Below, in pieces: positions 1 to 64,000 of a stretch of DNA of 64,000 nt. The DNA comes from Candidatus Babelota bacterium. Its GTDB lineage: Bacteria; Babelota; Babeliae; Babelales; Vermiphilaceae. The notes below the pieces were generated by a model. The model saw only the letters and a program-made list of their open reading frames with translations. It had not been told where the DNA came from and ran no database searches. The stretch covers positions 529-64,528 of the forward strand of contig JBHPCA010000002.1 in assembly GCA_042576225.1 (NCBI GenBank), in the 5' to 3' direction. The translations under genes were made by a program, and so were the position numbers. The stretch's first letter is position 1. The number at the start of each line of letters is the position of its first letter.

Positions 1-63
1 CTTGAGGATACAACCTCGCATTATGGTAAAATAATTAATCTTCTTAAAACATTAGAGCAATAA
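1..63 (+). CDS. 3' end of an unidentified CDS cut by the window edge
   Basis: Frame 1 is open from base 1 (LEDTTSHYGKIINLLKTLEQ) to TAA at 61-63. Too short to name. Confidence 0.25.
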   Translation, partial: LEDTTSHYGKIINLLKTLEQ

Positions 64-84
64 AAATTTAAAAAAATAATATTG

Positions 85-170
85 CATCCCTCGTTACATC
101 CTTCGATAACCATCCTTCGACAAGGCTCCGGAGGGTACTCAGGATTGCTCGGGAACAACGGGAGGGTGTG
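85..170. repeat. GC-rich dispersed repeat element, copy A
   Basis: GC-rich patch in AT-rich DNA. It has three tandem catcc(c/t)tcg units, then ctccggagg, then ctcaggattgctcggga (138-154), which recurs as ctcaggatgctcggga at 63620-63635. Confidence 0.4.
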
Positions 171-207
171 TTTTATTCCTTATAGAAGAGCATCATTAAC
201 AACCATT

Positions 208-444
208 ATGGCTTCTATGAGTTCGGGCTCAACCCCAGTTGACCATGCATTTACACAAATGCCATACGCAGTTCCTGCGATTATAGGATGCATTATTGCG
301 TTTTTAATATCAGGTTTTTTGATCGGCTACTATTTTTGGGCAAGCAGCTTAGGATCTATTGCAATCAGTTTGCCTATAACCTTAGGGCTACTATTTTTGT
401 TCAACAAAATAAAAATCGCTAAACCAAAAAGCCCACAAGCCTAA
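208..444 (+). CDS. small hypothetical membrane protein
   Basis: Part of ORF 82..444. ATG at 208 (MASMSSGS) is preferred because codons 82-207 are encoded by the GC-rich repeat. Two hydrophobic segments: AVPAIIGCIIAFLISGFLIGYYFW and IAISLPITLGLLFLF. Confidence 0.35.
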   Translation: MASMSSGSTPVDHAFTQMPYAVPAIIGCIIAFLISGFLIGYYFWASSLGSIAISLPITLGLLFLFNKIKIAKPKSPQA

Positions 445-461
445 CCTGCATTGCGCACATC

Positions 462-500
462 AAAAAAGAGCAGCAACTTGTCAAATAGTCAAATTGCTGC
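462..500 (-). terminator. putative intrinsic terminator downstream of the pepP-like gene
   Basis: Stem gcagcaacttg (470-480) pairs with caaattgctgc (490-500) with one mismatch. On the minus strand it is followed by a T-run (plus-strand aaaaaa at 462-467). Confidence 0.4.
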
Positions 501-544
501 CTATTAAAAACACATTCAGGCTAGACGCTATAAGAAAAGACCGT

Positions 545-1897
545 TTAGGCCTGAACCTCTTGCTCCTCCCCAAAACCTTTTTTCATGAAAGTCTCGATCT
601 GATCTGCCTCTTTAGGAATCATCTCACTCAAACATATAGCCTTCTCTTTTGCTATCCAATAATTATCTTCTATTCTTATGCCTATTGATTCTTCTTGTAT
701 ATACAAACCCGGCTCTATCGTAATCACATCACCTTCCTGCAGAGGCGAGTTTGGCTTGCCAACATCATGAACATCAAGACCTAAAAAGTGGCCTATGCCA
801 TGGGTAAAGAACTTTCCATAGCCCCCTTTTGAATCCAGAAACTCACGAGCCAAACTGGTCAAACATTTGTCTTTATAATCTTCATTTTTTAGGTAATATC
901 CCGGCTTTGCGATTTCTTCGATATACTTTTGGGTCTCCAAAACTATATCGTAAAGCTCTTTCTGTCTTTTTGTAAACTTGCCTGAAATAGGATATGTTCT
1001 TGTGATATCCGAACAATAATTGCCAAATTTTGCGCCTGCATCAACAATAACAAGCTCACCATCTTCCAAATCATCATAATTATCTTGATAGTGTAAAATT
1101 GTTGCATTATGACCACTTGCTACAATTGTTGGATAGGCTGTTTTTGCACCCACACTATTAAAAGCATACTCAAGAGTAGCTTGAACATGACTCTCAGTTT
1201 CACCATTTTCCAATATGATCGCAGCAGATTCATGTGCCAATCCAGTTATTGCAATAGCTTCTGAGATTTTACCTATTTCAGAAATATCTTTTTTTCTTCT
1301 CATTATAGTAACTAAAGGCGACATATCTACAAAATTAGTATCACCTGTCTTAGACAAAAATTTAGGCAAAAAAGATTTTATCCTGTCTAAAACAAATCGC
1401 TGCTCAACATATTGAAACGCATTATTTGGACTCAAAACAAAAAATTTGCCCCCTGAATCAAGCACGGCTGAAATCTCACCCAAAACATTTTTATACGCTG
1501 ACTCATCAAAATAAGGATAAAGAACCGAACCTTTTATTTTATCACCTAACACACTAATAGTATCAAAATTAAAACACTGTGCATCTTTATCATTTGGCTC
1601 TATTGCGCTCCCGTTCCACTTCTTTCTTTCTTGTACACAATTAGGAACAAAAAGGCTCGATTTGCCATCCATGTCAATAATCATAGCCAGACCACTTTCT
1701 TCTAAACCTGAAAAATAATAGAATGTGCTCTCTTGCCTAAAAACAACATCCGGTTTTTCAAAAGAGGAAAAAAGAACCACACGACCATTTTTTACACCTG
1801 GATACTCTTTTTTTATCTCTAAAATTAATCGCTCTCTTCTTTCTTGATATACTGCATAACTTTCACCTACCAAACCCATTAAGTCGAAATCTAGCAT
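545..1897 (-). CDS. pepP: Xaa-Pro aminopeptidase, peptidase family M24B
   Basis: M24B metal-ligand motifs: VIVDAGAKFGNYCSDITRT, HGIGHFLGLDVHD, GDVITIEPGLY, GIRIEDN. ATG at 1897 (MLDFDL) is preceded by GGGGAGA; the track ORF extends to TTG at 1909. Confidence 0.8.
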   Translation of the reverse strand: MLDFDLMGLVGESYAVYQERRERLILEIKKEYPGVKNGRVVLFSSFEKPDVVFRQESTFYYFSGLEESGLAMIIDMDGKSSLFVPNCVQERKKWNGSAIEPNDKDAQCFNFDTISVLGDKIKGSVLYPYFDESAYKNVLGEISAVLDSGGKFFVLSPNNAFQYVEQRFVLDRIKSFLPKFLSKTGDTNFVDMSPLVTIMRRKKDISEIGKISEAIAITGLAHESAAIILENGETESHVQATLEYAFNSVGAKTAYPTIVASGHNATILHYQDNYDDLEDGELVIVDAGAKFGNYCSDITRTYPISGKFTKRQKELYDIVLETQKYIEEIAKPGYYLKNEDYKDKCLTSLAREFLDSKGGYGKFFTHGIGHFLGLDVHDVGKPNSPLQEGDVITIEPGLYIQEESIGIRIEDNYWIAKEKAICLSEMIPKEADQIETFMKKGFGEEQEVQA

Positions 1898-1952
1898 TGT
1901 TCTCCCCAAAATTATGTACTATGTTACAAATTATTTATATTAAAAAACAGTA

Positions 1953-2552
1953 TTAAAAGGGCCTTCTTTCTGAAATAGCCTTAAAAACAGTCAGCCTATC
2001 CATAAACTCCAATGACGAACCAATCGGTATCCCCCTTGCCAAACATGACAATTTTATGTCTTTAGTCTGCAATTTTTTGGAAATATAGGCAGCTGTTACC
2101 TCCCCTTCTGGCGTCTGATTAGTCGCCAAAATTATCTCTCTAACCCCTAAGTCAACTCTACGGGTAAGATGGTCTATGGTCAAATCCTCAGGACCAATGC
2201 CCTCAAGCGGACAAATAACCCCGCAAAGCACATGGTACACACCCGTATAGCCACCCGTTCTTTCTATAGTAAGTAATTCCTGCCACGTTTCAACTACACA
2301 AATAAGAGACTGGTCCCTTTTTGCATCCGAGCAAAAAATACAATGTTGCCCACGCTCTTGCCATGAGAAGCATTTACTGCAACGCAATACATTTTTTTTG
2401 CTCGCAAGTAAAATCTCACAAAATTTCTCAAGCTGACTGTCATCCATATCTAAAAAATGTGTCGCCACACGATTTAAATTCTTTGAGGCCAAGTAAGGCA
2501 CCTGCTGTAAACATCGCAAAAGTTTATTGAGTGAAGCAATTTTCTCTACCAT
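1953..2552 (-). CDS. recR: recombination protein RecR
   Basis: C4 zinc finger CSKCFSWQERGQHCIFCSD, followed by a Toprim-like region (ICVVETWQELLTIERTG, EIILATNQTPEGEVTAAY). Confidence 0.9.
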   Translation of the reverse strand: MVEKIASLNKLLRCLQQVPYLASKNLNRVATHFLDMDDSQLEKFCEILLASKKNVLRCSKCFSWQERGQHCIFCSDAKRDQSLICVVETWQELLTIERTGGYTGVYHVLCGVICPLEGIGPEDLTIDHLTRRVDLGVREIILATNQTPEGEVTAAYISKKLQTKDIKLSCLARGIPIGSSLEFMDRLTVFKAISERRPF

Positions 2553-2587
2553 AATACCTAAAAAGATTTAAAAATACTTACGTACAT

Positions 2588-4141
2588 TTATGCACTTTTG
2601 AATTTTTTAATCAAGAATGTCTGCAAGACACCCAATCCAACACTTGCAACTATATACAGAGAAAGTCCCGCTGGGAATGTTGCAAATAAAGGCCCTATAA
2701 CCAATGCCATAGCAATCATCATAAATCGTTGCTTTGGATCAACGGTAAATGCCTGTGCCAACATTGCAAGTGACATCAAAGCCGGTAATACGTAATATGG
2801 ATCCTTTGCAGATAAATCTGTTATCCAAAATGCAAATGGCGCCCTGTACATCTCTATAGAACTTCTTAGCAAGTTAGACAAGGCTATAAAAATTGGTATC
2901 TGTATCAACAATGGCAAACAACCACCTAATCCCGGCATGCCATGTCTTTTAATCAACTCAGCCTGCTCTCTTGCAAAAGCCGCCTTGTCGTTTTTATGTT
3001 TTTTCTTAAGATACTCAAGTTTCTTTTGAAACTCCATTCTTTGCTTCATTCCCTTTTCGGCTTTTATCGAAAATGGCAACATCAATAGTCGAATCATCAA
3101 TGTAAGCACAATTATAGCTAAACCATAATTTTTTAGATATTTGTTTAAAAACTTTAAAATCTTTAAAAGGATCTTAGAAATTACAGAAAACCAGCCCGAA
3201 TATTCCAAAGTTTTTTCCAACCTTGGATCAACCATAGCCATAGCGTCTTCTTCTTTTGGCCCAAAATAAAAAGAAACAGTATAAACCTGTTTTTCATTTA
3301 CTGTTGGACCTTCTAAAATAGAAAACAACTTTGTGCCATCTGTAATCTTGTAATAAGCACGCTGCGCATACCCCTGAGGATCCTCGATCATTGCATGCAC
3401 AAAATATTTACTATCAGAACCAAACAACTTTGGCAAATAACTCCCTGTACCGAGAATTTTTTCACTACTCTTAATATTCGTTTTTTGAAATTTTCCTAAT
3501 TTATTAATAATAACAGCAGATATAACATCATTCTTCCCAAGCTCCGGCATAAACGGCGAAGGGTAAAATACCCTTGTCTCCAAGCCTTCTTCAACTTTTT
3601 TCTTAGGCGTCACTGCAAACATCAGATCCATTTTATACGTCTTTTTGTATACAATGAACGTTTTATCCACACTATAATCACTATTAGGCGACTCGTATCT
3701 GTAAAGCACCTGGACCGAATCAGACTTATCTGTTTTACTTATAAACTTATAGTAATAGGGAGTTTTTTCGCTAAACGCAAGCAACAAGCACGTATCGTCT
3801 CTTTGCATATCTGAAACAGGAAAAACTGTACCTAGACCTGCAAGCTTGCCATTTGTCTTACCTTTATACGAAAGCCTATCTAAAGACGCTCCATCACTAG
3901 AGAAAACATAAGTAGCCAAATCCGTCTCAACTTCAGTCAAGACCCTCTCCTGCAGCCTTTTTTCATCTATAAAATCTATCTCTCTGTTTAAAAGCTTTAT
4001 CTCTTGTTTGGACTTGGGCGCAACAAAACCTACAGGACTATCCTGTACTTTTGTGCCCTTACCGCCAAAAAACCAATTCTGTATCAAATAGGTAGCAAGT
4101 AAACCGAGTGCGATTGGGAATACCAGATCTTTTAACTTCAT
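2588..4141 (-). CDS. yidC: membrane protein insertase YidC
   Basis: 517 aa with an N-terminal anchor, a large periplasmic domain and a C-terminal 60-kDa insertase core (YGLAIIVLTLMIRLLMLPFSIK, MPGLGGCLPLLIQIPIFIAL). Confidence 0.9.
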   Translation of the reverse strand: MKLKDLVFPIALGLLATYLIQNWFFGGKGTKVQDSPVGFVAPKSKQEIKLLNREIDFIDEKRLQERVLTEVETDLATYVFSSDGASLDRLSYKGKTNGKLAGLGTVFPVSDMQRDDTCLLLAFSEKTPYYYKFISKTDKSDSVQVLYRYESPNSDYSVDKTFIVYKKTYKMDLMFAVTPKKKVEEGLETRVFYPSPFMPELGKNDVISAVIINKLGKFQKTNIKSSEKILGTGSYLPKLFGSDSKYFVHAMIEDPQGYAQRAYYKITDGTKLFSILEGPTVNEKQVYTVSFYFGPKEEDAMAMVDPRLEKTLEYSGWFSVISKILLKILKFLNKYLKNYGLAIIVLTLMIRLLMLPFSIKAEKGMKQRMEFQKKLEYLKKKHKNDKAAFAREQAELIKRHGMPGLGGCLPLLIQIPIFIALSNLLRSSIEMYRAPFAFWITDLSAKDPYYVLPALMSLAMLAQAFTVDPKQRFMMIAMALVIGPLFATFPAGLSLYIVASVGLGVLQTFLIKKFKSA

Positions 4142-4360
4142 TTTATCCTCTAAAAGAATTATATTTTTTTACAATACACCTTCAAAAACACAAAGGGCAA
4201 ATTATTCCAAAAATTAGCCCCTAATAACTAAACAAATCCTTGAAAAGAATACCAAATAAAACGGTATAATACCAGTACAAAATACAAGTTTATTTTACAT
4301 ATACACACGATTGGGCTATATAATTAATTAAGGGCTTTAGTAATAAAAAGAGGAAGAGTT

Positions 4361-4741
4361 ATGAAAATGCAAAAAAGACGATTTAGAATAGGAGACCTTT
4401 CAAAAAGGCTAAATGTAGATAAGTTTGTTATCCGCTTCTGGGAAAAAGAATTCTCATTACATTCTGACAGATCTGAAGGCGGTCAAAGATTTTATGAAGA
4501 AAAAGATTTTGAAACATTTAAAGAAATTAAAAATCTTTTATATGAAAAAAAATTTACAATAGCAGGCGCTAAAAAACAAATCCAAAATAGTTACGAAAAC
4601 ACAAAAATTATTGCTTCTCAAAAAATTAATCTCGCTAATACGGAGGAAATAAAAAAGACAAAAAAACTAGACACAAATATAATAAAAAAAATTATACATC
4701 TCAAAAAAAACCTAACAAAGCTTAAAAAACTTCTCCAATAA
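4361..4741 (+). CDS. MerR-family transcriptional regulator
   Basis: N-terminal MerR-type HTH (RFRIGDLSKRLNVDKFVIRFWEKEF ... GGQRFYEEKDF) with a Lys-rich coiled C-terminus. Confidence 0.7.
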   Translation: MKMQKRRFRIGDLSKRLNVDKFVIRFWEKEFSLHSDRSEGGQRFYEEKDFETFKEIKNLLYEKKFTIAGAKKQIQNSYENTKIIASQKINLANTEEIKKTKKLDTNIIKKIIHLKKNLTKLKKLLQ

Positions 4742-4855
4742 CACTTGCACAAACTCAAAACAAACCAAACTTGATATTTTCTACCCCTCTTGTACTATCT
4801 AGTTTATACTACTTTATTTATATAATTTTTTTGTTTTAAAATTATCAGGATTACT

Positions 4856-6253
4856 ATGTACAAAAAAAAGGCACACGTACACTTTGTGGGTATCGGTGGA
4901 ATTGGCATGAGTGGCATTGCCATGATTCTCAAATGCCAAGGGTATAAAATATCTGGATGTGATGTGGACATACACCAAAAAAGCATAAAAGACTTAAAAG
5001 CTCTAGGTTGTGAAATTTACGAAGGCAATAATACTCCTCAATGCAAAAACAAAGATATCAACATTCTTGTATACTCATCTGCCATAAAACATAACAACCC
5101 TGAGATAGTAGCTGCTCAAGCACGCGGCATACCCATTATACCCAGAGCACTCATGCTGGCAGAACTCATGCGCACCAAATACAGTGTCGCAATAGCCGGC
5201 TCCCATGGCAAGACAACGACCACTTCACTAATTTCTCACATTTTAATAGAATCCGGCATAGACCCAACAGTTATAATCGGCGGACATTTGAAAAATATAT
5301 CAACAAATGCCCGATTAGGAAGTAGCGATTTTCTGGTCGCTGAAGCTGATGAAAGTGATAAATCATTAGTGCACTTGCAAGCAACTCTTGCTGTTTTGAC
5401 CAATATAGATTTAGAACATTTAGAAACATACAAAAATCTAGAAGACATAAAATCAACGTTTAAAATATTTTTAAACAATTTGCCGTTTTATGGCAAAGCA
5501 TTTTTATGCACTGATGATGAAAACGTCAGATCTATTTTGCCAATGCCCCATATAAAAATAATTACATACGGACTTGACCCTCAACATGCTGATATTTGCG
5601 CCCAAGAAATAAAATTAAACCCTGATAACTCTGTGTTTAAAATCTTCAGAAAAAACACTCCAAACCCTCTTGGTAAAATAATATTAAAAATGCCTGGCAA
5701 ACATAACACACAAAACTGTGTAGCAGCAATAGCTGTCGCTTTAGACCTTGGTATAAAATTTGATTTGATTGCCAAAGCTGTAGAAAGCTTTAAAGGCATC
5801 GAACGTAGGTTCTGCTACCGAGGAACCTACAAAGGCGCCGAGATATTTGACGATTATGGCCATCACCCAAAAGAGATACAAAACACACTGGAAATAGCAA
5901 AAAATAGGGCAAAAAACAGGCTCCTAGTAGCGTTTCAGCCCCACCGATATACCAGAACCCATAAATTATGGGATAACTTTGTAGATACGTTTGCGCAAAG
6001 CAATATAGACCGGCTAATCATAACAGATATTTACCCTGCAAGCGAAGCTCCTATTGAGCATGTAACCAGTGAGCGACTGGTACACGAAATACGCGAGAAA
6101 AACCCCAATTTTCCCGTTATGTACGCGCCTTATGACGATGATTTGAGCTACATAACGCAAAACATAGAAAAAAACGCCCAAAAAGACGATCTGATACTAT
6201 CTTTGGGAGCAGGAAAGATTACAGATCTGGCAAAAAAACTGGGTGCCATATAA
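4856..6253 (+). CDS. murC: UDP-N-acetylmuramate--L-alanine ligase
   Basis: HFVGIGGIGMSGIA N-terminus, Mur ligase P-loop IAGSHGKTTTTS, and DDYGHHP near the C-terminal domain. Confidence 0.92.
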   Translation: MYKKKAHVHFVGIGGIGMSGIAMILKCQGYKISGCDVDIHQKSIKDLKALGCEIYEGNNTPQCKNKDINILVYSSAIKHNNPEIVAAQARGIPIIPRALMLAELMRTKYSVAIAGSHGKTTTTSLISHILIESGIDPTVIIGGHLKNISTNARLGSSDFLVAEADESDKSLVHLQATLAVLTNIDLEHLETYKNLEDIKSTFKIFLNNLPFYGKAFLCTDDENVRSILPMPHIKIITYGLDPQHADICAQEIKLNPDNSVFKIFRKNTPNPLGKIILKMPGKHNTQNCVAAIAVALDLGIKFDLIAKAVESFKGIERRFCYRGTYKGAEIFDDYGHHPKEIQNTLEIAKNRAKNRLLVAFQPHRYTRTHKLWDNFVDTFAQSNIDRLIITDIYPASEAPIEHVTSERLVHEIREKNPNFPVMYAPYDDDLSYITQNIEKNAQKDDLILSLGAGKITDLAKKLGAI

Positions 6254-6317
6254 ATACAAAACAAAAAAACATAGAGTTACAAAGCGATCTTAAAAAAGCG
6301 AAAAAGAACTTGCGTAA

Positions 6318-7037
6318 CTAAGTTTGGGTATAAATAACGATTTTACAATGCTCTTGCGTCTGCCCAGATGAGGCGAAGGAGCCTCTTTTTTTCAGTTTTT
6401 TTCTTGTGTTTTTTGAGGAATGCAAGCCTGTTTTTGGCACACTTCTTATGGAAATAGAACAAAATCGGAAAGGCTTTTTAAAGATCAATAATTTTTCAAA
6501 CCCATCAAAGCTAGCAACACTTTGCCAGCCCAAGCGCTCCATTTCTTGAGTGTAAAACATGATAATATTGGACATATTCATAGCGTTGGTATACCCAAGC
6601 ACTGTTTGCGCTGTTTGCGCTGCTTGCACTATTCTGTTATTTTCTTGCGCGAGAAGAGTATAAAAATATTCTCTGAGAGGCTCTGAATTGAGGGGGATAG
6701 GAATATCAGATAATTTCGCCTCTTTTTGACGCACAAATTCACTAAAATCTTGAGAAAAATTATGCGAGCTTTGATCTAAACGTTGATTCACATCTGGGGA
6801 ATTAATAGTACTGTTTTTGTTACGATTATTGGCAAACTGCTTTGCCTGACGTTCTGACACAGGAGAGAAAACATCTTTATTCTCCCCTGCGTTATTTTCA
6901 ATATCTTGGTAATCATGTAGGTTACACTGGGAATTAACCTGATTTTTTACTTGAGGTTTATCTCGAATAATCTGCTTTTTACAAGAGCTAATCACAAGTA
7001 TTAAGACAAGAGAAGCCATATGTATAGCCTTGAGCAC
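6318..7037 (-). CDS. hypothetical lipoprotein
   Basis: Signal peptide with a lipobox-like VISSC (MASLVLILVISSCKK). No recognisable domain; Asn/Gln-rich linker. Confidence 0.5.
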   Translation of the reverse strand: MLKAIHMASLVLILVISSCKKQIIRDKPQVKNQVNSQCNLHDYQDIENNAGENKDVFSPVSERQAKQFANNRNKNSTINSPDVNQRLDQSSHNFSQDFSEFVRQKEAKLSDIPIPLNSEPLREYFYTLLAQENNRIVQAAQTAQTVLGYTNAMNMSNIIMFYTQEMERLGWQSVASFDGFEKLLIFKKPFRFCSISIRSVPKTGLHSSKNTRKKLKKRGSFASSGQTQEHCKIVIYTQT

Positions 7038-7062
7038 TACAACCCTCTCAAAACTTAAATTT

Positions 7063-7560
7063 TTATTTTTTTTCTGGCGCTTTTTCTTGCTCTACAGTTT
7101 CTTCAGCAGGATCTTTTGCTGCAACTGGCTTGGCCGGTTTAGCAGAGGCAAGACTTTTAGCCTTTTTCTTTTGAGCTCTAAGCTCTTTTTGCTCTCTTGT
7201 AAGAACTTTTTCTGCGATACGAGCAGCTTTACCAATTCTTTCTCTGATGTAGTAGAGTTTAGCGCGGCGTTTCTTACCACTTCGAATAAATTTTATAGAG
7301 TCGATTAAAGGTGAATAAAAAGGCAACACTCTTTCCACAGGAACAGCATTAGCTCCTATTTTTCTTATGGTAAAAGAACTTGAAGCTCCATTTTTATTCA
7401 TTGCTATAACGTCACCTTCAAAAACCTGTATACGTTCTTTTCCACCTTCTTTAACCCGTAATGAAACAGCTATAAAATCACCGACGTTAAAATCAGGAAA
7501 GTCTCTATCATACATCCCAATTTCTTTTATTGTTTCACGTGTATATTTACTTGCCTTCAT
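7063..7560 (-). CDS. rplS: 50S ribosomal protein L19 with Lys/Ala/Glu-rich C-terminal extension
   Basis: L19 core FNVGDFIAVSLRVKEGGKERIQVFEGDVIA...FTIRKI...VERVLPFYSPLIDSI...RRAKLYYIR, plus about 45 extra C-terminal residues. Confidence 0.92.
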   Translation of the reverse strand: MKASKYTRETIKEIGMYDRDFPDFNVGDFIAVSLRVKEGGKERIQVFEGDVIAMNKNGASSSFTIRKIGANAVPVERVLPFYSPLIDSIKFIRSGKKRRAKLYYIRERIGKAARIAEKVLTREQKELRAQKKKAKSLASAKPAKPVAAKDPAEETVEQEKAPEKK

Positions 7561-7700
7561 CTTTATTAACCCTTAAAAAAATTTAAAATTCTGGAACTAT
7601 TTTAAAGCAAATTAAAACAAAATAGTAACCTCAATTTACCTATTCACTCCTACCAGTATAAGGCAAAAAGGGCAAAGACGCAATCTCTATTTTGCCTTTT

Positions 7701-9011
7701 TCACATCTTTTTCACGTTTAAACCAAGCCATCGATCAAAAACAATCGCAGCCGCAGACCGTACAGACAAATGATTATAATCACAAAAACCCTCTACAGGC
7801 ACTAAAACGAAGTCTGCCAAATCTACAATATCATCACTCAATCCCTGCCCAGTACCAAATAAAAGTAACACTGGACGCCCCAATTGCCATACTTTCTCCT
7901 GGTCATGGAACGTTATAATATTTTTTTTGTCATATTTTTTTGCCGAAGTAGCGATTATCAGAGGTTTTTTGCCTTCCTGTTTTTCGATATGGGCTATAAC
8001 ACTTTCTAAGCTGCTTTTTAACTCTACCTGTTTTACAGACTCAAACCTACTCTTGTTATACTTGATTCCTACGCCCTTTTGCCAAAAATCCAACATTGTT
8101 TGTACAATCTTTTGTTGGTCAACTAGTGGTGTAACAATAAAATAATTTTTCAAACCAAAACTTTTACTAGATCGCGCTATATCGTGTATATCAATCGTTG
8201 TTACAGAAGTCGTCCCTACCTGTTTATCATCAGGCTTTCTCACAAGCACTTCATAATGCATCAACGCAGCATAATGTGCAGGAATATACGACTTTGCAAC
8301 ATCTTTTTGCTCAGTATCCATAGGCTGCGTACGCATCCAGTTAAAATGCTCGAGTACCGTTTGTTTAGCAGATTGAGCAAGTCTCCATTTGCGTATCTCT
8401 TCATGATTCCCTGATCTTAAAATATCTGGCACTTTGTACCCCTGCCACTCAACAGGCTCCCCATAAGAGGGATAATCAACAAATGGACCTGAAAAAGATT
8501 CTTCCTGAACAGACTCTTGCTTACCCACTACTGACGGTATTAACCTTAAAAAACCTTCCATAAACACCATTGCCGGGAGATCTCCGCCCATAAGCACGAA
8601 ATCCCCTATCGAAACAACCGCATCGGCATAACACTCAAGAACCCGTACATCCATACCCTCATATCGAGCAGGAAGCAACATCAAATGCTGCTTTTTTTGA
8701 GCCAAATTTGCAATATCACGCAAAGAATCTTGATCCAACTTCTTTCCCTTGGGAGAAAAAAATACTTTAAACGCTGGACCAAATTTTTGCTCTTTTGCCT
8801 CAATTGCCTTCTGGACAACTTCGGCTTTTATTACCATTCCGGCCCCTGGACCAAAGGTAGGCGCATCTATACGCTCTTTTGGAGCAACAAATGACCTGAA
8901 GCTATCCAGGTTATATTTGACGAGCCCATTCTCTTTAGCTCGTCTAACCAGACTGGTTTCTAAAAAATTTTTATATATTTCTGGAAACACAGAAAGAATT
9001 GAAATTTTCAT
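7701..9011 (-). CDS. trmD: tRNA (guanine37-N1)-methyltransferase TrmD fused to a second SPOUT-type RNA methyltransferase-like domain
   Basis: Residues 1-240 are TrmD (ILSVFPEIY, FGPGAGMVIK, ARYEGMDVRV, GDFVLMGGDLPAMV, RSGNHEEIRKWR). Residues 241-436 resemble the TM1570/Methyltrn_RNA_4 family (IDIHDIARSSKSFGL, LLLFGTGQGL, YNHLSVRSAAAIVFDRWLG). Confidence 0.85.
   Translation of the reverse strand: MKISILSVFPEIYKNFLETSLVRRAKENGLVKYNLDSFRSFVAPKERIDAPTFGPGAGMVIKAEVVQKAIEAKEQKFGPAFKVFFSPKGKKLDQDSLRDIANLAQKKQHLMLLPARYEGMDVRVLECYADAVVSIGDFVLMGGDLPAMVFMEGFLRLIPSVVGKQESVQEESFSGPFVDYPSYGEPVEWQGYKVPDILRSGNHEEIRKWRLAQSAKQTVLEHFNWMRTQPMDTEQKDVAKSYIPAHYAALMHYEVLVRKPDDKQVGTTSVTTIDIHDIARSSKSFGLKNYFIVTPLVDQQKIVQTMLDFWQKGVGIKYNKSRFESVKQVELKSSLESVIAHIEKQEGKKPLIIATSAKKYDKKNIITFHDQEKVWQLGRPVLLLFGTGQGLSDDIVDLADFVLVPVEGFCDYNHLSVRSAAAIVFDRWLGLNVKKM
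7704..8291 (-). other. C-terminal SPOUT-like (Methyltrn_RNA_4-like) domain of the TrmD fusion
   Basis: Domain boundary estimated from the end of the TrmD homology (about residue 240). Confidence 0.55.
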
Positions 9012-9247
9012 TATTTTGCTACATCTACGTATATGTTACGCTCTTTAGAAACAAGGCCAGCAATACTCCGAATAGACTTGATAGTCCTTCCATTTTTGCC
9101 TATAACTCTCCCCAAATCACCTTGATCAACATGGATCTCAAATAGAATTCTAGCATTATCCTTTTTCTCTGTAATAAGTACTTGGTCAGGGTTTTGCACC
9201 AAAGCCTTTACCATGTACTCTACAATTTTTTTAATATCCATAGGCAT
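9011..9247 (-). CDS. KH-domain RNA-binding protein (YlqC/UPF0109 type)
   Basis: 78 aa with a GxxG KH motif (VIGKNGRTIKSIRSI). It sits between rpsP and trmD as in many bacteria. Its TAA overlaps the trmD ATG (TAATG). Confidence 0.8.
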   Translation of the reverse strand: MPMDIKKIVEYMVKALVQNPDQVLITEKKDNARILFEIHVDQGDLGRVIGKNGRTIKSIRSIAGLVSKERNIYVDVAK

Positions 9248-9258
9248 ATAAAAACCCT

Positions 9259-9612
9259 TTAGGCCTCAGGTTCAGTTTTAGTCTCTTTCTCAGGCTTAGT
9301 CTCTTTCTCAGACTTAGCTTCTGCCTTAGGCTTAGACTTTTTAAGCTTTGCTGGAACTTCTTCTGAAGCCAATTCTGGATTTTTGCTTAGCTTTATAAGT
9401 TTTTTTACTGTATCTGTAGGCTTAGCACCTTGAGAAATCCAATAATCTATTCTTTCTTGGTGCAACTTTACAATAACACCTGAAAGCGCATCATAAGTTC
9501 CCAAGTTCTCTAAACAAGCGCCATCTCTCTTTTTTCGAGAATCTACTGCTACAATTCTGTAGCAAGGAGCTTTCTTCTTGCCTATTCTGGATAAACGAAT
9601 CTTAACTGACAT
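9259..9612 (-). CDS. rpsP: 30S ribosomal protein S16 with Lys/Glu-rich C-terminal extension
   Basis: MSVKIRLSRIGKKKAPCYRIVAVDSRKKRDG...DYWISQGAKPTDTV, then a KPE-rich tail. Confidence 0.92.
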   Translation of the reverse strand: MSVKIRLSRIGKKKAPCYRIVAVDSRKKRDGACLENLGTYDALSGVIVKLHQERIDYWISQGAKPTDTVKKLIKLSKNPELASEEVPAKLKKSKPKAEAKSEKETKPEKETKTEPEA

Positions 9613-9669
9613 TATTTAAATCCTCTTCCCCCAAATTATTCTCAGGGTTGTTTAAAGTTAAAAAAATAT

Positions 9670-10992
9670 TTAAAAACGTCCAAACTTCTTAAAAAGTTTA
9701 GCATATTGCTGACTTTGTTCAAATCTCTGCAACAAAGTATTTACATCTTCTACTCTTGCCCCTGCCCCTTTTGCTATTCTCTGCTTGCGCGAGCCATCTA
9801 AAAGTTTCGGATAATAACGTTCTTTCGGCGTCATCGAACTTATTATAGCTTTAAACTTTTTCACCTCTACTTCACCTTTTTGCATCATTTCTGGTGAAAT
9901 TTTCATACCTGAAGCACCAGGAATGTATTTCATTATCTTGGAAAGCGATCCAAGCCGACCAACCATATCCATCTGATTGGCAAAATCTTGCAGATTCATT
10001 TTACCGCTTGAAAATGCTCTATGAAGCGACTCTTGCTCACTCTGTTTAATTTTTTCCTCAGCCTTTTCAACCAAAGATAAAATATCACCCATGCCCAAGA
10101 TTCTATCAGCTACCCTCTTGGGCCTAAACTGTTCTAGATCTTCTATCTTTTCACCAACACCCACAAAAGATATTGGCTTTTGCAACTCATACCTAAAGGC
10201 AAACGCAGCACCACCACGAGTATCACTATCCATTTTTGTCAATATTGCTGAATTGAACGGCACACTTTCATCAAACGCCTTTGCCACACTCAAAGACTCT
10301 TGCCCCGTCATGGAATCAAGCACCAATACTTTGTACTTAGGTTTTGCATATCGATCTATTTGCTTAAGCTCATCAAGCATATTGGCGTCTACGTGCAATC
10401 TTCCTGCGGTATCCAAAAATATAATTTCAAATCTATTCTGTTTTGCATAATCACTGATCTCTCTTGACGCCTGCACAGGATCTGTACTTGAAGCTCTATA
10501 AAACGCAACACCCACCTGTTTTGCCAAAACCTCCAACTGGTCAACCGCAGCAGGCCTGTAAAAATCTACCGATGCCAATAAAATCTTTCTTTTCTTTCCT
10601 CTTTTTTGAGCCTGTTTTTCAACGAATTTTGCCATCTTTGCAATTGTAGTCGTCTTACCAGAACCCTGCAAACCCATAACCATCACAATCGAGGGTATCT
10701 GCAAAATAAACGTTGCCTCATCCCCTTGAGCCCCCAAAAAATACAACAGTTTATCATGCACTACTTTTACAAACTGTTCACCAGGCTTCAAAGACTTAAC
10801 AACTTTTTTCCCTACCAACTCTTTTTTTATACTTTCTGTAAACTCATCAACTAACTTATAGGGCACATCCGCTTGCAAAAGAGCGTCTTTAACCTTAGCA
10901 ATAGCCTCTTGCAAGTTATCTTCAGAAAGATACCCTTTGCCTGTCAAACGTGAAAAGATTGAAGAAAATTTATCAGACAAAAAATCAAACAT
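9670..10992 (-). CDS. ffh: signal recognition particle protein Ffh
   Basis: NG domain (GLQGSGKTTT, DTAGRL, TKMDSDTRGG) and a Met-rich M domain (GMGDILSLVEKA). Confidence 0.95.
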   Translation of the reverse strand: MFDFLSDKFSSIFSRLTGKGYLSEDNLQEAIAKVKDALLQADVPYKLVDEFTESIKKELVGKKVVKSLKPGEQFVKVVHDKLLYFLGAQGDEATFILQIPSIVMVMGLQGSGKTTTIAKMAKFVEKQAQKRGKKRKILLASVDFYRPAAVDQLEVLAKQVGVAFYRASSTDPVQASREISDYAKQNRFEIIFLDTAGRLHVDANMLDELKQIDRYAKPKYKVLVLDSMTGQESLSVAKAFDESVPFNSAILTKMDSDTRGGAAFAFRYELQKPISFVGVGEKIEDLEQFRPKRVADRILGMGDILSLVEKAEEKIKQSEQESLHRAFSSGKMNLQDFANQMDMVGRLGSLSKIMKYIPGASGMKISPEMMQKGEVEVKKFKAIISSMTPKERYYPKLLDGSRKQRIAKGAGARVEDVNTLLQRFEQSQQYAKLFKKFGRF

Positions 10993-11231
10993 GCTATCAG
11001 CCTCTCTAATTCTTAAGTCAAATTACATAAATTACTGCTTGGCCACTACACAAAAAACTCCTCATTAAGCAGCATCTTGGCAAAAAACAGAACCTAAAAC
11101 ATTATGTTTTTGCAAAAAATAGCTCAAGAAAAGAGGTAGATAGCACCCTTTATAATTAAAATATTAGCCCAAAAACCAAAAAAAATCAATTTTTATTGTA
11201 GACTAAGACTTTTCGAAACAACAAATCTCTC

Positions 11232-11259
11232 TTGACAAATAGAAAACTTCTGTTATCCT
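11232..11259 (+). promoter_or_regulatory. candidate sigma70-type promoter upstream of hflX
   Basis: TTGACA (11232-11237), 16-nt spacer, TATCCT (11254-11259). Confidence 0.3.
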
Positions 11260-11350
11260 AATTAGTGTATAGCTATTTGGATCACAATAGTGTATATATT
11301 AATAGATATAATTAAAAATAAGTATTATACGGTTATTATGGGTGATTATT

Positions 11351-12553
11351 ATGAAACATAGAAAAGTAGCAACCAATCCAATTCACACTCCCAAAACGGC
11401 TTTGCTAGGCGTACACGCACCTTACAACCGGATCAAAAACATACAATCCTACTATGAGGAGTTTGTTAATCTAGTCAGATCAAACGAGCTTGCTCATGAT
11501 GAAGAAGTATACATGAAAATAAGGGATGTTAACCCGGTATATTTTTTGACTAAGGGAAAACTTCAGGAGCTAAAGGATTTTTGCGAAAAAAACGAGATAG
11601 AGCAACTTATCATATCAGAGCCATTATCGTCTCAACAAGAAAAAAATCTAAGTGATTACCTTGGATGCAACGTTTGCGACAGAACACAACTGATATTAGA
11701 GATTTTTGAAAAACATGCTCATTCTGCCGAAGGTAAAACCCAGGTAGAAATTGCTATGCTCAGACACCAAAAAACTCGCCTCGCAGGCAAAGGAATTCAC
11801 ATGTCTCAGCAAAGCGGTATTACAGGTAAAATAGGTGGCCCAGGTGAAACAGCAAAAGAAAGAGAAACCCGAGATATAAACCAACAGATATCTACATTAA
11901 AAAAGAGATTAGAAAAATTAAAAAAAGTAAGAGAAACACAACGAAAAAACAGATTTAGAACCAATGTTCCCAATATATGCCTCATCGGCTACACAAACGC
12001 TGGAAAATCAACAATCTTAAATACTTTGACAAAAAGCAAGGTCCTTGCTGAAGACAAATTATTCGCCACATTGGACACAACAACACGAGAGCTTTACATT
12101 GGCGGCAAAAAAAAGGGAATATTGTCTGACTCTGTTGGGTTTATTCAACAGCTTCCACACAATCTCATCGACGCATTCAAATCTACGTTAGACGAACTCC
12201 AATATGCAGATCTTCTACTGCATGTCATAGACATATCTGATCCAAACTGGGAAATGCACACACGAATTGTTAATGATATTTTGCAAGATTTAAATATAGA
12301 AAAAGATATTCTTTACATCTTCAATAAATCTGACAAAATAGATGGCATAATACCAAAACCCCTATTCGATACTAAGCCAGATATTGAACAAGATAGTGAG
12401 CCTCATGACTCAGAAAGCAACCTTTTGCTTGAGCAGGTCAAGAGATATAACCCTTACGTTTTGACATCGGCAAAGTCCAAAGATGGGGTTAAAGATCTTG
12501 TAAATTATTTATCAACCTGGAAAAGAAGCAACAAACAAAAAAATAAGGGATAA
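11351..12553 (+). CDS. hflX: GTPase HflX
   Basis: HflX N-domain, then G motifs GYTNAGKST, DTTT, SDSVGF and NKSD. The track ORF starts at GTG 11342; ATG at 11351 is preferred. Confidence 0.88.
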   Translation: MKHRKVATNPIHTPKTALLGVHAPYNRIKNIQSYYEEFVNLVRSNELAHDEEVYMKIRDVNPVYFLTKGKLQELKDFCEKNEIEQLIISEPLSSQQEKNLSDYLGCNVCDRTQLILEIFEKHAHSAEGKTQVEIAMLRHQKTRLAGKGIHMSQQSGITGKIGGPGETAKERETRDINQQISTLKKRLEKLKKVRETQRKNRFRTNVPNICLIGYTNAGKSTILNTLTKSKVLAEDKLFATLDTTTRELYIGGKKKGILSDSVGFIQQLPHNLIDAFKSTLDELQYADLLLHVIDISDPNWEMHTRIVNDILQDLNIEKDILYIFNKSDKIDGIIPKPLFDTKPDIEQDSEPHDSESNLLLEQVKRYNPYVLTSAKSKDGVKDLVNYLSTWKRSNKQKNKG

Positions 12554-12555
12554 AT

Positions 12556-12981
12556 ATGAAAAAAACAACAATCACTCTCTTTTCACTATATTTCTTGCTT
12601 TATTTTACCAATACCGCAGCCATGTACACATATGAAACTTATAAAACAAAAACCAAACAAGTAACTCAAGCAAACTATCCTCGCTTTTATAGAATTTATG
12701 AAAAAAGTAAAAATAATAAAACAGCAAAAAAATTCTTTATAACCATTAGTTTTAAAGAAAAGTTTATTGAAGATTTGAAACGCATATCAAAAGACAAAAA
12801 CGTTGCAAACATAAAAAAAATCAATCCACACTTATTGCAGTACATTATAAAAAAAGACGACGAAGAACTAGCTTCAAATATCGATAAGGCTCTATTGATA
12901 ATAGAAACACGCAAACTCTTTAAAAAGAAAAACAAAGAAAGCTCCAAACCTTTATGTATTTGCAAATCTTTTTTCAAATAA
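12556..12981 (+). CDS. hypothetical secreted Lys-rich protein
   Basis: Signal-like N-terminus MKKTTITLFSLYFLLYFTNTAA. No recognisable domain. Confidence 0.4.
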   Translation: MKKTTITLFSLYFLLYFTNTAAMYTYETYKTKTKQVTQANYPRFYRIYEKSKNNKTAKKFFITISFKEKFIEDLKRISKDKNVANIKKINPHLLQYIIKKDDEELASNIDKALLIIETRKLFKKKNKESSKPLCICKSFFK

Positions 12982-13029
12982 ATAAAGCGTTTTACACGTA
13001 TAACTTAATAATCTTCTTTAATTTTTTTG

Positions 13030-13058
13030 TTTACAGTTTATCCTTTTTGTAGTATCAA
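13030..13058 (+). promoter_or_regulatory. candidate promoter upstream of the TPR-glycosyltransferase cluster
   Basis: TTTACA (13030-13035), 17-nt spacer, TATCAA (13053-13058). Confidence 0.25.
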
Positions 13059-13120
13059 CTATTTTAACTATTAATTATGTAACAATTATTTTAAAACTAG
13101 ATACGTCAAAGGGGTACGTT

Positions 13121-15268
13121 ATGAAGCACAAAAAGGGAGTCTTCTCACTCGCAACTTGCATATTTTTTGCATCAATTATTTTTTCTTTGCAAACTTACTG
13201 TAGCGAAGGTGAAAATAAACAGTGTTACGAGCTAGCCGAAAAATATAAAAAGGAAGGCAATAATTCACAGGCAATCTATTATTATAAAAAAGCCTTGGAA
13301 CATAAACCAAATCATTTGAGAACAATATTTGCGCTTGGAAGTCTTTTATACTCTGAAAGTAAATTTAATGAAGCACTTGAGTGCTTTGAAAAAGCCGAAA
13401 CGCTATACCCAAACTCTGCACAAATATACTTTAATCAATCTCTATGCCATATGCAGAAAAAAGATACCGACAAAACAATAGAATGCTTAAAAAAAGCAAT
13501 AGAGAAAAACCCGGACTATAAAAAAGCCTATAATCAACTTGGTTCAATTTTACATAAAAATAAACGGGATAAAGAGGCAATAGAATATCTTAAAAAATCT
13601 TTAGATAAAACCCCAAATGCATACAACACAATATTTTTACTGGCTAAATGCTTACGAAATGTGGATAATCTGGAATCTGCAAAAGAATATTTTATAAAAG
13701 CTCATAAACTAAAGCCTGAAAGCACTATTGCCATGATAGAACTTGCAAATACCTATAACATGTTGCACCAGCCAGAAAAGGCTGCTGAGCTGTACAAAAA
13801 AGTGTTAGAAATAAACCCTAATCAAATGGCCACAAAATATAATCTCGGTTATACACTTAAAAAAATGGGGCGTGTAGATGAAACAATTAAAATTTACAAA
13901 GAAATTTTAAAAGAAAAACCTGATTACGCACAGGCACAGTTTAGCCTTGCTTTGGCCTACCTTGTTTTAGGCGACTTTCAACAGGGCTGGGAAACATATG
14001 AATGGCGATGGAAGGCATATAAAGAAAACAAAAGAACATTTGACAAGCCTATGTGGGATGGCAGCAATCCTCGAGGCAAAACCATTTTATTATATGCAGA
14101 ACAAGGCCTTGGTGACACATTCCAATTTGTTCGATACGCAAAGCTACTTAAAAATATGGGCGCCACTATTATTGTTGCCGCACAAAGACCTGTCGTAAAA
14201 CTTTTACAACTTTGTAAATATATAGACGTAGTAGTCCCAAGAGGGGGGACTTTACCAAATTTTGATTACTACATTCACTTAATGAGTTTACCGTTACAAT
14301 TTAAAACAACCGTTGACACGGTCCCTGATGAAATCCCATATCTATATGCTAACCCAGAGTTAATAGATTACTGGAAAAAAGAACTTGGACCGGACAAAAA
14401 CTTTAAAATTGGTATCTGTTGGCAAGGAAATAAGGGGTACAGAAGCCAAGCATTAAAACATGCCGTTGCTGCAAAATCTATGCATGCCAGCATATTCAAA
14501 CCTTTGGCAGAAATTCCTGGAGTAAGTCTTTATTGTCTTCAAAAAGTAAACGGCGAAGAGCAGCTGAAAGAAATAGATTTTGAAATACACACGTTTGGCC
14601 CCGATTTTGATAAATCACACGGTAGATTTATGGACACTGCTGCGTTAATTAAAAACCTTGATCTAATAGTTTCTGTTGACACTTCAGTATGTCATGTCTC
14701 AGCGGCATTGGGAGCGCAAGTCTGGACGATGCTTCCAAACCCTGCTGACTGGAGATGGATGCTGAAAACAAACAAAACTCCTTGGTATCCAAACATGAGA
14801 CTATTTAGACAAAAAGAGTATGGTACTTGGGAAAACTTAATGCAGGCAGTAAAACAAGAAGTTTGCAAATTGGTAGGCGAAAAAAACGTGAAAGCTAGTA
14901 GCATTGATGACAAAAGTAAAATTGAGGACTTGCCATTCCAGGAAACCCTCGATAAACTAATAATCTTAAAAATAAAATATGATGACTCCCAAGATCCAAA
15001 CATTGGAAAAGAACTTGAAAAAACAGAAGATCAACTAAGAAAAATGTTACTTTTATACAAGGCAAACACAGACGAACTAGACACTCTAGCTGAAAAACTT
15101 TATGATATCAACTCGCAGCTCATCTATATGGACAAACAAATTTCAAAACTAGAAGACAAATCTGTTTTAAACCCAGATTTCATAGACCTCACAAAACGTG
15201 TGCTATTAATAAATAAACTAAAACAACATGTAAAAAAAGAGATAAAAGGTATCATAAAATCTAAATAA
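13121..15268 (+). CDS. TPR-repeat / GT9-like glycosyltransferase paralog 1 with C-terminal DUF6165-like module
   Basis: Signal peptide MKHKKGVFSLATCIFFASIIFSL and multiple TPR units. GT-B-like domain motifs: GLGDTFQFVRYAK, FKIGICWQG, YCLQK, FGPDFD..GRFMDTAALIKNLDLIVSVDTSVCHVSAALG, DWRW, TPWYPNMRLFRQ. An extra tail of about 120 aa follows. Confidence 0.75.
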   Translation: MKHKKGVFSLATCIFFASIIFSLQTYCSEGENKQCYELAEKYKKEGNNSQAIYYYKKALEHKPNHLRTIFALGSLLYSESKFNEALECFEKAETLYPNSAQIYFNQSLCHMQKKDTDKTIECLKKAIEKNPDYKKAYNQLGSILHKNKRDKEAIEYLKKSLDKTPNAYNTIFLLAKCLRNVDNLESAKEYFIKAHKLKPESTIAMIELANTYNMLHQPEKAAELYKKVLEINPNQMATKYNLGYTLKKMGRVDETIKIYKEILKEKPDYAQAQFSLALAYLVLGDFQQGWETYEWRWKAYKENKRTFDKPMWDGSNPRGKTILLYAEQGLGDTFQFVRYAKLLKNMGATIIVAAQRPVVKLLQLCKYIDVVVPRGGTLPNFDYYIHLMSLPLQFKTTVDTVPDEIPYLYANPELIDYWKKELGPDKNFKIGICWQGNKGYRSQALKHAVAAKSMHASIFKPLAEIPGVSLYCLQKVNGEEQLKEIDFEIHTFGPDFDKSHGRFMDTAALIKNLDLIVSVDTSVCHVSAALGAQVWTMLPNPADWRWMLKTNKTPWYPNMRLFRQKEYGTWENLMQAVKQEVCKLVGEKNVKASSIDDKSKIEDLPFQETLDKLIILKIKYDDSQDPNIGKELEKTEDQLRKMLLLYKANTDELDTLAEKLYDINSQLIYMDKQISKLEDKSVLNPDFIDLTKRVLLINKLKQHVKKEIKGIIKSK
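14917..15265 (+). other. DUF6165-like coiled module fused to glycosyltransferase paralog 1
   Basis: ETLDKLIILKIKYDD...LAEKLYDINSQLIYMDKQI...FIDLTKRVLLINKLKQHVKKEI aligns by eye with GELVDKITILQIKSENI...LATKLLVINKQLWDIEDDI...FIQLARSVYYTNDERCAVKRKIN in ORF 32349..33071. Confidence 0.55.
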
Positions 15269-15291
15269 ACAAATAGTTTTAAGGTCACATA

Positions 15292-16839
15292 ATGCAAAAG
15301 AAACTATTTTTTATCATAATTTTACTACCAACTATTTTGGGTGCGCATCAACAAAACTCGGCCCCCCACAATTTTTTTGAAAAAATTTTAAACCAAGCAA
15401 ATACACACTTTCATACACAAGAATTTGACCAAGCACTCACCTGTTATAAAAAGGCCCTTGAGATACAACCCAGCAGCGTAGAAAGCATGCTGAAAATCGC
15501 CCAAATTCTAGAGAAAAAAAATGAGCCACAGAAGGCAATAATTTACTATAAAAAAATTGTTGCCCTAGCACCAAAGTTTACATATGGGTTTTTAAAGCTA
15601 GCAAAACTACACCATATATTAAAACATTACCACGAAGCTCTCGCTTACTACAAAAAAGTTGATATGTTAAAACCAAATGACACCGCCATAATTTTTAGAA
15701 TAGCGAGTATTCAAAACGCTTTGGGAAAATGCAAAAAAGCCGCGAAAAATTTTTTAAAAATAGCAAAAATTGAACCTAAGAATATTTCAGCCCTTTACAA
15801 CACTGGTTATTCTTTAAAAGTTATGGGCGCTATTGATATGGCTATAGAACTTTATGATCAGGTATTGAAAATTAAACCAGATTATGATCTTGCCCTATAC
15901 GCAAAAGCACTAGCACTTTTATACAAAGGTGATTTTGAAAGAGGCTGGCCACTATACTCGCTTAGACTGATAAAAGAGAAGAGAAACGCACCAAAGCTAA
16001 GAAATTACATAAAAAACAATCAACTCAAAGACAAAATAATATTTCTTACCCCTGAGGGGGGATTTGGCGATACAATTCAATTTATAAGATATGCCGAAAA
16101 ACTTCATAAAAAAGGAGCTATAGTCATCGTTGCCGAAAGAAAACCTCTCATAAAACTACTGGCAAACTGTCCCTACATCGATAAACTAATTTCTACTGGC
16201 AAACGCCCAAATTTTTTCCATGATTACGCAAGCATAATGAGCCTGCCTGCAATATTTGAATCAAAAGAAGAAGATATTCCTAAACAAGTTCCATATCTTT
16301 TCCCTGACAAAAAACTGGAGAAAAAATGGCGTAAACATTTTGAAAATAATAACGCATTTAAAATTGGCTTGTGTTGGGAAGCTGACCTTAAAAATGACAA
16401 GTCTCGCCTTGCTTGCGCACACAGAAGCATACCGCTCGAAAAATTTGAAAAACTTTCCCATATTCCAAATATAGAGTTCTACAGCCTGCAAAAAAGTACC
16501 GGCTCTGATCAAATAAAAATTTTACCGGACCATTTCAAGGTAAAAACTTTTGGCCCTGACTTTGATAATTCCGCCGGCCCTTTTATGGACACCGCAGCAA
16601 TCATGAACCAACTTGACCTGGTCATAACAGTTGATACATCTGTGGCACATCTGGCAGGAGCCTTAGGGATACCAGTTTGGGTAACGCTCCCATACAACAC
16701 AGACTGGCGATGGATTGCAGGCAGAAAAGATTCCCCCTGGTATCCAACTATGAGACTTTTTAAACAAAAAGAGGCCCTTAATTGGGACCATGTTGTCGAC
16801 AATATATATTACGAATTAAAACAAAGAGTAGGCTCATGA
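15292..16839 (+). CDS. TPR-repeat / GT9-like glycosyltransferase paralog 2
   Basis: Signal peptide MQKKLFFIIILLPTILGA and TPR units. Motifs: GFGDTIQFIRYAEK, FKIGLCWEA, YSLQK, FGPDFD..GPFMDTAAIMNQLDLVITVDTSVAHLAGALG, DWRW, SPWYPTMRLFKQ. Confidence 0.75.
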   Translation: MQKKLFFIIILLPTILGAHQQNSAPHNFFEKILNQANTHFHTQEFDQALTCYKKALEIQPSSVESMLKIAQILEKKNEPQKAIIYYKKIVALAPKFTYGFLKLAKLHHILKHYHEALAYYKKVDMLKPNDTAIIFRIASIQNALGKCKKAAKNFLKIAKIEPKNISALYNTGYSLKVMGAIDMAIELYDQVLKIKPDYDLALYAKALALLYKGDFERGWPLYSLRLIKEKRNAPKLRNYIKNNQLKDKIIFLTPEGGFGDTIQFIRYAEKLHKKGAIVIVAERKPLIKLLANCPYIDKLISTGKRPNFFHDYASIMSLPAIFESKEEDIPKQVPYLFPDKKLEKKWRKHFENNNAFKIGLCWEADLKNDKSRLACAHRSIPLEKFEKLSHIPNIEFYSLQKSTGSDQIKILPDHFKVKTFGPDFDNSAGPFMDTAAIMNQLDLVITVDTSVAHLAGALGIPVWVTLPYNTDWRWIAGRKDSPWYPTMRLFKQKEALNWDHVVDNIYYELKQRVGS

Positions 16840-18383
16840 AGCGACCTTATGCATTCTTAAGTTTGTTTATTTTTGCCCATATGTGCATAAAAACAAGCTC
16901 AACAACTCTCTCTCAGACGTTCACAGAGGCAAACAACTTACTTATTAATAAAAAATATACACAAGCAATAGAACTGTATAAAAAAATTATAGCGCTAAAA
17001 CCGGATGTCCCAGGATTATATTTTAACGCAGGCTATGCATGTAAACTTGCAAAAAATTACCCCGATGCAATAGCATATCTTTCCAGGGTAGTAGAAATCA
17101 AACCAAACTGGACAAAGGCCTATAGTCTTTTAGGTGAAATATACCTGGCAATAGACGAATGTGAACTTGCTTTAAAGCATTTGTATAAAGCTATTAAACT
17201 AAACCCTCAAAGTGAAAATGACCATATAAATTTTGCCTCAACACTCATAAGACAAAAAAATTACCCAGAAGCAGAAAAGTACCTCAAAAAATTTGTAAAA
17301 AAATTCCCTAAAAATACAATTCTCACGTATAACCTTGCCTACATCCTTAGAATACAAGGCAAAGAGAAAGAGGCTATCCCTTACTATTTACAAGCACTTG
17401 AAACCGATCCAAGCTTTGATACTGCTCGCTTAGGAATAGCAAAAGCCTATCTTGCAACCGGACAACTTAAAAAAGGCTGGAACTATTTTGAATATCGCTT
17501 TCAAAACAACAAAATATCACACAAAAAATTTGATCATCATACTCTTGTTCCTGCTGACCTTACAAATAAAACGGTATTATTAAAATATGAGTGGGGCCTT
17601 GGTGATATGATGCAATTTATCAGATACGCAAAGTTGATCAAAAGCTATGGCGCAACTATTTTGGTAAGCATACAAAAACCATTACAAAAATTATTTTCTC
17701 TCTGCCCTTATATAGACAAAATTGTTAATGTTGGCGACCGCGTTCCAAAAATCGATTACAAAATTCCAATATTAAGTTTGCCGCTACTTTTCAATACCAC
17801 ACTGGAAACTATACCTGCAAATATCCCATATCTTTACGCAGATGAAAAACTAATCTCTCTCTGGAGAAATAAACTGTCACACAACAAAAACTTCAAAGTT
17901 GGTATATGCTGGCATGCAAAGCCTATATTCTTAGAAAATAACTATTTAACTAGACGCACCGTACCACTAAAAGATTTCGAACCCCTTGCAAACATAAAAA
18001 ATACAACTTTGTACAGCCTACAAAAAATATATGGACTTGAAGAATTGGATAATCTCCCTGATAATTTTAACATAGCTACTTTTGGCCCAGACTTTGATGA
18101 AACAAACGGAAGATTTATGGACACAGCAGCGCTCATTGAAAATTTAGACCTGGTCATAACTGCTGATACATCAATTGTCCATATTGCAGGAGCACTGGGA
18201 AAACCAGTTTGGATATTGGTACCCTATGTTGCTGAATGGCGATGGTTACAAAAAAGCAATCGCACACCATGGTATCCAAAAGCTCGTCTTTTTAGGCAAA
18301 AGCAGCCATCTGACTGGACCCATGTAATCAAAGAAGTAACAAAAGAACTCGAAAAACATATAAATAATAACCCTCAAAAGTAA
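16836..18383 (+). CDS. TPR-repeat / GT9-like glycosyltransferase paralog 3
   Basis: ATG at 16836 overlaps the previous TGA (ATGA) and gives signal peptide MKRPYAFLSLFIFAHMC. Motifs: GLGDMMQFIRYAK, FKVGICWHA, YSLQK, FGPDFD..GRFMDTAALIENLDLVITADTSIVHIAGALG, EWRW, TPWYPKARLFRQ. Confidence 0.75.
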   Translation: MKRPYAFLSLFIFAHMCIKTSSTTLSQTFTEANNLLINKKYTQAIELYKKIIALKPDVPGLYFNAGYACKLAKNYPDAIAYLSRVVEIKPNWTKAYSLLGEIYLAIDECELALKHLYKAIKLNPQSENDHINFASTLIRQKNYPEAEKYLKKFVKKFPKNTILTYNLAYILRIQGKEKEAIPYYLQALETDPSFDTARLGIAKAYLATGQLKKGWNYFEYRFQNNKISHKKFDHHTLVPADLTNKTVLLKYEWGLGDMMQFIRYAKLIKSYGATILVSIQKPLQKLFSLCPYIDKIVNVGDRVPKIDYKIPILSLPLLFNTTLETIPANIPYLYADEKLISLWRNKLSHNKNFKVGICWHAKPIFLENNYLTRRTVPLKDFEPLANIKNTTLYSLQKIYGLEELDNLPDNFNIATFGPDFDETNGRFMDTAALIENLDLVITADTSIVHIAGALGKPVWILVPYVAEWRWLQKSNRTPWYPKARLFRQKQPSDWTHVIKEVTKELEKHINNNPQK

Positions 18384-18395
18384 AGGATAAACTTC

Positions 18396-20171
18396 GTGCA
18401 AAAAAACAAAAACACCGAAAAAATAATTTTTAACTATGCAATCCCAGCCTTGACCATAGCCTCAATTATATTTTTAGGCTCTGCGATAAAAGATAGGTTT
18501 TCAAAAAGCATTGATCAACAAAAAACTGCCCTCTTGCAAACTAGCCAAACTGGGGACAATCTAGAAACCTTAGTCAATCTAGATTATCTTCAAAAGAAAA
18601 TAGAAATTGCAAGCGAGCTCACAAAAAATGGAGCAACCAAAAAAGCGATAGAGTATTATAAAACACTTTTACAATATGAGCGCACTTTTTCGATAATTCA
18701 TTTTAATATCGGCAAACTTTACTCAAATATAAAAAACTTCAAAAAAGCAGAGTACCATTTTAAAAAATCGATCGAACAAAGCCCCAAAAACTCAAATTCT
18801 CATACATTCTTAGGTGTAGCATTACGAAATATGGAACAATATGACGAATCAATAAAACATCTCAAAATAGCTATAAAACTTACTCCAAATTATTTTGACG
18901 CTAATCTACAACTAGGAAAAACGTATCTAGATATGGGAAAAACAATAAAAGCAATAAAATACAGTTATAAAGCAGCAAAACTATCACCAAAGAGCATATA
19001 CCCACATTTAAATATCGCTTATTCATATAACAAACAGGGAAACCTTGAGAAAGCCGTCGAAATTTATCGACAAGTCATTAAAATTGATCCTCAATGCGCC
19101 AATGCACATTACAATCTTGGCTACTCCCTAAAGATTTTAGGAAAACTAAAAGAGGCCGTTACCTTCTTGGACAAAGCAATTTCACTAAAACCCGATTATT
19201 TAGACGCTCACATTGCAAGATCACAATCTAAGATTGCATTACAAAACTTCGATGAGGGTTGGGATGAATATGAATGGCGCTGGGGATTATTCGGCATGGA
19301 TCCACATAAATACAAAGCTGGTATGTGGGACGGCTCCAACATCAAGGGCAAGACTATATTGCTAAGAACAGAACAGGGACTTGGTGACACTATGCAATTC
19401 GTACGTTTGGCAAAACAGGTAAAAGCAATGGGTGCGAAAAAAGTTATCTGTAAAGTACAAAAACCTCTAGTAAAACTGCTTTCAAACTGCGACTTTATTG
19501 ACAAAGTAATACATGATCTTGACGATGCAGGAAAGTATGATCATTATGCCCACCTTATGAGCTTACCAAGAATTTTAAAAATGCAACCTGACACCATCCC
19601 TGCAGAAATCCCATACTTCAAAGCTGATCCAAAATTGGAAAAAGAGTGGCGTGAAAAACTCCAAAAAGATAAAAACTTTAAAATTGGTATCTGCTGGCAT
19701 GTTGACCCAGTTCATGAGGAAACAAAATCGCCCTGGTCACTCCGGTCGGTCAACTTAAAACAGCTCAAGCCTTTTGCAAAACTAAAAAATGTTACCTTCT
19801 ACAGCTTACAAAAACTTCAGGATCAACAACAACTTGCACTCGTTCCTGAGGGGATGAACTTCCAACATTTCGGCCCTGATTTTGACAAGAAAAATGGTAG
19901 CTTCATGGACAGCTCAGCAATTATAAAAAGCTTAGATCTTGTTGTCACAGTTGATACCTGCGTTGCTCACCTTGCCGGCGCTTTGGGCAAAGAAGTATGG
20001 ATGCTACTTCCATATTCACCAGATTGTCGCTGGTACCTCAACACTGATAAAACTCCTTGGTATCCAACCATGACACTCTTTAGACAGGATAAACCACAAA
20101 GTTGGGATAGTGTAATAAATAAAATCGCAACATCACTTGAAAAAGAGATTAAAAAACATAAAACAACGTAA
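18396..20171 (+). CDS. TPR-repeat / GT9-like glycosyltransferase paralog 4
   Basis: GTG start and N-terminal anchor IIFNYAIPALTIASIIFLGSAI, with TPR units. Motifs: GLGDTMQFVRLAK, FKIGICWHV, YSLQK, FGPDFD..GSFMDSSAIIKSLDLVVTVDTCVAHLAGALG, CRWY, TPWYPTMTLFRQ. Confidence 0.75.
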   Translation: MQKNKNTEKIIFNYAIPALTIASIIFLGSAIKDRFSKSIDQQKTALLQTSQTGDNLETLVNLDYLQKKIEIASELTKNGATKKAIEYYKTLLQYERTFSIIHFNIGKLYSNIKNFKKAEYHFKKSIEQSPKNSNSHTFLGVALRNMEQYDESIKHLKIAIKLTPNYFDANLQLGKTYLDMGKTIKAIKYSYKAAKLSPKSIYPHLNIAYSYNKQGNLEKAVEIYRQVIKIDPQCANAHYNLGYSLKILGKLKEAVTFLDKAISLKPDYLDAHIARSQSKIALQNFDEGWDEYEWRWGLFGMDPHKYKAGMWDGSNIKGKTILLRTEQGLGDTMQFVRLAKQVKAMGAKKVICKVQKPLVKLLSNCDFIDKVIHDLDDAGKYDHYAHLMSLPRILKMQPDTIPAEIPYFKADPKLEKEWREKLQKDKNFKIGICWHVDPVHEETKSPWSLRSVNLKQLKPFAKLKNVTFYSLQKLQDQQQLALVPEGMNFQHFGPDFDKKNGSFMDSSAIIKSLDLVVTVDTCVAHLAGALGKEVWMLLPYSPDCRWYLNTDKTPWYPTMTLFRQDKPQSWDSVINKIATSLEKEIKKHKTT

Positions 20172-20206
20172 TAACACAAAACAAAAACTCGTGCGAAAAA
20201 TAGATT

Positions 20207-20239
20207 AAAAAAAGGCCCCGGAAATCCGGGGCCTTTTTT
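20207..20239. terminator. bidirectional intrinsic terminator between the convergent glycosyltransferase and beta-helix blocks
   Basis: Perfect 8-bp GC stem ggccccgg (20214-20221) / ccggggcc (20226-20233) with loop aaat. Flanked by an A-run (20207-20213) and a T-run (20234-20239). Confidence 0.8.
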
Positions 20240-20254
20240 AAGTCTATTGCTAGC

Positions 20255-21922
20255 TCATACATTTGCAACTTTGTTTTTCTCAACAACGCATTTGTTCACC
20301 GTCGTAGCCAATTTTACAATTTCCACTCGTCCAGTATCTTTCTTCTCAACCTTCGTAATCCCTGCAACAGCAACAAATTTACCACAATTTGACCATTCAT
20401 TAAAAATAGCAACATTCAGTCCATCTTTAAATTCAAAATTCGTCAAAGGCGTCAAGAATGGACTCAATAATGAATTGAACGCGTAGAGTTTATTAGAGCC
20501 AGCACTTGATGTTAACAATGTCTTGCCATCTGGTGACCAGCTTACAGCAGTTAAATTAGCATCATTGCCTGCAAAAATTTCAGTCAACGTATCTGCCGAG
20601 GCCAGATACTCATAAACCCTTGGAAGATCATTAGTGCCGGTAGCTACAATACAATATTTTTCACGGGATGCTATTGGATTCCATTTTGCCTTTGCAATGC
20701 CTGCTCCTCCTATGCTTACGCTCGCCAGACCCGTCAATGGTATAGTTTTGGCAACATGCATCATCGATGTACTTTTATCACCATACACAACAAACTTATC
20801 ATCTGGTGCTACATCAAGCATTATTAGGTCATTTGTATCACCCAATAATTTACGCTCTGCCAAAACAAGCTTTATTCCATTGAAAGACAATCTCACAAGT
20901 TTCGCCGACTCAGGGCCCCCAGCAACATTCAAATATGAGTAATTATAAGCATAATTACTCCCCCCATCACTATTACCGGTAATAACAAAATTTTTACCTT
21001 CAGTTGTCGCAAAAAGTTGCTTTCCATCATGCGACCAAGCTAACCGGAGAATCCGATCTGGTGCGCTTGTTGTACCTGCAGACGTCGGATGATTGCCAAA
21101 ATAAATTGCTTCCCCAGAAGATAGAGTAGACGCAACTTCATAAGTACGATTGCCAGGAAGAGGTGTGCCATCAAGGAACTCAGCAACTTTGGTTCCTTTA
21201 TTATCCGCCGCCCTAATCGTAGAAACTGGATTATATGCACTTACCATCTTTACACCTGTACGTACACCAGAAACCAATTTCAATGATCCACGATCAAACT
21301 TGTATACCAAAACTTCTTTATCTTTATCTGCGGTACTAACAAAGGTTATAAATTCTGAAGAAACAAGTTCATAACTTCCATCTTCTTTCCTTTTACCCTT
21401 ATAAACTTCAACCGGACCTAAATTATTTGTCCCAACGGCCAAGTACTGGCCGTCTGGTGACCATGCAACGGCATTAACCGCTCTATTGAACGAAACAGTT
21501 TGAACCTCGTAAAGTTTGGCGCCGTCAAATCTTAATATTCGCAATTTATAATCTTCTTTACCAATTGTTGAAATAGCTAAATAACTGCAATTTGGAGACC
21601 AATCAAAATCTGTTAACAATTTACCGGGTTCTGCTTGATACGCCGTTATAAACTTGGTTTTCGAAAGCTTCATGTCAAGACCAACACCCTTGCGGCAATT
21701 TGATACTCTCAAATCTTTTAAGATAACTCTTTTTGTTCCTGATTTCGACGCATCATTTTTTATAATCACATCTTCCACATTTTCGTCTATGACAACAAGT
21801 GGATCTGAGCCACTACTACCAGATGACATTATCGTTTGCCCATTCAGGTTGGAAGAAATAAAAAAATAAAAAAATATTACAAAAAATGTAAGCTTCTTAT
21901 TACACAAAAAACTTTGCTTCAT
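20255..21922 (-). CDS. truncated paralog of the beta-helix/beta-propeller family (propeller retained, helix core and C-tail missing)
   Basis: 555 aa with a signal-like N-terminus and repeated W-S-P-D/N-G/C blade motifs. Collinear with residues about 95-130 and 300-765 of the 851-aa neighbour. Stops right after VVEKNKVANV, where the paralogs continue. Could be a decaying copy. Confidence 0.6.
   Translation of the reverse strand: MKQSFLCNKKLTFFVIFFYFFISSNLNGQTIMSSGSSGSDPLVVIDENVEDVIIKNDASKSGTKRVILKDLRVSNCRKGVGLDMKLSKTKFITAYQAEPGKLLTDFDWSPNCSYLAISTIGKEDYKLRILRFDGAKLYEVQTVSFNRAVNAVAWSPDGQYLAVGTNNLGPVEVYKGKRKEDGSYELVSSEFITFVSTADKDKEVLVYKFDRGSLKLVSGVRTGVKMVSAYNPVSTIRAADNKGTKVAEFLDGTPLPGNRTYEVASTLSSGEAIYFGNHPTSAGTTSAPDRILRLAWSHDGKQLFATTEGKNFVITGNSDGGSNYAYNYSYLNVAGGPESAKLVRLSFNGIKLVLAERKLLGDTNDLIMLDVAPDDKFVVYGDKSTSMMHVAKTIPLTGLASVSIGGAGIAKAKWNPIASREKYCIVATGTNDLPRVYEYLASADTLTEIFAGNDANLTAVSWSPDGKTLLTSSAGSNKLYAFNSLLSPFLTPLTNFEFKDGLNVAIFNEWSNCGKFVAVAGITKVEKKDTGRVEIVKLATTVNKCVVEKNKVANV
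20260..21675. repeat. segmental duplication, copy 1 (pairs with 22224-23640)
   Basis: Constant offset of 1964 nt. In the 120 nt compared by eye (20521-20640 vs 22485-22604) there are 10 mismatches. Boundaries are approximate. Confidence 0.7.
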
Positions 21923-21990
21923 AATTCATCCCTTTTTTGTTTTTAATTAGACAGCTCTACTCACAGTTTACTATTCACCATGCAATCCCA

Positions 21991-24546
21991 CTACTGCACG
22001 CACCCACATTCGCAAATTGCAGGAATGCAACTGCATGGACAACCAGCGCAGCCTTCATTTGCATACAAATTATCAAGAAGGCCAGGAAAACCCATCAAAT
22101 TATATCGATGTCTTGCGTACACACCTTCACTGTATGGCACACCGCTACAACAAACCATGTTGGCATCTATCAAGTTACAACACCCACCGCCAAAGATGCC
22201 AATGCCGCAAAAACCACCGCACACATTTGCGATCTTGTTTTTCTCAACAACACACTTGTTAACCGTTGTAGCCAATTGAACAATTTCCACTTGCCCTGTA
22301 TCTTCCGCCTCAACCGTCGCAAGCCCCGCAATAGCAACAAATTTACCACAACTTGACCAACCGTTAAAAGTCGCAACATTCAGTCCATCTTGAAATTCAA
22401 AATTCGTCAAAGGCGTCAAAACTGGACTCAATGATGGATTGAACGCATAAAGCTTATTAGAACCAGCCCTTGATGTTAACAATGTCTTGCCATCAGGAGA
22501 CCAGTTTACAGCAGTCAAATTAGCATCATTGCCTGCAAAAATTTCAGTCAACGTATCTTCTGAAGCCTGGTACTCATAAACCCTTGGAAGATCATCAGTG
22601 CCGGTAGCTACAATACAATATTTTTCACAGCATGCAATTGGATTCCACTTTGCCTTTGCAATGCCTGCTCCTCCTATGCTTACGCTCGCAAGACCCGTCA
22701 ATGGTATCGTTTTAGCAATATGAATCATCGAGGTACTTTTATCACCATACATAACGAATTTATCATCTGGTGCTACATCAAGTATTATTAAATCATTCGT
22801 ATCACCCAATAATTTACGCTCTGCCAAAACAAGTTTTGTTCCATCAAAAGACAATCTCACAAGTTTTGCCGACTCATCAATAGCTGGATCAACATCCAAA
22901 TATGAGTAATCATAAGCATAATTACCCCCGCCATCAGTATTGGTAATAAGTAAATCTTTACCTTCAGTTGTCGCAAAAAGTTGCCTTCCATCATGCGACC
23001 AGGCTACCCGAAGAATCCTATCTGGTGCGTTTGTTGTACCTGCAGGTGTCGGATGGTTACCAAAATAAGTTATTTCCCCAGAAGATGGAATAGGCACAAC
23101 TACAGGAGTAAGATTACCAGGAAGAGGTGTGCCATCAAAGGACTCCAAAAGCGCAGTACCAGCATTGTCTGCTACTCTAATCGTAGAAACCGAATCATAT
23201 GCACTTACCATCTGCACACCTGTACGTGCACCAGAAACTAATTCCAATGATCCACAATCAAACTTATATACTAAAATTTCCTTATCTTTATCTGCAGTAC
23301 TAACAAAGGTTATAAATTCTAAAGAAGCAGGCCCATAACTTCCATCATCTTGTCTCTCGCTTATATACACTTCAACTGGGCCTAAATTATTTGTCCCAAC
23401 AGCCAAGTACTGGCCATCTGGGGACCATGCAACTGCATTAACCGCTCTATTGAACGAAATAGTTTGAACCTCGTAAAGTTTTACGCCGTCAAATCTTAAT
23501 ATTCGCAATTTATAGTCGTCTGTGTCAATTGTTGCAATAGCTAAATGCTTGCAATTTGGGGACCAATCTAAATCTGTTAATTTTTTACCCGGTTCTGCTT
23601 GATATGCTGTTATAAACTTGGTTTGTGAAAGCTTCATATCCAGATAAATACCATATGCATTACCCCAGCTTGCAGTCTTGATAGAATCTATGCAGCAGTT
23701 TATAATTTTTGATTCCGTTTCTGGCGTATCATCTTTGTAACCAAACCTAAAACCGGCTGCTTTTGTGCAAAAATCACTATTTACACATTTTGCAATATCT
23801 TCTACAAAACATTCATAAAACAAATTATCTAGACCCCCAAGAGAGATAAATCCATACGCACTGCCTACTTGATTAGTATTACTTACCCCTAATACTTTAC
23901 ACTGCTCAAATTTATTATATTTACAACTATCTAAATCAAAGCCAGTATATTCACAACAACATACAACTGTATCTTTGAAAATACATTTTTCTGCATAATC
24001 CAAATCAACTGCAATGCTACAAGTTTTTATGTGGCAATTTTGGACCCTACAGCAGACAACCTCACTTCCTGACTCACCTGCAAAATCAATACCTTTGTAG
24101 CAATCTGATATTCTCAAATTTTTTAAAATAACTCTTTTTGCTCCTGCTTTCAACTGTATACCAGTATCAATACAGTTCCCAACAATTGCACCATTTTTTA
24201 TAATCACATCTTCTACGTTTTCATCTATTACAACCAATGGATCTGAACTGCTACTGGATGCCGTTATCGTATGCCCATTCAGATCAATTATCACTTTATT
24301 TGCAGTAACCAAAAGCGTTGCACTTGTGATATTCTCATAGAGCCCATACGAACCATCTTTGTCTATCACATTGTTGGCAGTGTCTTTGATAATATTGTGC
24401 ACAGGATCCATAGAGTGTAACATAGCCAACAAACGACTACCATTTGTAAGATCCATACATGCCGCAGAAAAAACCCTGGAAGAAAAAGATGAAAAAAGTA
24501 GCAAGGCAAACACCATTACCCTACTATAGGGAAACTTGTACTTCAT
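21991..24546 (-). CDS. secreted Cys-rich parallel beta-helix protein with embedded beta-propeller (paralog 2, Cys-rich tail)
   Basis: 851 aa starting with the MKYKFP signal peptide. PbH1-like turns with a Cys ladder (VVCCRVQNCHIKTCSIAVDLDYAEKCIFKDTVVCCCEYTGFDLDSCKYNKFEQCKV). Blades DWSPNCKHLAIAT, VAWSPDGQYLAVGT, VAWSHDGRQLFATT, VNWSPDGKTLLTS. Returns to helix turns at NKIANVCGGFCGIGIF. Tail ends CAGCPCSCIPAICECGCVQ. Confidence 0.7.
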   Translation of the reverse strand: MKYKFPYSRVMVFALLLFSSFSSRVFSAACMDLTNGSRLLAMLHSMDPVHNIIKDTANNVIDKDGSYGLYENITSATLLVTANKVIIDLNGHTITASSSSSDPLVVIDENVEDVIIKNGAIVGNCIDTGIQLKAGAKRVILKNLRISDCYKGIDFAGESGSEVVCCRVQNCHIKTCSIAVDLDYAEKCIFKDTVVCCCEYTGFDLDSCKYNKFEQCKVLGVSNTNQVGSAYGFISLGGLDNLFYECFVEDIAKCVNSDFCTKAAGFRFGYKDDTPETESKIINCCIDSIKTASWGNAYGIYLDMKLSQTKFITAYQAEPGKKLTDLDWSPNCKHLAIATIDTDDYKLRILRFDGVKLYEVQTISFNRAVNAVAWSPDGQYLAVGTNNLGPVEVYISERQDDGSYGPASLEFITFVSTADKDKEILVYKFDCGSLELVSGARTGVQMVSAYDSVSTIRVADNAGTALLESFDGTPLPGNLTPVVVPIPSSGEITYFGNHPTPAGTTNAPDRILRVAWSHDGRQLFATTEGKDLLITNTDGGGNYAYDYSYLDVDPAIDESAKLVRLSFDGTKLVLAERKLLGDTNDLIILDVAPDDKFVMYGDKSTSMIHIAKTIPLTGLASVSIGGAGIAKAKWNPIACCEKYCIVATGTDDLPRVYEYQASEDTLTEIFAGNDANLTAVNWSPDGKTLLTSRAGSNKLYAFNPSLSPVLTPLTNFEFQDGLNVATFNGWSSCGKFVAIAGLATVEAEDTGQVEIVQLATTVNKCVVEKNKIANVCGGFCGIGIFGGGCCNLIDANMVCCSGVPYSEGVYARHRYNLMGFPGLLDNLYANEGCAGCPCSCIPAICECGCVQ
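22224..23640. repeat. segmental duplication, copy 2 (pairs with 20260-21675)
   Basis: See copy 1. Covers the propeller-coding part of the 851-aa gene. Confidence 0.7.
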
Positions 24547-24592
24547 TAGGTCTCCTTTTAATTTAAGTTATTAATATTTAAATAATTATCAA

Positions 24593-26701
24593 TTAATATG
24601 GGGGTATTGAAACGTTATAATGTAATTGATCAATGCCTACAAGACCACAATACCAAACATTGAGCACTTTTTGTGAGAAACTCAAGTCACATTCGTAACA
24701 GATATTTTTCAATATCGAGTTACAATCACTAGAGCCAAATATTCCAATACCGCCTAGACCACCAGTAACATTTGCAACTTTATTGTTATACACAACACAC
24801 TTAGTAGGAGCAATACCAACTTCAATAATATTGAAGTTAGGAATAATTGATCCATCATCGCCACCAAATACCAAGAAATTACCTGACGGAGACCAATCAA
24901 GACCGCCTTGGCTAACCTGTATACCAAGTGATTTTGAGTACACAAGAGAAATTACCGGACTTACGGATGGATCAAACTTGTATACACCAACAGTTCCATT
25001 AGTTGCAAATACTGCAAAATAGTTACCATTAGGCGCCCATTTTATTCTCAATACAGTATCATCAAAAAGCGCTGCGCCTCCAAATACCAAATCTATCCCA
25101 TCAAATGAATAAACATTTATATTTGCAGTTGCCCCAGTTCCAACAGCAACAAGATAATATTTGCCATTACATGCAATTGGACACCACTGCACATCATTTA
25201 TCCCTGTCAAACCGGTTGATGTGTCTGATGCAACTTGTACAGTTGAAAATGGTATATGCGTTTTCCAATCTCTTACAAACAAGTCTCCAGTTGCGTATGA
25301 TCCAAAGGCTATAAATTTCTCATCTGGAGTAATATCTGGATTTGTTAAATCAGTTAACCCCGTGTCAATTCCTGCACCTGAATTTGCAACATTTGTCAAA
25401 GTACCATCAACCTTGTAAACATCAATAAAAGCTCCGCCCCTGATATACACAACATATTTTCCGCTTCTAAACCAGACAGGATCGGAAACATCTACATCTG
25501 GGTTATCACCCATTATCAGCCCATAAAGCGTATCATACACAACAACTTCATCGTCTTGCCCTGAAAGCGCCCCTATAGCCAAATACCTTCCAGTAGGATC
25601 CCACTCAATATGTCGCTTGTCGTTAGAGGTGGTAGTTAAACTACTAACCTCATGCCATGTCTTACAATTAAAGTCTAATATTTTTACAGGTCCAGCACTT
25701 ATTCCCTCTGAAGCCTCACCTGAGAAAACAATCGCTATCTTATCCCCAAGGGGCGACCATGAAATATCTGCTATAGAATCTTCAAAATTACTTAATATTG
25801 CCGGGCACCCTGATGCAGGGTCTGCAATAAGTGTGCTTTTGAATACCGACTCCAGAATTATACCATACGCATTACCCAACTCTGCGCCGGTTAAAGAATC
25901 TACCAGGCAATTTATAATCTTTGACTCTGTTTCACCTGCATCCTCCCCTGTTGAGGCAAATCTAAATCCTATAGCATCTTTCCCAAATTCACTTGCTGAT
26001 TTGTAAATTCCCTCTGCCATACACTCAAAGAAAAGATTATCTTGACCACTTATGGCAGAAAAACCTACGGCCTGCTTATCTGCAAAAGAACTTCCAGTTC
26101 TAATAGCTTTACACTTTTTTATTTTGTTGTACTTGGATTTTGTAAAAACAAAGCCACCTTCTGTACAACAACAACTTTCACAATTTTCAAACACACAATT
26201 CATTGCAAAATCAATTGAAAAACCAAAAGAAGAATCTGCTACAAAACAATTTGTAACTTTACAACATCGAACATATTTATCAATTGCACCAGAAAAAGCT
26301 ATACCAGTAGAACAGTTTGCTACATTGAGATCTTGAATAACAATATTCTGCGCGCTGTCATCAATTAATACACCAGTATTAACCTGGTCGCTACCAAAAA
26401 TTGATCCATTCTGTATAACAATATTTTTTTGACCTTCACCTACATTAAACACAGAAGTCTTTGCAGCATTCCCTGATACAGTAAAACCTTTAAGGTTTAT
26501 CAAGACATTATCTGCATTAACCGTTATGTCCCCTGTTATATTTTCTATAACATGATATGAACCTGGTTCTGTGATTATCGTTGTCCCGTTTTTAATTATT
26601 TGATGCGCAGGACCAACACCAAATAGGTTTATCTGGCTTATCTGAGAAAATATCGTAGAACAAAAAGATAAAAGAAGAAGTATAGGTATTTTGTACTTCA
26701 T
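24593..26701 (-). CDS. secreted Cys-rich parallel beta-helix protein with embedded beta-propeller (paralog 3, SIPPY C-terminus)
   Basis: 702 aa starting with the MKYKIP signal peptide. Helix turns (VRCCKVTNCFVADSSFGFSIDFAMNCVFENCESCCCTEGGFVFTKSKYNKIKKCKA) and the family motif ETESKIINCLVDS. Blades ISWSPLGDKIAIV, IEWDPTGRYLAIG, IKWAPNGNYFAVF, LDWSPSGNFLVFG. Ends NKVANVTGGLGGIGIF...VSIPPY. Confidence 0.7.
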   Translation of the reverse strand: MKYKIPILLLLSFCSTIFSQISQINLFGVGPAHQIIKNGTTIITEPGSYHVIENITGDITVNADNVLINLKGFTVSGNAAKTSVFNVGEGQKNIVIQNGSIFGSDQVNTGVLIDDSAQNIVIQDLNVANCSTGIAFSGAIDKYVRCCKVTNCFVADSSFGFSIDFAMNCVFENCESCCCTEGGFVFTKSKYNKIKKCKAIRTGSSFADKQAVGFSAISGQDNLFFECMAEGIYKSASEFGKDAIGFRFASTGEDAGETESKIINCLVDSLTGAELGNAYGIILESVFKSTLIADPASGCPAILSNFEDSIADISWSPLGDKIAIVFSGEASEGISAGPVKILDFNCKTWHEVSSLTTTSNDKRHIEWDPTGRYLAIGALSGQDDEVVVYDTLYGLIMGDNPDVDVSDPVWFRSGKYVVYIRGGAFIDVYKVDGTLTNVANSGAGIDTGLTDLTNPDITPDEKFIAFGSYATGDLFVRDWKTHIPFSTVQVASDTSTGLTGINDVQWCPIACNGKYYLVAVGTGATANINVYSFDGIDLVFGGAALFDDTVLRIKWAPNGNYFAVFATNGTVGVYKFDPSVSPVISLVYSKSLGIQVSQGGLDWSPSGNFLVFGGDDGSIIPNFNIIEVGIAPTKCVVYNNKVANVTGGLGGIGIFGSSDCNSILKNICYECDLSFSQKVLNVWYCGLVGIDQLHYNVSIPPY

Positions 26702-26748
26702 TAGGTCTCCTTTTAATTAAAAGTTAGTGTTACACTATAAACTACACC

Positions 26749-29304
26749 TTAGCTGCAAAATGACGTACAGCAGAAACCTTCAAACGCCAAGTTGTCTAGT
26801 GGTCTTGGCTTGATAAACATATTTGAAACTTTCATGTCATAGAACGTGTTAAACACACCTTCACTTGCATTCACACCATTTCCTGATAGCAAGTTTTTGT
26901 CTATTAAATTGCAACAGCCTGGAGCCATGATTCCAATTGCACACAATCCACCGGAAACATTTGCAACCTTGTTGTTTTGCACCACACAGTTCATGACACA
27001 TATTCCAGCTGATATAACTTCAATGTTTGTCGAATAAAGCTGCTGAATATCGCCCGCCATAACAATAAACCTTCCGCATGGTGACCAATCTAGCCATTTA
27101 TCACCTGAAATTCGAGGGGTAGGAATATAATCTACATAAGTAAGTACCGAACTCGCAGAAAGAGAAGGATCAAAATCGTATTTAATAAGTGTTGTACCCG
27201 TTACTACAAGGCTCTTGCCGTCAGGCGCCCATTTCACATCAGTCAAATCAGCATCTATATCTTCTACAGTCAATGATGTAAGTGCATTGTTTATATAATT
27301 ATACTCAAACACTTCTAAGTTCTGAGCAGGACTCCCTGCATACCCAACCACTGCTAAATAATACTTGTCACGAGATGCGATTGGATTCCAATCTGCATTC
27401 TTAACACTGGTACCGGAAGTTAAGTTGTCAGCTAATACATCTACGGTACCGTAGAACTTTGCAAAACTAGCAATATTTAATGTATTTATCTTTTCCGACA
27501 AGCCATAAACCAATCCATTATCATCCGGCGTGAGGGCCAAAGCTTTAGAAGAATTTGTCACATCAACAACTCTATTTTCAACCAAATTCAGGTTTGCACC
27601 GTCAAATGTAAAGTTAACAAGTTTTGCTTCTTCAGTAACATCGAAATTTAAATATGTATAGACAGCATAATTAGAGGTTGTGCCTATTTGCAGATTAGTA
27701 TTGCTCGAAATAACCGTATTTTTTCCGCCCTTCGTTGTCACAAAAATATGTCTTCCATCACGAGACCAAACTATACGTAAAATATCATCTGGGGCCTTTG
27801 CCTGCCCAAGCTCAATTGGCTTATTTTGAATATATGATCCTACCTCACTAGTCTTCAAAGTCCTTATAGGGCCAGGAAGACCTGGGGTTGTAACAATAGT
27901 TGGAGTTGATATCGTAGAATAATAAGATTCAGAAAGAACCTGAGTATCTCCATCATAAATCGTAACATCATTTATACCAACATGCTCATCATCAACTAAG
28001 GTCAATAACTCAGAATCAAACCGATAAACCAAAAGTTCTTTTTTTACATTATGCAAAAAAGTCACAGTATGCAGATTGTCCACCTGCTGGCTAGAATCAG
28101 ATATCCAGGATACCCAAGCTTGTCTACTTTCAATTTCAGCAAAACCATCTGTACCAACTGCCAAGTGGTGACCATCTGGTGCCCACGCAACAGCATTAGC
28201 CGGTATGCTTACAATATCAGTAATACCTGAATCAGCAGGATTCGTAATTACCTTCAACTCAACTCTATCAACCTCTCGCAAGGTTTGGCCATCAAAATGC
28301 AAAACCCTTACTGTACCATCTGAGCACGCAATTGCGACGTAATCACCTTGTGGCGACCAATCAACATCGTTTATAACATCATCAAAAAGACCGGCTGTAA
28401 CACTTGTAAGCAAACTTGATGCTTTACCCTCCAAGTAAATACCAAACGCATTGCCAAATCCTGCACCGGCAACAGAGTCAACACAGCAATCTATAATTTT
28501 AGACTCTCTTTCTTCGACAATATTGCTCTCTGATCTGTAACCGAGCACAAAACCCATCGCTTTTGTAAACCAATCACTATCAACTTTATAGATACCCTCT
28601 GCCATACACTCATAAAACAGGTTATCCCAACCACTCAAAGCAGCAAAGCCATATGCATTAGAGTCTGCCGTATCATGCCCTATTCTTATTGCTTTACATT
28701 GTTTAAATTTATTGTACTTACAATTTTCTAAATGAAACCCATATTTACACTCGCAAACCTCACAATCTTTAAAGACACAATTGTTAGCGTAAGCCATGAA
28801 TAAACCGTAGTCGCAACCTGTTACAACACAGTTTCTAACCAAGCAACATTCAATAGGAGTTCCCTCAAAGCCACCAAGGTATATTGCTTTATCTCCGCCA
28901 TAGATCTTTAGATTCTCTAGAATTACGTTTTTTACCCCTAAATATAACTGTACACCTTCATAAGCACCGGAAGTAATTATCGTACCATTTCTTATTATGA
29001 CATTTTGATGTCCAGGCTCTATTCTTATCACATCTCTATCATGATATTCTATGGTAAATCCATTCAGTTCAACAATAACATTGTCAACATCAACCGTAAT
29101 ATTACCTATTATATTTTCTATAAGGTGATACGAACCTGGCTTTGTTATTACTGTTTCAACGCCATTTTTAATAATGGTACTCTCTGGCTGCATTGAATTC
29201 ATGAGAGACAATAACGGATTGCCTTTGTTAAAATCTAAACATGTTTTGGTAAAAACCGAAAACGTAAACAATAAAAGAAGAAGTATAGGAATTTTGTACT
29301 TCAT
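26749..29304 (-). CDS. secreted Cys-rich parallel beta-helix protein with embedded beta-propeller (paralog 4, Cys-rich tail)
   Basis: 851 aa starting with the MKYKIP signal peptide. Motifs ERESKIIDCCVDSV, VDWSPQGDYVAIACSDGTVRVLHFDG, VAWAPDGHHLAVGTDG, IVWSRDGRHIFVTTKGGK, VKWAPDGKSLVVTGT, NKVANVSGGLCAIGIM. Tail ends FEGFCCTSFCS. Confidence 0.7.
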   Translation of the reverse strand: MKYKIPILLLLLFTFSVFTKTCLDFNKGNPLLSLMNSMQPESTIIKNGVETVITKPGSYHLIENIIGNITVDVDNVIVELNGFTIEYHDRDVIRIEPGHQNVIIRNGTIITSGAYEGVQLYLGVKNVILENLKIYGGDKAIYLGGFEGTPIECCLVRNCVVTGCDYGLFMAYANNCVFKDCEVCECKYGFHLENCKYNKFKQCKAIRIGHDTADSNAYGFAALSGWDNLFYECMAEGIYKVDSDWFTKAMGFVLGYRSESNIVEERESKIIDCCVDSVAGAGFGNAFGIYLEGKASSLLTSVTAGLFDDVINDVDWSPQGDYVAIACSDGTVRVLHFDGQTLREVDRVELKVITNPADSGITDIVSIPANAVAWAPDGHHLAVGTDGFAEIESRQAWVSWISDSSQQVDNLHTVTFLHNVKKELLVYRFDSELLTLVDDEHVGINDVTIYDGDTQVLSESYYSTISTPTIVTTPGLPGPIRTLKTSEVGSYIQNKPIELGQAKAPDDILRIVWSRDGRHIFVTTKGGKNTVISSNTNLQIGTTSNYAVYTYLNFDVTEEAKLVNFTFDGANLNLVENRVVDVTNSSKALALTPDDNGLVYGLSEKINTLNIASFAKFYGTVDVLADNLTSGTSVKNADWNPIASRDKYYLAVVGYAGSPAQNLEVFEYNYINNALTSLTVEDIDADLTDVKWAPDGKSLVVTGTTLIKYDFDPSLSASSVLTYVDYIPTPRISGDKWLDWSPCGRFIVMAGDIQQLYSTNIEVISAGICVMNCVVQNNKVANVSGGLCAIGIMAPGCCNLIDKNLLSGNGVNASEGVFNTFYDMKVSNMFIKPRPLDNLAFEGFCCTSFCS

Positions 29305-29393
29305 TAGGTCTCCTTTTAATTAAAAGTTAGTATTGCATCATAAATCACACAAAACTATACACTACTACAAAATGCTCGCACAGTACTAAATTC

Positions 29394-31910
29394 TTAGTAT
29401 GGAGGAATTGACCAGTTACCTAAAATACTGTGCTTGCCTGCCAAGCCTTTATAGAATACGTTGTACACACCTTCTGTAAAGTTGACACAATTTTCATACG
29501 CAACATTTCTTGTAATGCAATTACAACATGATGCACCCATTATGCCGATTGAGCAAAGGCCACCAGTTGCATTTGCAACTTTATTACTATCAACAAGACA
29601 ACACTTCACGCTGTCGCCAACCTCTAGTACCTCAACATTCAAAACATCTTGCGTATTTTCTCCTGCAATAACAATATATTTGCCACACTCACCCCAATCA
29701 ATGTATTTTGCCCCTGCAATTTGAGTATCGTACACAAAAGTACTTTCCAATGTACCCGTCACACCTGCAACACTAAAACTAAATACACCCACCTCGTTTG
29801 TTGGACCTGTACCTGTAACAACTAAATCTTTACCACTTGGCGCCCATTTTACTGAGGTCAACATACTGTCAAATACTTGTGCAACAAGTGATGTTACGGT
29901 TGTACCACCTTTGTACTGGAACACTTCTAGGTTAGAACCATCTAATACACCTGCAACTGCCAACAGATAATTATCACAGCATGCAATAGGATTCCAATCT
30001 ACACTATCTACCAATGTATTTGAACTTGCATTATCAACAACCATAGTCCCAAATGAATCTGCTAGTATTTCATCTATGCGCAACTTATTAGCATTTTCAG
30101 ATACCCCATAAGAAATATATTTGTCATCCGGCGAAACGGCCAATGCCTTTGACGCATTAGTAGAGTCTAAAACTTTGTACTTTTTGGCCTTTATTGTGCT
30201 ACCATCAAATGAGAAACTCACAATTTTTGCTTGCTCAGTGAAGCTAAAATTTAAATAAGCATAGTTAATATAATAACCTATAATATCTTCCCAATCAGTA
30301 TTTCCTGATACACTCGTAGTTTTTCCGCCTTTTGTTGTAACAAAAATATTTCTTCCGTCACGAGACCAAACTATACGTAAAACATCATCTGACGCCTTCA
30401 CATTATCAATTTTAAATGGCCAATTGCCATACCAAACCAAATCAAAAGGATTAGGATCAGGCATACCTCTTACAGGACCAGGGAGACCTTGCGGAAACAT
30501 GATGCTTGGATAGGGACCCGATGCAATATTTCCTCCTCCTTCAGACCAGGTCTTTGTTGTGCCATCATAAATTCTTTTAATTTCATTTAATCCAACATAC
30601 TCATCATCCACAAGCGCTAGTGAGCCACAATCAAACTTATAAACCAAAAGCTCCTTTTTTACATCATTCAAAAAATTAATCTCGTGAGTTGAGTTTACTT
30701 GATCAACCTCTAGTTCCCGATACCCCACATTAACTGTAACTCCCTCCAAAACAACAGCTTCACCATCTGTTCCAACTGCTAAGTATTGTGCATCGGGAGA
30801 CCAAGCAACGGCGTTAACCGGTCTATCAAATAATGTATCACTCGCAACCAGGCTTAGGGAAGTACCGTCAAACCTTAAAACTCTTACAGAATTGTCATTA
30901 CATGCTATTGCAATGTGTTTACAATCTGGGGATATATCCATATCTTTTATATTTTCATCAAACAAACCTGTCGTTACCGAAGATAGAGAATCTAGCATAC
31001 GAGTATCTAATTTGATGCCGATTGCGTTTGCCCAACTTGTACTGGAAACAGAATCTACCAAACAATTTATAATTTTTGATTCTCTTTCTGTTCCAGTAAG
31101 CAAGAACCCAATTGCTTTGGTACACCAATCACTGTCATACCCACCTTTGTAAATATGTTCTGCAAAACACTCAAAAAACAAGTTGTCTACACCACTTTCA
31201 GATACATAACCAAGAGCCATTTTTGTCGGATCATCACTACCCACATCAACAGCTATACAATGCTTAAACTTGTTATACATACAATATTGCAAATCAAAAC
31301 CTGCTTCTTGGCAAAAACATACTTCACAATCTTTGAAGACAGATCTCTTAACGTAGGTAAGCTCATATGCTTTGACACAACTTGTGGTAAAACAGTTATC
31401 AACTTTAGAACATTTTATCTCTTGGCCTTTTTCACCCGCAAAATTCATACTATTTTGCAAGTTTGAAAGATACAAGTCTTGCAAAAATATTCCACTTGTG
31501 CCTTTGTCAACTAAGACACCGTCATTAGTTGTATCACCAACAATGGAACCATTGTGAATTAAAATATTTCTCTGACCTTCACTTACCATAATTAAAGAGC
31601 TAGTAGAACCTGAAACGGTAAAGCCATTCAGATTGATAATAACATCACTTGCGTTAATTAAAATATTGCCATCAATATTTTCAAGCACTTGGTAAGAACC
31701 AGGCTCTGTAATATTTGTAGCAGCACCATCTTTAATAATCTGTTGAGCCGGATACATAGACTTCAACATGGTTAAAATGCCACCGTTAGTTAAATCTATG
31801 CACGTATTTGGAGATTGTGAAAATATCGCAATGGGTGTTAATATGGGTGTTAATAAAAGAAGAAGTGTTGCCAAAATCGGCACTCCCTTACGCAAGGACT
31901 TGTACTTCAT
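29394..31910 (-). CDS. secreted Cys-rich parallel beta-helix protein with embedded beta-propeller (paralog 5, SIPPY C-terminus)
   Basis: 838 aa with signal peptide MKYKSLRKGVPILATLLLLL. Motifs ERESKIINCLVDSV, MDISPDCKHIAIACNDNSVRVLRFDG, VAWSPDAQYLAVGTDG, IVWSRDGRNIFVTTKGGK, VKWAPSGKDLVVTGT, NKVANATGGLCSIGIM. Ends WSIPPY. Confidence 0.7.
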   Translation of the reverse strand: MKYKSLRKGVPILATLLLLLTPILTPIAIFSQSPNTCIDLTNGGILTMLKSMYPAQQIIKDGAATNITEPGSYQVLENIDGNILINASDVIINLNGFTVSGSTSSLIMVSEGQRNILIHNGSIVGDTTNDGVLVDKGTSGIFLQDLYLSNLQNSMNFAGEKGQEIKCSKVDNCFTTSCVKAYELTYVKRSVFKDCEVCFCQEAGFDLQYCMYNKFKHCIAVDVGSDDPTKMALGYVSESGVDNLFFECFAEHIYKGGYDSDWCTKAIGFLLTGTERESKIINCLVDSVSSTSWANAIGIKLDTRMLDSLSSVTTGLFDENIKDMDISPDCKHIAIACNDNSVRVLRFDGTSLSLVASDTLFDRPVNAVAWSPDAQYLAVGTDGEAVVLEGVTVNVGYRELEVDQVNSTHEINFLNDVKKELLVYKFDCGSLALVDDEYVGLNEIKRIYDGTTKTWSEGGGNIASGPYPSIMFPQGLPGPVRGMPDPNPFDLVWYGNWPFKIDNVKASDDVLRIVWSRDGRNIFVTTKGGKTTSVSGNTDWEDIIGYYINYAYLNFSFTEQAKIVSFSFDGSTIKAKKYKVLDSTNASKALAVSPDDKYISYGVSENANKLRIDEILADSFGTMVVDNASSNTLVDSVDWNPIACCDNYLLAVAGVLDGSNLEVFQYKGGTTVTSLVAQVFDSMLTSVKWAPSGKDLVVTGTGPTNEVGVFSFSVAGVTGTLESTFVYDTQIAGAKYIDWGECGKYIVIAGENTQDVLNVEVLEVGDSVKCCLVDSNKVANATGGLCSIGIMGASCCNCITRNVAYENCVNFTEGVYNVFYKGLAGKHSILGNWSIPPY

Positions 31911-32016
31911 TAGATCTCCTTTTAATTAGAAAATTAGTGTTTAGCTTAACTTACACAAAAATATACAATACTTTACATTACTAGGTTTAGGGTACACAAG
32001 TTAAAATAAAAAATCA

Positions 32017-32110
32017 ACCCTCCGGCATCCCCCTTCGCTCGTTCCGAGCTACGGAGGACAAGAGCTCAGGGCAGGTTCCTTCTGCCCAAAGTTCTCGCAT
32101 TGTTAAACCT
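32017..32110. repeat. GC-rich dispersed repeat element, copy B, in the divergent intergenic region
   Basis: cccttcgctcgttccgagctacggaggacaa (32031-32061) matches ccccctacgctctttcagagctacggaggacaa (63516-63548). The inner hairpin gctcG-ttc-Cgagc versus gctcT-ttc-Agagc shows a compensatory pair change. Followed by the hairpin gggcag-gttcctt-ctgccc. Confidence 0.45.
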
Positions 32111-32348
32111 CGATACGCCTGACTTTGTCCTTTATCAAGCTCACAACTATGCCAGACTACTCAGGACTATTTCTAACCGTCCTATCACGCATATTAATTC
32201 AAAGTTCCAGAAAAGGCGAAATAAATCCTTTACTCTTTTGAAAATTTTTAGTAGAAATTATTGGAATTAACTATTTGAACTCAAAAAGAAAGGAAAATTG
32301 CAAAAGAATAATAAACCATTTTAACCACTTTTACCCAAAGGAGATAAC

Positions 32349-33071
32349 ATGAAGTACACAAATAAAATAATTGCATTATCCGTGCTGTGTGCAATATACG
32401 CACAGACATCTTTTAGTTGCGACGAATGCGATAGAATAAAACAACAATATGATAATCCACCAAGCTCTATTGAACAACCAAAAGGCTGTTCCTGCTCACA
32501 ACCAAAACCCCCAAAACCAAAAAGTGAAGATGAAGAGAAAGGCTGCTCTTGTTCTCAACCAAAACCCCCAAGACCAAAAAGCGAAGATGAAGAAAAGGGC
32601 TGCTCCTGCTCACAACCAAAACCACCAAGACCAAAGGGATGCTCCTGCTCGCAACCAAAACCACCCCGCCCAAAAGACGACTCAAAAGTAACCGCTGAGA
32701 TCGCAGTTGGTGAGTTAGTAGACAAGATTACCATCTTGCAAATCAAATCAGAGAATATCAAAGATACAGCAAAGCTAGAAAATATTCATAGAGAGCTTGA
32801 GGCACTTGGTGAAACATTAGACGAACGTGTAGAGAAATCTCCTGAGCTTGAGGACCTTGCAACCAAACTTCTTGTAATTAACAAGCAACTTTGGGATATA
32901 GAGGACGACATCAGAGACAAAGAACGTGCCAAAGAATTCGATACCGAATTTATTCAACTAGCTCGAAGCGTTTACTACACAAATGATGAAAGATGCGCTG
33001 TAAAAAGAAAAATCAATGATCTTACAGGATCGAGACTTCAAGAAGAAAAATCTTATAAAGATTATAAGTAG
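32349..33071 (+). CDS. secreted protein: Cys/Pro/Lys tandem repeats plus C-terminal DUF6165-like domain
   Basis: Signal peptide MKYTNKIIALSVLCAIYAQTS and four KGCSCSQPKPP(K/R)PK repeats. The C-terminal 120 aa (GELVDKITILQIK...INKQLWDIEDDIR...LARSVYYTNDER...EEKSY) looks like the DUF6165 family as I recall it. Confidence 0.7.
   Translation: MKYTNKIIALSVLCAIYAQTSFSCDECDRIKQQYDNPPSSIEQPKGCSCSQPKPPKPKSEDEEKGCSCSQPKPPRPKSEDEEKGCSCSQPKPPRPKGCSCSQPKPPRPKDDSKVTAEIAVGELVDKITILQIKSENIKDTAKLENIHRELEALGETLDERVEKSPELEDLATKLLVINKQLWDIEDDIRDKERAKEFDTEFIQLARSVYYTNDERCAVKRKINDLTGSRLQEEKSYKDYK
32481..32675 (+). repeat. in-frame tandem repeat (two 57-nt units, then two 39-nt units)
   Basis: Encodes KGCSCSQPKPPKPKSEDEE, KGCSCSQPKPPRPKSEDEE, KGCSCSQPKPPRP and KGCSCSQPKPPRP. 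The units differ mostly at synonymous sites. Confidence 0.85.
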
Positions 33072-33103
33072 TAAGAATTAAACGCATGCAAAGCAGTATA
33101 AAC

Positions 33104-33121
33104 GCCCGCCGTCTGGCGGGC
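33104..33121 (+). terminator. GC hairpin downstream of ORF 32349..33071 (weak terminator candidate)
   Basis: gcccgcc-gtct-ggcgggc. The downstream T-run is poor (actatactttctc). Confidence 0.3.
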
Positions 33122-33264
33122 ACTATACTTTCTCTCATTCCCTCCTTGGATTTATTCTGAAAACCCCAAAAAATGGGGCTGTTGCAGATTAGTCTCACAT
33201 TATATACTATTATATATAGAATATATGCCTTCAAACCCCATTTTTTAGCCATAGGAGGAATACT

Positions 33265-34707
33265 ATGAGTACCACAATTAAAGGATCATTTTTTGCAGTT
33301 ATGCTGCTATTTTTGTCTTCGCTTCAAGTAAATGCCGAATCACCTCAAAAGCTTGGTAAAAAATTAATCAAGACTTTAGAAAAAGCAATATCTTTACAAG
33401 AAAAAGGACAAACTAAAAAAGTAAAAGCAAAAATAAAAAAAGCTATTTCCCTTATACATAGAAACGCAGATGTAAATTATAAAGATGATGAAACGGGAAA
33501 CACCCCTCTTATTTTGGCAATAGATTTTAGAGATATTAAATTGGTTACACTAATGTTACAAAAAAATGCTAATCCCAATCAAAAGGTGGAAAATATATCC
33601 TTGTTTTACCCTATTGCCTTAGCTACCAGTAAGGGTGACCTAGAAATAATAAGGCTTCTTGTTGAACATGGAGCAGATGTAAATGTCAAATCCTTTATTT
33701 TTCCATGTCTTGAAGCTACCCCACTTATAATCACAGTCCAGAAAAACGATTTGAATGGAGCAAAATACCTTCTTGAAAATGGGGCCTCCCTAAACATAAA
33801 AGGAAAACTCGTAAGCTTCAATAAGCGAGAACGTTCCTTTACTGCTCTTGAAATGGCTATTGAAAATAAAAACACAGAAATGGCAAATCTACTCATAAAA
33901 AACAGTACAAATACAAATTACGAATGCGAAAACAAACAAAATTCACTTATGATAGCCGTATCTAAAGATCAACCCGAATTAGTAGAAATACTGTTAAAAA
34001 ATGGAGCAAAACCAAAGAATAAGAATTCTTATAAGGCTGCAGCATTATTCGTTGCTGCATTAAAAAATAAGAGCAAAAATGTAATAAAAATACTCAGAAA
34101 ACATGATATTGTGCCAGACATTATAGAAAATCAAAAAATTATTACCAAACTTATTCTAAAAGAAGAAACGGAAGGGTGCTGTACCCAAAATGATAGAAAA
34201 AATATAACAGTAGCAAGCATTCTTTTGAGAATGGGTACTGACAAAGCAAAACTAATAGAGCCAATCTTATTGGCAGCTTACTCAGAACATTTTACCACTA
34301 TACGTCGTAATTCAAAATACCTTAATTTAAGAGACTCTGACAGTAAAACAGTATTAATACACGTTTGCGAAAAAACATTTAAAGAAAAAGGTGCGTACGT
34401 TAGAAAGAAAATGAAAAACTTGACAATTCGCCCTCTTGGCGCTGCAGTAGCAATAGAAGAATTACTAAATAATGGCGCAAACCCAAATCTACAAGATAAT
34501 ACAGGCAAAACCGCACTGATATACGCGGTTAATAGGGAAAAAACAGACCTCGTAGACTTCTCGCACACATCTAAACAACAACTTATAGAGGCACTACTTA
34601 CATATGGCGCCAACCCCAATATAAAAGACAAGAGTGGAAAATCAGCAATGGATTATGCAAAAGAAAATGGGGATAAAAGAATTATTGCATTATTACAAGG
34701 ATATTGA
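33265..34707 (+). CDS. secreted ankyrin-repeat protein
   Basis: Signal peptide MSTTIKGSFFAVMLLFLSSLQVNA. Several ANK units (GNTPLILAIDFRDIKLVTLMLQKNANPN; LLVEHGADVNVK; LLENGASLNIKG; LLNNGANPNLQDNTGKTALIYAV; LLTYGANPNIKDKSGKSAMDYAKENG). Confidence 0.85.
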   Translation: MSTTIKGSFFAVMLLFLSSLQVNAESPQKLGKKLIKTLEKAISLQEKGQTKKVKAKIKKAISLIHRNADVNYKDDETGNTPLILAIDFRDIKLVTLMLQKNANPNQKVENISLFYPIALATSKGDLEIIRLLVEHGADVNVKSFIFPCLEATPLIITVQKNDLNGAKYLLENGASLNIKGKLVSFNKRERSFTALEMAIENKNTEMANLLIKNSTNTNYECENKQNSLMIAVSKDQPELVEILLKNGAKPKNKNSYKAAALFVAALKNKSKNVIKILRKHDIVPDIIENQKIITKLILKEETEGCCTQNDRKNITVASILLRMGTDKAKLIEPILLAAYSEHFTTIRRNSKYLNLRDSDSKTVLIHVCEKTFKEKGAYVRKKMKNLTIRPLGAAVAIEELLNNGANPNLQDNTGKTALIYAVNREKTDLVDFSHTSKQQLIEALLTYGANPNIKDKSGKSAMDYAKENGDKRIIALLQGY

Positions 34708-34737
34708 AAAATAACATACCATTTCCCTAATAAATTT

Positions 34738-34783
34738 GTGGTGTTTGTGAAAATAAAAATTTCACAAACACCACCACGTTTTT
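34738..34783 (+). terminator. intrinsic terminator after the ankyrin gene
   Basis: Perfect 15-bp stem gtggtgtttgtgaaa (34738-34752) / tttcacaaacaccac (34760-34774), followed by cacgttttt. Confidence 0.7.
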
Positions 34784-34994
34784 ATCTACAAAAAACAAAA
34801 CTAATCAAGAAATCACCAGCTACTTTGCGTCTTGTAATAACAATTCACATCTCTCTTCCCAAAATATCATTTCTCATCTCACATCACCCTGAGCTTGAAA
34901 AAACATAAGAATCTGGAAAAAATAATCCCGTGTACTATACTTGAGTATTATATACTTATTAAAAAAAATTATCACAAAATATATATGGGAAGAA

Positions 34995-37361
34995 ATGCCT
35001 ACAAGCAAAAAATCTTTTACAGATTATGTAAAAAAGAATTTGAACGAACAACAAAAGCTGGCAGTTGAGAAAAAGAACGGGATATTTTTAGTAGTAGCCG
35101 GTGCAGGCTCTGGAAAAACACGAGTTATCACCTCAAGAATCGCACATTTAATTATTAATAAAAATATTGACCCGCATACTATTGTTGCCCTGACGTTTAC
35201 AAACAAGGCAGCAAATGAAATGAAAGAAAGGATCAGGCAGTTTCTCCAGCCTGGCACACCGATGCCTTTTTTGGGAACTTTTCACTCTTATTGCTTGCGT
35301 ATATTAAGAAGTAATGCTGATAAACTGGACAAACCATTTGAGTCCATTTTAGATGCAGATGATCAGAAAAAAATATTAAGTGGGATAATTAAACGCAATG
35401 GACTGAGCAAAAAAATAACAGCAAAAAAATTGTCATACAATATTTCACAAGTAAAAAATCGCATGGTAGGAAGCAAAGACGAAGTTATGAACCTACTTTC
35501 TGGGGATAAACTTTTACGTGAATTATATGCTGCGTATGAGTATGAAAAAACGGCAAGCAAGTGCCTCGACTTTGATGATCTTTTGGTAGAGACAGTAAAG
35601 CTTCTTCGTAACAATAAAGCATTTAAAAAAGAGTTTCAATCACATATCAAGCATGTACTTGTAGACGAGTATCAAGATACGAATGTCACGCAGCACGTGC
35701 TGCTAAAACAGATGGCTCTTGATGATACAGATAGTACAAATAATACAGGTAAAACTAAGCGCAAGACCAAAGAAGTTAAATTTGTTGCCGATTCTTTGTG
35801 CGTTGTCGGGGATGAAGATCAGTCGATATACTCATGGCGCGGTGCCACAATCGCCAATATAATTAATTTTAAAAAAGATTTTAAAGGCGCCATAATAATA
35901 AAAATAGAGCAAAATTATAGATCCGTGCAACCAATTTTAGACGCCGCTAATACGGTTATTAAAAATAACAAAAAAAGAAACCCTAAAAAATTGTGGTCAG
36001 ATAAAAAAGCAACCAACAGAATAAAAACTATCCAATGCTCTTCTGAGTACCAGGAGGGGGACGTTGTTGGACAGTTTTTAAAAATAAATTCGAAAAAAAA
36101 GAATCTCCACTCAACTGCGATACTCTACAGAGCACATTATCAATCCCGTGCAATAGAAGAAGCACTTATACGAAACGCCATCCCATATAAAATAATTGGT
36201 GGAATACAGTTTTATGAGCGTAAAGAAATAAAAGACGTACTTGCTTATTTGAGACTTGTTACAAACCCATTTGATAGAGTCTCTTTCTTTCGGGTTATTA
36301 ACTGCCCTACCAAGGGTCTGGGACTCAAATTTGAAGAACAGTTTTACAACCTTTGGAACCAAAATCTTTTCTCCGGTTTTAAAGATGTCGCCAAACTTCT
36401 ACTAGAAGAAAAAAATATCACAAATTCAAAAACAGAGTCTCTCAAAAGTTTTTTGAAAATATTTGAGCGATTAAACGAAACAACAAAACCGAGCACAGCA
36501 ATTGAAAAAATTATATCACGATCAAAATACAGGGAATTTTTGAAAGACGGCTGCGAAAAAAATGAGGCTGACTCACGGCTTGACAACTTAAAAGAACTTA
36601 TCCGGGCTACCAAGTTCATGGAAAAAGAGGGAACAAAAACTATATCAGAATTTTTACAAGAGGTTGCCTTGATGCAAGCATCTTCTCATGCACTCAATGA
36701 AGACGAGGATAAAGACCACGTAACCATGATGACACTCCATGCAGCCAAAGGCCTCGAATTTGATACAATTATTATTGTTGGTGTTGAAGAAGGAATATTG
36801 CCAAGCGCTAGATCACTTTACGAAGATGATTCACTAGAGGAAGAACGACGATTATTCTACGTTGGTATCACCCGGGCAAAAGAAAGACTCTTGCTAACAC
36901 ATTCAGAATACCGATATGCATTTGGACAAACAAGCTATCAACCACCCTCAAGGTTTTTAAAGGAAATTCCTAATAAATTACAAAACGAGGTAGATTTCTC
37001 AAAATCTTCTTTTTCTGACATAGATGCGACATTTTATCGCTGGCTTGGCACCACTATGCCCCATGCATACAAAAAATCAAACCAAGTATTTACATTTGGA
37101 ACTGCAAAAAAAGCCGTTTCCAAAACAACGACAAAATCGCATGCCAGATCTGGCTCAAAGCCTAACTCAAAACAATATGGCTCAGCTTTTGGCTCATCAC
37201 ATACCAGCAAATGGCGTAAAAACCAGCCGGTTTCTCATGCAACATTTGGCATTGGAATTGTACAGAAAGTCGAAAAACGAGGGGAAAATAAATTTTATGT
37301 TACTGCCAAGTTTAAAGCCGGCGTAAAAAAACTTGACTCAAAATTTTTGACCCAAGTATGA
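34995..37361 (+). CDS. pcrA: ATP-dependent DNA helicase, UvrD/PcrA family
   Basis: SF1 motifs AGAGSGKT, LTFTNKAANEM, VDEYQDTN, VGDEDQSIYSWRGA, QNYRS, TLHAAKGLEFD, RLFYVGITRAK, plus a C-terminal Tudor-like FGIGIVQKVEKRGENKFYVTAKF. ATG at 34995 is preferred over TTG at 34941. Confidence 0.88.
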   Translation: MPTSKKSFTDYVKKNLNEQQKLAVEKKNGIFLVVAGAGSGKTRVITSRIAHLIINKNIDPHTIVALTFTNKAANEMKERIRQFLQPGTPMPFLGTFHSYCLRILRSNADKLDKPFESILDADDQKKILSGIIKRNGLSKKITAKKLSYNISQVKNRMVGSKDEVMNLLSGDKLLRELYAAYEYEKTASKCLDFDDLLVETVKLLRNNKAFKKEFQSHIKHVLVDEYQDTNVTQHVLLKQMALDDTDSTNNTGKTKRKTKEVKFVADSLCVVGDEDQSIYSWRGATIANIINFKKDFKGAIIIKIEQNYRSVQPILDAANTVIKNNKKRNPKKLWSDKKATNRIKTIQCSSEYQEGDVVGQFLKINSKKKNLHSTAILYRAHYQSRAIEEALIRNAIPYKIIGGIQFYERKEIKDVLAYLRLVTNPFDRVSFFRVINCPTKGLGLKFEEQFYNLWNQNLFSGFKDVAKLLLEEKNITNSKTESLKSFLKIFERLNETTKPSTAIEKIISRSKYREFLKDGCEKNEADSRLDNLKELIRATKFMEKEGTKTISEFLQEVALMQASSHALNEDEDKDHVTMMTLHAAKGLEFDTIIIVGVEEGILPSARSLYEDDSLEEERRLFYVGITRAKERLLLTHSEYRYAFGQTSYQPPSRFLKEIPNKLQNEVDFSKSSFSDIDATFYRWLGTTMPHAYKKSNQVFTFGTAKKAVSKTTTKSHARSGSKPNSKQYGSAFGSSHTSKWRKNQPVSHATFGIGIVQKVEKRGENKFYVTAKFKAGVKKLDSKFLTQV

Positions 37362-37380
37362 GAGAAAATTATTATTATTA

Positions 37381-38895
37381 TCAACAAAAAAAGTTATTGT
37401 CAAAATAAGATGTAGCCTCTTGCGTGTCTATTTCCATTAGGTCATCTATTTTTATTTCTTCCATCTTTTTTTGCGTCTTCTTAATATCATTAAACGTTTC
37501 CCTCAAAATTTTTACTTTCTCAGATTCTTTCTCTCGAATACAATTAAGCAAAGCGTACGCTCTTGCTTTAAATTCCACGTCATACTTTTGATTATATGTC
37601 TTTTGAAGATATATTTTTGCTTGAATAAAATCGTTTCCATTGAAAAATATTTGACCAAGAGCAAGACAGCTTGCGGCCTGAATTCTGTTATGTACACCTT
37701 GATTAACACACTTATTAAAAAGTTTAATCGCATCATCAATTTTATTCGCTTTAAGCTTCACCATTGCAAGCGAATAATTCCTAAAAAGCAACGCTTTTTT
37801 TATTTTCGTCTTATCCTTTTTTAAATTCTTGTTATTCAAAAAACTAAAAAAATAAGAAAACGCTTTTTTGTGGTTAAAAAAGGTTAGTTCTAAAAAACCT
37901 AAATCAAAAATTTTATTCGAATCATCAAAAGAATACTTTACCCCTTTAGGAGAAAACACAAGCCCCAACTCTTTTTCCAATGCTAAACCTATCTCTTGAA
38001 CATAATTCAATCTTTTTTGCGTAGGAGGATGTAAAGTAAAAGTAAGATTTTTAGCTTGTTTTTCCTGAACCAAAACCTCTCTAAGAGATAGCTCTGCTTT
38101 CTTGCAAACAAGCAAACTACCAAGAACACTAAAAATATCTGCCTGAATCTCATGTAATTTTTGCAACTCCACAATATCTTTGCTTAAAGACTTTTCAAGA
38201 TCTCCAGACTTATCAAACTTTTTACAATATTCCTTACAGATTGACTTTATACAAAAAGTTTTCAGATTGTGTCCATAATAAACATGCCCTAACTCATGGG
38301 CCAACGCACCAAAGATATATGAGATAGAATAATTTTTAGCAGCATAGCTTCTTAATATTATTATTTCACCATTGCTACCAGTTGGCATATCATCAAGAAC
38401 TACAAACTTTAACACTCCAAACTTTTCAGTGCTAATGTTTACACCATAAACAGTTTTATCATATTTACTTCTCTCGAAAGGTTTACACTCCATTTTTCCA
38501 AAAAACTTTTTTAAAAGAGGTGTATTACACAAATCAAATACAACTTCACAAATTTTGTAATCGATAGTTTTGTAAACACGGATTTTCTGCTCATCTAAAA
38601 GTAAGCGCTGTTTATGTATTTTTCCATACCTACTTATGAGTTCTTGCCAAGATACAGGCTTTGACGAAACTTTACTCAAAATTTTTTGTTCTTGCTCTCT
38701 CACCTTTTTTTCAACGATAGATAAACACCATTTGTACACCGACACATTTTTTGGCTTACTTTTAAAATTAAAGTCTATTCTTTTAGGCTTTACTTTTAGC
38801 TTTTTATTAAAATTATTAAAACCAAAAACGCTACTTGTACTTAGTAAAAAAATAAAAAAACAGTAAACTATATGTTTTACAAAATTCATCCTCAA
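37381..38895 (-). CDS. secreted M48-family zinc metallopeptidase with C-terminal TPR-like region (BepA-like architecture)
   Basis: Signal peptide, HExxH in FGALAHELGHVYYGH, downstream E-x-x-AD (LHEIQADIFS) and C-terminal TPR-like helices (ALLFRNYSLAMVKLKANKIDDAIKLFNKC..., LALGQIFFNGNDFIQAKIYLQKT). Confidence 0.6.
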   Translation of the reverse strand: MRMNFVKHIVYCFFIFLLSTSSVFGFNNFNKKLKVKPKRIDFNFKSKPKNVSVYKWCLSIVEKKVREQEQKILSKVSSKPVSWQELISRYGKIHKQRLLLDEQKIRVYKTIDYKICEVVFDLCNTPLLKKFFGKMECKPFERSKYDKTVYGVNISTEKFGVLKFVVLDDMPTGSNGEIIILRSYAAKNYSISYIFGALAHELGHVYYGHNLKTFCIKSICKEYCKKFDKSGDLEKSLSKDIVELQKLHEIQADIFSVLGSLLVCKKAELSLREVLVQEKQAKNLTFTLHPPTQKRLNYVQEIGLALEKELGLVFSPKGVKYSFDDSNKIFDLGFLELTFFNHKKAFSYFFSFLNNKNLKKDKTKIKKALLFRNYSLAMVKLKANKIDDAIKLFNKCVNQGVHNRIQAASCLALGQIFFNGNDFIQAKIYLQKTYNQKYDVEFKARAYALLNCIREKESEKVKILRETFNDIKKTQKKMEEIKIDDLMEIDTQEATSYFDNNFFC

Positions 38896-39201
38896 ACCCC
38901 CAATTTATAAAAAATTGCTTATTATTATAAAGACCATACTCCAAATTACAACTATATAATAATATTATACCATAATCAGATAAAAAAGTAAAAAAGATTC
39001 AATTTTAAAAATTTAGCCCATTTTGCCCCATATAAGGGCCAAACCAACAAAAACAAACAAATTTATTGCGATACGCAATATACATGCAATAGAGTTATAA
39101 AGAACCATGTCCTAGAGGCCAAAATAAGGGGGAATATCATTCAATAGGCTCTTGTAGTAGGCCCACATTCACACAAAACCTCGACCAAACATGATTACCG
39201 C

Positions 39202-39229
39202 TTGACTATTTGCAATTCCATGCTATCAT
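39202..39229 (+). promoter_or_regulatory. candidate sigma70-type promoter upstream of the MYND-finger gene
   Basis: TTGACT (39202-39207), 16-nt spacer, TATCAT (39224-39229). Confidence 0.35.
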
Positions 39230-39344
39230 TAAAAGAGAGAGGTTAACCGGTATTATTGGAGTTATTTTCAAATAATGCGCCCTTTAAGTTATTTGTTTAT
39301 ATTTTTAATTGTTTTTAACTAAACCAAATATGGAGGAAAATAAT

Positions 39345-40361
39345 ATGAAAAAAATAATAGTTACTTTATCGTTAGTTTTAATAGTATCAATAAATATCTA
39401 TGCCACGAAACAAAAACAAAACACCCAGAAAAAACAAAACAAAAATAAGCAAGGCTCACTTGAAAAACTTTTAAAACGCTTGAGATTTATTGAAATTCAA
39501 AAAAAATTAATAACGTTAAAAAAGCAATTAAAAAAAACCAAAAAAACAAAGGAAAAAATATCTCTTCTGTACTCGTTAGGGTACTATTCCTTAAAAAGCG
39601 GAAGCGGAAGCGAAAGTGAAAAAGCTCTTGGGTACTTTAAAAAAACGTTAGAACTTTCAAGCAAATATAAAAACGACAAAAAAATGCAAAAAATATCTCT
39701 TGAAACAACCTCCATGATAGCACAAATTTATTACGGATACACAGAAGATAAGAGCAGAAAAAATCATAAAATGGCATTAAAATACTTTAATAGGATAATA
39801 AAACATGGTAAAAAATACCATTCCATCACTCTAAACGCACTAACAAGCATAGCTTCTATTAATTCCATGAAAAACAACCTAAAAGAAGCTAAACGATTAT
39901 TCGAAAAAGTAATAAAAAGAGCCAACAGGGCTATAAAAGAAAAAAGATATAATCAACACTATGAAGATGAAGTAAATAGGATCAAAAACAGCTTGCATGC
40001 CGCCTTGATAAACTTATCAAACATGACAGAAAGAATAAAAATTAAAAAGAAAGATCAATACAAGATTTTTGAAAATGGTAAAAATATTTCAGAGAAAGAT
40101 CTTAAAATCATAGAAAATGGATTCCTAATGCCCAATGAAAAAAAATCTGAAAAGAGCAAAATCTTGTTGGGAAAGGTAGCAGACATAGCAAAAAGATTCA
40201 CCTGCAATACATGCGGAAAAGAAGGCAAAAAGCTACAAAAGTGTAGTGCGTGCAAAAAAACATATTACTGCTCAAGAAAGTGCCAAATAAAAGACTGGAA
40301 AGAGCATAAAAAGATATGTAAAAAGTTGCACAAAAAGAAGTTGCAAGAGAAGAAAAAATAG
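39345..40361 (+). CDS. secreted Lys-rich Sel1/TPR-like repeat protein with C-terminal MYND-type zinc finger
   Basis: GGAGG lies 8 nt upstream of ATG 39345 and the signal peptide is MKKIIVTLSLVLIVSINIYA. Sel1-like units (ALGYFKKTLELS..., MALKYFNRIIKHG). The finger CNTCGKEGKKLQKCSACKKTYYCSRKCQIKDWKEHKKIC fits the C-x2-C...C-x2-C...C-x3-C...H-x3-C MYND pattern. Confidence 0.75.
   Translation: MKKIIVTLSLVLIVSINIYATKQKQNTQKKQNKNKQGSLEKLLKRLRFIEIQKKLITLKKQLKKTKKTKEKISLLYSLGYYSLKSGSGSESEKALGYFKKTLELSSKYKNDKKMQKISLETTSMIAQIYYGYTEDKSRKNHKMALKYFNRIIKHGKKYHSITLNALTSIASINSMKNNLKEAKRLFEKVIKRANRAIKEKRYNQHYEDEVNRIKNSLHAALINLSNMTERIKIKKKDQYKIFENGKNISEKDLKIIENGFLMPNEKKSEKSKILLGKVADIAKRFTCNTCGKEGKKLQKCSACKKTYYCSRKCQIKDWKEHKKICKKLHKKKLQEKKK
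40203..40319 (+). other. MYND zinc-finger module
   Basis: First Cys codon at 40203-40205 and last Cys codon at 40317-40319. All eight ligand positions are present. Confidence 0.7.
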
Positions 40362-40388
40362 TTTGGAATAGTTAAAAAATTAAGCAAG

Positions 40389-41051
40389 CTAATTGCTTGC
40401 GAGCATGCATTCTGGTTGGGGGCTATATCCATCATTATGGGTAAGCCCTTCATCCGTGCGAATAATATTCTCCAAAATAACTTTACCTAAGTTACTTGTA
40501 CCGACATCAAGTGGCGCTGCCAAAGCTTCACCCTTAAAATTCAAAAACTTCTCATCAACCATCATTTTTGGTATGTCAGCGTTCTCATCCAAAATAATAT
40601 CTTTGCCCACAATTTTGCCATTGCTCAATTTAACTCCGTCGCCAGGTGTAATAAAATGCCCCTTTTTCGTGCGTACAACCTGGTACTCTTTATCCTGAAT
40701 AGTTGGATTGTCTTGCAGATACGGCCCTTCCCAGTTTTTTGGGTAAGTTAAATTCATGGGCCCAACTTCAGAACCAACAAAGCTTTTTACATTCAAAAAG
40801 TTTATGCGATTTTTCTGGTAATCAAAATCGATGATTTTGCATTTTTTGTCTATTTTTTTGAAAATATCTACCAGCTCTCTCACCTCTCTGGCAATAATCA
40901 CATCTGATGAGATTTTCACATCATACAACATTTTATAAAGAGAAACGCCAACCAGCACCACAAAAAGCAAAATGGTTAAAGCTGGAATAATTATATTTGG
41001 GCTATTTTTTGAGGCAACCTCATTTCCCCTATATGACAGTTGTTTCTCCAT
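40389..41051 (-). CDS. hypothetical membrane-anchored protein
   Basis: Single N-terminal TM (IIIPALTILLFVVLVGVSLY) and a soluble domain containing NWEGPYLQDN. No firm family assignment. Confidence 0.45.
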   Translation of the reverse strand: MEKQLSYRGNEVASKNSPNIIIPALTILLFVVLVGVSLYKMLYDVKISSDVIIAREVRELVDIFKKIDKKCKIIDFDYQKNRINFLNVKSFVGSEVGPMNLTYPKNWEGPYLQDNPTIQDKEYQVVRTKKGHFITPGDGVKLSNGKIVGKDIILDENADIPKMMVDEKFLNFKGEALAAPLDVGTSNLGKVILENIIRTDEGLTHNDGYSPQPECMLASN

Positions 41052-41233
41052 GTCACCCCCCTAACAACTTTCAAACTCTTACATTTCGATAATACCGTAG
41101 CAAAATCGACACAGACAAAAAAAGAAATTATGTAAATTTATATAATTTTATTGGCAGCAAACAACTTTTGCGCCCAAAACATTTTCCTTTTGCCCAGGAA
41201 CCGTAAAAACACCTCACCATTTAATTAAAATAA

Positions 41234-41797
41234 CTATTTAAGATCTAAAAGCATATAGCCAGACTTTACTTTTTTGATACACTGTGACTTTTTTGCATTT
41301 TTCTTTTTGCTTTTTGTAGGTTTGGCGTCATGGCAATTACAATTACACTTATTATCACATTCGCAATAAAAATCGCTAGTTTCACCTACAACTTCACCCA
41401 TAACTTCATCGACAAACGCATTAATATCTGGATCACTTTCATCTTCGTCTTGGCTATCGCTACACATTTCAAATTCACTCTTATCATCTTGCAACAAAGG
41501 ATTAACCACCACTTCATAATCTTTCAGATCATATTTATTTTTAGGATAGAAAGTATCTTTCACCAACGTACATATATTTTTTACTGTAGAAAATAAACAG
41601 AAACAGCAGTCTTTTATCTTGCATTTTTCAATTATTGTATACAGAGCAATCTTGTTAGGCCACTCTTGTTCTTTCTTACGCATACCAAAAGAATGAACGC
41701 TCCAAAATAGTATTGCGATACAACAAAGAGATAATCTCATACTTTTCACTACCATAAGCTCCCTTTTATACGCTTTTTTCTCTAAACCCATCCTCAA
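41234..41797 (-). CDS. hypothetical secreted acidic, Cys-rich protein
   Basis: Signal-like MRLSLCCIAILFWSVHSFG (an internal Met may be the true start), an acidic stretch DSQDEDESDPD and the Cys cluster YCECDNKCNCNCHD. Confidence 0.4.
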   Translation of the reverse strand: MRMGLEKKAYKRELMVVKSMRLSLCCIAILFWSVHSFGMRKKEQEWPNKIALYTIIEKCKIKDCCFCLFSTVKNICTLVKDTFYPKNKYDLKDYEVVVNPLLQDDKSEFEMCSDSQDEDESDPDINAFVDEVMGEVVGETSDFYCECDNKCNCNCHDAKPTKSKKKNAKKSQCIKKVKSGYMLLDLK

Positions 41798-41870
41798 TAC
41801 TATACAATACTACACAAATCTCCACCTTGCACACTCTATACTATTTTTTTGAAAAACAACCAAAAGAAGC

Positions 41871-42893
<1,023 letters not shown>

Positions 42894-43129
42894 TTATTTC
42901 CATCTCTTTGAAAAAATTCTAATCAAAAATACTAACACTTACTACAACGCTGCGCGATACTGCTTGCAGCGCCGCATATCAGTATAACGCAACAAAAACA
43001 CATTGTCCAAAAGCCACATTTGCGCATTTGCACCAAGACCTACTATATACAAAATAAAAATATTTTTTTACCCTGAAAAAAAGCGGGTGCGTAATTTATG
43101 TAAATAAAGTGAAATAAAAAGGGGAAGAC

Positions 43130-44041
43130 GTGAAGTTTTTTAATGTAATACAAGAGTATTTCTGGGGTTATAATGCATTTTTCTATTGGCGAAACACCAT
43201 TGAGGTGCTCTTTTTTGCACTACTTATTTATTATTTCTCACTCTGGTTAAAACATGACCGAAAACATAATTTGCTGCCATATTTTTATGGCTATTGCATG
43301 CTCACGCTTGTTTCGCATTTTACACAACTGACAACAATCAGTTATGTGTTATTTTTATTCTCACCAGTTGCAATCATGCTTTTCATTTTATTGCACCAGA
43401 CGACACTACAAAAAAATTTTGTCGCACTTAAAAACATTACACCTGCAAAGCATGTAAAAACTGACTGGCCACAAGAGCTGATCCGAAGTTTTTTATTTGC
43501 GATAAATAACAATAGGGAAATTTACTGCGTCATAGAAAATAGCAGCAGCATTCAAGAATTTATGTACTCACCTCTGGTAATAAACGCAAATATAGAGCAA
43601 GGCCTGATACATATTTTGCAAGAGAGCCAAACGTTTGATCAAAAAAAAATACTTTGGCTTAACACAAATGGCCAAATTGTCGGGGTAAATGCATCATGGC
43701 GAGAAAAGATCTTCCAGGAAATATCAGAAATCCCACAGACCCCCAATACAAAAAGTAAAGAAAATAAAGAAGCAAAGACAGACGAACTGTTTAAACAAAA
43801 CGCAATGCTCTTAAGTTCAAAGACTGATACGTTATTTTTGCATATTACGCCGAAACAAAGAACATTTGACATAATATTTAATGGGGAGCTATTCAATAAT
43901 ATAAGTTCAGAAAACGTACTGCATATAATCAAAAAATATGCGTTTGCCAAATTCAAAGAAAAAGATCCTGAAAAACTAAAAGGGGAATTGATAAATGAAA
44001 ATTACACTCAAAAAAATCTTTTTAAACAACGCTCAAATTAA
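43130..44041 (+). CDS. CdaA-like membrane protein with a degenerate diadenylate-cyclase domain
   Basis: GTG start after AGGGGA and three N-terminal TM segments. Sits in the cdaA position of a cdaA-ybbR-glmM arrangement. The DAC-like region (REIYCVIENSS..., ILWLNTNGQIVGVNASW, ELFKQNAMLLS) lacks recognisable DGA and RHR motifs. Confidence 0.55.
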   Translation: MKFFNVIQEYFWGYNAFFYWRNTIEVLFFALLIYYFSLWLKHDRKHNLLPYFYGYCMLTLVSHFTQLTTISYVLFLFSPVAIMLFILLHQTTLQKNFVALKNITPAKHVKTDWPQELIRSFLFAINNNREIYCVIENSSSIQEFMYSPLVINANIEQGLIHILQESQTFDQKKILWLNTNGQIVGVNASWREKIFQEISEIPQTPNTKSKENKEAKTDELFKQNAMLLSSKTDTLFLHITPKQRTFDIIFNGELFNNISSENVLHIIKKYAFAKFKEKDPEKLKGELINENYTQKNLFKQRSN

Positions 44042-44387
44042 AATAATTTCGCTTATTCTGGGGTATTCATTCTGGTACATATTTAGCCAATCGCATGTTT
44101 CAAAAATATGGCTAGATGCCCCAATCTGTTTTTACAACACCCCGCAAAGCTTACAAATATCATGCAAAGACAAAGTTAAAATACAGCTTTGGGCAAAACG
44201 TTCTGACCTGTATACTATAGACAGGGAAACATTGGCATTTCACATTGACATGCAAGAAGCAAAAAAAGGCGATATCGTCATGAAACTTAATCAAAACCAG
44301 CTTCTTTTGCCAGAATCTATAAAAATGGTACGATGTTACCCTACAAACATTGCAGTAAAAATTAACGAGATAAAAACACAAACGTAG
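43995..44387 (+). CDS. YbbR-domain protein (CdaR-like, single repeat)
   Basis: LKKIFLNNAQIKIISLILGYSFWYIF N-terminus followed by one YbbR-like beta domain. Lies between the cdaA-like gene and glmM. Confidence 0.6.
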   Translation: MKITLKKIFLNNAQIKIISLILGYSFWYIFSQSHVSKIWLDAPICFYNTPQSLQISCKDKVKIQLWAKRSDLYTIDRETLAFHIDMQEAKKGDIVMKLNQNQLLLPESIKMVRCYPTNIAVKINEIKTQT

Positions 44388-44437
44388 GCTCAACAAGCCC
44401 ACGGCTTAGCAAGCCCACAACAAAAACAGGAAAGCAC

Positions 44438-45868
44438 ATGCAAAAAAAAACTTTTATCCCAGAGAAATCTGGCAACAAATTATTTGGCTCAAATAAATTT
44501 AACACAAGCCTATTTGGCACAGACGGCATACGCGCACAAATGGGGCAAGGGCCGTTAACACCAGAAAGCATACAAAAACTGGGACAAGCCATAGGGATAT
44601 GGGCACAAGAAAAATATGGAGCCAATATGCGAGTATTGTTTGGCCATGATACCCGTACCTCATGTGATACAATAAAAGAGCATCTGGCGGCAGGATTATT
44701 ACCCTATGGGGCACAGATATATGACGGGCATGTCATACCAACCCCTGCGGTTGTAAAGCTTGTCACCGGCGAACCCAAAAAATTTAACTTTGGGGTAATC
44801 ATCACAGCCTCTCATAACCCATACCAAGATAATGGAATAAAAATCGTAGATGCAATAGATGGGAAGCTTAGCGCAGTTGACGAAGACAGGATCACAGAAA
44901 TTTTTTATACGCCAAAAAAGATTGCGAATAAGCCTGGAAAGTGCATAAAATATACCCAAGCAAAAGAGCAATACGCAAAAATAATAGCAGGATATTTCAA
45001 GCATAATTTATTAGAAAATCTCAAGATCGTACTTGATTGTGCTAATGGCGCAGCGTATCAGATTGCCCCTAAGATTTTCAAGAAACTAGGAGCCCAAGTA
45101 ATCACAGTTGCAAACACTCCTAACGGGAAAAATATAAACAATAATTGCGGCTCGCTGCACCCTCAAGGATTACAAAAAGTAGTTCTTGAGCAAAAAGCTG
45201 ATATCGGCTTTGCGTTTGATGGCGATGGGGATAGAATAGTTGCGATAAACAAAAATGGGGAAATAAAAGACGGCGATGATATCTTGTGTCTCTTGTCAGA
45301 CAACCCGGATTATAAAACCACAGCTGGCACAGCCACGGCTGGCACAGCCATATCTGGAACAACCATAATAGGCACAACTATCGTTGGTACAACTATGACA
45401 AATTATGGTCTTGAAGCTCACCTGAGAAAGAAAAAAATAAACTTTGTGCGCACCAAAGTGGGCGATAAATTTGTCGCAAAAGAGATGAAAAAGAAAAACG
45501 TGCTTCTTGGCGGAGAACCATCCGGGCATATTTTATTGCACAACTATATGTGCTGTTCTGATGGAATACTCACTGCGCTAAAACTAGTTGAGACAATCAA
45601 AGCAACCAATAACTGGAAACTTGAAAGCTTTAAAAAAACGCCCCAAGAAATAATAAACGTACCGGTAAAAGAAAAAAGAGATTTGCAAGAGCCAGTTATA
45701 AAAAAAATAATCTTAGGACATAAAAATAAAATTAAAAATGGGAGAATAATTGTAAGATATTCTGGCACTCAGAACCTCCTGCGTGTTATGGTAGAAGAAC
45801 AGGATGGTGTTTTGGCCAAAACAATTTGCAAGAGCCTAGCTCAAGAATTAAGAAATATATTAAATTAG
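44438..45868 (+). CDS. glmM: phosphoglucosamine mutase
   Basis: FGTDGIR, active-site TASHNPYQDNGIK, FDGDGDR and GGEPSGH. Contains a Thr/Gly/Ala/Ile low-complexity insertion. Confidence 0.92.
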   Translation: MQKKTFIPEKSGNKLFGSNKFNTSLFGTDGIRAQMGQGPLTPESIQKLGQAIGIWAQEKYGANMRVLFGHDTRTSCDTIKEHLAAGLLPYGAQIYDGHVIPTPAVVKLVTGEPKKFNFGVIITASHNPYQDNGIKIVDAIDGKLSAVDEDRITEIFYTPKKIANKPGKCIKYTQAKEQYAKIIAGYFKHNLLENLKIVLDCANGAAYQIAPKIFKKLGAQVITVANTPNGKNINNNCGSLHPQGLQKVVLEQKADIGFAFDGDGDRIVAINKNGEIKDGDDILCLLSDNPDYKTTAGTATAGTAISGTTIIGTTIVGTTMTNYGLEAHLRKKKINFVRTKVGDKFVAKEMKKKNVLLGGEPSGHILLHNYMCCSDGILTALKLVETIKATNNWKLESFKKTPQEIINVPVKEKRDLQEPVIKKIILGHKNKIKNGRIIVRYSGTQNLLRVMVEEQDGVLAKTICKSLAQELRNILN

Positions 45869-45877
45869 GGAGAAATT

Positions 45878-46522
45878 ATGTGTTTTTGCCCACTGAGTAA
45901 AATTTTAGGAAGATTCTTTCGCTTTTTGTGGTCGCTCTTTTTAAACGGCCTTTTAACAATTTTGCCTATTACATTCACGATCGTTATATTTACTATTTCT
46001 TTTAGACTTATCACTAACTGGCTAGAGCCAATTAAAAATATCCAACCAGAATTTCTCAAAAAAATACCCTACGCAGAAGTTATTTTGGCCATTTTGGCAA
46101 TATTTTTGTTGGGAACCATATTAAAAATATTTATTTTAAAACGCATTATTCATATAATTGAAAATGTAATATCAAAAATTCCACTTATTCGACCAATCTA
46201 TAATGGCATAAAACAGCTGGTTAAAGCTCTTTCGGGTAAAAGCAAACTTTCGTTTAAGCAGGTCGTCGTTATAGAATTTCCAAGACGAGGAATATTCTGC
46301 ATCGGCTTTTTAACAAGCGAGCTACCAACCCAAATAGCCCCTGAGAACGGCCAAAAATATTTCAATATCTATATGCCTACCGCACCAAACCCAACCAGCG
46401 GGTATTATATTATTTTGCCGGAAAAAGATATTAGAAAAATTGATCTGACGCGGCAAGAGGCTATGGCAATGGTAATCTCCGGTGGCATTGTACAGCCAGA
46501 CAGGTTCAAACAAAAAAAATAA
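45878..46522 (+). CDS. DUF502-family membrane protein
   Basis: Two TM segments, IPLIRPIYNGIKQLV, VVVIEFPRRGIFCIGFLT, MPTAPNPTSGYYIILP and MAMVISGG. Confidence 0.65.
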   Translation: MCFCPLSKILGRFFRFLWSLFLNGLLTILPITFTIVIFTISFRLITNWLEPIKNIQPEFLKKIPYAEVILAILAIFLLGTILKIFILKRIIHIIENVISKIPLIRPIYNGIKQLVKALSGKSKLSFKQVVVIEFPRRGIFCIGFLTSELPTQIAPENGQKYFNIYMPTAPNPTSGYYIILPEKDIRKIDLTRQEAMAMVISGGIVQPDRFKQKK

Positions 46523-46537
46523 TACTTTAAACACAGG

Positions 46538-47530
46538 TTATGGGCAAAACTCACGGGCAAAGAACTTGGAATAAAAAAGATCGAGCGAGAATGGATCACC
46601 GCCGTTCTTAAGCGAATAATCTATCGAATACAAGAAATTATGGGCATTGGAAAGTTCATCAAAAGAAAAGTTTCGCCAACTTCTTTGCATAAAAGAAAAC
46701 GGAAGCCTAAAGCTGATTTTTCTTGCATCAGCTATCTTTCTTTCTTGCATTAGCACAATAACATTGGATGCACGCCATATTTGTTCTGACCAGTAGGTAA
46801 TCCAAAACTGCTCTGGGTAATCGTCTTTGAGATCGCGCCAAAGTTTAAAAAATATATGTGGGTTTCTATTAAAAAAATATTGCGCTAACGTAAAAAGTGA
46901 CTTTTCTGGTGTTATGATTTTTACAAGCCAGCTATCACAAAAATCTTTATATTTTCTACCAGCCAGAGACGCATAGTTCATTAATATACAAGCTAGATCT
47001 AACGTAAGCTTACTATTTTGAGAAAACATATCTAAAATAATTTTATTAAAAGACTTTGTTTTTGGCTTTGCACAAAATTGCACTAGCTTAATAAAAGTTC
47101 TTTGATCAACAAAAGGGTCTATCTCTATGACAAGATTTTTATTGCTTAGCCCAAGCTTGACAGCACTATCTGAGTAAAACGCAACTAAATTGGGGCCTGT
47201 ATAGTTTTTCAAGTAGGCAACCCAACTGGATTTATCTTTGGCTTTTAACGCAGATACATCTTCAAGCCAATAAAACTTTTTCTGCCCTAAAAACGTCGTC
47301 TCCAGTTTGGATTTCACAGTTGAGGCATTTTGAGCAGCCAAGTTTATAGCCTCTGTGCCAACTATACCATTTATACCAGTAGGCATAAACACTTTAAGTT
47401 TTTTAATAAAAAAAGAAAAAAAGAGCAATGGGTACTGCCCTTTAGAACTGGACTTGAAGTGAAACAAAACATGCTCACTAAAAACCGGCGATTTTGTATT
47501 AATTTTGTCTATAAATTCTATAAGTCTCAT
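46538..47530 (-). CDS. holA: probable DNA polymerase III delta subunit
   Basis: 330 aa. The pattern resembles HolA (LETTFLGQKKFYWLEDVS; helical C-terminal domain with SLFTLAQYFF, FWITYWSEQIW, ELSNAHNFLYSIDYSLKNG). Weak by-eye call. Confidence 0.4.
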   Translation of the reverse strand: MRLIEFIDKINTKSPVFSEHVLFHFKSSSKGQYPLLFFSFFIKKLKVFMPTGINGIVGTEAINLAAQNASTVKSKLETTFLGQKKFYWLEDVSALKAKDKSSWVAYLKNYTGPNLVAFYSDSAVKLGLSNKNLVIEIDPFVDQRTFIKLVQFCAKPKTKSFNKIILDMFSQNSKLTLDLACILMNYASLAGRKYKDFCDSWLVKIITPEKSLFTLAQYFFNRNPHIFFKLWRDLKDDYPEQFWITYWSEQIWRASNVIVLMQERKIADARKISFRLPFSFMQRSWRNFSFDELSNAHNFLYSIDYSLKNGGDPFSLDLFYSKFFAREFCP

Positions 47531-47581
47531 AGATAATAAAGTACACGCACTTACCCGTTTTGTCTATTTTTTTATATGTTT

Positions 47582-48526
47582 TTATCTATTGGCCAAGCTA
47601 AAAAACGGTGTTTTATTATTTTTCTTCCCATGCTCCTTTTTTGACTTTTCTCGAGCGTCACAAGAACTATTCTCAAGAGACTTAGTCTCCTGAGAATAAT
47701 CGCAAGATTTTTTGCTAAAAACAGCATCAAACAGATTATCGCCAATATTCAAAATATTACTTACCCCTAGGCAAGCAAACTCTTTTGCCTTCTCAAACTG
47801 CTCCCAAGTGATTAGACCCTTCTCAGCACCTCCTTGGATCTCAACTATTTTATTTGATTTAGTTATCACAAAGTTAAAATCTGCATCTGCAATACTATCT
47901 TCTTCGTAACTGAGATCAAGTAACACGTCATGAGTATTATCACTAGAATTGTCGCTAGAACTATCGTTAGGGCTCTTATCCAAATTATCTTGATTATTTG
48001 AGTTATCGCCCGTAGTGTTTATAACGCCCACAGATATTGCAGCCACATGGTCAGTGAGAATAATTTCTTTGATAAACTTTCTTTTTAGCCAATATGCTTG
48101 TGCAGCCCGTAAGGCCAAGCAGGCACCGGTAATGCACGCCGTTCTTGTGCCACCATCTGCCTGCAAAACATCACAGTCTATATAAATAGTACGTTCGCCT
48201 ATTGCGTCAAGATTTACTATCGTTCGCAAAGATCTACCAATCAATCTTGATATCTCTACTGAACGACCATTTTTACGCATGAGGGTCGCTTCACGAACTA
48301 TTCTATTGGTAGATGATGTTGGAAGCATCGCATACTCAGCCGTAAGCCATCCCGTTTTTTTGCCTTTTAAAAACGGCGGAACACCATTTTGCATAGACGC
48401 AGAACATAACACTTTTGTATTACCAAGTTCAAAAAGAACAGAACCCGCAGCATAGCCAAACGTATTAAAAGATACTTTGGCGTGCCTTAAACAGTTATAG
48501 GCACGCCCATCTCTTCGCTCAAACAT
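47582..48526 (-). CDS. rph: ribonuclease PH with low-complexity insertion and C-terminal extension
   Basis: RDGRAYNCLR, GSVLFELGNTKVLC, WLTAEYAMLP, GRSVEISRLIGRSLR and DCDVLQADGGTRTACITGA. 314 aa versus about 240 typical. Confidence 0.88.
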   Translation of the reverse strand: MFERRDGRAYNCLRHAKVSFNTFGYAAGSVLFELGNTKVLCSASMQNGVPPFLKGKKTGWLTAEYAMLPTSSTNRIVREATLMRKNGRSVEISRLIGRSLRTIVNLDAIGERTIYIDCDVLQADGGTRTACITGACLALRAAQAYWLKRKFIKEIILTDHVAAISVGVINTTGDNSNNQDNLDKSPNDSSSDNSSDNTHDVLLDLSYEEDSIADADFNFVITKSNKIVEIQGGAEKGLITWEQFEKAKEFACLGVSNILNIGDNLFDAVFSKKSCDYSQETKSLENSSCDAREKSKKEHGKKNNKTPFFSLANR

Positions 48527-48533
48527 ATTTTCT

Positions 48534-50627
48534 TTAGCTATTATTTTCTTCTATAATTTTTAATCGAATTCGACCTGTCGTTGGATCATAGCTTATAACC
48601 TCAACCTCAACTTTTTGGTCAACTTTGTATTGGCGCATAAAGTCTTTTTGTTTATCTCTTGGGATATTGGACACGTGAACAAGACCATCTGCCCCAGGAA
48701 CCAACTCAACAAACAGACCAAAGTCAGCGATTCTTCTTACTATCCCAACATAGCGAGATCCATCTTCTATTTGGCCACCTAAAACTTTAACCCATGCTAA
48801 TGCTTTTTCAATATCAGCATCTGGGCCACCGTAAATTCTGACCTTTCCTTCACCGTCTATGTCAATATTTGTCTTTGTTACGTCTATGATCTCACGAATT
48901 ATTTTACCACCAGTGCCAATTATAGCACCAATTTTATCTGTCGGAACAGTGATGGAAATAACTTTAGGAACAAGGTCTGAAAGTTCCGCTTTTGGTTTGG
49001 ACATAACTTTTTTCATCTGATCAAGAATATAGATTCTGCCATTTTTAGCCTGCTCTAATGCTGACTCAAAAACCTCTCTTGGGAAACCGGCTTTGTGTTT
49101 AATATCCATCTGAATCGCAGTTATACCCTCATCGGTACCAGTTACCTTAAAGTCCATTAAACCAAAGGCATCTTCAAACCCAGAAATATCTGTGAGTACT
49201 GCCCATGCACCATCAGATGACCTTCTTAAAAGCCCTGTTGCAACACCACCGACCATCTTTTTCAACGGCACACCAGTATCCATTAAAGCCATAGTAGAAC
49301 CACAAGTTGTTGCCATAGAAGTAGAACCATCTGATTCTAACATATCGGCAATTATTCTTATTGTGTAAGGGAAATCTTCTTTGCTAGGAAGAAGATACTT
49401 AAACGAAGATTTCGCCAAGTACCCATGACCAATTTCACGTCTTCCTGGCCCCCTTAAAAAACGAGCCTCTCCAACTGAGAACGGAGGAAAATTGTAATGA
49501 AGCATAAAAGCTGAACCTTTAGGCTCATCTAATATCCCCTCTATCTTCTGCTCATCTTGACCACCGCCTAAGGTTACACTTACTAACGCCTGTGTTTTTC
49601 CACGATTAAAGAGCGCAGAACCATGTGTGGTTGGCAAAAGACCAACTTCTGTTGTAATTTTTCGCACCTGGTCAAACGCACGTCCATCAACACGAACATT
49701 TTTGTCTATAACACAATCTGTAAGCTTTTTCTTTAAAACTAAATCTAAAATATAATTTATAACAGACTGATGTGTTTCTGTCTCTTCTATTTCATCTTTA
49801 TATTTATTATTGAAATCTTCTTTCAGTTTCTTAAGATTGTCTTTACGTTCTACTTTATCTGCAACGTACATCGACTCTACATATTCTTTTGTAAGAAACT
49901 TATCAACTTTTGCTTTCCAACCGTCCCAATCAATTCCATCATCAGGAATTTCTTCTACAACGCTTAGCTCTTTTTTAATCTTTTTTTGCCACTCTACTTG
50001 TTTTTTGATTCTCTCATGGGATTTAAACATTATGTCAAGAAAATCAGATTCTGAAATCTGGTTAGTAGAGCCTTCAACCATACAAATACCTTCTTGAGTC
50101 CCTGCAAAAACAATACGAGCATCAGATTCTAGTGTTAACTCATAAGAAGGATCGAATATCCATTGACCATCTACCTTTCCAACTTCAACAACACCAACAG
50201 GCCCAAAAAACGGTATCTTAGAAACAGTAAGCGCTATTGAAGCCGCAAGTAAAGCTAATTTACCTGGTGTATGCTTTTTATCAACTGAGTATACCGTTAC
50301 AAGAACTTGTAAATTGCTAAAATAGGTCTCAGGAAAAAGGGGTCTTATAGCCCTATCTATTAAACGGGATATTAAAACCTCTCTATCTGTAGATTTACCT
50401 TCTCTTTTGAAATACCCTCCGGGTATTTTCCCTGCCGCAGAAAACGGCTCTCTATAATCTGTTGTTAACGGTAAAAATCCTAGAAACTCTTTTGAAGGAT
50501 TAGATACAACGGTAGCAAGTAACAACGTATCACCCTGCCTAAACCAGGCCGCACCATCAGCTTGACCAGCAACCTTGCCAATATCAACAGAATACCCAAA
50601 CTCATCTAATTTAAAAATCTTTGACAT
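48534..50627 (-). CDS. pnp: polyribonucleotide nucleotidyltransferase (PNPase)
   Basis: Two RNase PH-like domains (REISRLIDRAIRPLFP; RREIGHGYLAKSS), a KH domain (IGAIIGTGGKIIREI) and an S1 domain (YVGIVRRIADFGLFVEL). Confidence 0.95.
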   Translation of the reverse strand: MSKIFKLDEFGYSVDIGKVAGQADGAAWFRQGDTLLLATVVSNPSKEFLGFLPLTTDYREPFSAAGKIPGGYFKREGKSTDREVLISRLIDRAIRPLFPETYFSNLQVLVTVYSVDKKHTPGKLALLAASIALTVSKIPFFGPVGVVEVGKVDGQWIFDPSYELTLESDARIVFAGTQEGICMVEGSTNQISESDFLDIMFKSHERIKKQVEWQKKIKKELSVVEEIPDDGIDWDGWKAKVDKFLTKEYVESMYVADKVERKDNLKKLKEDFNNKYKDEIEETETHQSVINYILDLVLKKKLTDCVIDKNVRVDGRAFDQVRKITTEVGLLPTTHGSALFNRGKTQALVSVTLGGGQDEQKIEGILDEPKGSAFMLHYNFPPFSVGEARFLRGPGRREIGHGYLAKSSFKYLLPSKEDFPYTIRIIADMLESDGSTSMATTCGSTMALMDTGVPLKKMVGGVATGLLRRSSDGAWAVLTDISGFEDAFGLMDFKVTGTDEGITAIQMDIKHKAGFPREVFESALEQAKNGRIYILDQMKKVMSKPKAELSDLVPKVISITVPTDKIGAIIGTGGKIIREIIDVTKTNIDIDGEGKVRIYGGPDADIEKALAWVKVLGGQIEDGSRYVGIVRRIADFGLFVELVPGADGLVHVSNIPRDKQKDFMRQYKVDQKVEVEVISYDPTTGRIRLKIIEENNS

Positions 50628-50666
50628 ATGTAAACCTACAATAATTAAAATCCCAATTAAAAAATT

Positions 50667-50936
50667 TTATCTTTTTAACTCTAAGCGTTTTATAAGCTCT
50701 CTGTATTGATTCTCATCTTCACGCTCAAGATATTTCAAGAACCTGCGTCTTCGAGAAATCATTTTAAAAAGCCCACGCTTTGAAGAAAAATCTTTTTTAT
50801 TTTCCTTCAAGTGCTCTGTTAAACACTTAATATGCTCTGAGAGCATTGCAATTTGCAACTGCACAGAACCTGTATCGCTATCATTTATTCTATACTGAGA
50901 AACCAACTTCTCTTTTTCTTCTTTCGTTATTGCCAT
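50667..50936 (-). CDS. rpsO: 30S ribosomal protein S15
   Basis: MAITKEEKEKLVSQY...DTGSVQLQIAMLSEHIKCLTEHLKENKKDFSSKRGL..MISRRRRFLKYL. The track ORF begins 6 codons upstream. Confidence 0.9.
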   Translation of the reverse strand: MAITKEEKEKLVSQYRINDSDTGSVQLQIAMLSEHIKCLTEHLKENKKDFSSKRGLFKMISRRRRFLKYLEREDENQYRELIKRLELKR

Positions 50937-51007
50937 GTTATTTAAAACCCGCATTTTAAAATAAATTAAACATATATATCACAAAATATTATATCAAAAT
51001 ATTGTGC

Positions 51008-51082
51008 TGGTAGGCGCGAGTGGAATTGAACCACCGGCCCTTGCTACGTCAAAGCAATGCTCTACCACTGAGCTACGCGCCT
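51008..51082 (-). tRNA. tRNA-Val (anticodon GAC), CCA encoded
   Basis: Minus-strand cloverleaf by hand: AGGCGCG-TA-GCTC-AGTGGTA-GAGC-A-TTGCT-TTGACGT-AGCAA-GGGCC-GGTGG-TTCAATT-CCACT-CGCGCCT-A-CCA. Confidence 0.85.
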
Positions 51083-51103
51083 AAAATATTTCAATATCTT
51101 TTC

Positions 51104-54100
51104 CTACTTATTTTTTTCTTTATTCAACTGCTTATCTATCTCTTTCTCTTCTTCCTGCTTGGCCTGCCTTTCTAAGTCAGACATATCGTCTCCAAGATAT
51201 TTATTTCTAAAAGACTCTATTCCTGTACCCGCTGGTATTAGTTTACCAACAATTACATTTTCTTTTAAGCCATATAAGCAATCAACTTGTCCAGAAATCG
51301 CAGCCTCTGATAAAATACGTGTTGTTTCCTGGAAAGATGCTGCTGAAATAAAGCTTTCTGTATCTAATGATGCCGTGGTAATACCCATCAAAAACGGCTT
51401 TGCCGCGGCTACCTTCTTTCCTTCCGCTTTTAATAATGAGTTAACATTTTTAAAATGTATTCTATCAACTCTATCACCAATTAAGAAATCAGAATCGCCG
51501 CTTTCTATGACTCTTACTTTACGCATCATTTGTCGTACAATTACCTCAATGTGCCTATCATTAATCTTAATCCCTTGCAGCAAATATATCTCCTGTATAT
51601 TATCTACCAGGTATTTCTGCACAACTTCAGGACCTAAGATTCTTAACATATCGTGCAGCACAGGAACACCCGTTGTGATAAGGTCACCAGCGCTAACACT
51701 TTCACCGTTTACTACGTTAAGCTGCTTTCCTCGAGGAATAAGATAATCATAAGATTCACTTCCAGAAACAATTGATATTTTTCTCATGCCCCTATGAAGT
51801 CCTGCAAAAACAACCTCCCCATCTATATCAGATATAATTGCAGGCTCTTTTGGCATTCGAGCTTCAAATAATTCTGCAATTCTAGGAAGACCACCAGTAA
51901 TATCTTTCGTCTTAGATACTTCACGAGGCATTTTAACCAGTACATCTCCTGGCTCAATACGTTGCCCATCTTTTATTGCTAAATATGAACCCGCAGGTAA
52001 ATAGTATTGCGTAATCTCCTGGCCCTTATCATCCAAAATACTTACAGCTGGCTGATACTTATCGCCTTTTCGATCTAAAACAATGTAGTTTGAAACTCCA
52101 GTAGCCTCATCAAATTTCTCTTGAATTGTAACGTTTTCAATGACATCTACAAACTCAACTTTACCACCTTTTTCAGTTAAAAGAATTTTGTTATGAGCAT
52201 CCCACTCTGCTAGTTTTTTTCCTTTTTTAACTTCTTGCCCATCTTCTACTAATAACGTTGAGCCATACTCAAGTGCATGCTCCTGCAACTCTCTACCATC
52301 TTTAGAAACAATTAATATTTTTCCTTTTCTACTGATAATAACGTCTTTATTTTCCTTGTTCCTTAATAAACGGATATTTTGAAGTTGCACAACCCCCTCC
52401 TGCTTTGCAGTGAAGAAAGGCTGTTCGGCCATACCACTCGCAGTACCTCCAATGTGAAAGGTTCTCATAGTAAGCTGTGTACCAGGCTCACCAATAGACT
52501 GTGCAGCTATAACACCAACAGTAACTCCCACATCTACAACCCCTCCTTTTGAGAGATCGTATCCATAACACATTGCACAAACACCACGCTTTGCTTGACA
52601 TGTCAATACTGAACGAATGCAAAGTTTAGAAATCGCAGAATCTGATATCCTTTTGACCGCTTGTCTATCTACGACACATCCCTGTTTAAGTATAACTTCA
52701 CCTGTTATAGGGTCTTTTGCATCGGCTGCCAAAACTCTTCCAAATACACGATCAGATAACTCACAAAGCACATCTCCCGATTCTTTGAGATCTTCAATCT
52801 CTATGTACCCTAACGTCTTACAATCTTTAAGCGTAATAATCGTATCTTGAGCAACATCGACCAACCTTCTGGTTAAATACCCAGAGTTTGCAGTTTTAAG
52901 GGCTGTATCGGCCTGACCTTTACGAGCACCGTGAGTAGAAATAAAGTACTCAAATACTTCCAACCCATCTTTGAAGTTAGTTTTGACGGGAGTCTCCATA
53001 ATCTCACCGGTTGGTTTGGCCATCATACCACGCATACCAACAAGCTGCTTAATCTGATCTTTAGACCCTCGAGCCCCAGATACTAACATCATAAATATAG
53101 GGTTAAATGGCTCAAAAACCTTATCCTCATTCAAGAATGACATCTCGTTCTGCTCTTCTAAATCATTCAACATCTCAGATGCAACATCTGCGGTTGCTCG
53201 AGCCCAAATTCCTATAACTTTATTGTAGCGCTCACCATTTGTGATAACACCATCTCTATAAAGCTGCTCTATCTCATGAACTTTTTTGTCAGCCTCATCT
53301 ATAATTAAGTCTTTTTTCACAGGAACAAGCAAATCTTGAATTGAAAATGATACACCACCCATAGTCGCATTATAAAAACCGAGTTTTTTCATTCTATCCA
53401 AGCACTTTACAGCAACATCAGAGCCAAAATTATAATAAACAAGCTCAACTAATTTCACCAAGTCGGCCTTTTTCATAATTTTGTTTATCCAACTGAAATC
53501 AGAGCCTTCAGGCAATGCGTCATAAAGCACAACTCTTCCAACAGAAGTTTCTACAATTTTTTCACCTAATCTCACTTTAATCTTAGTGTGAAGATCTACT
53601 TGTTTATACTGATACGCAGTTATAACTTCCTTAAGATCAGAGAACACCATGCCCTCTCCCTTACTATTATGCCTAATCTTAGTCATATAGTGAAGGCCAA
53701 GCACCATGTCTTGAGAAGGTACCGTAATTGGTCTACCACTCGCAGGAGAAAGAATATTTTTTGTAGATAACACCAAAGCCTTAGATTCATCTTGAGCTTT
53801 TTTACTTAAAGGTACGTGTACTGCCATCTGGTCACCGTCAAAGTCAGCGTTAAATGCTGAACAAACGAGCGGATGAAGTGTGATAGCTTTCCCATCAACC
53901 AATATTGGATAAAACGCCTGGATACCAAGTCTGTGAAGAGTTGGAGCACGGTTTAACAGAACAACTCTGTCTTTTACCACATCCTCCAATACATCCCAAA
54001 TTTCCTCATCTAAGTTTTCCACCATCTTTTTTGCTATGCGCAAGTTAGCAGCAATTTCTCTTTCTAGCAGACCCCCGTACACATACGACTTAAACAACTC

Positions 54101-55237
54101 TAAAGCCATTGTTTTTGGCAATCCGCAATTGTTTAAACTGAGTTCCGGATCAACAACGATAACCGAACGTCCAGAATAGTCTACACGTCTTCCAAGAAGG
54201 TTCTGTCTAAATCTTCCTTGCTTTCCTCGCAACATTTCACTCAAAGATTTGAGAGGCCTTCTATTGGAGCCTCTAACCGGCTGCCCTCTTCTGCCATTAT
54301 CAATAAGCGCATCAACCGACTCTTGAAGCATTCTTTTTTCATTTTTTATAATCACAGAAGGTGCTTCTATTTCAAGCAATCTCTGCAACCTTATATTTCT
54401 ATTTAAAACTCTTCTATAAAGCTCGTTTAAGTCAGAACTTGCAAATCGACCACCTTCTAACGGAACTAATGGTCTGAGATCTGGAGGGAGTACTGGTAAT
54501 GCTGTTAAAATAATCCACTCTGGCCTTATCCCTGATTGTTTTAATCCTACAAAAACCTTTATTCTTCGCATAATTTTATGACGAACCGCAACAGAAGATG
54601 TCTTTTTATATTCTTTTTCAAGCGTTGCAATCTCTAAATCCAAATCAACGAGACTCAAAACAGATTTTATAGCTTCTGCACCACATTCTGCAACAAAATC
54701 TAAATCTTCAGGATGATCTTCTGTATAGCTTTCATATTCCACACCTGTAAGCAGAGTTTTTCTTGGGTATGGAGAATTTCCCTGATGAATAACCATATAA
54801 CAATCGAAATATATTACTCGTTCCAAATCTTTAATTGGCATATCCATTATTAAGCCTAAATAACTTGGTATGCCTTTTAAAAACCAAATATGACACACAG
54901 GCGCTACAAGCTCAACATGCCCCATTCGCTCTCGCCGAACACGAGACTGAATAACTTCAACACCACATTTTTCACAGGTAATACCTCTGTGTTTCATTCT
55001 CTTGTATTTACCACAGTTACAAACCCAGTCTTTTACCGGCCCAAAGATACGAGCACAAAAAAGCCCATCTCTTTCTGGTTTTAGCGTCCTGTAGTTTATA
55101 GTCTCTATCTTTTTAACTTCACCATAAGACAAAGACTTTATTTTCTCAGGAGAAGATATTGCAAGCTTTACAGAATTAAACTTGCCAATATTTATGTATT
55201 CTCTAAATCTTTCTAATATATTATTTCTATTACTCAC
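51104..55237 (-). CDS. rpoC: DNA-directed RNA polymerase subunit beta'
   Basis: Zinc site CNCGKYKRMKHRGITCEKCGV, catalytic NADFDGDQM, trigger-loop and bridge-helix regions. GTG start at 55235-55237. Confidence 0.97.
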   Translation of the reverse strand: MSNRNNILERFREYINIGKFNSVKLAISSPEKIKSLSYGEVKKIETINYRTLKPERDGLFCARIFGPVKDWVCNCGKYKRMKHRGITCEKCGVEVIQSRVRRERMGHVELVAPVCHIWFLKGIPSYLGLIMDMPIKDLERVIYFDCYMVIHQGNSPYPRKTLLTGVEYESYTEDHPEDLDFVAECGAEAIKSVLSLVDLDLEIATLEKEYKKTSSVAVRHKIMRRIKVFVGLKQSGIRPEWIILTALPVLPPDLRPLVPLEGGRFASSDLNELYRRVLNRNIRLQRLLEIEAPSVIIKNEKRMLQESVDALIDNGRRGQPVRGSNRRPLKSLSEMLRGKQGRFRQNLLGRRVDYSGRSVIVVDPELSLNNCGLPKTMALELFKSYVYGGLLEREIAANLRIAKKMVENLDEEIWDVLEDVVKDRVVLLNRAPTLHRLGIQAFYPILVDGKAITLHPLVCSAFNADFDGDQMAVHVPLSKKAQDESKALVLSTKNILSPASGRPITVPSQDMVLGLHYMTKIRHNSKGEGMVFSDLKEVITAYQYKQVDLHTKIKVRLGEKIVETSVGRVVLYDALPEGSDFSWINKIMKKADLVKLVELVYYNFGSDVAVKCLDRMKKLGFYNATMGGVSFSIQDLLVPVKKDLIIDEADKKVHEIEQLYRDGVITNGERYNKVIGIWARATADVASEMLNDLEEQNEMSFLNEDKVFEPFNPIFMMLVSGARGSKDQIKQLVGMRGMMAKPTGEIMETPVKTNFKDGLEVFEYFISTHGARKGQADTALKTANSGYLTRRLVDVAQDTIITLKDCKTLGYIEIEDLKESGDVLCELSDRVFGRVLAADAKDPITGEVILKQGCVVDRQAVKRISDSAISKLCIRSVLTCQAKRGVCAMCYGYDLSKGGVVDVGVTVGVIAAQSIGEPGTQLTMRTFHIGGTASGMAEQPFFTAKQEGVVQLQNIRLLRNKENKDVIISRKGKILIVSKDGRELQEHALEYGSTLLVEDGQEVKKGKKLAEWDAHNKILLTEKGGKVEFVDVIENVTIQEKFDEATGVSNYIVLDRKGDKYQPAVSILDDKGQEITQYYLPAGSYLAIKDGQRIEPGDVLVKMPREVSKTKDITGGLPRIAELFEARMPKEPAIISDIDGEVVFAGLHRGMRKISIVSGSESYDYLIPRGKQLNVVNGESVSAGDLITTGVPVLHDMLRILGPEVVQKYLVDNIQEIYLLQGIKINDRHIEVIVRQMMRKVRVIESGDSDFLIGDRVDRIHFKNVNSLLKAEGKKVAAAKPFLMGITTASLDTESFISAASFQETTRILSEAAISGQVDCLYGLKENVIVGKLIPAGTGIESFRNKYLGDDMSDLERQAKQEEEKEIDKQLNKEKNK

Positions 55238-58200
55238 AGACTTCCTCCTTGCCTCTCTTGAATAAATCTACGCGCAACCCTAAACTTTGAAGCTCTTTCA
55301 CCAGTACATTAAATGACTCTGGAAGTCCCGGATCTGGAACATCTTCACCTCTTACAATAGCTTCATACACTTTATGTCTTCCGGTCACATCGTCTGACTT
55401 ATAGGTCAACATCTCTTGAAGCGTGTACGCAGCTCCATAAGCTTCTAACGCCCACACTTCCATCTCCCCAAGTCTTTGACCACCTTTTTGGGCTTTACCC
55501 CCTAAAGGCTGTTGAGTAACAAGAGAGTATGGACCAACAGATCTCGCATGCAATTTATCATCAACCATATGATTAAGCTTCATAATATACATAAGCCCAA
55601 CCGTAATAGGCTGACCAAAATACTCACCTGTTCTACCATCACGCAATTTATAAGATCCTGCCTGAGGTAAGTCCAAATCTTTAACTAATGGACTTATATC
55701 TTCGTTATATCTCGCACTATCAAATACAGGCGTCTTGTAAAACAGGCCACTTTTTGCGGTTTTTCTTCCAAGTTCCATAACGCCTTCTTTTTCGTGCTCT
55801 TGTTCATACGCGTGTATTAACTCTTTTCCGTAATACTTCTCAAGTTTTTTCTTGACCTCTTTATATCCACCGTCTTCAAGCAACTTACCAAAACGTTTTC
55901 CTACTTCGTATGAAGTTAAGCCCAATAATGTTTCTAGAATCTGCCCAACGTTCATACGAGAAGGCACACCAAGAGGGTTAAGTACAATATCCACTGAAGT
56001 TCCATCTTCCATATATGGCATATCTTCTCGTGGAACAATAATAGATACAACACCTTTGTTACCGTGTCGCCCTGCTACTTTATCACCAACTGATACCGTA
56101 CGCTTCATCGCAACATACGCTTTTACCATTTTGATTACACCAGAAGGTAACGGGTCACCTTTTTTAAGTTTATTTATTTTTTCTTCTTTCAGGCTAGTCA
56201 GAACTCTTTCTTGTGTTTCAAAGGTTTGAGCCAAATGTGCAACGTTTGCGCTTGCACCTTTATCTTGTGTCTTAAGATATAAAATTGTATCAAAATCAAG
56301 CTCTTTAAGCTTTTCTTTATCATACACACTTCTTTTAAGTAAAGATGCAGAAACTTTTCCCGAAGGCTTCTTGCCTGCAAGCTCATCAATGATCTTATTT
56401 GCAACCATTTTACCCAAAAAGTTAACGTGCAACTCAAAGTCTTTTTCCACCCTTGCGCTTTTTTTCTCAACTTCTTGCTTATACCTTTTGTCTTTTCTTA
56501 TACCACTTCTTGAGAATATCTTAACGTCAACAACAGTCCCTTCAACCCCGGGCGGAACCCTTAAAGAGGTATCTCTTACTTCTCTTGACTTTTCACCAAA
56601 AATCGCCCTTAGAAGCTTTTCTTCTGGTGAATATTGAATATCACCTTTAAGCGTCACTTTACCAACAAGTATATCGCCAGGCTTTACCCTGGTTCCAATT
56701 CTCACAATTCCATCATCATCCAAACCTTCAAGGTCTTTTTCCCCGATATTTGGAATATCTCTTGTAATTTCTTCCGGCCCTAACTTTGTATCCCGTGCAT
56801 CAACTACATATTCATCTATGTGAACAGATGTAAGCACATCCTCAGCAACTAATCGCTTATTAAGTACGATAGCATCCTCAAAATTGTACCCATGCCACAT
56901 CATAAATGCAACAAGAAGATTAGCCCCTAATGAAAGTTCACCATTAGAAATAGCAGAACCATTAGTAAGAACATCACCAACCTCTACTTTATCACCAGGC
57001 TTTACAATTGAGGTATGATGAATCCACGTGCAATAACTAGAACGTTCAAATTTTCTCAACTGAAAAGTCTCAACGCCATTTGCGATCCAATCTTCAACAG
57101 TCTTAAAGACCTCTCTATTATAACGTAATACAATTTTTTCAGAAGAAACATACTCAACAACGCCAGGTTTTTTTGCAATCAAAACCGCACCTGAAGCTTG
57201 CACTACCTCTTTTTCCATACCTGTTCCAACAACGGGAGCCTGAGTCCTTATGATAGGCACCGCCTGTCTTTGCATGTTAGAACCCATTAACGCACGACTC
57301 GCATCATCATGTTCTAAAAACGGAATAAGTGCTGCAGAAACAGAAACAAGCTGTTTCGGAGATAGATCTATAAAATCAACCCCTTCAGGCTCTACATACA
57401 AATAGTTACCTTCATGCCTTACAACAATCTCCTCGCCTTTTAATTTATTGTTTTTTTTGCTATCAGCAGATCTTGCCTGCGCTATATAATTTTTTGCTTC
57501 TTGAAATGCATCGAGAAAAACAACCTCTTCTTTTATTTTTCCACCTTTAACCGGCCTATAGGCTGTTTCAATAAAACCTAAATCGTTTACCATCGCATAG
57601 GTCGCCAAAGAGGATATCAAACCAACAGTCTGCCCCTCAGGAGTCTCAATAGGACATATTCTTCCATAGTGAGATGTATGAACGTCTCGAATTTCATACG
57701 TTGCCCGATCCTTCAAAACACCACCAGGACCAAGAGCAGAAAGCCTTCTTTTGTGGGCAATCTCAGACAATGGATTTGTTTGATCCATAAACTGTGACAA
57801 TTGTCCAAGGCCAAAAAACTCCCTCAAAACTGCACTTAAAGGCTTAACATTAAGAAAATCTTGCGGCATAATTGCGCCATGTGCCTCTTGCATTCTAAAG
57901 CGCTCTTTAACAATTCTTTCTATCCTCAAAAAGCCTTGATACATCTGATTTGCAAGCAATTCACCAACAAGTCTCACCCGTCTGTTTCCTAAGTGATCAA
58001 TGTCATCCAGCTGACCTTCACCTCTTTCTCTGAGGCCAACCAAATATTTTATTGTTGCAATTATATCTTCTTGTGTTAGAGCTGTTTTTTCTTCTTCAAC
58101 TTCCAACCCTAACTTCCTGTTCATACGAATACGGCCAACCCTTGTAAGATCGTAAAACCGTTCATTGTAAAGAGAATTTAATAATCTTTCTCTCACCCCT

Positions 58201-59570
58201 TTTATAGATGAACTATCACCCGGCCAAACCTTTGAATGAAGCTCTTTTAAGGCGTCTGCCTCTGAATAACACTTATCAACATTAAGAGTAATTGCTATTG
58301 TTGGCTGGAAAACATAGCCCGACGAAGCTATCAAGTCAAGCTCTATCTCTTTCCTAATAGTTTTAAGAAGCCCTAAATGCTCCTCAGTAAATGTCTGCCC
58401 TTGCTCTAATAATATTTCACCTGTTTGCGGATCAACTAAATCTTTTCCAAGCACACGATTTACCAAAGATACAGACCTTACAATAAGCCTATCCACATTC
58501 GCTTTTTTAAGCTTCGCAATAATATCCTTTGTAACTCTCCGACCTAAGAATTTCTTTTCCAACTTTTCAGGCAAAACCCCTTTTTCTATACGTTGCCCAA
58601 GCAAAGAATCATCAACAAACCTGAAAAATTCTCCTTTTTTGGCATATACCTTGTCAAACTTATAAAACAAAGGAATCATCTCATCTCTTGGAACACCTAA
58701 AGCTTGCAAAAACGTGGTAACGAGAATTTTCTTCCTCTTGTCTATTCGAACATACAGGTGATCGCTGCTATCAAACTCAAAATCAAGCCATGAACCGCGC
58801 ATTGGAATTATACGCGCAAGATAATACGGCCTTCCCCTAAAATCTTTTATTTTCTTACTTTGTGAAAATATGACACCGGGTGATCTGTGCAACTGACTGA
58901 CAACAACTCTGTCAACGCCATTTATTAAGAACGTACCCAAACTTCCAAGTTTAAACTTACCGCCCTCTTCAAATATATCTGCCATAACAGGAAGATCGGC
59001 AAAAAATATTTCTTGTTCTTTTATATCTCTTACCGTTTTCTTACTCTTGTCATCCTTGTCGTCTATATCCCAACTTATCAACTGAACCTTTACCCTCAGA
59101 GGCATCTGGAATGTTTGACCACTTGAACGACACTCGTCAAGCGTCATAGGCATATTTACCGCGACCCTCGATAAGCAGTTTGAACATGTTTTATATTTTG
59201 CCGTTTTCTTTTTGCAAAACTTACAAGAAAAATCCTCCGGCAACCGAGAACAATCTGATTTTTCACATGAGGAGCATTTCCACCTATATCGATCTTCAAT
59301 TCCCTCCAGTTTTCCACACGTACACGTCCAACGTCCTAAGGTATAGGAGACATACTCTAGTGACATTTTTCCATTATAATCTATAGGAAAAATATCTCTT
59401 AGCACCTTCTCAAGACCAATATTTTTACGCTCAGAAGGCAAGTAATCTAACTGTGCAAAGTCATTAAAGGAATTCGACTGTATCTCAATCAAATTAGGAA
59501 CTTCTACTATATCCTTAACAACTCCAAACGCTTTACGTATATTACCCTTGCCAATATGCAAGTTTGACAT
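55230..59570 (-). CDS. rpoB: DNA-directed RNA polymerase subunit beta, with N-terminal Cys-rich insertion
   Basis: Conserved beta motifs (GRRVRLVGELL, RLSALGPGG, NMQRQAVP, GHNFEDA, GDKVAGRHGNKGVVS, NPLGVPSRMN, GGQRLGEMEVWA), plus an insertion of about 60 aa. Confidence 0.97.
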   Translation of the reverse strand: MSNLHIGKGNIRKAFGVVKDIVEVPNLIEIQSNSFNDFAQLDYLPSERKNIGLEKVLRDIFPIDYNGKMSLEYVSYTLGRWTCTCGKLEGIEDRYRWKCSSCEKSDCSRLPEDFSCKFCKKKTAKYKTCSNCLSRVAVNMPMTLDECRSSGQTFQMPLRVKVQLISWDIDDKDDKSKKTVRDIKEQEIFFADLPVMADIFEEGGKFKLGSLGTFLINGVDRVVVSQLHRSPGVIFSQSKKIKDFRGRPYYLARIIPMRGSWLDFEFDSSDHLYVRIDKRKKILVTTFLQALGVPRDEMIPLFYKFDKVYAKKGEFFRFVDDSLLGQRIEKGVLPEKLEKKFLGRRVTKDIIAKLKKANVDRLIVRSVSLVNRVLGKDLVDPQTGEILLEQGQTFTEEHLGLLKTIRKEIELDLIASSGYVFQPTIAITLNVDKCYSEADALKELHSKVWPGDSSSIKGVRERLLNSLYNERFYDLTRVGRIRMNRKLGLEVEEEKTALTQEDIIATIKYLVGLRERGEGQLDDIDHLGNRRVRLVGELLANQMYQGFLRIERIVKERFRMQEAHGAIMPQDFLNVKPLSAVLREFFGLGQLSQFMDQTNPLSEIAHKRRLSALGPGGVLKDRATYEIRDVHTSHYGRICPIETPEGQTVGLISSLATYAMVNDLGFIETAYRPVKGGKIKEEVVFLDAFQEAKNYIAQARSADSKKNNKLKGEEIVVRHEGNYLYVEPEGVDFIDLSPKQLVSVSAALIPFLEHDDASRALMGSNMQRQAVPIIRTQAPVVGTGMEKEVVQASGAVLIAKKPGVVEYVSSEKIVLRYNREVFKTVEDWIANGVETFQLRKFERSSYCTWIHHTSIVKPGDKVEVGDVLTNGSAISNGELSLGANLLVAFMMWHGYNFEDAIVLNKRLVAEDVLTSVHIDEYVVDARDTKLGPEEITRDIPNIGEKDLEGLDDDGIVRIGTRVKPGDILVGKVTLKGDIQYSPEEKLLRAIFGEKSREVRDTSLRVPPGVEGTVVDVKIFSRSGIRKDKRYKQEVEKKSARVEKDFELHVNFLGKMVANKIIDELAGKKPSGKVSASLLKRSVYDKEKLKELDFDTILYLKTQDKGASANVAHLAQTFETQERVLTSLKEEKINKLKKGDPLPSGVIKMVKAYVAMKRTVSVGDKVAGRHGNKGVVSIIVPREDMPYMEDGTSVDIVLNPLGVPSRMNVGQILETLLGLTSYEVGKRFGKLLEDGGYKEVKKKLEKYYGKELIHAYEQEHEKEGVMELGRKTAKSGLFYKTPVFDSARYNEDISPLVKDLDLPQAGSYKLRDGRTGEYFGQPITVGLMYIMKLNHMVDDKLHARSVGPYSLVTQQPLGGKAQKGGQRLGEMEVWALEAYGAAYTLQEMLTYKSDDVTGRHKVYEAIVRGEDVPDPGLPESFNVLVKELQSLGLRVDLFKRGKEEVCE
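59157..59333 (-). other. Cys-rich (zinc-ribbon-like) insertion in RpoB, residues about 80-138
   Basis: WTCTCGKLEGIEDRYRWKCSSCEKSDCSRLPEDFSCKFCKKKTAKYKTCSNCLSRV has C-x-C...C-x2-C and C-x2-C...C-x2-C pairs. It lies between YVSYTLG and TLDECRSSGQTFQMPLRVKV. Confidence 0.6.
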
Positions 59571-59639
59571 TAAGCGGCTCCTCGTATTTTAAATCCCCAC
59601 GTATAAAAACCAAAATATCCAAAAATAAACTGAGCTTAA

Positions 59640-60023
59640 TTACGAAAGCTCAACAGTTGCTCCCACAGCCTCTAATTCCTTTTTCATTTTTTGAGCATCT
59701 TGGGCTGGAACAGATTCACCAATAACAGAAGGTACTTCTTCTACAGCTTTTTTAGCATCTGACAAACTCAATTCCGTCACTTTACGCAAAGCTTTTATAT
59801 TGTCAATCTTCTTTTCGCCCGCAGTTTTAAGAGTAACCTTGTATGCTGATTTTTCTTCTTTTTCTGCTTCTTGAGCACCAGCTTGAGCTGCTGGAGCTGC
59901 AGCAACAGGCATAGCAGCGGAAACACCAAACTTGTCTTCCAATGCTTTTACCAAATCTGCCAAATCTAAAACAGACATTTTTCCTATTTCATCAATCAAT
60001 TTATCAAACGAATTTGATGCCAT
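59640..60023 (-). CDS. rplL: 50S ribosomal protein L7/L12
   Basis: SVLDLADLVKALEDKFGVSA, an Ala-rich hinge and C-terminal KIDNIKALRKVTELSLSDAKKAVE. ATG at 60023 follows GGGGAAAG; the track ORF starts at 60035. Confidence 0.92.
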   Translation of the reverse strand: MASNSFDKLIDEIGKMSVLDLADLVKALEDKFGVSAAMPVAAAPAAQAGAQEAEKEEKSAYKVTLKTAGEKKIDNIKALRKVTELSLSDAKKAVEEVPSVIGESVPAQDAQKMKKELEAVGATVELS

Positions 60024-60124
60024 TTCTTTCCCCATATACAGTTACAATAAAATTAAAATTAATTAAAACAAAACCAAATACAACTCAAATGCCTTACTTA
60101 ACTACGCCTTTTTTATATTTATTA

Positions 60125-60646
60125 TTAGCCTTTCTTCTGCTTTTCTATTTGCTTCAACGCAAAAAGAAGCTTTAGAACAACCATATTAAGAACTCTTGCC
60201 AACCCTGATATAGGAGCTTGTAGCGTCCCACACAACTGAGCAAGCAAAACATCTCTCGAAGGCAAAGAAGCTATTTGAGAAATTTTTTCTTTTGCTATGA
60301 CCTTAGAATCAAAATATCCAGCAATAAGCTCCAAGGCTTCATTTTTCTCAGAAAAATCAGATAATATTTTTGCCACATCAGCAACTTCTTTTTCAGCAAA
60401 AACCAAACCGATCTGATCCTTAAAAAAATCTCCTAGCCCACTTACCCCTGGCTCTCCGTCAACAGCACGCTTCATCAACCTTGCTTTGGCGACTTTTAAA
60501 GATCCACCCTTAGAGCGCAAATCCGAACGCAATTGCTGCATTTTTTCAACATTCAAGCCCTTGTAAACAACCAAAAACGAAGCTTGGCTTGAAAGTAAAC
60601 CTTTTTTTAATCCCTCTACAACTAATTCTTTTTCTTGGCGATTCAT
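60125..60646 (-). CDS. rplJ: 50S ribosomal protein L10
   Basis: Position between rplA and rplL, plus L10-like sequence (FLVVYKGLNVEKMQQLRSDLRSKGGSLKVAKARL). Confidence 0.88.
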   Translation of the reverse strand: MNRQEKELVVEGLKKGLLSSQASFLVVYKGLNVEKMQQLRSDLRSKGGSLKVAKARLMKRAVDGEPGVSGLGDFFKDQIGLVFAEKEVADVAKILSDFSEKNEALELIAGYFDSKVIAKEKISQIASLPSRDVLLAQLCGTLQAPISGLARVLNMVVLKLLFALKQIEKQKKG

Positions 60647-60665
60647 AATTATGAGCTCCTCCTAA

Positions 60666-61361
60666 TCAAGACCGTAAAAATTCATCAGGGTTTACGCCGA
60701 TACCTATACCCATAGTAGATGAAATCGTCATTTTCTTTAAAAATTTACCCTTTGAAGTAGAAGGCTTCGAAGAAATTAAAGCCTTGATAAAAGCATTTAA
60801 ATTATCTTTCAACTTTTGAACATCAAAAGAAACTTTACCAAAAGAAAAGTGAACAAGGCCACTCTTATCATTTTTATAAAACGCCTTACCCTTTTTCAAT
60901 TCCTCTACAACTTTTCCAACCTCAAACGTAACCGTTCCAGTTTTCTTGTTTGGAAGCAAGCCACGAGGACCTAAAATCTTAGCCAACTTACCGACCATCC
61001 CCATCATATCCGGAGTTGCGACCGCATAGTCAAACTCCATCCAACCTTTAGAGATTTTGTCAACAAGCTCTTGCCCTCCAACATAGTCTGCCCCCGCCTT
61101 TTTTGCCTCATCGATGTGATCACCTTTTGCAAAAACAAGAATCTTTACATCCTTGCCTCTACCATGAGGAAGCATAACAGCTCCACGAACAGCCTGGTCT
61201 CCCTTTGTGGGATCTATCCCAAGATTTATATAAACATCAACAGACTCATCAAACTTTGCAAAAGCCAATTCTTTAGCTTTTTCAAGCGCCTCTGAACAAC
61301 CTAGAAGCCCTTCTTCTCTTTTTTGAGCCGCTGTTTCGTATTTTTTACCTCGCTTAGACAT
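60666..61361 (-). CDS. rplA: 50S ribosomal protein L1
   Basis: MSKRGKKYE..., FDESVDVYINLGIDPTKGDQAVRGAVMLPHGRGK, ATPDMMGMVGKLAKILGPRGLLP. The track ORF starts 7 codons upstream. Confidence 0.92.
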   Translation of the reverse strand: MSKRGKKYETAAQKREEGLLGCSEALEKAKELAFAKFDESVDVYINLGIDPTKGDQAVRGAVMLPHGRGKDVKILVFAKGDHIDEAKKAGADYVGGQELVDKISKGWMEFDYAVATPDMMGMVGKLAKILGPRGLLPNKKTGTVTFEVGKVVEELKKGKAFYKNDKSGLVHFSFGKVSFDVQKLKDNLNAFIKALISSKPSTSKGKFLKKMTISSTMGIGIGVNPDEFLRS

Positions 61362-61378
61362 AATTAAAGCCCCTAACA

Positions 61379-61804
61379 TCAATCTACGACATCAACACCC
61401 ATGCTGCGCGCACTTCCAGCAACTATTTTCTTTGCCTGCTCAATATCATGCGCATTCAAGTCAGGCATCTTAATTTTCGCTATCTCTTCTATATCCTTCC
61501 ATGAAATTTTACCAACTTTTGAATCTTTCGGATTAGAAGAACCTTTTGAAATATTAATTTTTTTCTTTATCAACTCTGATGCAGGAGGAGTCTTTACTAT
61601 AAATGTAAAGGACCTATCGGCATACACCGTAATCTCTACCGGAACAGTTTCACCTTTTCTGCTTGCAGTCATTGCATTAAACTTCTTGCAGAAATCCATA
61701 ATATTTACACCTTGCTGCCCCAAAGAAGATCCAACAGGCGGAGCCGGAGTCGCTCCCCCACCAGGAATTTGAAGTTTAATTTTAGCTTTTATCTCTTTAG
61801 CCAT
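61379..61804 (-). CDS. rplK: 50S ribosomal protein L11
   Basis: [35 protein letters not shown]... Confidence 0.95.
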
Positions 61805-61824
61805 TTTTTAACACCTAATAATTA

Positions 61825-62346
61825 CTATTTTTTTACCTGATTAAATCTGAGTTCAACCGGCGTCATTCTACCAAAAATACTTACCATAACAGTAAGCTTT
61901 TCATTTTCATAATCTATCTTATCAATAACACCAACAAAGCCCGCAAACGGACCCTCACTAATGTCAACCTCTGCTTCCACGGCAAAACCCTCTTTCTCAG
62001 AAGAAACAATAACCTCACCCTTCATCTGGGAAATAATCTTTTCAATTTCCTTTTTAGACAAAGGCATAGGATTTTTCCCACCTAAAAACCTAAACGCCCT
62101 AGGACTTTCCAAAACAAACCTAAAAGTCTCTGGGCCCAACTCCATTTCAACGAGCAAATACCCAGGAAAAAGCTGCTGATCCTTAGCCTCGTCTACAGAC
62201 TCAAAAAAACTTTTCATCTTTGCAGACGGTATCAAAATTTCACCAAAAGAATCTTGAAGCTCAGACTCCTTAATGTGCTTTTCTAAATCAGCCTTTACGG
62301 CCTCCTCATATCCAGCAAAAACCTGGACTACATACCAACGTTTCAT
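61825..62346 (-). CDS. nusG: transcription termination/antitermination factor NusG
   Basis: NGN domain WYVVQVFAGYEEAV and a KOW region GPFAGFVGVIDKIDYENEKLTVMVSIFGR. Sits between secE and rplK. Confidence 0.93.
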   Translation of the reverse strand: MKRWYVVQVFAGYEEAVKADLEKHIKESELQDSFGEILIPSAKMKSFFESVDEAKDQQLFPGYLLVEMELGPETFRFVLESPRAFRFLGGKNPMPLSKKEIEKIISQMKGEVIVSSEKEGFAVEAEVDISEGPFAGFVGVIDKIDYENEKLTVMVSIFGRMTPVELRFNQVKK

Positions 62347-62399
62347 TTACAAATTGCTCCTAAAGCCGATCTCACGTTCCCCTGCCAAAACAACCAAAG

Positions 62400-62594
62400 T
62401 CAAGAAGTCCACCATTCAAGGAGATATTTCATTCCCAAGTCAAAGCCCTTGTCAACAACGCCTAAATAAATAGACATTATCGTAGTGAGAAAAACCACAA
62501 CTATTGTCGACCCCACAAACTCATCACGCTTGGGCCAAATAACCCTAGAAAGCTCTAATTTTACTTCGCCAAGAAATTTCCCTATATCTTTCAT
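62400..62594 (-). CDS. secE: preprotein translocase subunit SecE
   Basis: 64 aa: FLGEVKLELSRVIWPKRDE followed by a single TM. Conserved secE-nusG position. Confidence 0.85.
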   Translation of the reverse strand: MKDIGKFLGEVKLELSRVIWPKRDEFVGSTIVVVFLTTIMSIYLGVVDKGFDLGMKYLLEWWTS

Positions 62595-62658
62595 ATTCTA
62601 CCCGTAGAATCTTATATGATTTAACTTTGGCTATCTAAAAACATCCTCATAAGCGCGC

Positions 62659-62735
62659 TGGCAGGCCAGGAGGGACTCGAACCCCCAACCATCAGATTTG
62701 GAGTCTGCCGCTCTACCAATTCGAGCTACTGGCCT
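62659..62735 (-). tRNA. tRNA-Trp (anticodon CCA), CCA end encoded
   Basis: AGGCCAG-TA-GCTC-GAATTGGTA-GAGC-G-GCAGA-CTCCAAA-TCTGA-TGGTT-GGGGG-TTCGAGT-CCCTC-CTGGCCT-G-CCA. Confidence 0.88.
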
Positions 62736-62748
62736 AAAAGCCAAAATT

Positions 62749-62907
62749 TTATTTGCTCTCTTTATGCTCAACATGCTTTCTGCAACGATGACAAAACTTT
62801 TTCAACTTCAAAGAGCCAACAGCCCTCTTCTTGCCTACAACTTGCGTATAATTACGCTCCTTGCATTCTGTACATGCCAAATAACTGATGATTCTATTTT
62901 TAGCCAT
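62749..62907 (-). CDS. rpmG: 50S ribosomal protein L33
   Basis: Hand translation of the minus strand gives MAKNRIISYLACTECKERNYTQVVGKKRAVGSLKLKKFCHRCRKHVEHKESK (52 aa). It has the CxxC...CxxC L33 pattern. It falls below the ORF-track length cutoff. Confidence 0.85.
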   Translation of the reverse strand: MAKNRIISYLACTECKERNYTQVVGKKRAVGSLKLKKFCHRCRKHVEHKESK

Positions 62908-62965
62908 AAAACTCTTCTTTAAAACTACTTAAATTAATCAAAACAACATCTTATAATGGTAACCA

Positions 62966-63041
62966 TGGAGCCCGCGACCGGATTTGAACCGGTGACCTCT
63001 CCCTTACCAAGGAAGTGCTCTACCGACTGAGCTACGTGGGC
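62966..63041 (-). tRNA. tRNA-Thr (anticodon GGT), CCA encoded
   Basis: GCCCACG-TA-GCTC-AGTCGGTA-GAGC-A-CTTCC-TTGGTAA-GGGAG-AGGTC-ACCGG-TTCAAAT-CCGGT-CGCGGGC-T-CCA, with one A-C mismatch in the acceptor stem. Confidence 0.85.
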
Positions 63042-63455
63042 ATCAATTACACTCTTTCCTATAAATAGAATAATTTAAAAAAAGGAAAAAGACAAATTAA
63101 TTTTACACAATCATCGCTCCTAATACATTTTGCACACACAAGAGTTCTAAAATCAACTAAAAACTCTCGGCAAGCAACCGCTTTAGAAGCTCAAATTCAA
63201 AAATCTCTTTAAACCTTTACCCATATAAAATATTTTAATCGAAAAAATCACAAAAAACAAGTTTTTATGCATATTTTTTTAATTTATTTAGTTTTTATGT
63301 CATCGCGTTAAAAAATGGCTTCGTCTTGACCAAAAAACCCTAGGATAAGCCATATGCGATAAGTTTATGATTTTTACCCCTTGCGCTCTCACCAAACCAC
63401 AGTAAATACCGGGATACCGGCACTAAATCCTAAGCTTATTGAAAGACCCAAGGGC

Positions 63456-63483
63456 AACGTACAAGTTTATTGGTTTGCAATAT
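63456..63483. repeat. 28-nt direct repeat, copy 1
   Basis: aacgtacaagtttattggtttgcaatat is identical at 63643-63670. Confidence 0.85.
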
Positions 63484-63510
63484 ATAAGTTCATGATTTTC
63501 ACCAGAGAAA

Positions 63511-63567
63511 CTGGTCCCCCTACGCTCTTTCAGAGCTACGGAGGACAATCTACGCTTTAGCGTAGAT
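63511..63567. repeat. GC-rich dispersed repeat element, copy C, plus 9-bp-stem hairpin
   Basis: Shares the gagctacggaggacaa core with copy B. The hairpin aatctacgc-ttta-gcgtagatt (63547-63568) abuts the tRNA-like fragment. Confidence 0.45.
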
Positions 63568-63643
63568 TGGAGCTGGCGATCGGACTTGAACCGCCCTTCG
63601 TCACGCTGCTTTGCAGCTGCTCAGGATGCTCGGGAGCTTCCTA
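63568..63643 (-). pseudogene. decayed tRNA-Thr-like copy
   Basis: tggagctggcgatcggacttgaaccg (63568-63593) matches the 3' end of tRNA-Thr(TGT) at 63732-63757 with 1 mismatch. The rest keeps D-arm-like gctc...gagc and an anticodon stem gctgc/gcagc with only a 3-nt loop. There is no matching 5' acceptor strand. Confidence 0.5.
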
Positions 63644-63670
63644 ACGTACAAGTTTATTGGTTTGCAATAT
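63643..63670. repeat. 28-nt direct repeat, copy 2
   Basis: Identical to 63456-63483, spaced 187 nt away. Confidence 0.85.
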
Positions 63671-63731
63671 TATTTTTTAGAAATCCATTAAAAAATTGGC
63701 TTGCCAGCCGAAGCTCCGAAGGAGCGAAGGC

Positions 63732-63807
63732 TGGAGCTGGCGATCGGATTTGAACCGATGACCTGCTGATTACAAATCAGCTGCTCTACCAACTGAGCTA
63801 CGCCAGC
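63732..63807 (-). tRNA. tRNA-Thr (anticodon TGT), CCA encoded
   Basis: GCTGGCG-TA-GCTC-AGTTGGTA-GAGC-A-GCTGA-TTTGTAA-TCAGC-AGGTC-ATCGG-TTCAAAT-CCGAT-CGCCAGC-T-CCA. Confidence 0.88.
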
Positions 63808-63842
63808 AAAAACGAATATTTCAGAGCTCTATCGCTCGATAA

Positions 63843-63918
63843 TGGAGCGGGAAACGGGACTCGAACCCGCAACCTACAGCTTGGAAGGCTGTCGCTCTAC
63901 CAATTGAGCTATTCCCGC
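63843..63918 (-). tRNA. tRNA-Gly (anticodon TCC), CCA encoded
   Basis: GCGGGAA-TA-GCTC-AATTGGTA-GAGC-G-ACAGC-CTTCCAA-GCTGT-AGGTT-GCGGG-TTCGAGT-CCCGT-TTCCCGC-T-CCA. Confidence 0.88.
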
Positions 63919-64000
63919 ACTCACACTCACTTTTCTCACATTTTTCGCATATTCATCTAACTACTTTGGCGAAGATGGCTTGCCATCCGTAGCCTTGGCG

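Follow-up and report, generated by a model that had tools for sequence, protein, structure and literature searches.

Four tandem genes form one operon

The window analysed here, a 64,000-nucleotide stretch of DNA, belongs to the genome of a Candidatus Dependentiae (TM6) bacterium, a phylum of intracellular parasites of protists. Four consecutive genes lie on its forward strand: gene 1 (13121-15268, 715 aa), gene 2 (15292-16839, 515 aa), gene 3 (16836-18383, 515 aa counted from the ATG) and gene 4 (18396-20171, 591 aa, with a GTG start). The gene 3 product is identical to a database entry named [quoted passage not shown]. An open reading frame check reproduced exactly the coordinates and lengths of the original prediction, as well as the overlap of genes 2 and 3, where an ATGA (16836-16839) places the start of gene 3 on the stop of gene 2. 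The intergenic distances are 23, -4 and 12 nt in order, and a purine-rich SD-like motif is found 6-12 nt upstream of all four starts, for example AAAGGGG for gene 1 and TAAAGGA before the GTG of gene 4. A bidirectional intrinsic terminator (AAAAAAGGCCCCGG-AAAT-CCGGGGCCTTTTTT, 20208-20239) ends both the unit of four genes and the gene that converges on it, and no terminator-like sites were found on the forward strand within the four genes. The tight spacing, the SD-like motif at each start and the single terminator show that the four genes constitute one operon.

TPRs and a GT9-like domain in four ancient paralogs

The four proteins share a layout in which a positively charged hydrophobic N-terminus is followed by 5.5-8 TPRs, matched by Pfam TPR families at E values of 1e-20 to 1e-39, and then by a domain of ~300 aa. 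This order of parts had been predicted, with a C-domain of 330 aa that proved too long, and the layout given as common to all four was incomplete because gene 1 has an extra C-terminal module of ~120 aa resembling DUF6165. According to Pfam and HMM domain limits, gene 1 comprises a predicted signal peptide (aa 1 to ~27), ~7-8 TPRs, a GT9-like GT-B domain (aa 288-591) and the DUF6165-like helical module (aa 584-714). Gene 2 comprises a predicted signal peptide (MQKK followed by LFFIIILLPTILGA), ~6 TPRs and a GT9-like domain (aa 217-514), and gene 3 a predicted signal peptide (MKRPY followed by AFLSLFIFAHMCI), TPRs and a GT9-like domain (aa 213-515). Gene 4 begins with a 22-residue hydrophobic segment and a polar linker of ~45 aa, followed by TPRs and a GT9-like domain (aa 287-590). 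The full-length AF2 model of gene 2 (pLDDT 94.6, pTM 0.89) contains ~12 TPR helices, equivalent to ~6 repeats, with an N-terminal helix (residues 2-18) of low confidence lying outside the TPR fold. The gene 1 model (pLDDT 91.7) ends in four long helices.

Pairwise identity among the four proteins is 34-39% over the full length, with 40-46% in the C-domains versus 24-33% in the TPR regions. These identities and the 70+ columns that are invariant among the four are far beyond chance, and the proteins are therefore clearly homologous. Each paralog is 41-60% identical to its orthologs in other Dependentiae arrays, compared to 34-39% within its own operon. Gene order is kept across these arrays, with the gene 1 ortholog as the first gene in every array examined, and the gene 4 orthologs at loci L087 and L088 (578-586 aa) also have hydrophobic N-termini. 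Sequence comparison thus indicates that the four genes are paralogs of ancient origin whose order has been kept in an island that lies between hflX and uvrD in Dependentiae. The closer orthologs elsewhere, the conserved order and the divergence of the TPRs further indicate that they are non-redundant. The family was rightly predicted to be widespread: grouping at 50% identity gives 43,277 clusters. No characterised member with a tested function was found.

The C-domain is predicted to adopt a GT9-like GT-B fold

In a Foldseek search of the C-domain against the PDB, the best nine matches were GT9 enzymes (the first being 3TOV, WaaF 1PSW and WaaC 2H1H), followed by TibC. Profile-profile alignment with WaaC/WaaF/WaaU using hhalign gave a probability of 94.7%. 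The Pfam GT9 (PF01075) match is borderline, at 18.6-24.1 bits against a cut-off of 22 with two of the four genes below it, and covers ~30 residues corresponding to the donor loop. NCBIfam heptosyltransferase models scored only 18-20 bits against cut-offs of at least 135; TIGR04414 (BAHT) matched gene 2 alone, far under its cut-off (E 0.015), and Pfam GT41 matched none of the four genes. Taken together, the structural matches and the profile alignment argue that the C-domain has a GT9-like GT-B fold, in agreement with the family originally proposed, with Pfam giving a marginal match to the same family.

The hhalign alignment placed G(L/F)GD at the position of WaaC D13 and VDT(S/C)xxH at that of D261-H266, and the counterparts of Asp13, Asp261 and His266 are invariant in all four genes and nearly so across 76 homologs. 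The motif set that had been described as invariant is present in all four proteins but is better termed near-invariant, since variants occur in gene 1 (YCLQK, SAALG), gene 2 (GFGD, RYAE, RLFKQ) and gene 4 (FMDSSA, DTC, CRW, TLFRQ). The marginal GT9 sequence match, and the fact that we found demonstrated activity for no family member, would fit a degenerate GT-like domain acting as a binding module in secreted TPR scaffolds, comparable to eukaryote-like repeat effectors. We regard this as very improbable, as the three catalytic-site equivalents and ~70 other columns have stayed invariant over long-diverged paralogs, and nearly so in the 76 homologs, and the AF2 models of the fold are of high confidence.

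DUF6165 as a partner module

The DUF6165-like module fused to the gene 1 GT domain (14870-15262, forward strand) was delimited by homology, HMM limits and the AF2 model. It is 30% identical over 124 aa (E 2e-8) to a stand-alone DUF6165 protein of 240 aa encoded in the same hflX-uvrD island (32349-33071, forward strand). This protein has a predicted signal peptide, a Cys- and Pro-rich linker containing four GCSCSQPKPPRPK-type repeats, and DUF6165 at aa 106-240 (PF19662, E 3.8e-8). At 15 of 79 loci in other phyla DUF6165 is likewise fused to the GT or encoded in an adjacent gene, and the DUF6165 genes of L087 and L088 lie inside the arrays and also encode signal peptides. Outside Dependentiae the partners are bare proteins of ~130 aa, and the signal peptide was gained in Dependentiae only. 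This pattern shows that DUF6165 is a partner module of the TPR-GT family across phyla, and the four-helix domain may serve as an accessory module of the GT system.

Hydrophobic N-termini are a Dependentiae feature

Signal-peptide calls were made with our own heuristic, based on n-region charge and hydrophobic core. The n-regions of genes 1-4 carry a charge of +2 or +3, and their hydrophobic cores are 17, 14, 13 and 22 residues long, respectively. In gene 1 the signal-peptide-like segment (MKHKKG followed by VFSLATCIFFASIIFSL and QTYC|SEG; 13121-13201, forward strand) has an n-region of +3 and the 17-residue core, and its candidate cleavage sites fit the (-3,-1) pattern. The 22-residue core of gene 4 is likely a signal anchor; a membrane anchor instead of a cleaved signal is conceivable for gene 4 and, to a lesser degree, for gene 1 with its 17-residue core. 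The prediction that all four begin with a signal peptide or anchor was therefore borne out, and by this heuristic the N-termini do not resemble cytoplasmic helices.

A signal-peptide-like N-terminus was found in 170 of the 206 closest full-length homologs (~83%), which are mostly from Dependentiae, with a median core of 13 residues. Essentially no hydrophobic N-terminus was found in homologs from Planctomycetes, Proteobacteria, Cyanobacteria and Nitrospirota, where the heuristic flagged 7 of 73 and inspection by eye retained 2, and it flagged 16 of 144 multi-module representatives. Among housekeeping proteins of the window, one was flagged (MurC, a false positive); Ffh, HflX, UvrD, TrpRS and two large ORFs at 51104-59570, presumably RpoB/RpoC, were negative. 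By these comparisons, the hydrophobic N-termini are a lineage-specific feature of Dependentiae and not of this locus alone. The predicted export signal of TPR-GTs, singled out as unusual in the original prediction, stands out more strongly than was claimed, being almost universal in Dependentiae and missing from other phyla.

The proteins could nevertheless be ordinary GTs tethered to the inner membrane, with catalysis in the cytoplasm and an N-terminus that is an N-out/C-in anchor or is untranslated or nonfunctional. Homologs elsewhere are cytoplasmic, as are nucleotide sugars, the gene 4 core is 22 residues long and the heuristic had its false positive in MurC. We consider this arrangement improbable. 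The positive charges before the core in all four (+2 to +3) predict N-in/C-out, the cores of 184 homologs, with a median of 13 residues, are too short for a transmembrane segment, and the SD motifs and tight coupling back the annotated starts. In addition, the soluble partner DUF6165 gained the same kind of N-terminus, followed by the Cys- and Pro-rich linker.

Proposed export and site of action

Since all four proteins carry export signals, their site of action is probably not the bacterial cytoplasm. GT-B enzymes depend on nucleotide sugars, and we know of no nucleotide-sugar pool in any periplasm; activity would therefore need access to the host or entry of host metabolites into the periplasm. 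As nucleotide sugars are not supplied within the periplasm itself, action after release into the host is the most likely. In published Dependentiae, ankyrin proteins with signal peptides have been taken as secreted into the amoeba, and the T2SS is the only secretion system found (PMC6561590, PMC4378268, PMC4776705). Signal peptides are also present on ankyrin and MYND-finger proteins in the window genome, and on 44% of CDS in C. destructans (PMC6561590). Given how common they are in Dependentiae, finding one does little by itself to argue for a host target.

Our best reading, in which we infer export, cleavage, site of action, donor and acceptor, is that these are exported, TPR-guided GTs that modify host or envelope proteins using host nucleotide sugars. 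More specifically, and tentatively (probability about 0.45), the operon encodes four exported TPR + GT9-like GT-B paralogs that modify host proteins inside the host. Each protein would be exported from the bacterial cytoplasm by means of a Sec-type signal peptide in genes 1-3 or a signal anchor in gene 4, and type II secretion or vesicles would bring it to the host cell. The TPR domain would pick the protein acceptor, and the GT-B domain would move a sugar to it from a host nucleotide-sugar donor, with an Asp as general base as in GT9. Divergence among the paralogs is greatest in the TPR parts, suggesting that each has its own acceptor or that they catalyse four steps in sequence. No member of the TPR-GT family has a known acceptor. 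If correct, a protist parasite has protein-directed sugar transferases that leave its cytoplasm to act elsewhere, with host proteins as a possible target.

Alternatively, the enzymes may stay in the periplasm or on the surface, some of them anchored (gene 4), and either add sugars to proteins that the bacterium itself exports or assemble a surface glycan in an envelope poor in LPS, with nucleotide sugars diffusing in from the host cytosol. Signal peptides bring proteins to the periplasm first, and the gene 4 core is of anchor length. Candidate acceptors adjoin the operon in a convergent array of five secreted beta-helix/beta-propeller paralogs with signal peptides, which recurs in the closest contigs (L083, L084). 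The GT9-like TibC glycosylates beta-helical autotransporters (PMC4358343), and most LPS genes are absent from Babeliales (PMC4776705). However, TibC works in the cytoplasm, a nucleotide-sugar pool is known in no periplasm, and the beta-helix array is not beside the arrays at L082, L087 and L088, so the adjacency may be plain synteny of close relatives. We judge this envelope-directed role unlikely, though less so than cytoplasmic catalysis.

Comparison with known glycosyltransferases

The nearest named relatives are the [quoted passage not shown] group of NCBI, found in Planctomycetes, Proteobacteria, Cyanobacteria, Nitrospirota and phages. They have the same architecture and motifs (C-domain 36-47% identical; matches bearing this name are 45-57% identical) and the DUF6165 partner, and they are similarly prone to multiplication, either in tandem genes or with 3-6 modules per polypeptide. 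Unlike the window genes, non-Dependentiae members begin with TPRs from the very start and have no export signal, and their genes lie among those for GT2, GT4 and methyltransferases in glycan biosynthesis neighbourhoods.

The catalytic Asp13 and the donor-site VDTGxxH of WaaC/WaaF (PF01075; 2H1H, 1PSW, 3TOV) are kept in the window C-domains, whereas the TPRs and signal peptide are additions and the acceptor is unlikely to be LPS. The typical donor of GT9 enzymes is ADP-heptose, a compound not made by eukaryotic hosts. TibC/Aah (BAHT), the second group of structural matches, use a GT9-like GT-B fold for protein acceptors; these are beta-helical surface proteins, and beta-helix proteins are also the operon's neighbours. 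In contrast to the window proteins, BAHTs have no TPR, contain an iron-finger, form a dodecamer and are cytoplasmic (PMC4358343).

The Legionella enzymes Lgt1-3, SetA, LtpM and SidI, together with NleB/SseK, are bacterial GTs that modify host proteins within the host and draw on its nucleotide sugars, as proposed here. Almost all are GT-A, although SidI is GT-B-like (PMC8961657), and they are delivered by type III or IV systems with no Sec signal peptide. Neither the TPR-GT9 architecture nor ordered paralog arrays occur among them.

In full-length Foldseek searches the best matches were SPY and OGT (E 1e-13), driven by the TPRs with a TM of ~0.3. OGT/SPINDLY (GT41) likewise have a TPR superhelix followed by a GT-B domain, and both are nucleocytoplasmic; the catalytic domain of the window proteins is GT9-like and not GT41. 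The predicted analogy to the layout of OGT and FlmG is borne out by these matches and by the described architecture of FlmG from Caulobacterales, an N-terminal TPR (~310 aa) and a C-terminal GT-B (~290 aa) (PMC7591256). FlmG differs in being cytoplasmic, in using CMP-pseudaminic or CMP-legionaminic acid as donor and in being limited to Caulobacterales (bioRxiv 10.1101/2023.12.03.569772). Its TPR binds the protein acceptor and its GT-B sets donor specificity (PMC7591256; bioRxiv 10.1101/2022.03.25.485807), and by analogy FlmG would be the best functional template for the mode of action of the window proteins.

Four tandem genes can be read as one transcription unit

As originally predicted, four same-strand genes were found at 13121-20171 (+): gene 1 (13121-15268, 715 aa), gene 2 (15292-16839, 515 aa), gene 3 (16836-18383, 515 aa) and gene 4 (18396-20171, 591 aa). 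The intergenic gaps are 23, -4 and 12 nt, the negative value being the ATGA overlap of genes 2 and 3 that had also been described. An SD-like purine-rich motif was observed 6-12 nt 5' of all four starts, no terminator-like sites were found on the + strand within the four-gene block, and a strong symmetric hairpin (AAAAAAGGCCCCGG-AAAT-CCGGGGCCTTTTTT, 20208-20239) is located between gene 4 and the convergent downstream gene. Together, these features suggest that genes 1-4 can be read as one transcription unit. Directly 5' of this operon is a Lys-rich 141-aa ORF (12556-12981, +) with a signal-like N-terminus by our own scoring of N-terminal charge and hydrophobic core (hereafter the heuristic) and without a Pfam match; it begins 3 nt past the stop of a 403-aa GTPase gene (11342-12553), presumed to be hflX. 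GC content was 32-40%.

The products of genes 1 and 3 are identical to the database proteins P0121 and P0001, respectively, both named 'tetratricopeptide repeat protein [Candidatus Dependentiae bacterium]', and the named proteins among the closest homologs are mostly labelled Dependentiae or Babeliales. Dependentiae (TM6) live obligately inside protist cells, as parasites or symbionts (PMC4776705, PMC4378268, PMC6561590). Pairwise identity among genes 1-4 is 34-39% over the full length and 40-46% over the C-terminal glycosyltransferase-like domain (C-domain), with ~70 invariant columns. The C-domain measured ~300 aa rather than the ~330 aa first estimated. The motif set listed in the original prediction was present, although near-invariant rather than invariant, the departures including GFGD in gene 2 and DTC and CRW in gene 4.

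The C-terminal domain is predicted to be a GT9-like GT-B

The N-terminal halves of genes 1-4 are canonical TPRs (Pfam E 1e-20 to 1e-39), and all four combine N-terminal TPRs with the family-specific C-domain and its motif set. Homolog matches numbered 2015 at E <= 1e-5 and 7086 at E <= 1e-10, and named members of the TPR-repeat-containing glycosyltransferase family (P0101, P0152, P0185) were 45-57% identical. Against PF01075 (Glyco_transf_9; gathering threshold 22 bits), gene 1 (22.7/24.1 bits) and gene 3 (22.7/23.6) reached the threshold and gene 2 (19.0/19.9) and gene 4 (18.6/20.2) fell below it, the alignment covering only ~30 residues at the donor loop. Strict Pfam GT9 membership thus appears borderline. 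NCBIfam has no specific model for the C-domain, its heptosyltransferase models matching far below their cut-offs, and PDB sequence searches gave no match, whether the query was one C-domain sequence or a profile of all four.

In the AF2 model of gene 2 (pLDDT 94.6, pTM 0.89), ~12 TPR helices precede two Rossmann-like halves. Full-length Foldseek searches were dominated by the TPRs (SPY, OGT and designed TPRs), a resemblance through the repeats only. Since the TPRs swamped the C-domain, which could not be classified in this way, a second model without them was needed, and gene 1 aa 289-715 was modelled (pLDDT 91.7). Its PDB matches at Foldseek ranks 1-9 were all GT9 enzymes (3TOV, 1PSW, 2H1H, 6DFE, 2GT1, 2H1F; E 1.6e-8 to 1.6e-5, target TM 0.52-0.55), led by Veillonella 3TOV (E 1.6e-8), with WaaF 1PSW and several entries for WaaC behind it. 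Next in rank came TibC, a protein heptosyltransferase (E 1.7e-4). BFVD matches were annotated as GT9/RfaF or TPR, with phage proteins closer than the PDB entries (E 1e-19).

Profile alignment with hhalign matched the family C-domain to WaaC/WaaF/WaaU with a probability of 94.7% (E 6e-8). It paired G(L/F)GD with WaaC Asp13 and VDT(S/C)xxH with WaaC Asp261-His266 (numbering verified on the E. coli K-12 sequence), residues that are invariant in genes 1-4. The equivalents in genes 1-4, respectively, are Asp332/260/257/331 for Asp13, and Asp520/448/444/520 with His525/453/449/525 for Asp261/His266. The GT9 Foldseek matches and the aligned Asp and His residues support 'GT9-like GT-B' at the level of fold and motifs, with catalytic activity predicted. 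The GT9-like assignment of the original prediction therefore stood for fold and motifs, while Pfam placed it only at threshold (18.6-24.1 vs 22 bits). Non-catalytic scaffolds, built on the TPRs and a C-domain at the Pfam border, would be a very improbable reading alongside these invariant residues.

Genes 1-4 carry predicted export signals

A signal peptide was taken to have a positive n-region, an h-region of 7-15 residues (longer indicating an anchor) and a polar c-region with small residues at -3/-1. For the N-termini, proposed to be a signal peptide or anchor in all four proteins, the heuristic gave n-regions of +2/+3 and hydrophobic cores of 17, 14, 13 and 22 residues in genes 1-4. Candidate cleavage sites were found in genes 1 and 3 (heuristic) and, by eye, in gene 2 (LGA|H). 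In gene 4 the hydrophobic segment resembles a signal anchor, with a polar stalk of ~45 aa behind it. In the gene 2 AF2 model the N-terminal hydrophobic helix has low confidence and is outside the TPR fold.

Within the window, 20 of the 38 ORFs of at least 150 aa, about half, were heuristic-positive with signal- or anchor-like N-termini, in line with the 44% of CDS bearing signal peptides in C. destructans (PMC6561590). Ffh, HflX, UvrD, a PNPase-like protein, TrpRS and two large ORFs at 51104-59570, presumably RpoB/RpoC, were negative, and MurC (4856-6253) was the single housekeeping false positive. AT-rich composition as the source of the hydrophobic N-termini was rejected, since the housekeeping proteins of the window other than MurC lack them and composition alone is thus insufficient to produce a signal. 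Wrong start sites were likewise rejected, as all starts have SD-like motifs.

Signal-peptide-like N-termini were scored in 170 of the 206 closest full-length homologs. Core length in the 184 homologs with a recognisable core had a median of 13 (IQR 11-16), reaching 19 or more in only 20. An arrangement in which the N-termini tether the enzymes to the membrane with the catalytic domain facing the cytoplasm would be consistent with gene 4, whereas the homolog cores appear to be of signal-peptide rather than transmembrane length; we consider it unlikely.

The export signal is a predicted Dependentiae addition to a cytoplasmic family

A profile of the four C-domains matched 43,277 clusters at 50% identity (21,902 at E <= 1e-30), the best matches being giant proteins with 3-6 catalytic modules. 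Many family members have 2-6 TPR-GT modules in series and reach ~3100 aa (proteins P0229-P0378; loci L018, L025 and L066; L087 at 14516-20706), a multi-module layout of other phyla that tandem genes 1-4 mirror. Among GTDB species genomes, the C-domain was found at 36-47% identity in Pirellulales, Gemmataceae, Azospirillum, Rhizobium, Xanthobacteraceae, Geobacter, Nitrospirota and cyanobacteria, and it was also found on Azospirillum, Ralstonia and Burkholderia replicons. Phages encode TPR plus GT9-like members as well (BFVD A0A6J5KP87, A0A879R292; phrog_36377; Foldseek E 1e-17 to 1e-19, rmsd ~3 Å), Synechococcus phage S-SRM01 among them; a PHROGs search returned an unannotated family only.

The homologs in the GTDB scan begin directly with the TPR, typically as M..AL..A..HHQAGRL..AE.IYRQIL. 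Only 7 of 73 were heuristic-positive, and by eye only two were convincing, Babeliales L001 and L010, the latter labelled only 'bacterium'. Because homologs elsewhere start with the TPR and are rarely flagged, these N-termini suggest that the family is ancestrally cytoplasmic and that the predicted export signal was added in the Dependentiae clade.

The paralogs form an ordered set with a DUF6165 partner

In the window, hflX is followed by the four GT genes, five beta-helix/propeller genes, a DUF6165 gene, an ankyrin gene and uvrD. Related Dependentiae loci share this island. L082 has ffh ... hflX and then six tandem TPR-GT genes; L083, L084 and L085 each have four, with the upstream hflX visible in L084 only; L087 has hflX and then at least eight genes, some polypeptides having 2-3 modules, with a DUF6165 gene mid-array; and L088 has eight genes plus DUF6165, with uvrD ~3 kb downstream. 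Nearly all N-termini of array members are signal-like. The relative order 1<2<3<4 is conserved across arrays, and the closest orthologs elsewhere are 45-60% (gene 1), 42-52% (gene 2), 44-53% (gene 3) and 41-42% (gene 4) identical. Recent tandem duplication was rejected, since every paralog is closer to orthologs in other genomes than to its own-operon sisters. By these comparisons, genes 1-4 appear to be old, non-redundant paralogs. Divergence is greater in their TPR parts (24-33% identity) than in the catalytic ones (40-46%), the pattern to be expected if the paralogs recognise different acceptors.

The stand-alone ORF at 32349-33071 (+) matched DUF6165 (PF19662; 33.6 bits, cut-off 27). On its own, the 120-aa gene 1 tail had no Pfam match at E <= 1; it was 30% identical to this ORF over 124 aa (E 2e-8), and its model consists of four long helices. 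Such a tail is present on the first gene of four of five arrays (L082, L083, L087 and the window); the HMM found none on the first gene of L088, where DUF6165 is a separate gene. Across 79 loci from unrelated phyla, an HMM built from the gene 1 tail and this ORF detected DUF6165 fused or adjacent to a GT gene in 15 (E 1e-5 to 2e-33), and a fused Mesorhizobium protein carries the NCBI name 'DUF6165 family protein'. These associations suggest that DUF6165 is part of the GT system. Searches with the domain gave only chance-level coiled-coil matches in the PDB and no meaningful PHROG match.

In other phyla, stand-alone DUF6165 is a bare protein of ~130 aa starting at GEL(I/V)DKITILEIK. The Dependentiae form has a signal peptide (heuristic) and a linker before the domain; in ORF 32349-33071 this linker comprises four tandem GCSCSQPKPPRPK(SEDEEK)-type Cys/Pro-rich repeats. 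In our view, the strongest support from within these data for a real relocation is that the GT and DUF6165 proteins apparently changed compartment together.

Neighbouring genes encode further secreted-type proteins

Convergent to the operon, at 20255-31910 (-), are five tandem paralogs of 555-851 aa, each with a signal peptide (heuristic), a NosD-like right-handed beta-helix, a WD40/beta-propeller and a Cys-rich C-terminus. The four long copies have 22-38 Cys and the truncated 555-aa copy has 6; the latter shares 81% identity with residues 299-775 of the adjoining 851-aa copy, suggesting a recent partial duplication. Homologs adjoin the GT array in L083 (three genes) and L084 (one visible), with none there in L082, L087 or L088. 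A dedicated substrate set was therefore downgraded as an explanation, as only L083 and L084, the closest relatives, have these genes beside the operon.

A 480-aa ankyrin-repeat protein (33265-34707, +) has a classic signal peptide (…LSSLQVNA|ESPQ). A 350-aa protein (39309-40361, +) combines a signal-like N-terminus and a TPR with a MYND zinc finger at its C-terminus (Pfam E 1e-12). Since MYND domains are typically eukaryotic, this protein is a candidate host-directed effector. The ankyrin and TPR plus MYND domains of the window make sense only in a eukaryotic cell.

Possible function and comparison with known glycosyltransferases

OGT/SPY and TibC are, like FlmG, precedents for protein-directed GT-B enzymes, and to our knowledge all three systems are cytoplasmic. 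According to the FlmG authors, protein glycosyltransferases that use soluble sugar donors are cytoplasmic, and periplasmic ones rely on a donor glycan anchored in the membrane (bioRxiv 10.1101/2023.12.03.569772). If exported, a GT-B would therefore need a donor source, of which the host nucleotide-sugar pool would be the obvious one inside a eukaryotic cell. Signal-peptide CDS of Dependentiae (44%) include ankyrin proteins (PMC6561590), and 79 of the 126 Babela ankyrin proteins bear signal peptides and were interpreted as secreted into the amoeba, with type II as the only secretion system detected (PMC4378268, PMC4776705). The ankyrin protein of the window agrees with the pattern of secreted ankyrins described in Babela and Chromulinavorax.

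Given the host sugar pool, the signal-peptide ankyrins, type II as the sole system and the window ankyrin and MYND proteins, we favour host-directed action of the predicted enzymes, at a probability of roughly 45%, a reading that leans on general assumptions about Dependentiae secretomes. The signals would also suit an envelope-directed role, a less likely reading. As to the ADP-heptose donor and LPS core acceptor of GT9 enzymes, heptose-pathway genes were not found within the window, and most LPS genes are reportedly absent from Babeliales (PMC4776705). A fuller, tentative version of host-directed action is that the whole cytoplasmic module, ordered TPR-guided GT9-like GT-Bs with DUF6165, is exported via Sec and type II into the protist host, where the paralogs might glycosylate different host proteins or assemble a glycan step by step with host nucleotide sugars.

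The family and its architecture were already known at the level of annotation. The apparent switch from cytoplasmic to signal-bearing proteins in one phylum (signals by heuristic), the conserved ordered paralog set and the putative DUF6165 partnership are new; our literature search found no paper on these, nor work on the TPR plus GT9-like family, its Dependentiae members or DUF6165. This family, often with several catalytic modules per protein, is among the larger bacterial families of no known function, and the recurrent DUF6165 link is a new clue to its function in free-living bacteria. Dependentiae offer a natural experiment in which the module, including DUF6165, was refitted with predicted export signals and persisted as a conserved set in fixed order, a concrete, testable candidate for protist-host manipulation by uncultured parasites.

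Glycosylating effectors are nearly all GT-A, the GT-B-like exception being Legionella SidI (PMC8961657). Enzymes acting outside the bacterial cytoplasm would extend this list and take nucleotide-sugar-dependent protein glycosylation beyond the bacterial inner membrane. If the fuller scenario is true, they would be the first glycosylating effectors of a GT9-like, TPR-targeted kind, and also the first case of effector glycosyltransferases arranged as a conserved multi-enzyme set. Genes 1-4 differ from OGT/SPY (GT41) in having no GT41 Pfam match and in C-domain structural neighbours that are GT9, not OGT. Against the model for BAHT enzymes (TibC/Aah; TIGR04414, cut-off 200 bits), only gene 2 gave a match, far below the cut-off, at 14.3 bits (E 0.015). 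FlmG, compared by description, shares with genes 1-4 a TPR N-domain and a GT-B C-domain (~290 aa in FlmG; PMC7591256), bearing out the layout that had been likened to it; no flagellar genes were found within the window. With a TPR domain that binds the protein acceptor and a GT-B domain that sets donor specificity (PMC7591256; bioRxiv 10.1101/2022.03.25.485807), FlmG would be the closest functional template for genes 1-4.

Follow-up and report, generated by a model that had tools for sequence, protein, structure and literature searches.

The window, by which we mean the whole stretch of 64,000 nucleotides that was analysed, encodes four successive proteins in which tetratricopeptide repeats (TPR) are combined with a GT9-like glycosyltransferase (GT) domain, here called paralogs 1 to 4 (Table 1). 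Paralog 1 is a 100% match to P0130, annotated at NCBI as 'tetratricopeptide repeat protein [Candidatus Dependentiae bacterium]'. Paralog 3 probably starts at the ATG at 16836, which overlaps the stop codon of paralog 2, and not at the TTG at 16782. Further downstream, 17 kb from the end of paralog 1, lies ORF 32349, with a Shine-Dalgarno sequence (AAAGGAG) 6 nt upstream of its ATG. In the product of this gene, a signal peptide and a Cys/Pro/Lys-rich repeat linker precede an intact DUF6165 domain. The linker, which had been noticed as a 'PKPP repeat' in a preliminary description of this DNA, is encoded by a tandem repeat with a unit of 57 bp (2.7 copies at 32480-32635 and one further, shorter copy) that specifies KGCSCSQPKPP(K/R)PK(SEDEE), and it is variable among orthologs.

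Table 1 Features of the window discussed in the text.
Feature	Coordinates	Strand	Evidence
HflX-type GTPase gene, upstream synteny anchor	11342..12553	+	Pfam
TPR + GT9-like glycosyltransferase paralog 1 gene, 715 aa	13121..15268	+	ORF; Pfam TPR families and Glyco_transf_9
Paralog 1, N-terminal signal-like or anchor segment (MKHKKGVFSLATCIFFASIIFSLQTY)	13121..13198	+	Hydropathy maximum 2.52
Paralog 1, TPR repeat region, about aa 33-296	13217..14008	+	Pfam TPR_1, TPR_2 and others, E down to 1e-39
Paralog 1, GT-B domain of GT9 type, about aa 290-595	13988..14905	+	AlphaFold, Foldseek, invariant columns
Paralog 1, degenerate DUF6165-like four-helix domain, aa 607-714	14939..15262	+	Family HMM, hhalign, model
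TPR + GT9-like paralog 2, 515 aa, without tail	15292..16839	+	ORF, Pfam
TPR + GT9-like paralog 3, without tail	16836..18383	+	ORF, Pfam
TPR + GT9-like paralog 4, 591 aa, without tail	18396..20171	+	ORF, Pfam
Five paralogous genes for signal-peptide beta-helix + WD40 propeller proteins	20255..31910	-	ORFs, Pfam
Canonical DUF6165 protein gene, 240 aa	32349..33071	+	ORF, Pfam, homologs
Signal-like N-terminal segment (MKYTNKIIALSVLCAIYAQTSF)	32349..32414	+	Conserved in Dependentiae orthologs
Cys/Pro/Lys-rich repeat linker (KGCSCSQPKPPxPK)	32480..32676	+	Tandem repeat
Canonical DUF6165 domain, aa 117-240	32697..33068	+	Pfam, family HMM, model
UvrD-type helicase gene, downstream synteny anchor	34941..37361	+	ORF; synteny in L001, L088, L089

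ORF 32349 is a full member of Pfam PF19662 (DUF6165), scoring 33.6 bits as a whole protein and 34.7 bits as the isolated domain against a gathering cut-off of 27. Its search returned 7276 homologs, and among the matches listed all were flagged PF19662. It shares 55-60% identity with stand-alone proteins, about 130 aa long, of Proteobacteria, Planctomycetota and Acidobacteriota; ORF 32349 differs from these by the added signal peptide and repeat linker, a Dependentiae-specific arrangement. Every family-invariant residue is present, including the C-terminal GSRLQEEKSYKDY motif, and in the alignments the domain carries GELxDKxTILxIK, NxxLWxIEDxIRxxE, FxxLARxVYxxNDxRxxxK and GSxLxEEKSYxxY.

The GT-B domain of paralog 1 was modelled by AlphaFold with pLDDT above 90, and its best Foldseek matches were the GT9 structures 3tov (a Veillonella protein), 1psw (WaaF), WaaC and TibC (E = 1.5e-8 to 1e-3; TM about 0.53 on the target). 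The PDB ranks 1-9 were all GT9 proteins (3tov, 1psw, WaaC), and TibC was also present. GLGD and VDTSxxH motifs, invariant across 67 homologs, presumably resemble the catalytic Asp and the nucleotide-sugar motif of WaaC. At the sequence level the relationship is distant: paralog 1 is 10-14% identical to solved GT9 enzymes, and NCBIfam scores fall under every equivalog cut-off. Against Pfam PF01075 (cut-off 22 bits), paralogs 1 and 3 scored 22.7 and 22.6 bits over about 30 residues only, and paralogs 2 and 4 remained below the cut-off with 19.0 and 18.6 bits. The match of paralog 1, weak as it is, spans the nucleotide-sugar-binding motif. Unlike the solved GT9 enzymes, paralog 1 has an N-terminal TPR array and a signal-like segment. 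A TPR array joined to a GT-B catalytic domain is also found in O-GlcNAc transferase (OGT, CAZy family GT41). Paralog 1 has the same domain order, TPR repeats followed by GT-B, and by analogy its substrates may be proteins. However, in structure searches its catalytic domain is nearer to GT9 than to GT41, and OGT has no C-terminal bundle of the DUF6165 type.

From the end of the GT domain to the stop codon there are 124 aa in paralog 1 and 1-2 aa in paralogs 2-4. The C-terminal extension is thus exclusive to paralog 1, as the preliminary description had stated. That description placed it at 14917-15265, with a start that misses the reading frame by one base; in frame, the segment runs over 14918..15265 (aa 600-715) and has a homologous core of aa 607-714. 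The peptides it quoted were found in the translations of ORF 13121..15268 and ORF 32349..33071, and its proposal that the tail is homologous to the C-terminal domain of ORF 32349 was borne out. BLASTP aligned the two with 30% identity over 117 aa (E = 1e-9), and the Smith-Waterman score was 109, as compared with 37.5 ± 6.9 in 5000 shuffles, none of which reached 109 (z = 10.4). A reversed-sequence control scored 64, so helical periodicity contributes part of the alignment score, and not all of it. A family HMM, built from 120 DUF6165 homologs and run on 354 window ORFs, gave 195 bits for ORF 32349 and 39.6 bits for the tail (E = 9e-12, positions 5-112 of 124), and the next best ORF received 5.6 bits. 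When a profile of 26 tails was compared by hhalign with a profile of 64 DUF6165 domains, the probability was 99.6% (E = 1.9e-23, 117 columns). An exhaustive phmmer search with the tail reached canonical DUF6165 members at E = 4e-6 to 9e-4. A word-indexed homolog search with the tail alone gave no match, and Pfam, searched with the tail alone or within the whole of paralog 1, gave no DUF6165 match at E ≤ 1. Identification by Pfam, proposed for both segments, therefore succeeded for ORF 32349 and failed for the tail, which deeper profiles and orthologs with an intact DUF6165 at that position identify as a divergent homolog. The resemblance might have been ascribed to chance between two low-complexity, coiled-coil-like helical segments, for which the excess of the reversed control over the shuffle mean, with scores inflated by helical periodicity, could be cited. 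The observed score, the profile comparisons and the orthologs with a canonical DUF6165 at the tail position refute this explanation and leave it a negligible probability. Paralog 1 carries, in its final ~110 residues, a divergent copy of the four-helix domain DUF6165.

Models of the two domains agree in topology, both with pLDDT of at least 90. The tail forms helices at 317-334, 337-357, 362-387 and 396-425 (model numbering; pLDDT 90-97), which correspond to helices 4-20, 24-44, 49-77 and 83-110 of the canonical domain (pLDDT 93). The pTM of the model of the GT domain with its tail is only 0.75. The C-terminal EEKSY tail of the canonical domain is predicted to be disordered (pLDDT 51-73). The family-invariant residues kept in the tail of paralog 1 are only the helix-1 motif (ETLDKLIILKIK), N62, E76, N96 and K103; those at W66, E69, D70, R73, R90, Y93, D97 and R99 have given way to others, and paralog 1 stops short of GSxLxEEKSYxxY, so that this motif is absent. 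With almost all of the invariant polar residues and the EEKSY tail gone, and below detection by Pfam, the tail differs from members of PF19662 and is a degenerate DUF6165 copy.

Comparison with other Dependentiae genomes revealed one conserved locus, in which an HflX-type gene is followed by a TPR-GT gene with a degenerate tail, more TPR-GT genes, a canonical DUF6165 (either free or as a fusion with the last TPR-GT) and UvrD. Four Dependentiae loci (the window, L001, L088 and L089) carry a degenerate copy on the first TPR-GT and one canonical copy, free or fused, before UvrD, and in L001, L088 and L089 UvrD lies immediately 3' of the canonical DUF6165. The HflX-type gene is found upstream of the tail-bearing TPR-GT in L087, L088 and L089 as well, and the tail-bearing gene is the first gene after HflX in five loci. 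In the window the conserved locus is interrupted by an ankyrin gene and by the insertion of five beta-helix/WD40 genes. Only here do these five stand between the GT cluster and the DUF6165 gene; L001, L088 and L089 have none of them at this position. Since each of the four loci has one degenerate and one canonical copy, gene 32349 is part of the 13-20 kb cluster. The link between this gene and the cluster, made in the preliminary description, is thereby supported by synteny.

Among the 122 closest GT homologs, 56 have a C-terminal extension of at least 90 aa. Forty-nine of these extensions are DUF6165-like, of which 7 are canonical and 42 degenerate; a degenerate tail is present in about 40% of the closest Dependentiae homologs, and an intact DUF6165 occupies the same position in a few. 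None of the 42 degenerate copies has the C-terminal EEKSY motif. All 49 DUF6165-like tails keep the pattern of helices and the hydrophobic positions. In a crude neighbour-joining tree of the GT domains, fused and unfused proteins did not fall into separate groups. The tails are only 15-34% identical to one another, as against 51-65% between the GT domains to which they are attached. This divergence, the loss of almost all family-invariant polar residues and of the C-terminal motif, and the failure of Pfam to detect the tail would all be expected if it were a decaying relic of an ancestral canonical fusion, without function, and its link to gene 32349 purely historical. We consider this unlikely, as an extension of ~110 aa has been kept in nearly half of the homologs, most of the extensions preserve the helix pattern and hydrophobic positions, the tail model is confident, and the tail-bearing gene has a fixed position after HflX in five loci. 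A useless appendage of 110 aa would be expected to be often truncated in reduced genomes.

DUF6165 comprises more than 7000 sequence clusters and is without known function, structural relative or mention in the searchable literature. Our literature search returned no papers on DUF6165, two incidental mentions of DUF4254, and nothing on Dependentiae TPR-GT9 proteins. DUF4254 (PF14063) shows a weaker overlap with the family, in the form of sub-threshold matches in 62 of 64 DUF6165 members. NCBIfam has no DUF6165 model. Membership in a defence system or a phage protein family was rejected, with 0 matches in PADLOC and 0 in PHROGs, and the homolog names 'ccd antitoxin' and 'EnvC' were scattered and inconsistent, hence they were set aside.

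The genomic neighbourhood of DUF6165 was more informative. For the counts of loci, DUF6165 was placed by HMM-based domain coordinates; greedy gene calling misses the short gene in about 30 high-GC loci. A GT-B glycosyltransferase lies within 1.5 kb of DUF6165 in 66 of 85 loci across phyla, including 6 fusions in the same ORF. The partner is a classical GT9 enzyme in 42 loci, a TPR-GT9-like protein in 16 and a GT4 enzyme in 8. The statement in the preliminary description that the family commonly stands next to TPR-GT9-like genes was thus true and too narrow. No GT was found in 12 of the 85 bacterial loci, 7 of them on contigs shorter than 8 kb. In flanks of ±10 kb, 51 of 87 GT9-like domains were at most 500 bp from the DUF6165 domain, and in an unbiased Pfam census of 110 flanking ORFs Glyco_transf_9 was at the top (26), followed by TPR families (15). 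Classical GT9 neighbours match the NCBIfam models of heptosyltransferases I, II and III, and those encoded close to LpxK and Kdo-kinase genes resemble enzymes of the lipopolysaccharide core. Acidobacteriota have a GT4 enzyme as the neighbour. Independent fusions include TPR-GT-DUF6165 in a high-GC organism (P0123), DUF6165-TPR (P0129), GT4-DUF6165 (L069) and GT9-DUF6165 (L084), and two proteins (P0124 and P0125) consist of tandem DUF6165 domains. The adjacency and the fusions therefore identify DUF6165 as a glycosyltransferase-partner module throughout the bacteria, with GT-B enzymes of the classical GT9, TPR-GT9-like and GT4 types as its partners. In most cases the two are encoded by neighbouring genes, and in some they form a single polypeptide. 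This context is a first functional lead for the family, and a testable one. The Rosetta-stone argument of the preliminary description is valid, but the fused copy in the window lacks the invariant residues; clean evidence of this kind is provided by the canonical fusions P0123, P0230, P0237, L089, L069 and L084.

Some GT-B enzymes are known to need a partner. DesVIII, EryCII and TylM3 are P450-like activators of GT1 enzymes, that is, small, non-catalytic proteins encoded beside the GT-B enzyme and needed for its activity. Although they differ from DUF6165 in fold (P450-like, not a four-helix bundle) and in partner (GT1, not GT9 and GT4), the concept of an auxiliary partner may serve as a working model. 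Canonical DUF6165 would then assist the enzyme as an accessory subunit without catalytic activity of its own. The polar residues conserved as stripes along helices 1, 3 and 4 (E6, D9, K10, K17; N62, W66, E69, D70, R73, E76; R90, Y93, N96, D97, R99, K103) are predicted to form a ligand- or partner-binding site, and the flexible, invariant C-terminal GSxLxEEKSYxxY tail may reach into the partner. The tail of paralog 1 appears to retain just the hydrophobic core of the fold and would most likely be a docking platform for the free canonical DUF6165. The two could pair like the halves of the natural tandem DUF6165-DUF6165 proteins, by which the canonical copy would be coupled to paralog 1. The window shows a 'dead' copy kept on the enzyme beside a live free copy, which suggests a heteromeric assembly.

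A signal-like segment was recognised in 78 of 112 Dependentiae TPR-GTs, in 39 of 46 long DUF6165 proteins and in none of 69 short ones. Every component here bears such a segment at its N terminus, and therefore the system probably works outside the cytoplasm. Dependentiae are obligate parasites of protists, and export signals on the whole set raise the possibility of a host-directed protein glycosylation. However, a nucleotide-sugar-dependent GT-B enzyme would not be expected to function in the periplasm, so that export and catalysis sit uneasily together. The identity of about 55-60% between DUF6165 proteins of different phyla and phages is also unusually high for a mere adaptor; this degree of sequence conservation suggests that the domain may have an intrinsic activity. 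Taken as a whole, the reading of DUF6165 as an accessory partner of GT-B enzymes, with the tail docking a free canonical copy in a probably extracytoplasmic system, is the best explanation we have, and we give it about an even chance.

DUF6165 may instead be the acceptor or primer protein of the neighbouring GT, glycosylated on the invariant Ser or Tyr of its flexible EEKSYxxY tail. Fused enzymes would then modify themselves, and a degenerate tail without the motif would just recruit a free acceptor. This would account for a C-terminal tail that is invariant yet predicted to be disordered, and it is exactly the EEKSY motif that the degenerate copies have lost, while one canonical copy survives in each complete Dependentiae locus. 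The partner GTs carry TPR domains, which point to proteins as substrates, and the structurally related TibC is a protein heptosyltransferase. We nevertheless regard it as quite unlikely, because a mere acceptor has no need of about 58% cross-phylum identity along three helices, and the classical GT9 partners near LpxK/Kdo-kinase genes have the appearance of enzymes that build the lipopolysaccharide core.

The accessory-subunit model leaves one context of DUF6165 unexplained. In 15 of 52 non-redundant viral loci, the DUF6165 gene is enclosed by the halves of a split PolB DNA polymerase, with a MazG-like (pyrophosphohydrolase) gene upstream, and searches with GT9 and GT4 models over 5 kb to each side revealed no glycosyltransferase at these split-PolB loci. 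Split gp43-type PolB genes are known in T4-related phages, where the intervening ORFs include homing endonucleases. The 15 viral loci likewise have separate N- and C-terminal halves of PolB with ORFs between them, but the gene between the halves here is DUF6165, a GT partner in cells. The viral context, like the degeneracy of the tail, was unforeseen in the preliminary description.

Such loci would be less puzzling if DUF6165 were a small four-helix enzyme or binding protein for nucleotides or nucleotide-activated donors, which for example removes or sequesters the NDP product or the NDP-sugar. Its clients would be glycosyltransferases and the phage DNA polymerase, and in the tail of paralog 1 the domain would have become inactive. 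Invariant acidic, basic and aromatic residues on one face of helices 1, 3 and 4, the extreme conservation across phyla and phages, and the position between PolB halves downstream of the MazG-like gene are consistent with this idea; furthermore, GT9 and GT4 partners use different donor sugars, and the nucleotide moiety could be their common denominator. On the other hand, DUF6165 has no His or classical P-loop-like motif, and the idea is compatible with the fusions and the 78% GT adjacency but does not need them. No similarity to MazG or a nucleotide-binding family was found in Pfam (E ≤ 5, 64 members), the PDB sequence search gave nothing meaningful, and Foldseek against the PDB returned no match below E = 0.05 for the canonical domain, just generic four-helix sensor and FAT-type bundles (E ≥ 0.05, TM about 0.5). 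Kinship with MazG-like, all-alpha NTP-pyrophosphatases was rejected on these searches, including the top 50 Foldseek matches. A nucleotide-handling role thus seems to us rather unlikely.

The viral loci also bear on a wider form of the acceptor idea, in which the Ser or Tyr of EEKSYxxY would take a sugar from the GT-B enzyme and, conceivably, a nucleotide from the split PolB. Canonical GT-DUF6165 fusions would be self-priming like glycogenin, and paralog 1 would use its motif-less tail as a decoy on which the free, exported acceptor from gene 32349 docks. We hold this form to be highly doubtful. An association with a GT, as the accessory-partner model would have it, is seen in a virus as well: cyanophage S-SRM01 has a glycosyltransferase gene whose end overlaps with a DUF6165-like gene.

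The window (G+C, 36.7%) encodes four TPR and GT9-like glycosyltransferases (TPR-GTs; paralogs 1–4), each built from a signal-like segment at the N-terminus, then a TPR array, then a glycosyltransferase (GT) domain at the C-terminus. The Pfam GT9 model scored weakly in all four (18.6–22.7 bits; cut-off 22). Paralog 1 was 100% identical to an NCBI "tetratricopeptide repeat protein" of Candidatus Dependentiae bacterium (P0130). The listed start of paralog 3 is TTG 16782, giving a 58-nt overlap with paralog 2; ATG 16836 (MKRPYAFLSLFIF...), which overlaps the paralog 2 stop and yields a normal signal-like N-terminus, is more likely. The preliminary description had confined a C-terminal extension to paralog 1, and indeed 124 residues lie between the GT domain end and the stop in this paralog versus 1–2 in paralogs 2–4.

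Features of the DUF6165 locus in the window
Feature	Coordinates	Remarks
HflX	at 11342	synteny anchor
TPR-GT paralog 1	13121..15268	co-directional with paralogs 2–4
Modelled GT domain and tail of paralog 1	13988-15265	
TPR-GT paralog 2	15292..16839	
TPR-GT paralog 3	16836..18383	
TPR-GT paralog 4	18396..20171	
Five paralogous genes, right-handed beta-helix region and WD40 propellers	20255-31910	minus strand; signal peptides
555-aa paralog among these five	20255-21922	
ORF 32349 (canonical DUF6165)	32349-33071	240 aa
Ankyrin-repeat protein	33265-34707	signal-like N-terminus; between DUF6165 gene and UvrD
UvrD	at 34941	synteny anchor

This tail of paralog 1 is a homolog of DUF6165. Both it and the C-terminal domain of ORF 32349 had been assigned to the family and aligned with each other. 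The peptides quoted for them were found in the translations of both ORFs; the tail segment itself stood, while its start at 14917 was one base out of frame (14918 in frame). BLASTP aligned the two over 117 residues (30% identity, E = 1e-9). Their similarity was significant in a shuffling test, with a Smith-Waterman score of 109 against 37.5 ± 6.9 for shuffled sequences (n = 5000, none as high). A reversed-sequence control scored 64; therefore, helical periodicity adds to the score without accounting for it. The family assignment held in Pfam for ORF 32349 (33.6 bits; cut-off 27) but not for the tail, which gave no match to the Pfam DUF6165 model at E ≤ 1 and was recognized only by deeper profiles. 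A family HMM constructed from the top 120 DUF6165 homologs matched the tail over model positions 5–112 of 124 (39.6 bits, E = 9e-12), the runner-up among the 354 window ORFs scoring 5.6 bits. Profile-profile comparison of 26 degenerate tails with 64 DUF6165 domains gave 99.6% probability (E = 1.9e-23), and a degenerate-tail HMM that left out the window sequence gave 67.7 bits for the window tail, compared with 71–94 bits for canonical domains.

The canonical domain was modelled (pLDDT 93) as helices 4–20, 24–44, 49–77 and 83–110 followed by a floppy C-terminal tail. The model of the paralog 1 GT domain with its tail (pLDDT 92.2, pTM 0.75) showed a GT-B fold, a linker and four helices (pLDDT 90–97) of lengths matching canonical DUF6165. 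The solved structures nearest to its GT part were GT9 enzymes (3tov, WaaF 1psw, WaaC and TibC). Compared with solved structures, the canonical DUF6165 model gave only non-significant hits to generic four-helix bundles (best E = 0.05), and its sequence gave no meaningful match. Among the GT9-like structural matches of the GT and tail model, Foldseek also listed an unexpected, apparently GT-B-like hit, namely spinach NDH-PSI-LHCI supercomplex chain 1 (9grx; E = 5e-5, TM 0.46 on target).

DUF6165 has invariant polar and aromatic stripes on helices 1, 3 and 4 and ends in GSxLxEEKSYxxY. An acceptor or primer role for this EEKSY tail is unlikely in our estimate. The window tail stops short of the motif and has substitutions at W66, E69, D70, R73, R90, Y93, D97 and R99; its helix-1 motif is retained, as are its hydrophobic positions. 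Such degeneracy is not restricted to the window genome. Of 122 proteins closely homologous to the GT domain, 56 had a C-terminal extension of at least 90 aa. The extension was detectably DUF6165-like in 49, of which 42 were degenerate as in the window and seven canonical (128–183 bits, EEKSY or EEKLY motif). We consider it improbable that the tail is a functionless relic. Six of these seven canonical fusions already carry precomputed Pfam PF19662, and NCBI gives one canonical fusion, P0243, the name "DUF6165 family protein, partial", so the canonical GT-DUF6165 architecture was already in databases, without functional interpretation.

ORF 32349 had 7276 homologs, including stand-alone proteins of about 130 aa in Proteobacteria, Planctomycetota and others (57–60% identity). 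Its C-terminal part was 99% identical to P0001 ("DUF6165 family protein", 123 aa), an NCBI record that covers only the last 123 aa from an internal non-ATG start (MAVGEL...). The 240-aa form has a ribosome-binding site (AAAGGAG) 6 nt 5' of ATG 32349, and Dependentiae orthologs share its signal peptide. Probably, the public annotation is truncated.

The two DUF6165 copies are parts of one conserved locus. Other Dependentiae contigs share the order Ffh and ribosomal genes, HflX, degenerate-tail TPR-GT, more TPR-GTs, canonical DUF6165 and UvrD, with beta-propeller genes in the vicinity. In loci L001 and L088 the canonical copy stands alone and carries a signal peptide, and in L089 it is fused to the last TPR-GT. 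Exactly one degenerate and one canonical copy were present in all four loci seen end to end. The window has both anchors, HflX and UvrD, with the five beta-helix/WD40 genes and an ankyrin gene interposed. Anchors and gene order being common to the window and the other loci, ORF 32349 belongs to the 13–20 kb cluster, as had been proposed from the shared domain. Beta-propeller genes resembling the five of the window also lie close to the locus in L001 and L089, while the ankyrin gene is not at the corresponding position in L001, L088 or L089. The 555-aa beta-helix/WD40 paralog shares the blocks SDPLVVIDENVEDVIIKN and LDMKLSxTKFITAYQAEPGK with the 851-aa type and on that basis appears to derive from it by internal deletion. 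L001 also encodes (4248-8231) a 1327-aa Dependentiae protein in which TPR regions alternate with three tandem GT9-like catalytic domains.

Gene order and fusion tie DUF6165 to GT-B glycosyltransferases beyond Dependentiae. A pattern scan covering a single genome for each species yielded at least 596 loci, distributed over Acidobacteriota, Alpha- and Gammaproteobacteria, Planctomycetota, Marinimicrobia, Fibrobacterota and Dependentiae. In 85 distinct loci, the nearest GT-B within 1.5 kb was a classical GT9 (41 adjacent, one same-ORF fusion), a TPR-GT9-like protein (12 adjacent, four fusions), which was the neighbourhood named in the preliminary description, or a GT4 (seven adjacent, one fusion). 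The GT lay beyond 1.5 kb in seven loci, and 12 had none, seven of them on contigs shorter than 8 kb. The ±10 kb flanks contained 87 GT9-like domains, 51 of them within 500 bp of the DUF6165 domain. When 110 flanking ORFs were classified with Pfam in an unbiased census, Glyco_transf_9 came first. Classical GT9 partners resembled heptosyltransferases I–III, yet fell under every equivalog cut-off; some of these loci adjoin Kdo-kinase-like or LpxK genes. Acidobacteriota loci (L008, directly checked, L010, L012, L013 and L015) had DUF6165 after a GT4 (Glycos_transf_1) gene instead of GT9. Fusions included GT4-DUF6165 (L069), classical GT9-DUF6165 without an intervening stop codon (L084), TPR-GT-DUF6165 in a high-GC organism (P0123) and DUF6165-TPR (P0129).

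We propose that the canonical domain is not itself catalytic and acts as an accessory or ligand-binding subunit. The degenerate tail would have been kept as a scaffold, probably pairing with the free canonical protein, because tandem DUF6165 proteins exist and loci follow the one-degenerate-plus-one-canonical rule. An exhaustive protein search found two complete canonical domains in tandem in P0124 (415 aa, also with a signal-like N-terminus and a long linker of low complexity) and P0125 (292 aa), which suggests that DUF6165 works as a pair. Signal-like hydrophobic N-termini were present in all four window TPR-GTs and the window DUF6165 protein, in 78 of 112 Dependentiae TPR-GT homologs, and in 39 of 46 long DUF6165 proteins versus none of 69 short ones from other phyla. 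It would be unusual for GT-B enzymes that depend on nucleotide sugars to be exported. Speculatively, in these protist parasites the segments could indicate activity beyond the bacterial cytoplasm.

DUF6165 itself is a known domain family, with the canonical fusion visible in precomputed annotations; our literature search for DUF6165 found no paper mentioning it. New here are the widespread degenerate subfamily on Dependentiae TPR-GTs, the rule of one degenerate and one canonical copy per locus, and the quantified GT-B linkage across phyla.

IMG/VR viral contigs contained at least 462 DUF6165 loci (50–59% identity to the window domain), part of them with GT9-like, GT4 or sulfotransferase neighbours. 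In 15 of 52 non-redundant viral loci (L096 [3075-6307], L101, L103, L106, L107, L112, L122, L123, L130, L137, L138, L139, L142, L160 and L166), DUF6165 lies exactly between the N-terminal (exonuclease and palm) and C-terminal halves of a split family-B DNA polymerase. A 66–87 aa ORF precedes the DUF6165 gene and a MazG-like gene lies upstream; in L096, the MazG-like pyrophosphohydrolase gene is directly upstream. No glycosyltransferase was detected with the GT9 and GT4 models in the 5 kb flanking each side of these 15 loci. A nucleotide-handling activity of DUF6165 seems unlikely to us. The accessory-subunit model, which we prefer, leaves the split-polymerase position unexplained, and mainly because of this misfit our confidence in the mechanism is only moderate. 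In the isolated Synechococcus cyanophage S-SRM01, the end of a glycosyltransferase gene overlaps the DUF6165 homolog, which is followed by the gene for a nucleotide-sugar epimerase. This homolog (QPX48313), a hypothetical protein without DUF6165 annotation in the phage record, lies in a glycan-modification block (MW015081, 231–236 kb) that also encodes a sulfotransferase.

Follow-up and report, generated by a model that had tools for sequence, protein, structure and literature searches.

A 20-kb region of a Dependentiae genome probably combines an old glycosyltransferase/DUF6165 module with a clade-specific helix-propeller array

Dependentiae live as intracellular parasites of protists; they are widespread but almost uncultured, and little is known of how they manipulate their hosts. 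We analyzed a 64,000-nucleotide stretch of DNA from this group (the window), in which 20 kb hold genes for TPR plus GT9-like glycosyltransferases (GT1-GT4), beta-helix/WD40-propeller proteins (HP) and a DUF6165 protein. We conclude that this region is probably a composite of an old GT/DUF6165 module and a clade-specific HP array, and not one island pairing enzymes with their substrates. The module would be a tandemly expanded set of TPR and GT9-like GT-B proteins with a small helical DUF6165 protein, at a fixed hflX-uvrD site in Dependentiae. The HP array would be a rapidly diverging tandem set of secreted, Cys-rich proteins with a WD40 propeller set into a right-handed beta-helix; only in close relatives does this array separate the GT genes from the DUF6165 gene. 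A single ancestral placement with subsequent vertical inheritance best accounts for the adjacency of GT and HP genes.

The layout described in the initial annotation was found with all its parts in place (Table 1): four GT genes (+), one strong bidirectional terminator, five HP genes (-), the first of which is a truncated copy, and a divergent DUF6165 gene (+). The stop codon of GT2 and the start codon of GT3 overlap in ATGA. The shared terminator, AAAAAAGGCCCCGG-AAAT-CCGGGGCCTTTTTT, has 14 pairs (8 G-C) with A- and T-runs on both sides, and a terminator scan identified it as the sole strong terminator-like site of the region. The ~108-nt region upstream of the HP array is 72-77% identical ahead of HP paralogs in loci L001-L005 and L090-L103, and HP2-HP5 have in common the last ~27 nt of this leader, including AAGGAGA; no copy of the element was present ahead of the GT genes. 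The GT and HP arrays, which are convergent, terminator-separated and preceded by different conserved upstream elements, are predicted to be separate transcription units. The region does not stand out in composition, as its GC content (0.36-0.40) matches that of its flanks. No tRNA lies within or beside the 20-kb region, and no integrase or transposase is found among the annotated window ORFs. Given this ordinary GC content, the lack of a tRNA boundary and mobility genes, and the synteny of the GT array across Dependentiae, the region does not qualify as a horizontally acquired genomic island.

Table 1. Features of the glycosyltransferase/helix-propeller region and its synteny anchors, in window coordinates.
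Feature	Coordinates	Strand	Description
hflX	11342..12553	+	left synteny anchor; Pfam GTP-bdg_N/M and MMR_HSR1; also flanks the GT arrays of L088 and L089
GT1	13121..15268	+	signal-like N-terminus, TPR repeats, GT9-like GT-B domain (~285-590), degenerate DUF6165-like C-terminal domain (~600-715)
GT2	15292..16839	+	signal-like N-terminus, TPR, GT9-like domain
GT3	16836..18383 (ORF open from 16782)	+	signal-like N-terminus, TPR, GT9-like domain
GT4	18396..20171	+	N-terminal hydrophobic anchor or signal, TPR, GT9-like domain
Bidirectional intrinsic terminator	20208..20239	both	between convergent GT and HP arrays; read directly
HP1t	20255..21922	-	truncated HP paralog; most of beta-helix and Cys-rich tail deleted (alignment)
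HP2	21991..24546	-	predicted signal peptide, beta-helix, WD40 propeller, Cys-rich tail (38 Cys)
HP3	24593..26701	-	short-form HP, 702 aa
HP4	26749..29304	-	851 aa
HP5	29394..31910	-	838 aa
HP upstream/leader region (~108 nt)	31911..32018	-	conserved ahead of HP genes
DUF6165 protein	32349..33071	+	predicted signal peptide, four CSCSQPKPP(R)PK repeats, conserved DUF6165 domain (114-240)
uvrD-type helicase	34941..37361	+	right synteny anchor

Each of GT1-GT4 consists of N-terminal TPR repeats and a C-terminal domain of ~300 aa with a weak match to Pfam GT9 (PF01075; GT1 22.7, GT3 22.6, GT2 19.0 and GT4 18.6 bits against a gathering cutoff of 22) that covers ~30 residues of the C-terminal motif. 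PF01075 was the sole Pfam match of the isolated GT1 domain at E<=1, sequence-family matches of the GT domain were limited to GT9 and heptosyltransferase I, and a sequence profile returned no PDB match. The AlphaFold model of the GT2 domain was a confident GT-B (pLDDT 94.7), with a two-Rossmann fold nearest to solved GT9 enzymes: the best Foldseek PDB matches were the GT9 structures 3tov, 1psw (WaaF), 4rap (TibC) and 2h1h (WaaC) (E 5e-8 to 1e-4). The WaaC/WaaF and 3tov matches were the strongest (E 5e-8 to 3e-7, TMq ~0.6), but at only 9-12% identity, and TibC chains were among the top matches (E 1e-5, TMq ~0.5). GT1-GT4 keep the motifs of these enzymes, a Gly-Asp after strand 1 and DTxxxH (D-T/S-x-x-x-H) in the C-terminal lobe. 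G47-D48 and H241 were invariant across 33-53 GT homologs, all four window copies included, while D236, present in all four window GTs, was invariant in one homolog alignment and at least 90% conserved in the other. We take these motifs to correspond to WaaC D13 and D261 and presume a donor-binding or catalytic role by analogy, not by residue-level superposition. With the GT9-type motifs intact, we saw no sign of the donor-site loss that would have spoken against enzyme function, and the predicted fold makes GT1-GT4 credible GT-B enzymes.

The window GTs fell far short of the family models for characterized relatives. NCBIfam equivalogs for LPS heptosyltransferases I, II and III (TIGR02193/02195/02201) gave 12-20 bits against cutoffs of 135-185, and LPS enzymes of the GT9 type differ further in lacking three features seen in the window: a fusion to TPRs, a signal-like N-terminus and a partner of the DUF6165 type. 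Aah and TibC (BAHT family) share a GT9-related GT-B fold and glycosylate beta-helical adhesins encoded next door, but these cytoplasmic enzymes have neither TPR nor signal peptide, and their substrates are autotransporters, a type for which the HP proteins matched no family in Pfam or NCBIfam. Membership of this type was rejected on the Aah/TibC model (TIGR04414, 14.3 bits against a cutoff of 200, GT2 only), the signal-like N-termini of all four GTs and the lack of an autotransporter family match in the HP neighbors. The TPR part strongly matches the TPRs of OGT and SPINDLY, and like these TPR-GT41 enzymes and HMW1C the window GTs place a TPR array before a GT-B domain, which in those systems modifies protein. 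Their catalytic domain, in contrast, is not of the GT41 type: PF13844 had no match in GT1-GT4 at E<=0.01 (for GT1, among 25 of the 31 families listed), and no GT41/OGT/HMW1C-type catalytic structure was among the 50 Foldseek matches listed.

The combination of TPR and GT-B is, as initially argued, a known protein-glycosyltransferase architecture. In FlmG of Caulobacter and Brevundimonas, an N-terminal TPR region of ~300 aa binds the protein substrate and a C-terminal GT-B domain of ~290 aa sets the donor, according to two reports (PMC7591256; bioRxiv 10.1101/2022.03.25.485807). The window GTs have a two-domain build of the same size. Unlike the window GTs with their export-type N-termini, FlmG belongs to a pathway described as cytoplasmic (PMC7591256) and acts on flagellins, and the accessible text of both reports describes no DUF6165 partner for it. 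No flagellin or Pse/Leg gene was present within the window, in 37 of the 38 ORFs of at least 150 aa, scanned with Pfam, or in the 141-aa ORF at 12556-12981 (39 ORFs counting that one). Because their architecture resembles that of FlmG and OGT, the window GTs are most likely protein-directed, with the TPR as a putative protein-binding arm and the GT-B domain as the catalytic arm.

The GT family extends well beyond Dependentiae, with at least 7778 matches and occurrences in at least 599 stretches of species genomes from Planctomycetota, Alphaproteobacteria, Cyanobacteria, Nitrospira and others. HP genes were found in none of 80 GT loci sampled from other phyla, and no neighbor family dominates around the sampled loci. 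DUF6165 was fused to or adjoined the GT in 14 of these 80 HP-free loci, in keeping with its assignment to the GT system. Flagellin lay beside family members in 2 of 108 immediate neighbors (e.g., L037), and GT41-type OGT genes also adjoin them in a few genomes. The stand-alone DUF6165 protein of the window scored 33.6 bits against PF19662 (cutoff 27), and its homologs in other phyla share 46-56% identity with it. GT1 ends in ~115 residues that are homologous to this protein (BLASTP, 30% identity, E 2e-8), yet this stretch has lost the LWxIEDxIR motif and gave no PF19662 match at E<=1; a module of this type does, as had been noticed, stand at the GT1 end and on the far side of the array. In the window, L004/L097, L092 and L101, the GT at the outer end of the array is a TPR-GT-DUF fusion, and the fusion recurs in other phyla. 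Together, GT and DUF6165 form an old module that is widespread across phyla and counts thousands of members, and DUF6165 follows the GT family rather than HP.

Synteny separates this module from the HP array. More distant Dependentiae keep the GT array at the hflX-uvrD site without HP genes, and the window is collinear with two such loci. In L088, trmD-ffh-hflX-... leads to six tandem GT genes, a short gap and three more (9-10 GT-type ORFs and no HP, compared with four GT and five HP in the window). L089, where DUF6165 is also at the site, reads trmD-ffh-hflX-...-GT x2-Ank-DUF6165-UvrD-...-TrpRS-PGM-DUF502. As these HP-less genomes are the more distant ones (window UvrD is 47% identical to that of L089, compared with 71% for L001, 70% for L005 and 68% for L100), HP loss there is possible. 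HP genes without a nearby GT were found at five other loci (L006, L105/L110, L108, L111 and L112). The initial annotation had asked whether the gene sets co-occur across relatives and had named independent occurrence beforehand as contradicting a single island; each set occurs without the other, and this result thus speaks against the proposed island of enzymes and HP substrates.

GT/HP adjacency is kept in the window, L001, L003/L101, L004/L097, L005, L092, L096, L100 and L103, which takes in every clade contig where an HP array boundary is visible at the hflX-uvrD locus; a small number of metagenomes supplied most of the related contigs. GT order is conserved at these loci and their UvrD is 68-71% identical, and every locus with HP next to GTs is a version of a single orthologous locus shared by close relatives. 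HP proteins could still be GT substrates, but that reading rests on adjacency at this one locus, and the pairing is not supported. GT4 orthologs (63-70% identical in L004/L097, L092 and L096) were seen in HP-bearing loci only, always abutting the HP array, and are absent from L003/L101. Local rearrangement has occurred, from GT x4 / HP x5 / DUF in the window to HP / GT-DUF-GT in L001 and HP / Ank / DUF-GT in L005, and retention of the HP linkage inside the GT/DUF6165 locus despite this rearrangement could reflect selection for linkage.

Both gene sets carry export-type signals, as had been pointed out: in all ten proteins of the region, a K/R-rich start leads into a hydrophobic 13-mer (Kyte-Doolittle 2.1-2.8), export being judged here from hydrophobicity and not from a dedicated predictor. 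Signal-like N-termini were present in 47-69 of the 108 closest GT homologs, compared with 1 of 112 GT ORFs from other phyla. For DUF6165, a signal with a Cys/Pro-rich N-terminal extension was present in the 19 closest of 120 homologs listed and absent from the other 101; 13 of the 19 have a clearly hydrophobic N-terminal stretch, and many carry CxCxQPKPP-type repeats. Among the proteins sampled, export-signal-like N-termini on GTs and DUF6165 are confined to Dependentiae-type proteins. Chromulinavorax, a cultured species of Dependentiae, has signal peptides on 44% of its CDS, and these are the proposed secretion route of its putative effectors (PMC6561590). Dependentiae-type GTs and DUF6165 have probably gained Sec-type signals, unlike those of the other phyla sampled, and their most likely site of action is therefore beyond the bacterial cytoplasm, where they would modify targets of the host or the envelope. 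As the periplasm lacks the nucleotide sugars that GT-B enzymes need, an exported GT would require host delivery or an unusual donor.

We weighed three other accounts of the locus. It is unlikely that the TPR-GTs glycosylate the adjoining HP proteins, the PKPP-repeat DUF6165 protein or both, in an adhesin-glycosylation system like TibC/TibA, Aah/AIDA-I or HMW1C/HMW1, even though the adjacency persists wherever an array boundary is visible, GT4 orthologs always abut HP, and HP proteins offer a large beta-helix surface. The best structural matches include TibC, whose substrate for heptosylation is a beta-helical autotransporter, but it matches no better than LPS heptosyltransferases, and its family model gave 14 bits against a cutoff of 200. 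The binding of protein substrates by FlmG TPR domains (PMC7591256) also fits such a pairing. Against it stand the independent occurrence of the two sets, the derivation of every GT-adjacent case from one locus, the separate convergent units and the unlinked copy numbers (L088 compared with the window). To our knowledge, HMW1C, Aah/TibC and FlmG are cytoplasmic enzymes without signal peptides that act before export, whereas every window GT has an export-type N-terminus. This conflict, and the donor-sugar problem, would disappear if the hydrophobic segments were uncleaved anchors holding the GTs on the cytoplasmic face of the inner membrane, where they would modify secretory precursors (HP included) queuing at the Sec translocon. 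The GT4 segment, which begins at residue 15, is indeed more anchor-like, but K/R-rich residues precede the segment in all four GTs. By the positive-inside rule, K/R ahead of a hydrophobic segment puts the bulk of a protein outside, so the GT bulk would lie outside the cytoplasm; DUF6165 has moreover gained a similar N-terminus with a Cys/Pro-rich linker typical of extracytoplasmic proteins. We regard such tethering as improbable.

We hold it equally doubtful that the GTs are envelope glycolipid or LPS-core-type enzymes with TPRs for assembly and HP genes as unrelated neighbors. The best fold and motif matches are the LPS heptosyltransferases WaaF and WaaC, and the family matches point the same way, but at 18-20 bits against an equivalog cutoff of 185. 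The LPS heptosyltransferases known to us work at the cytoplasmic face and lack TPRs and signal peptides. A tandem set of nine or ten paralogs in a genome that is reduced (L088) is unlike a core-oligosaccharide pathway, and in a few genomes the family adjoins genes for flagellin and for OGT of the GT41 type. We therefore favor a GT/DUF6165 module joined by a clade-specific HP array, in which adjacency inherited at one locus does not count as enzyme-substrate evidence. A tentative extension, which we consider possible but not likely, is that a normally cytoplasmic TPR-GT9/DUF6165 protein-glycosylation module was, in the Dependentiae-type members, re-targeted and tandemly expanded into new Sec-dependent secreted GT effectors; these would use host nucleotide sugars on host proteins, or on the bacterium's own secreted HP proteins outside the cell, with DUF6165 as an obligatory small partner subunit. 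If active outside the cell, the exported TPR-GT9/DUF6165 proteins would constitute a new family of glycosylating effectors that are secreted, and would offer a first clue to the function of DUF6165, which has thousands of members but no known role.

The five HP ORFs are paralogs with a NosD-like beta-helix and a WD40 propeller, and HP1t is 86.7% nucleotide-identical to HP2 over 1430 nt. In the HP3 model (pLDDT 80, pTM 0.84), a beta-helix (33-290) is followed by a 7-bladed-type propeller (305-625) and further helix rungs (636-675). HP proteins thus combine the right-handed beta-helix of NosD/pectate-lyase-like proteins with a WD40 propeller, but differ from known structures of either kind in their additional rungs and Cys-rich tail; PDB matches of the model were WD40 propellers only, and no solved structure covers the whole protein. 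The proteins, initially called Ser/Thr/Asn-rich, are mildly rich in Ser/Thr (14-16%, compared with 14% in UvrD) but not in Asn, and are notably Cys-rich (22-38 Cys). They are probably surface or secreted host-interaction proteins, and this uncharacterized, fast-diversifying family may include adhesins or host-binding factors: HP identity falls to ~31-47% over a span where UvrD stays at 68-71%. At E<1e-30 the family comprises 1160 representatives, some of them giant proteins with several modules and up to ~3,700 residues; the longer matches listed aligned mainly to the propeller.

ORF mapping, Pfam scans and translations exactly reproduced the gene layout described in the initial annotation: four plus-strand glycosyltransferase (GT) genes, numbered from the one nearest hflX, converge on five minus-strand genes for beta-helix/WD40-propeller (HP) proteins, beyond which lies a divergent DUF6165 gene (see table). 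The start codon of GT3 overlaps the stop codon of GT2. Homolog searching assigned the window to a Candidatus Dependentiae MAG. We found nothing unusual in the base composition of the region, and on composition and synteny we rejected the idea that it is a horizontally acquired island. In the left flank, trmD and a second SAM-dependent RNA methyltransferase domain (Methyltrn_RNA_4) are joined in one 436-aa protein, a fusion also present in two comparison loci (L088 and L089).

Features of the window and of comparison loci
Feature	Position	Strand	Remarks
Left flank			trmD (7701-9011, -), ffh, hflX; core genome
GT1	13121-15268	+	N-terminal TPR, C-terminal GT9-like domain
GT2	15292-16839	+	as GT1
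GT3	16836-18383	+	as GT1
GT4	18396-20171	+	as GT1
Terminator hairpin	20208-20239		single strong hairpin between convergent GT and HP arrays; A-/T-runs on both sides
Five HP genes	between 20255 and 31910	-	paralogs (Pfam, alignment)
HP upstream segment, ~108 nt	31911-32018; also 29305-29366	-	31911-32018 directly upstream of HP5
32-nt element	32229-32260		~90-120 nt upstream of DUF6165 start
DUF6165 gene	32349-33071	+	signal peptide, repeats, DUF6165 domain
Ankyrin-repeat protein	33265-34707		signal-like N-terminus
M48-peptidase/TPR protein	37381-38895		signal-like N-terminus
TPR + zf-MYND protein	39309-40361		signal-like N-terminus
Right flank			uvrD, TrpRS/TyrRS-class synthetase, PGM/PMM, DUF502; core genome
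HP loci without GT			L006/L007; L105/L110 (PriA, RNase T, Ddl); L108 (three ankyrin genes); L111; L112
Giant HP proteins	L104 53-7291 and 7329-14609		also L106; P0140-P0154

The C-terminal domain of each GT spans ~300 residues, with a short, borderline Pfam match to GT9. A structural model of the GT2 domain, built from an alignment of 53 homologs, reached a pLDDT of 94.7, and its best solved relatives in a fold search were Veillonella GT9 (3tov), WaaF, TibC and WaaC, all of them GT9-type GT-B proteins. A Gly-Asp after strand 1 and a DTxxxH motif in the C-lobe show full or almost full conservation across the homologs aligned. Since both motifs are kept in all four window GTs, the putative donor-binding residues, whose absence the initial annotation had named as evidence against its proposal, are not missing. 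By sequence, this GT family lies far from any curated one (heptosyltransferase I, 18-20 bits against a cutoff of 185; Aah/TibC, 14 bits against a cutoff of 200). Among PDB searches, the fold search alone was informative for this domain: the GT domain of GT1 as a single sequence gave no match, a full-length GT profile recovered TPR proteins only, and a profile of the GT domain gave one chance match and otherwise none. Literature searches yielded nothing on TPR-GT9 proteins, nor on glycosyltransferases of the Dependentiae. By domain layout, the closest characterised architecture is that of FlmG, in which TPR residues 1-313 bind flagellin and residues 309-596 form the GT-B (PMC7591256).

The DUF6165 gene product contains a signal peptide, four CSCSQPKPP(R)PK repeats and the DUF6165 domain, a degenerate homolog of which forms the C-terminus of GT1 (30% identity, E 2e-8). 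DUF6165 has at least 7949 homologs, and Dependentiae domains are 46-56% identical to those of other phyla with GT loci. A PDB search with DUF6165 returned coiled-coil noise only, and we found no literature on the domain. The public annotation of the window gene is a 123-aa protein (P0280); the ORF from the ATG at 32349, which is preceded by AAAGGAGA, encodes 240 aa and includes the signal peptide and all four repeats. This long form is probably correct, because the 19 closest of 120 listed homologs carry the same kind of extension, namely a signal peptide and a Cys/Pro-rich N-terminal region, in many cases with CxCxQPKPP-type repeats. The remaining 101 listed homologs are bare ~130-aa domains.

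In all 10 proteins of the region, a hydrophobic stretch comes after a basic N-terminus, in line with the caveat that both gene sets carry export signals, and signal-like N-termini also occur on the ankyrin, MYND/TPR and M48/TPR proteins nearby. Host-associated bacteria typically have such domains of eukaryotic type on exported proteins. The basic-plus-hydrophobic segment is present in 47-69 of the 108 closest GT homologs, depending on the threshold, and in 1 of 112 GT ORFs from other phyla, where it resembles a TPR helix. Together with the DUF6165 extensions, this distribution indicates, at the level of sequence, a lineage-specific gain of an export-type N-terminus common to the GT enzyme and its DUF6165 partner. 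Such N-termini are in line with a report on Chromulinavorax, with signal peptides on 44% of CDS and Sec as the presumed exit route of putative effectors (PMC6561590).

The GT domain family has at least 7778 matches, and in species genomes it occurs in at least 599 stretches from Planctomycetota, Alphaproteobacteria, Cyanobacteria, Nitrospira and others. In 14 of 80 GT loci from other phyla, DUF6165 either forms a fusion with a GT or comes directly after it, and none of the 80 has an HP gene. All-against-all clustering of GT neighbours in these phyla returned only GT paralogs and antisense frames, and no family dominated among 108 immediate neighbours classified with Pfam. The TPR-GT adjoins flagellin in two loci (e.g. 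L037 4906-6240), GT41-type OGT genes in two, and DUF4254, a family related to DUF6165, in two.

Among relatives, a 1.48-Mb contig from a more distant member of the Dependentiae (L089) has the order trmD-ffh-hflX-...-GT x2-Ank-DUF6165-UvrD-...-TrpRS-PGM-DUF502, which is the window backbone without the HP array. On the related Dependentiae contig L088, nine TPR-GT genes and no HP gene follow hflX within about 15 kb (6326-21432), six in unbroken tandem and, past a short gap, three more; a further, weak GT-like ORF lies on the opposite strand. For a reduced genome, such an expansion is large. Conversely, HP genes occur without GT genes at five distinct loci flanked by housekeeping or ankyrin genes. 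The two gene sets, whose co-occurrence across related genomes the initial annotation had proposed checking, therefore occur independently in both directions.

At the window's own locus, GT and/or DUF6165 genes adjoin the HP array in every contig that has close HP homologs and a visible array boundary (L001/L002/L093, L003/L101, L004/L097, L005, L092, L096, L100 and L103, mostly from a few metagenomes). Judged by gene order and identity, these contigs are versions of one and the same locus: the order GT1(DUF)-...-GT2-GT3-(GT4) is kept across them, and the adjoining UvrD is 68-71% identical to that of the window, against 47% for UvrD of L089. The GT-HP adjacency would thus represent roughly one evolutionary event. 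We also considered whether one GT subfamily tracks HP; GT4 orthologs abut HP genes in some loci, and we dropped the rule because L003/L101 lack GT4.

We weighed these observations against the proposal that the GTs decorate the adjacent HP proteins. The sole footing of this enzyme-substrate pairing is the inherited adjacency, and the occurrence of each set without the other speaks against it. The precedents offered for it also transfer poorly, as the glycosyltransferases in those systems work in the cytoplasm whereas the window GTs have export-type N-termini. We regard the pairing as improbable, and as still doubtful when a membrane-tethered variant is counted in. The reading we favour, with some reservation, is a composite locus, in which an ancient TPR-GT9/DUF6165 module would have expanded and gained export signals in a Dependentiae-type lineage, and a clade-specific array of secreted HP proteins would have been placed within it. 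With activity, donor, topology and targets as we infer them, the window GTs of this composite locus would most likely be protein glycosyltransferases whose targets are extracytoplasmic or belong to the host.

Upstream elements likewise differ between the arrays, and nothing points to their co-regulation: they are convergent, with the terminator between them, and we found no promoter or leader motif common to GT and HP genes. HP2-HP5 have a common leader (ACTAACTTTTAATTAAAAGGAGACCTA-ATG) that ends in AAGGAGACCTA-ATG. The ~108-nt HP upstream segment is 72-77% conserved before HP paralogs on almost every related contig (L001-L005, L090-L103) and has no copy before GT genes; each HP gene seems to have its own conserved promoter or leader. 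The 32-nt element is ~91% conserved upstream of the L005 DUF6165 gene and of the L001 GT-DUF6165-GT operon, and could serve the GT/DUF6165 module as promoter or operator. The AT-rich intergenic region between HP5 and the DUF6165 gene also contains a GC-rich block of ~190 nt (32010-32200) that folds better than shuffled sequences (z -4.0 on the minus strand, -3.1 on the plus strand). Related loci show no conservation of the block; 34 nt of it recur with 91% identity at 63515-63548, inside a tRNA cluster near 63.5 kb, and neither the block nor this partial copy matched Rfam.

The HP paralogs consist of a signal peptide, a NosD-like right-handed beta-helix, a WD40 propeller and a Cys-rich tail; HP1t is a truncated copy, 86.7% identical to HP2 in nucleotide sequence. 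In an AlphaFold model of the 702-aa HP3 (pLDDT 80, pTM 0.84), the propeller (305-625) is predicted to follow the main helix (33-290) and to precede additional helix rungs (636-675). A fold search of the PDB with this model returned generic WD40 propellers only, the propeller being the sole matching part. A word-indexed protein search found 13 HP homologs, an undercount that an exhaustive HMMER search corrected to 1160 representatives of the architecture at E<1e-30. About 50 of the 150 listed match the profile end to end. We also observed giant HP proteins, 1,500 to about 3,700 residues long, that string together two or three helix-propeller modules; the matches listed beyond that length (to ~4,700 aa) cover mainly the propeller.
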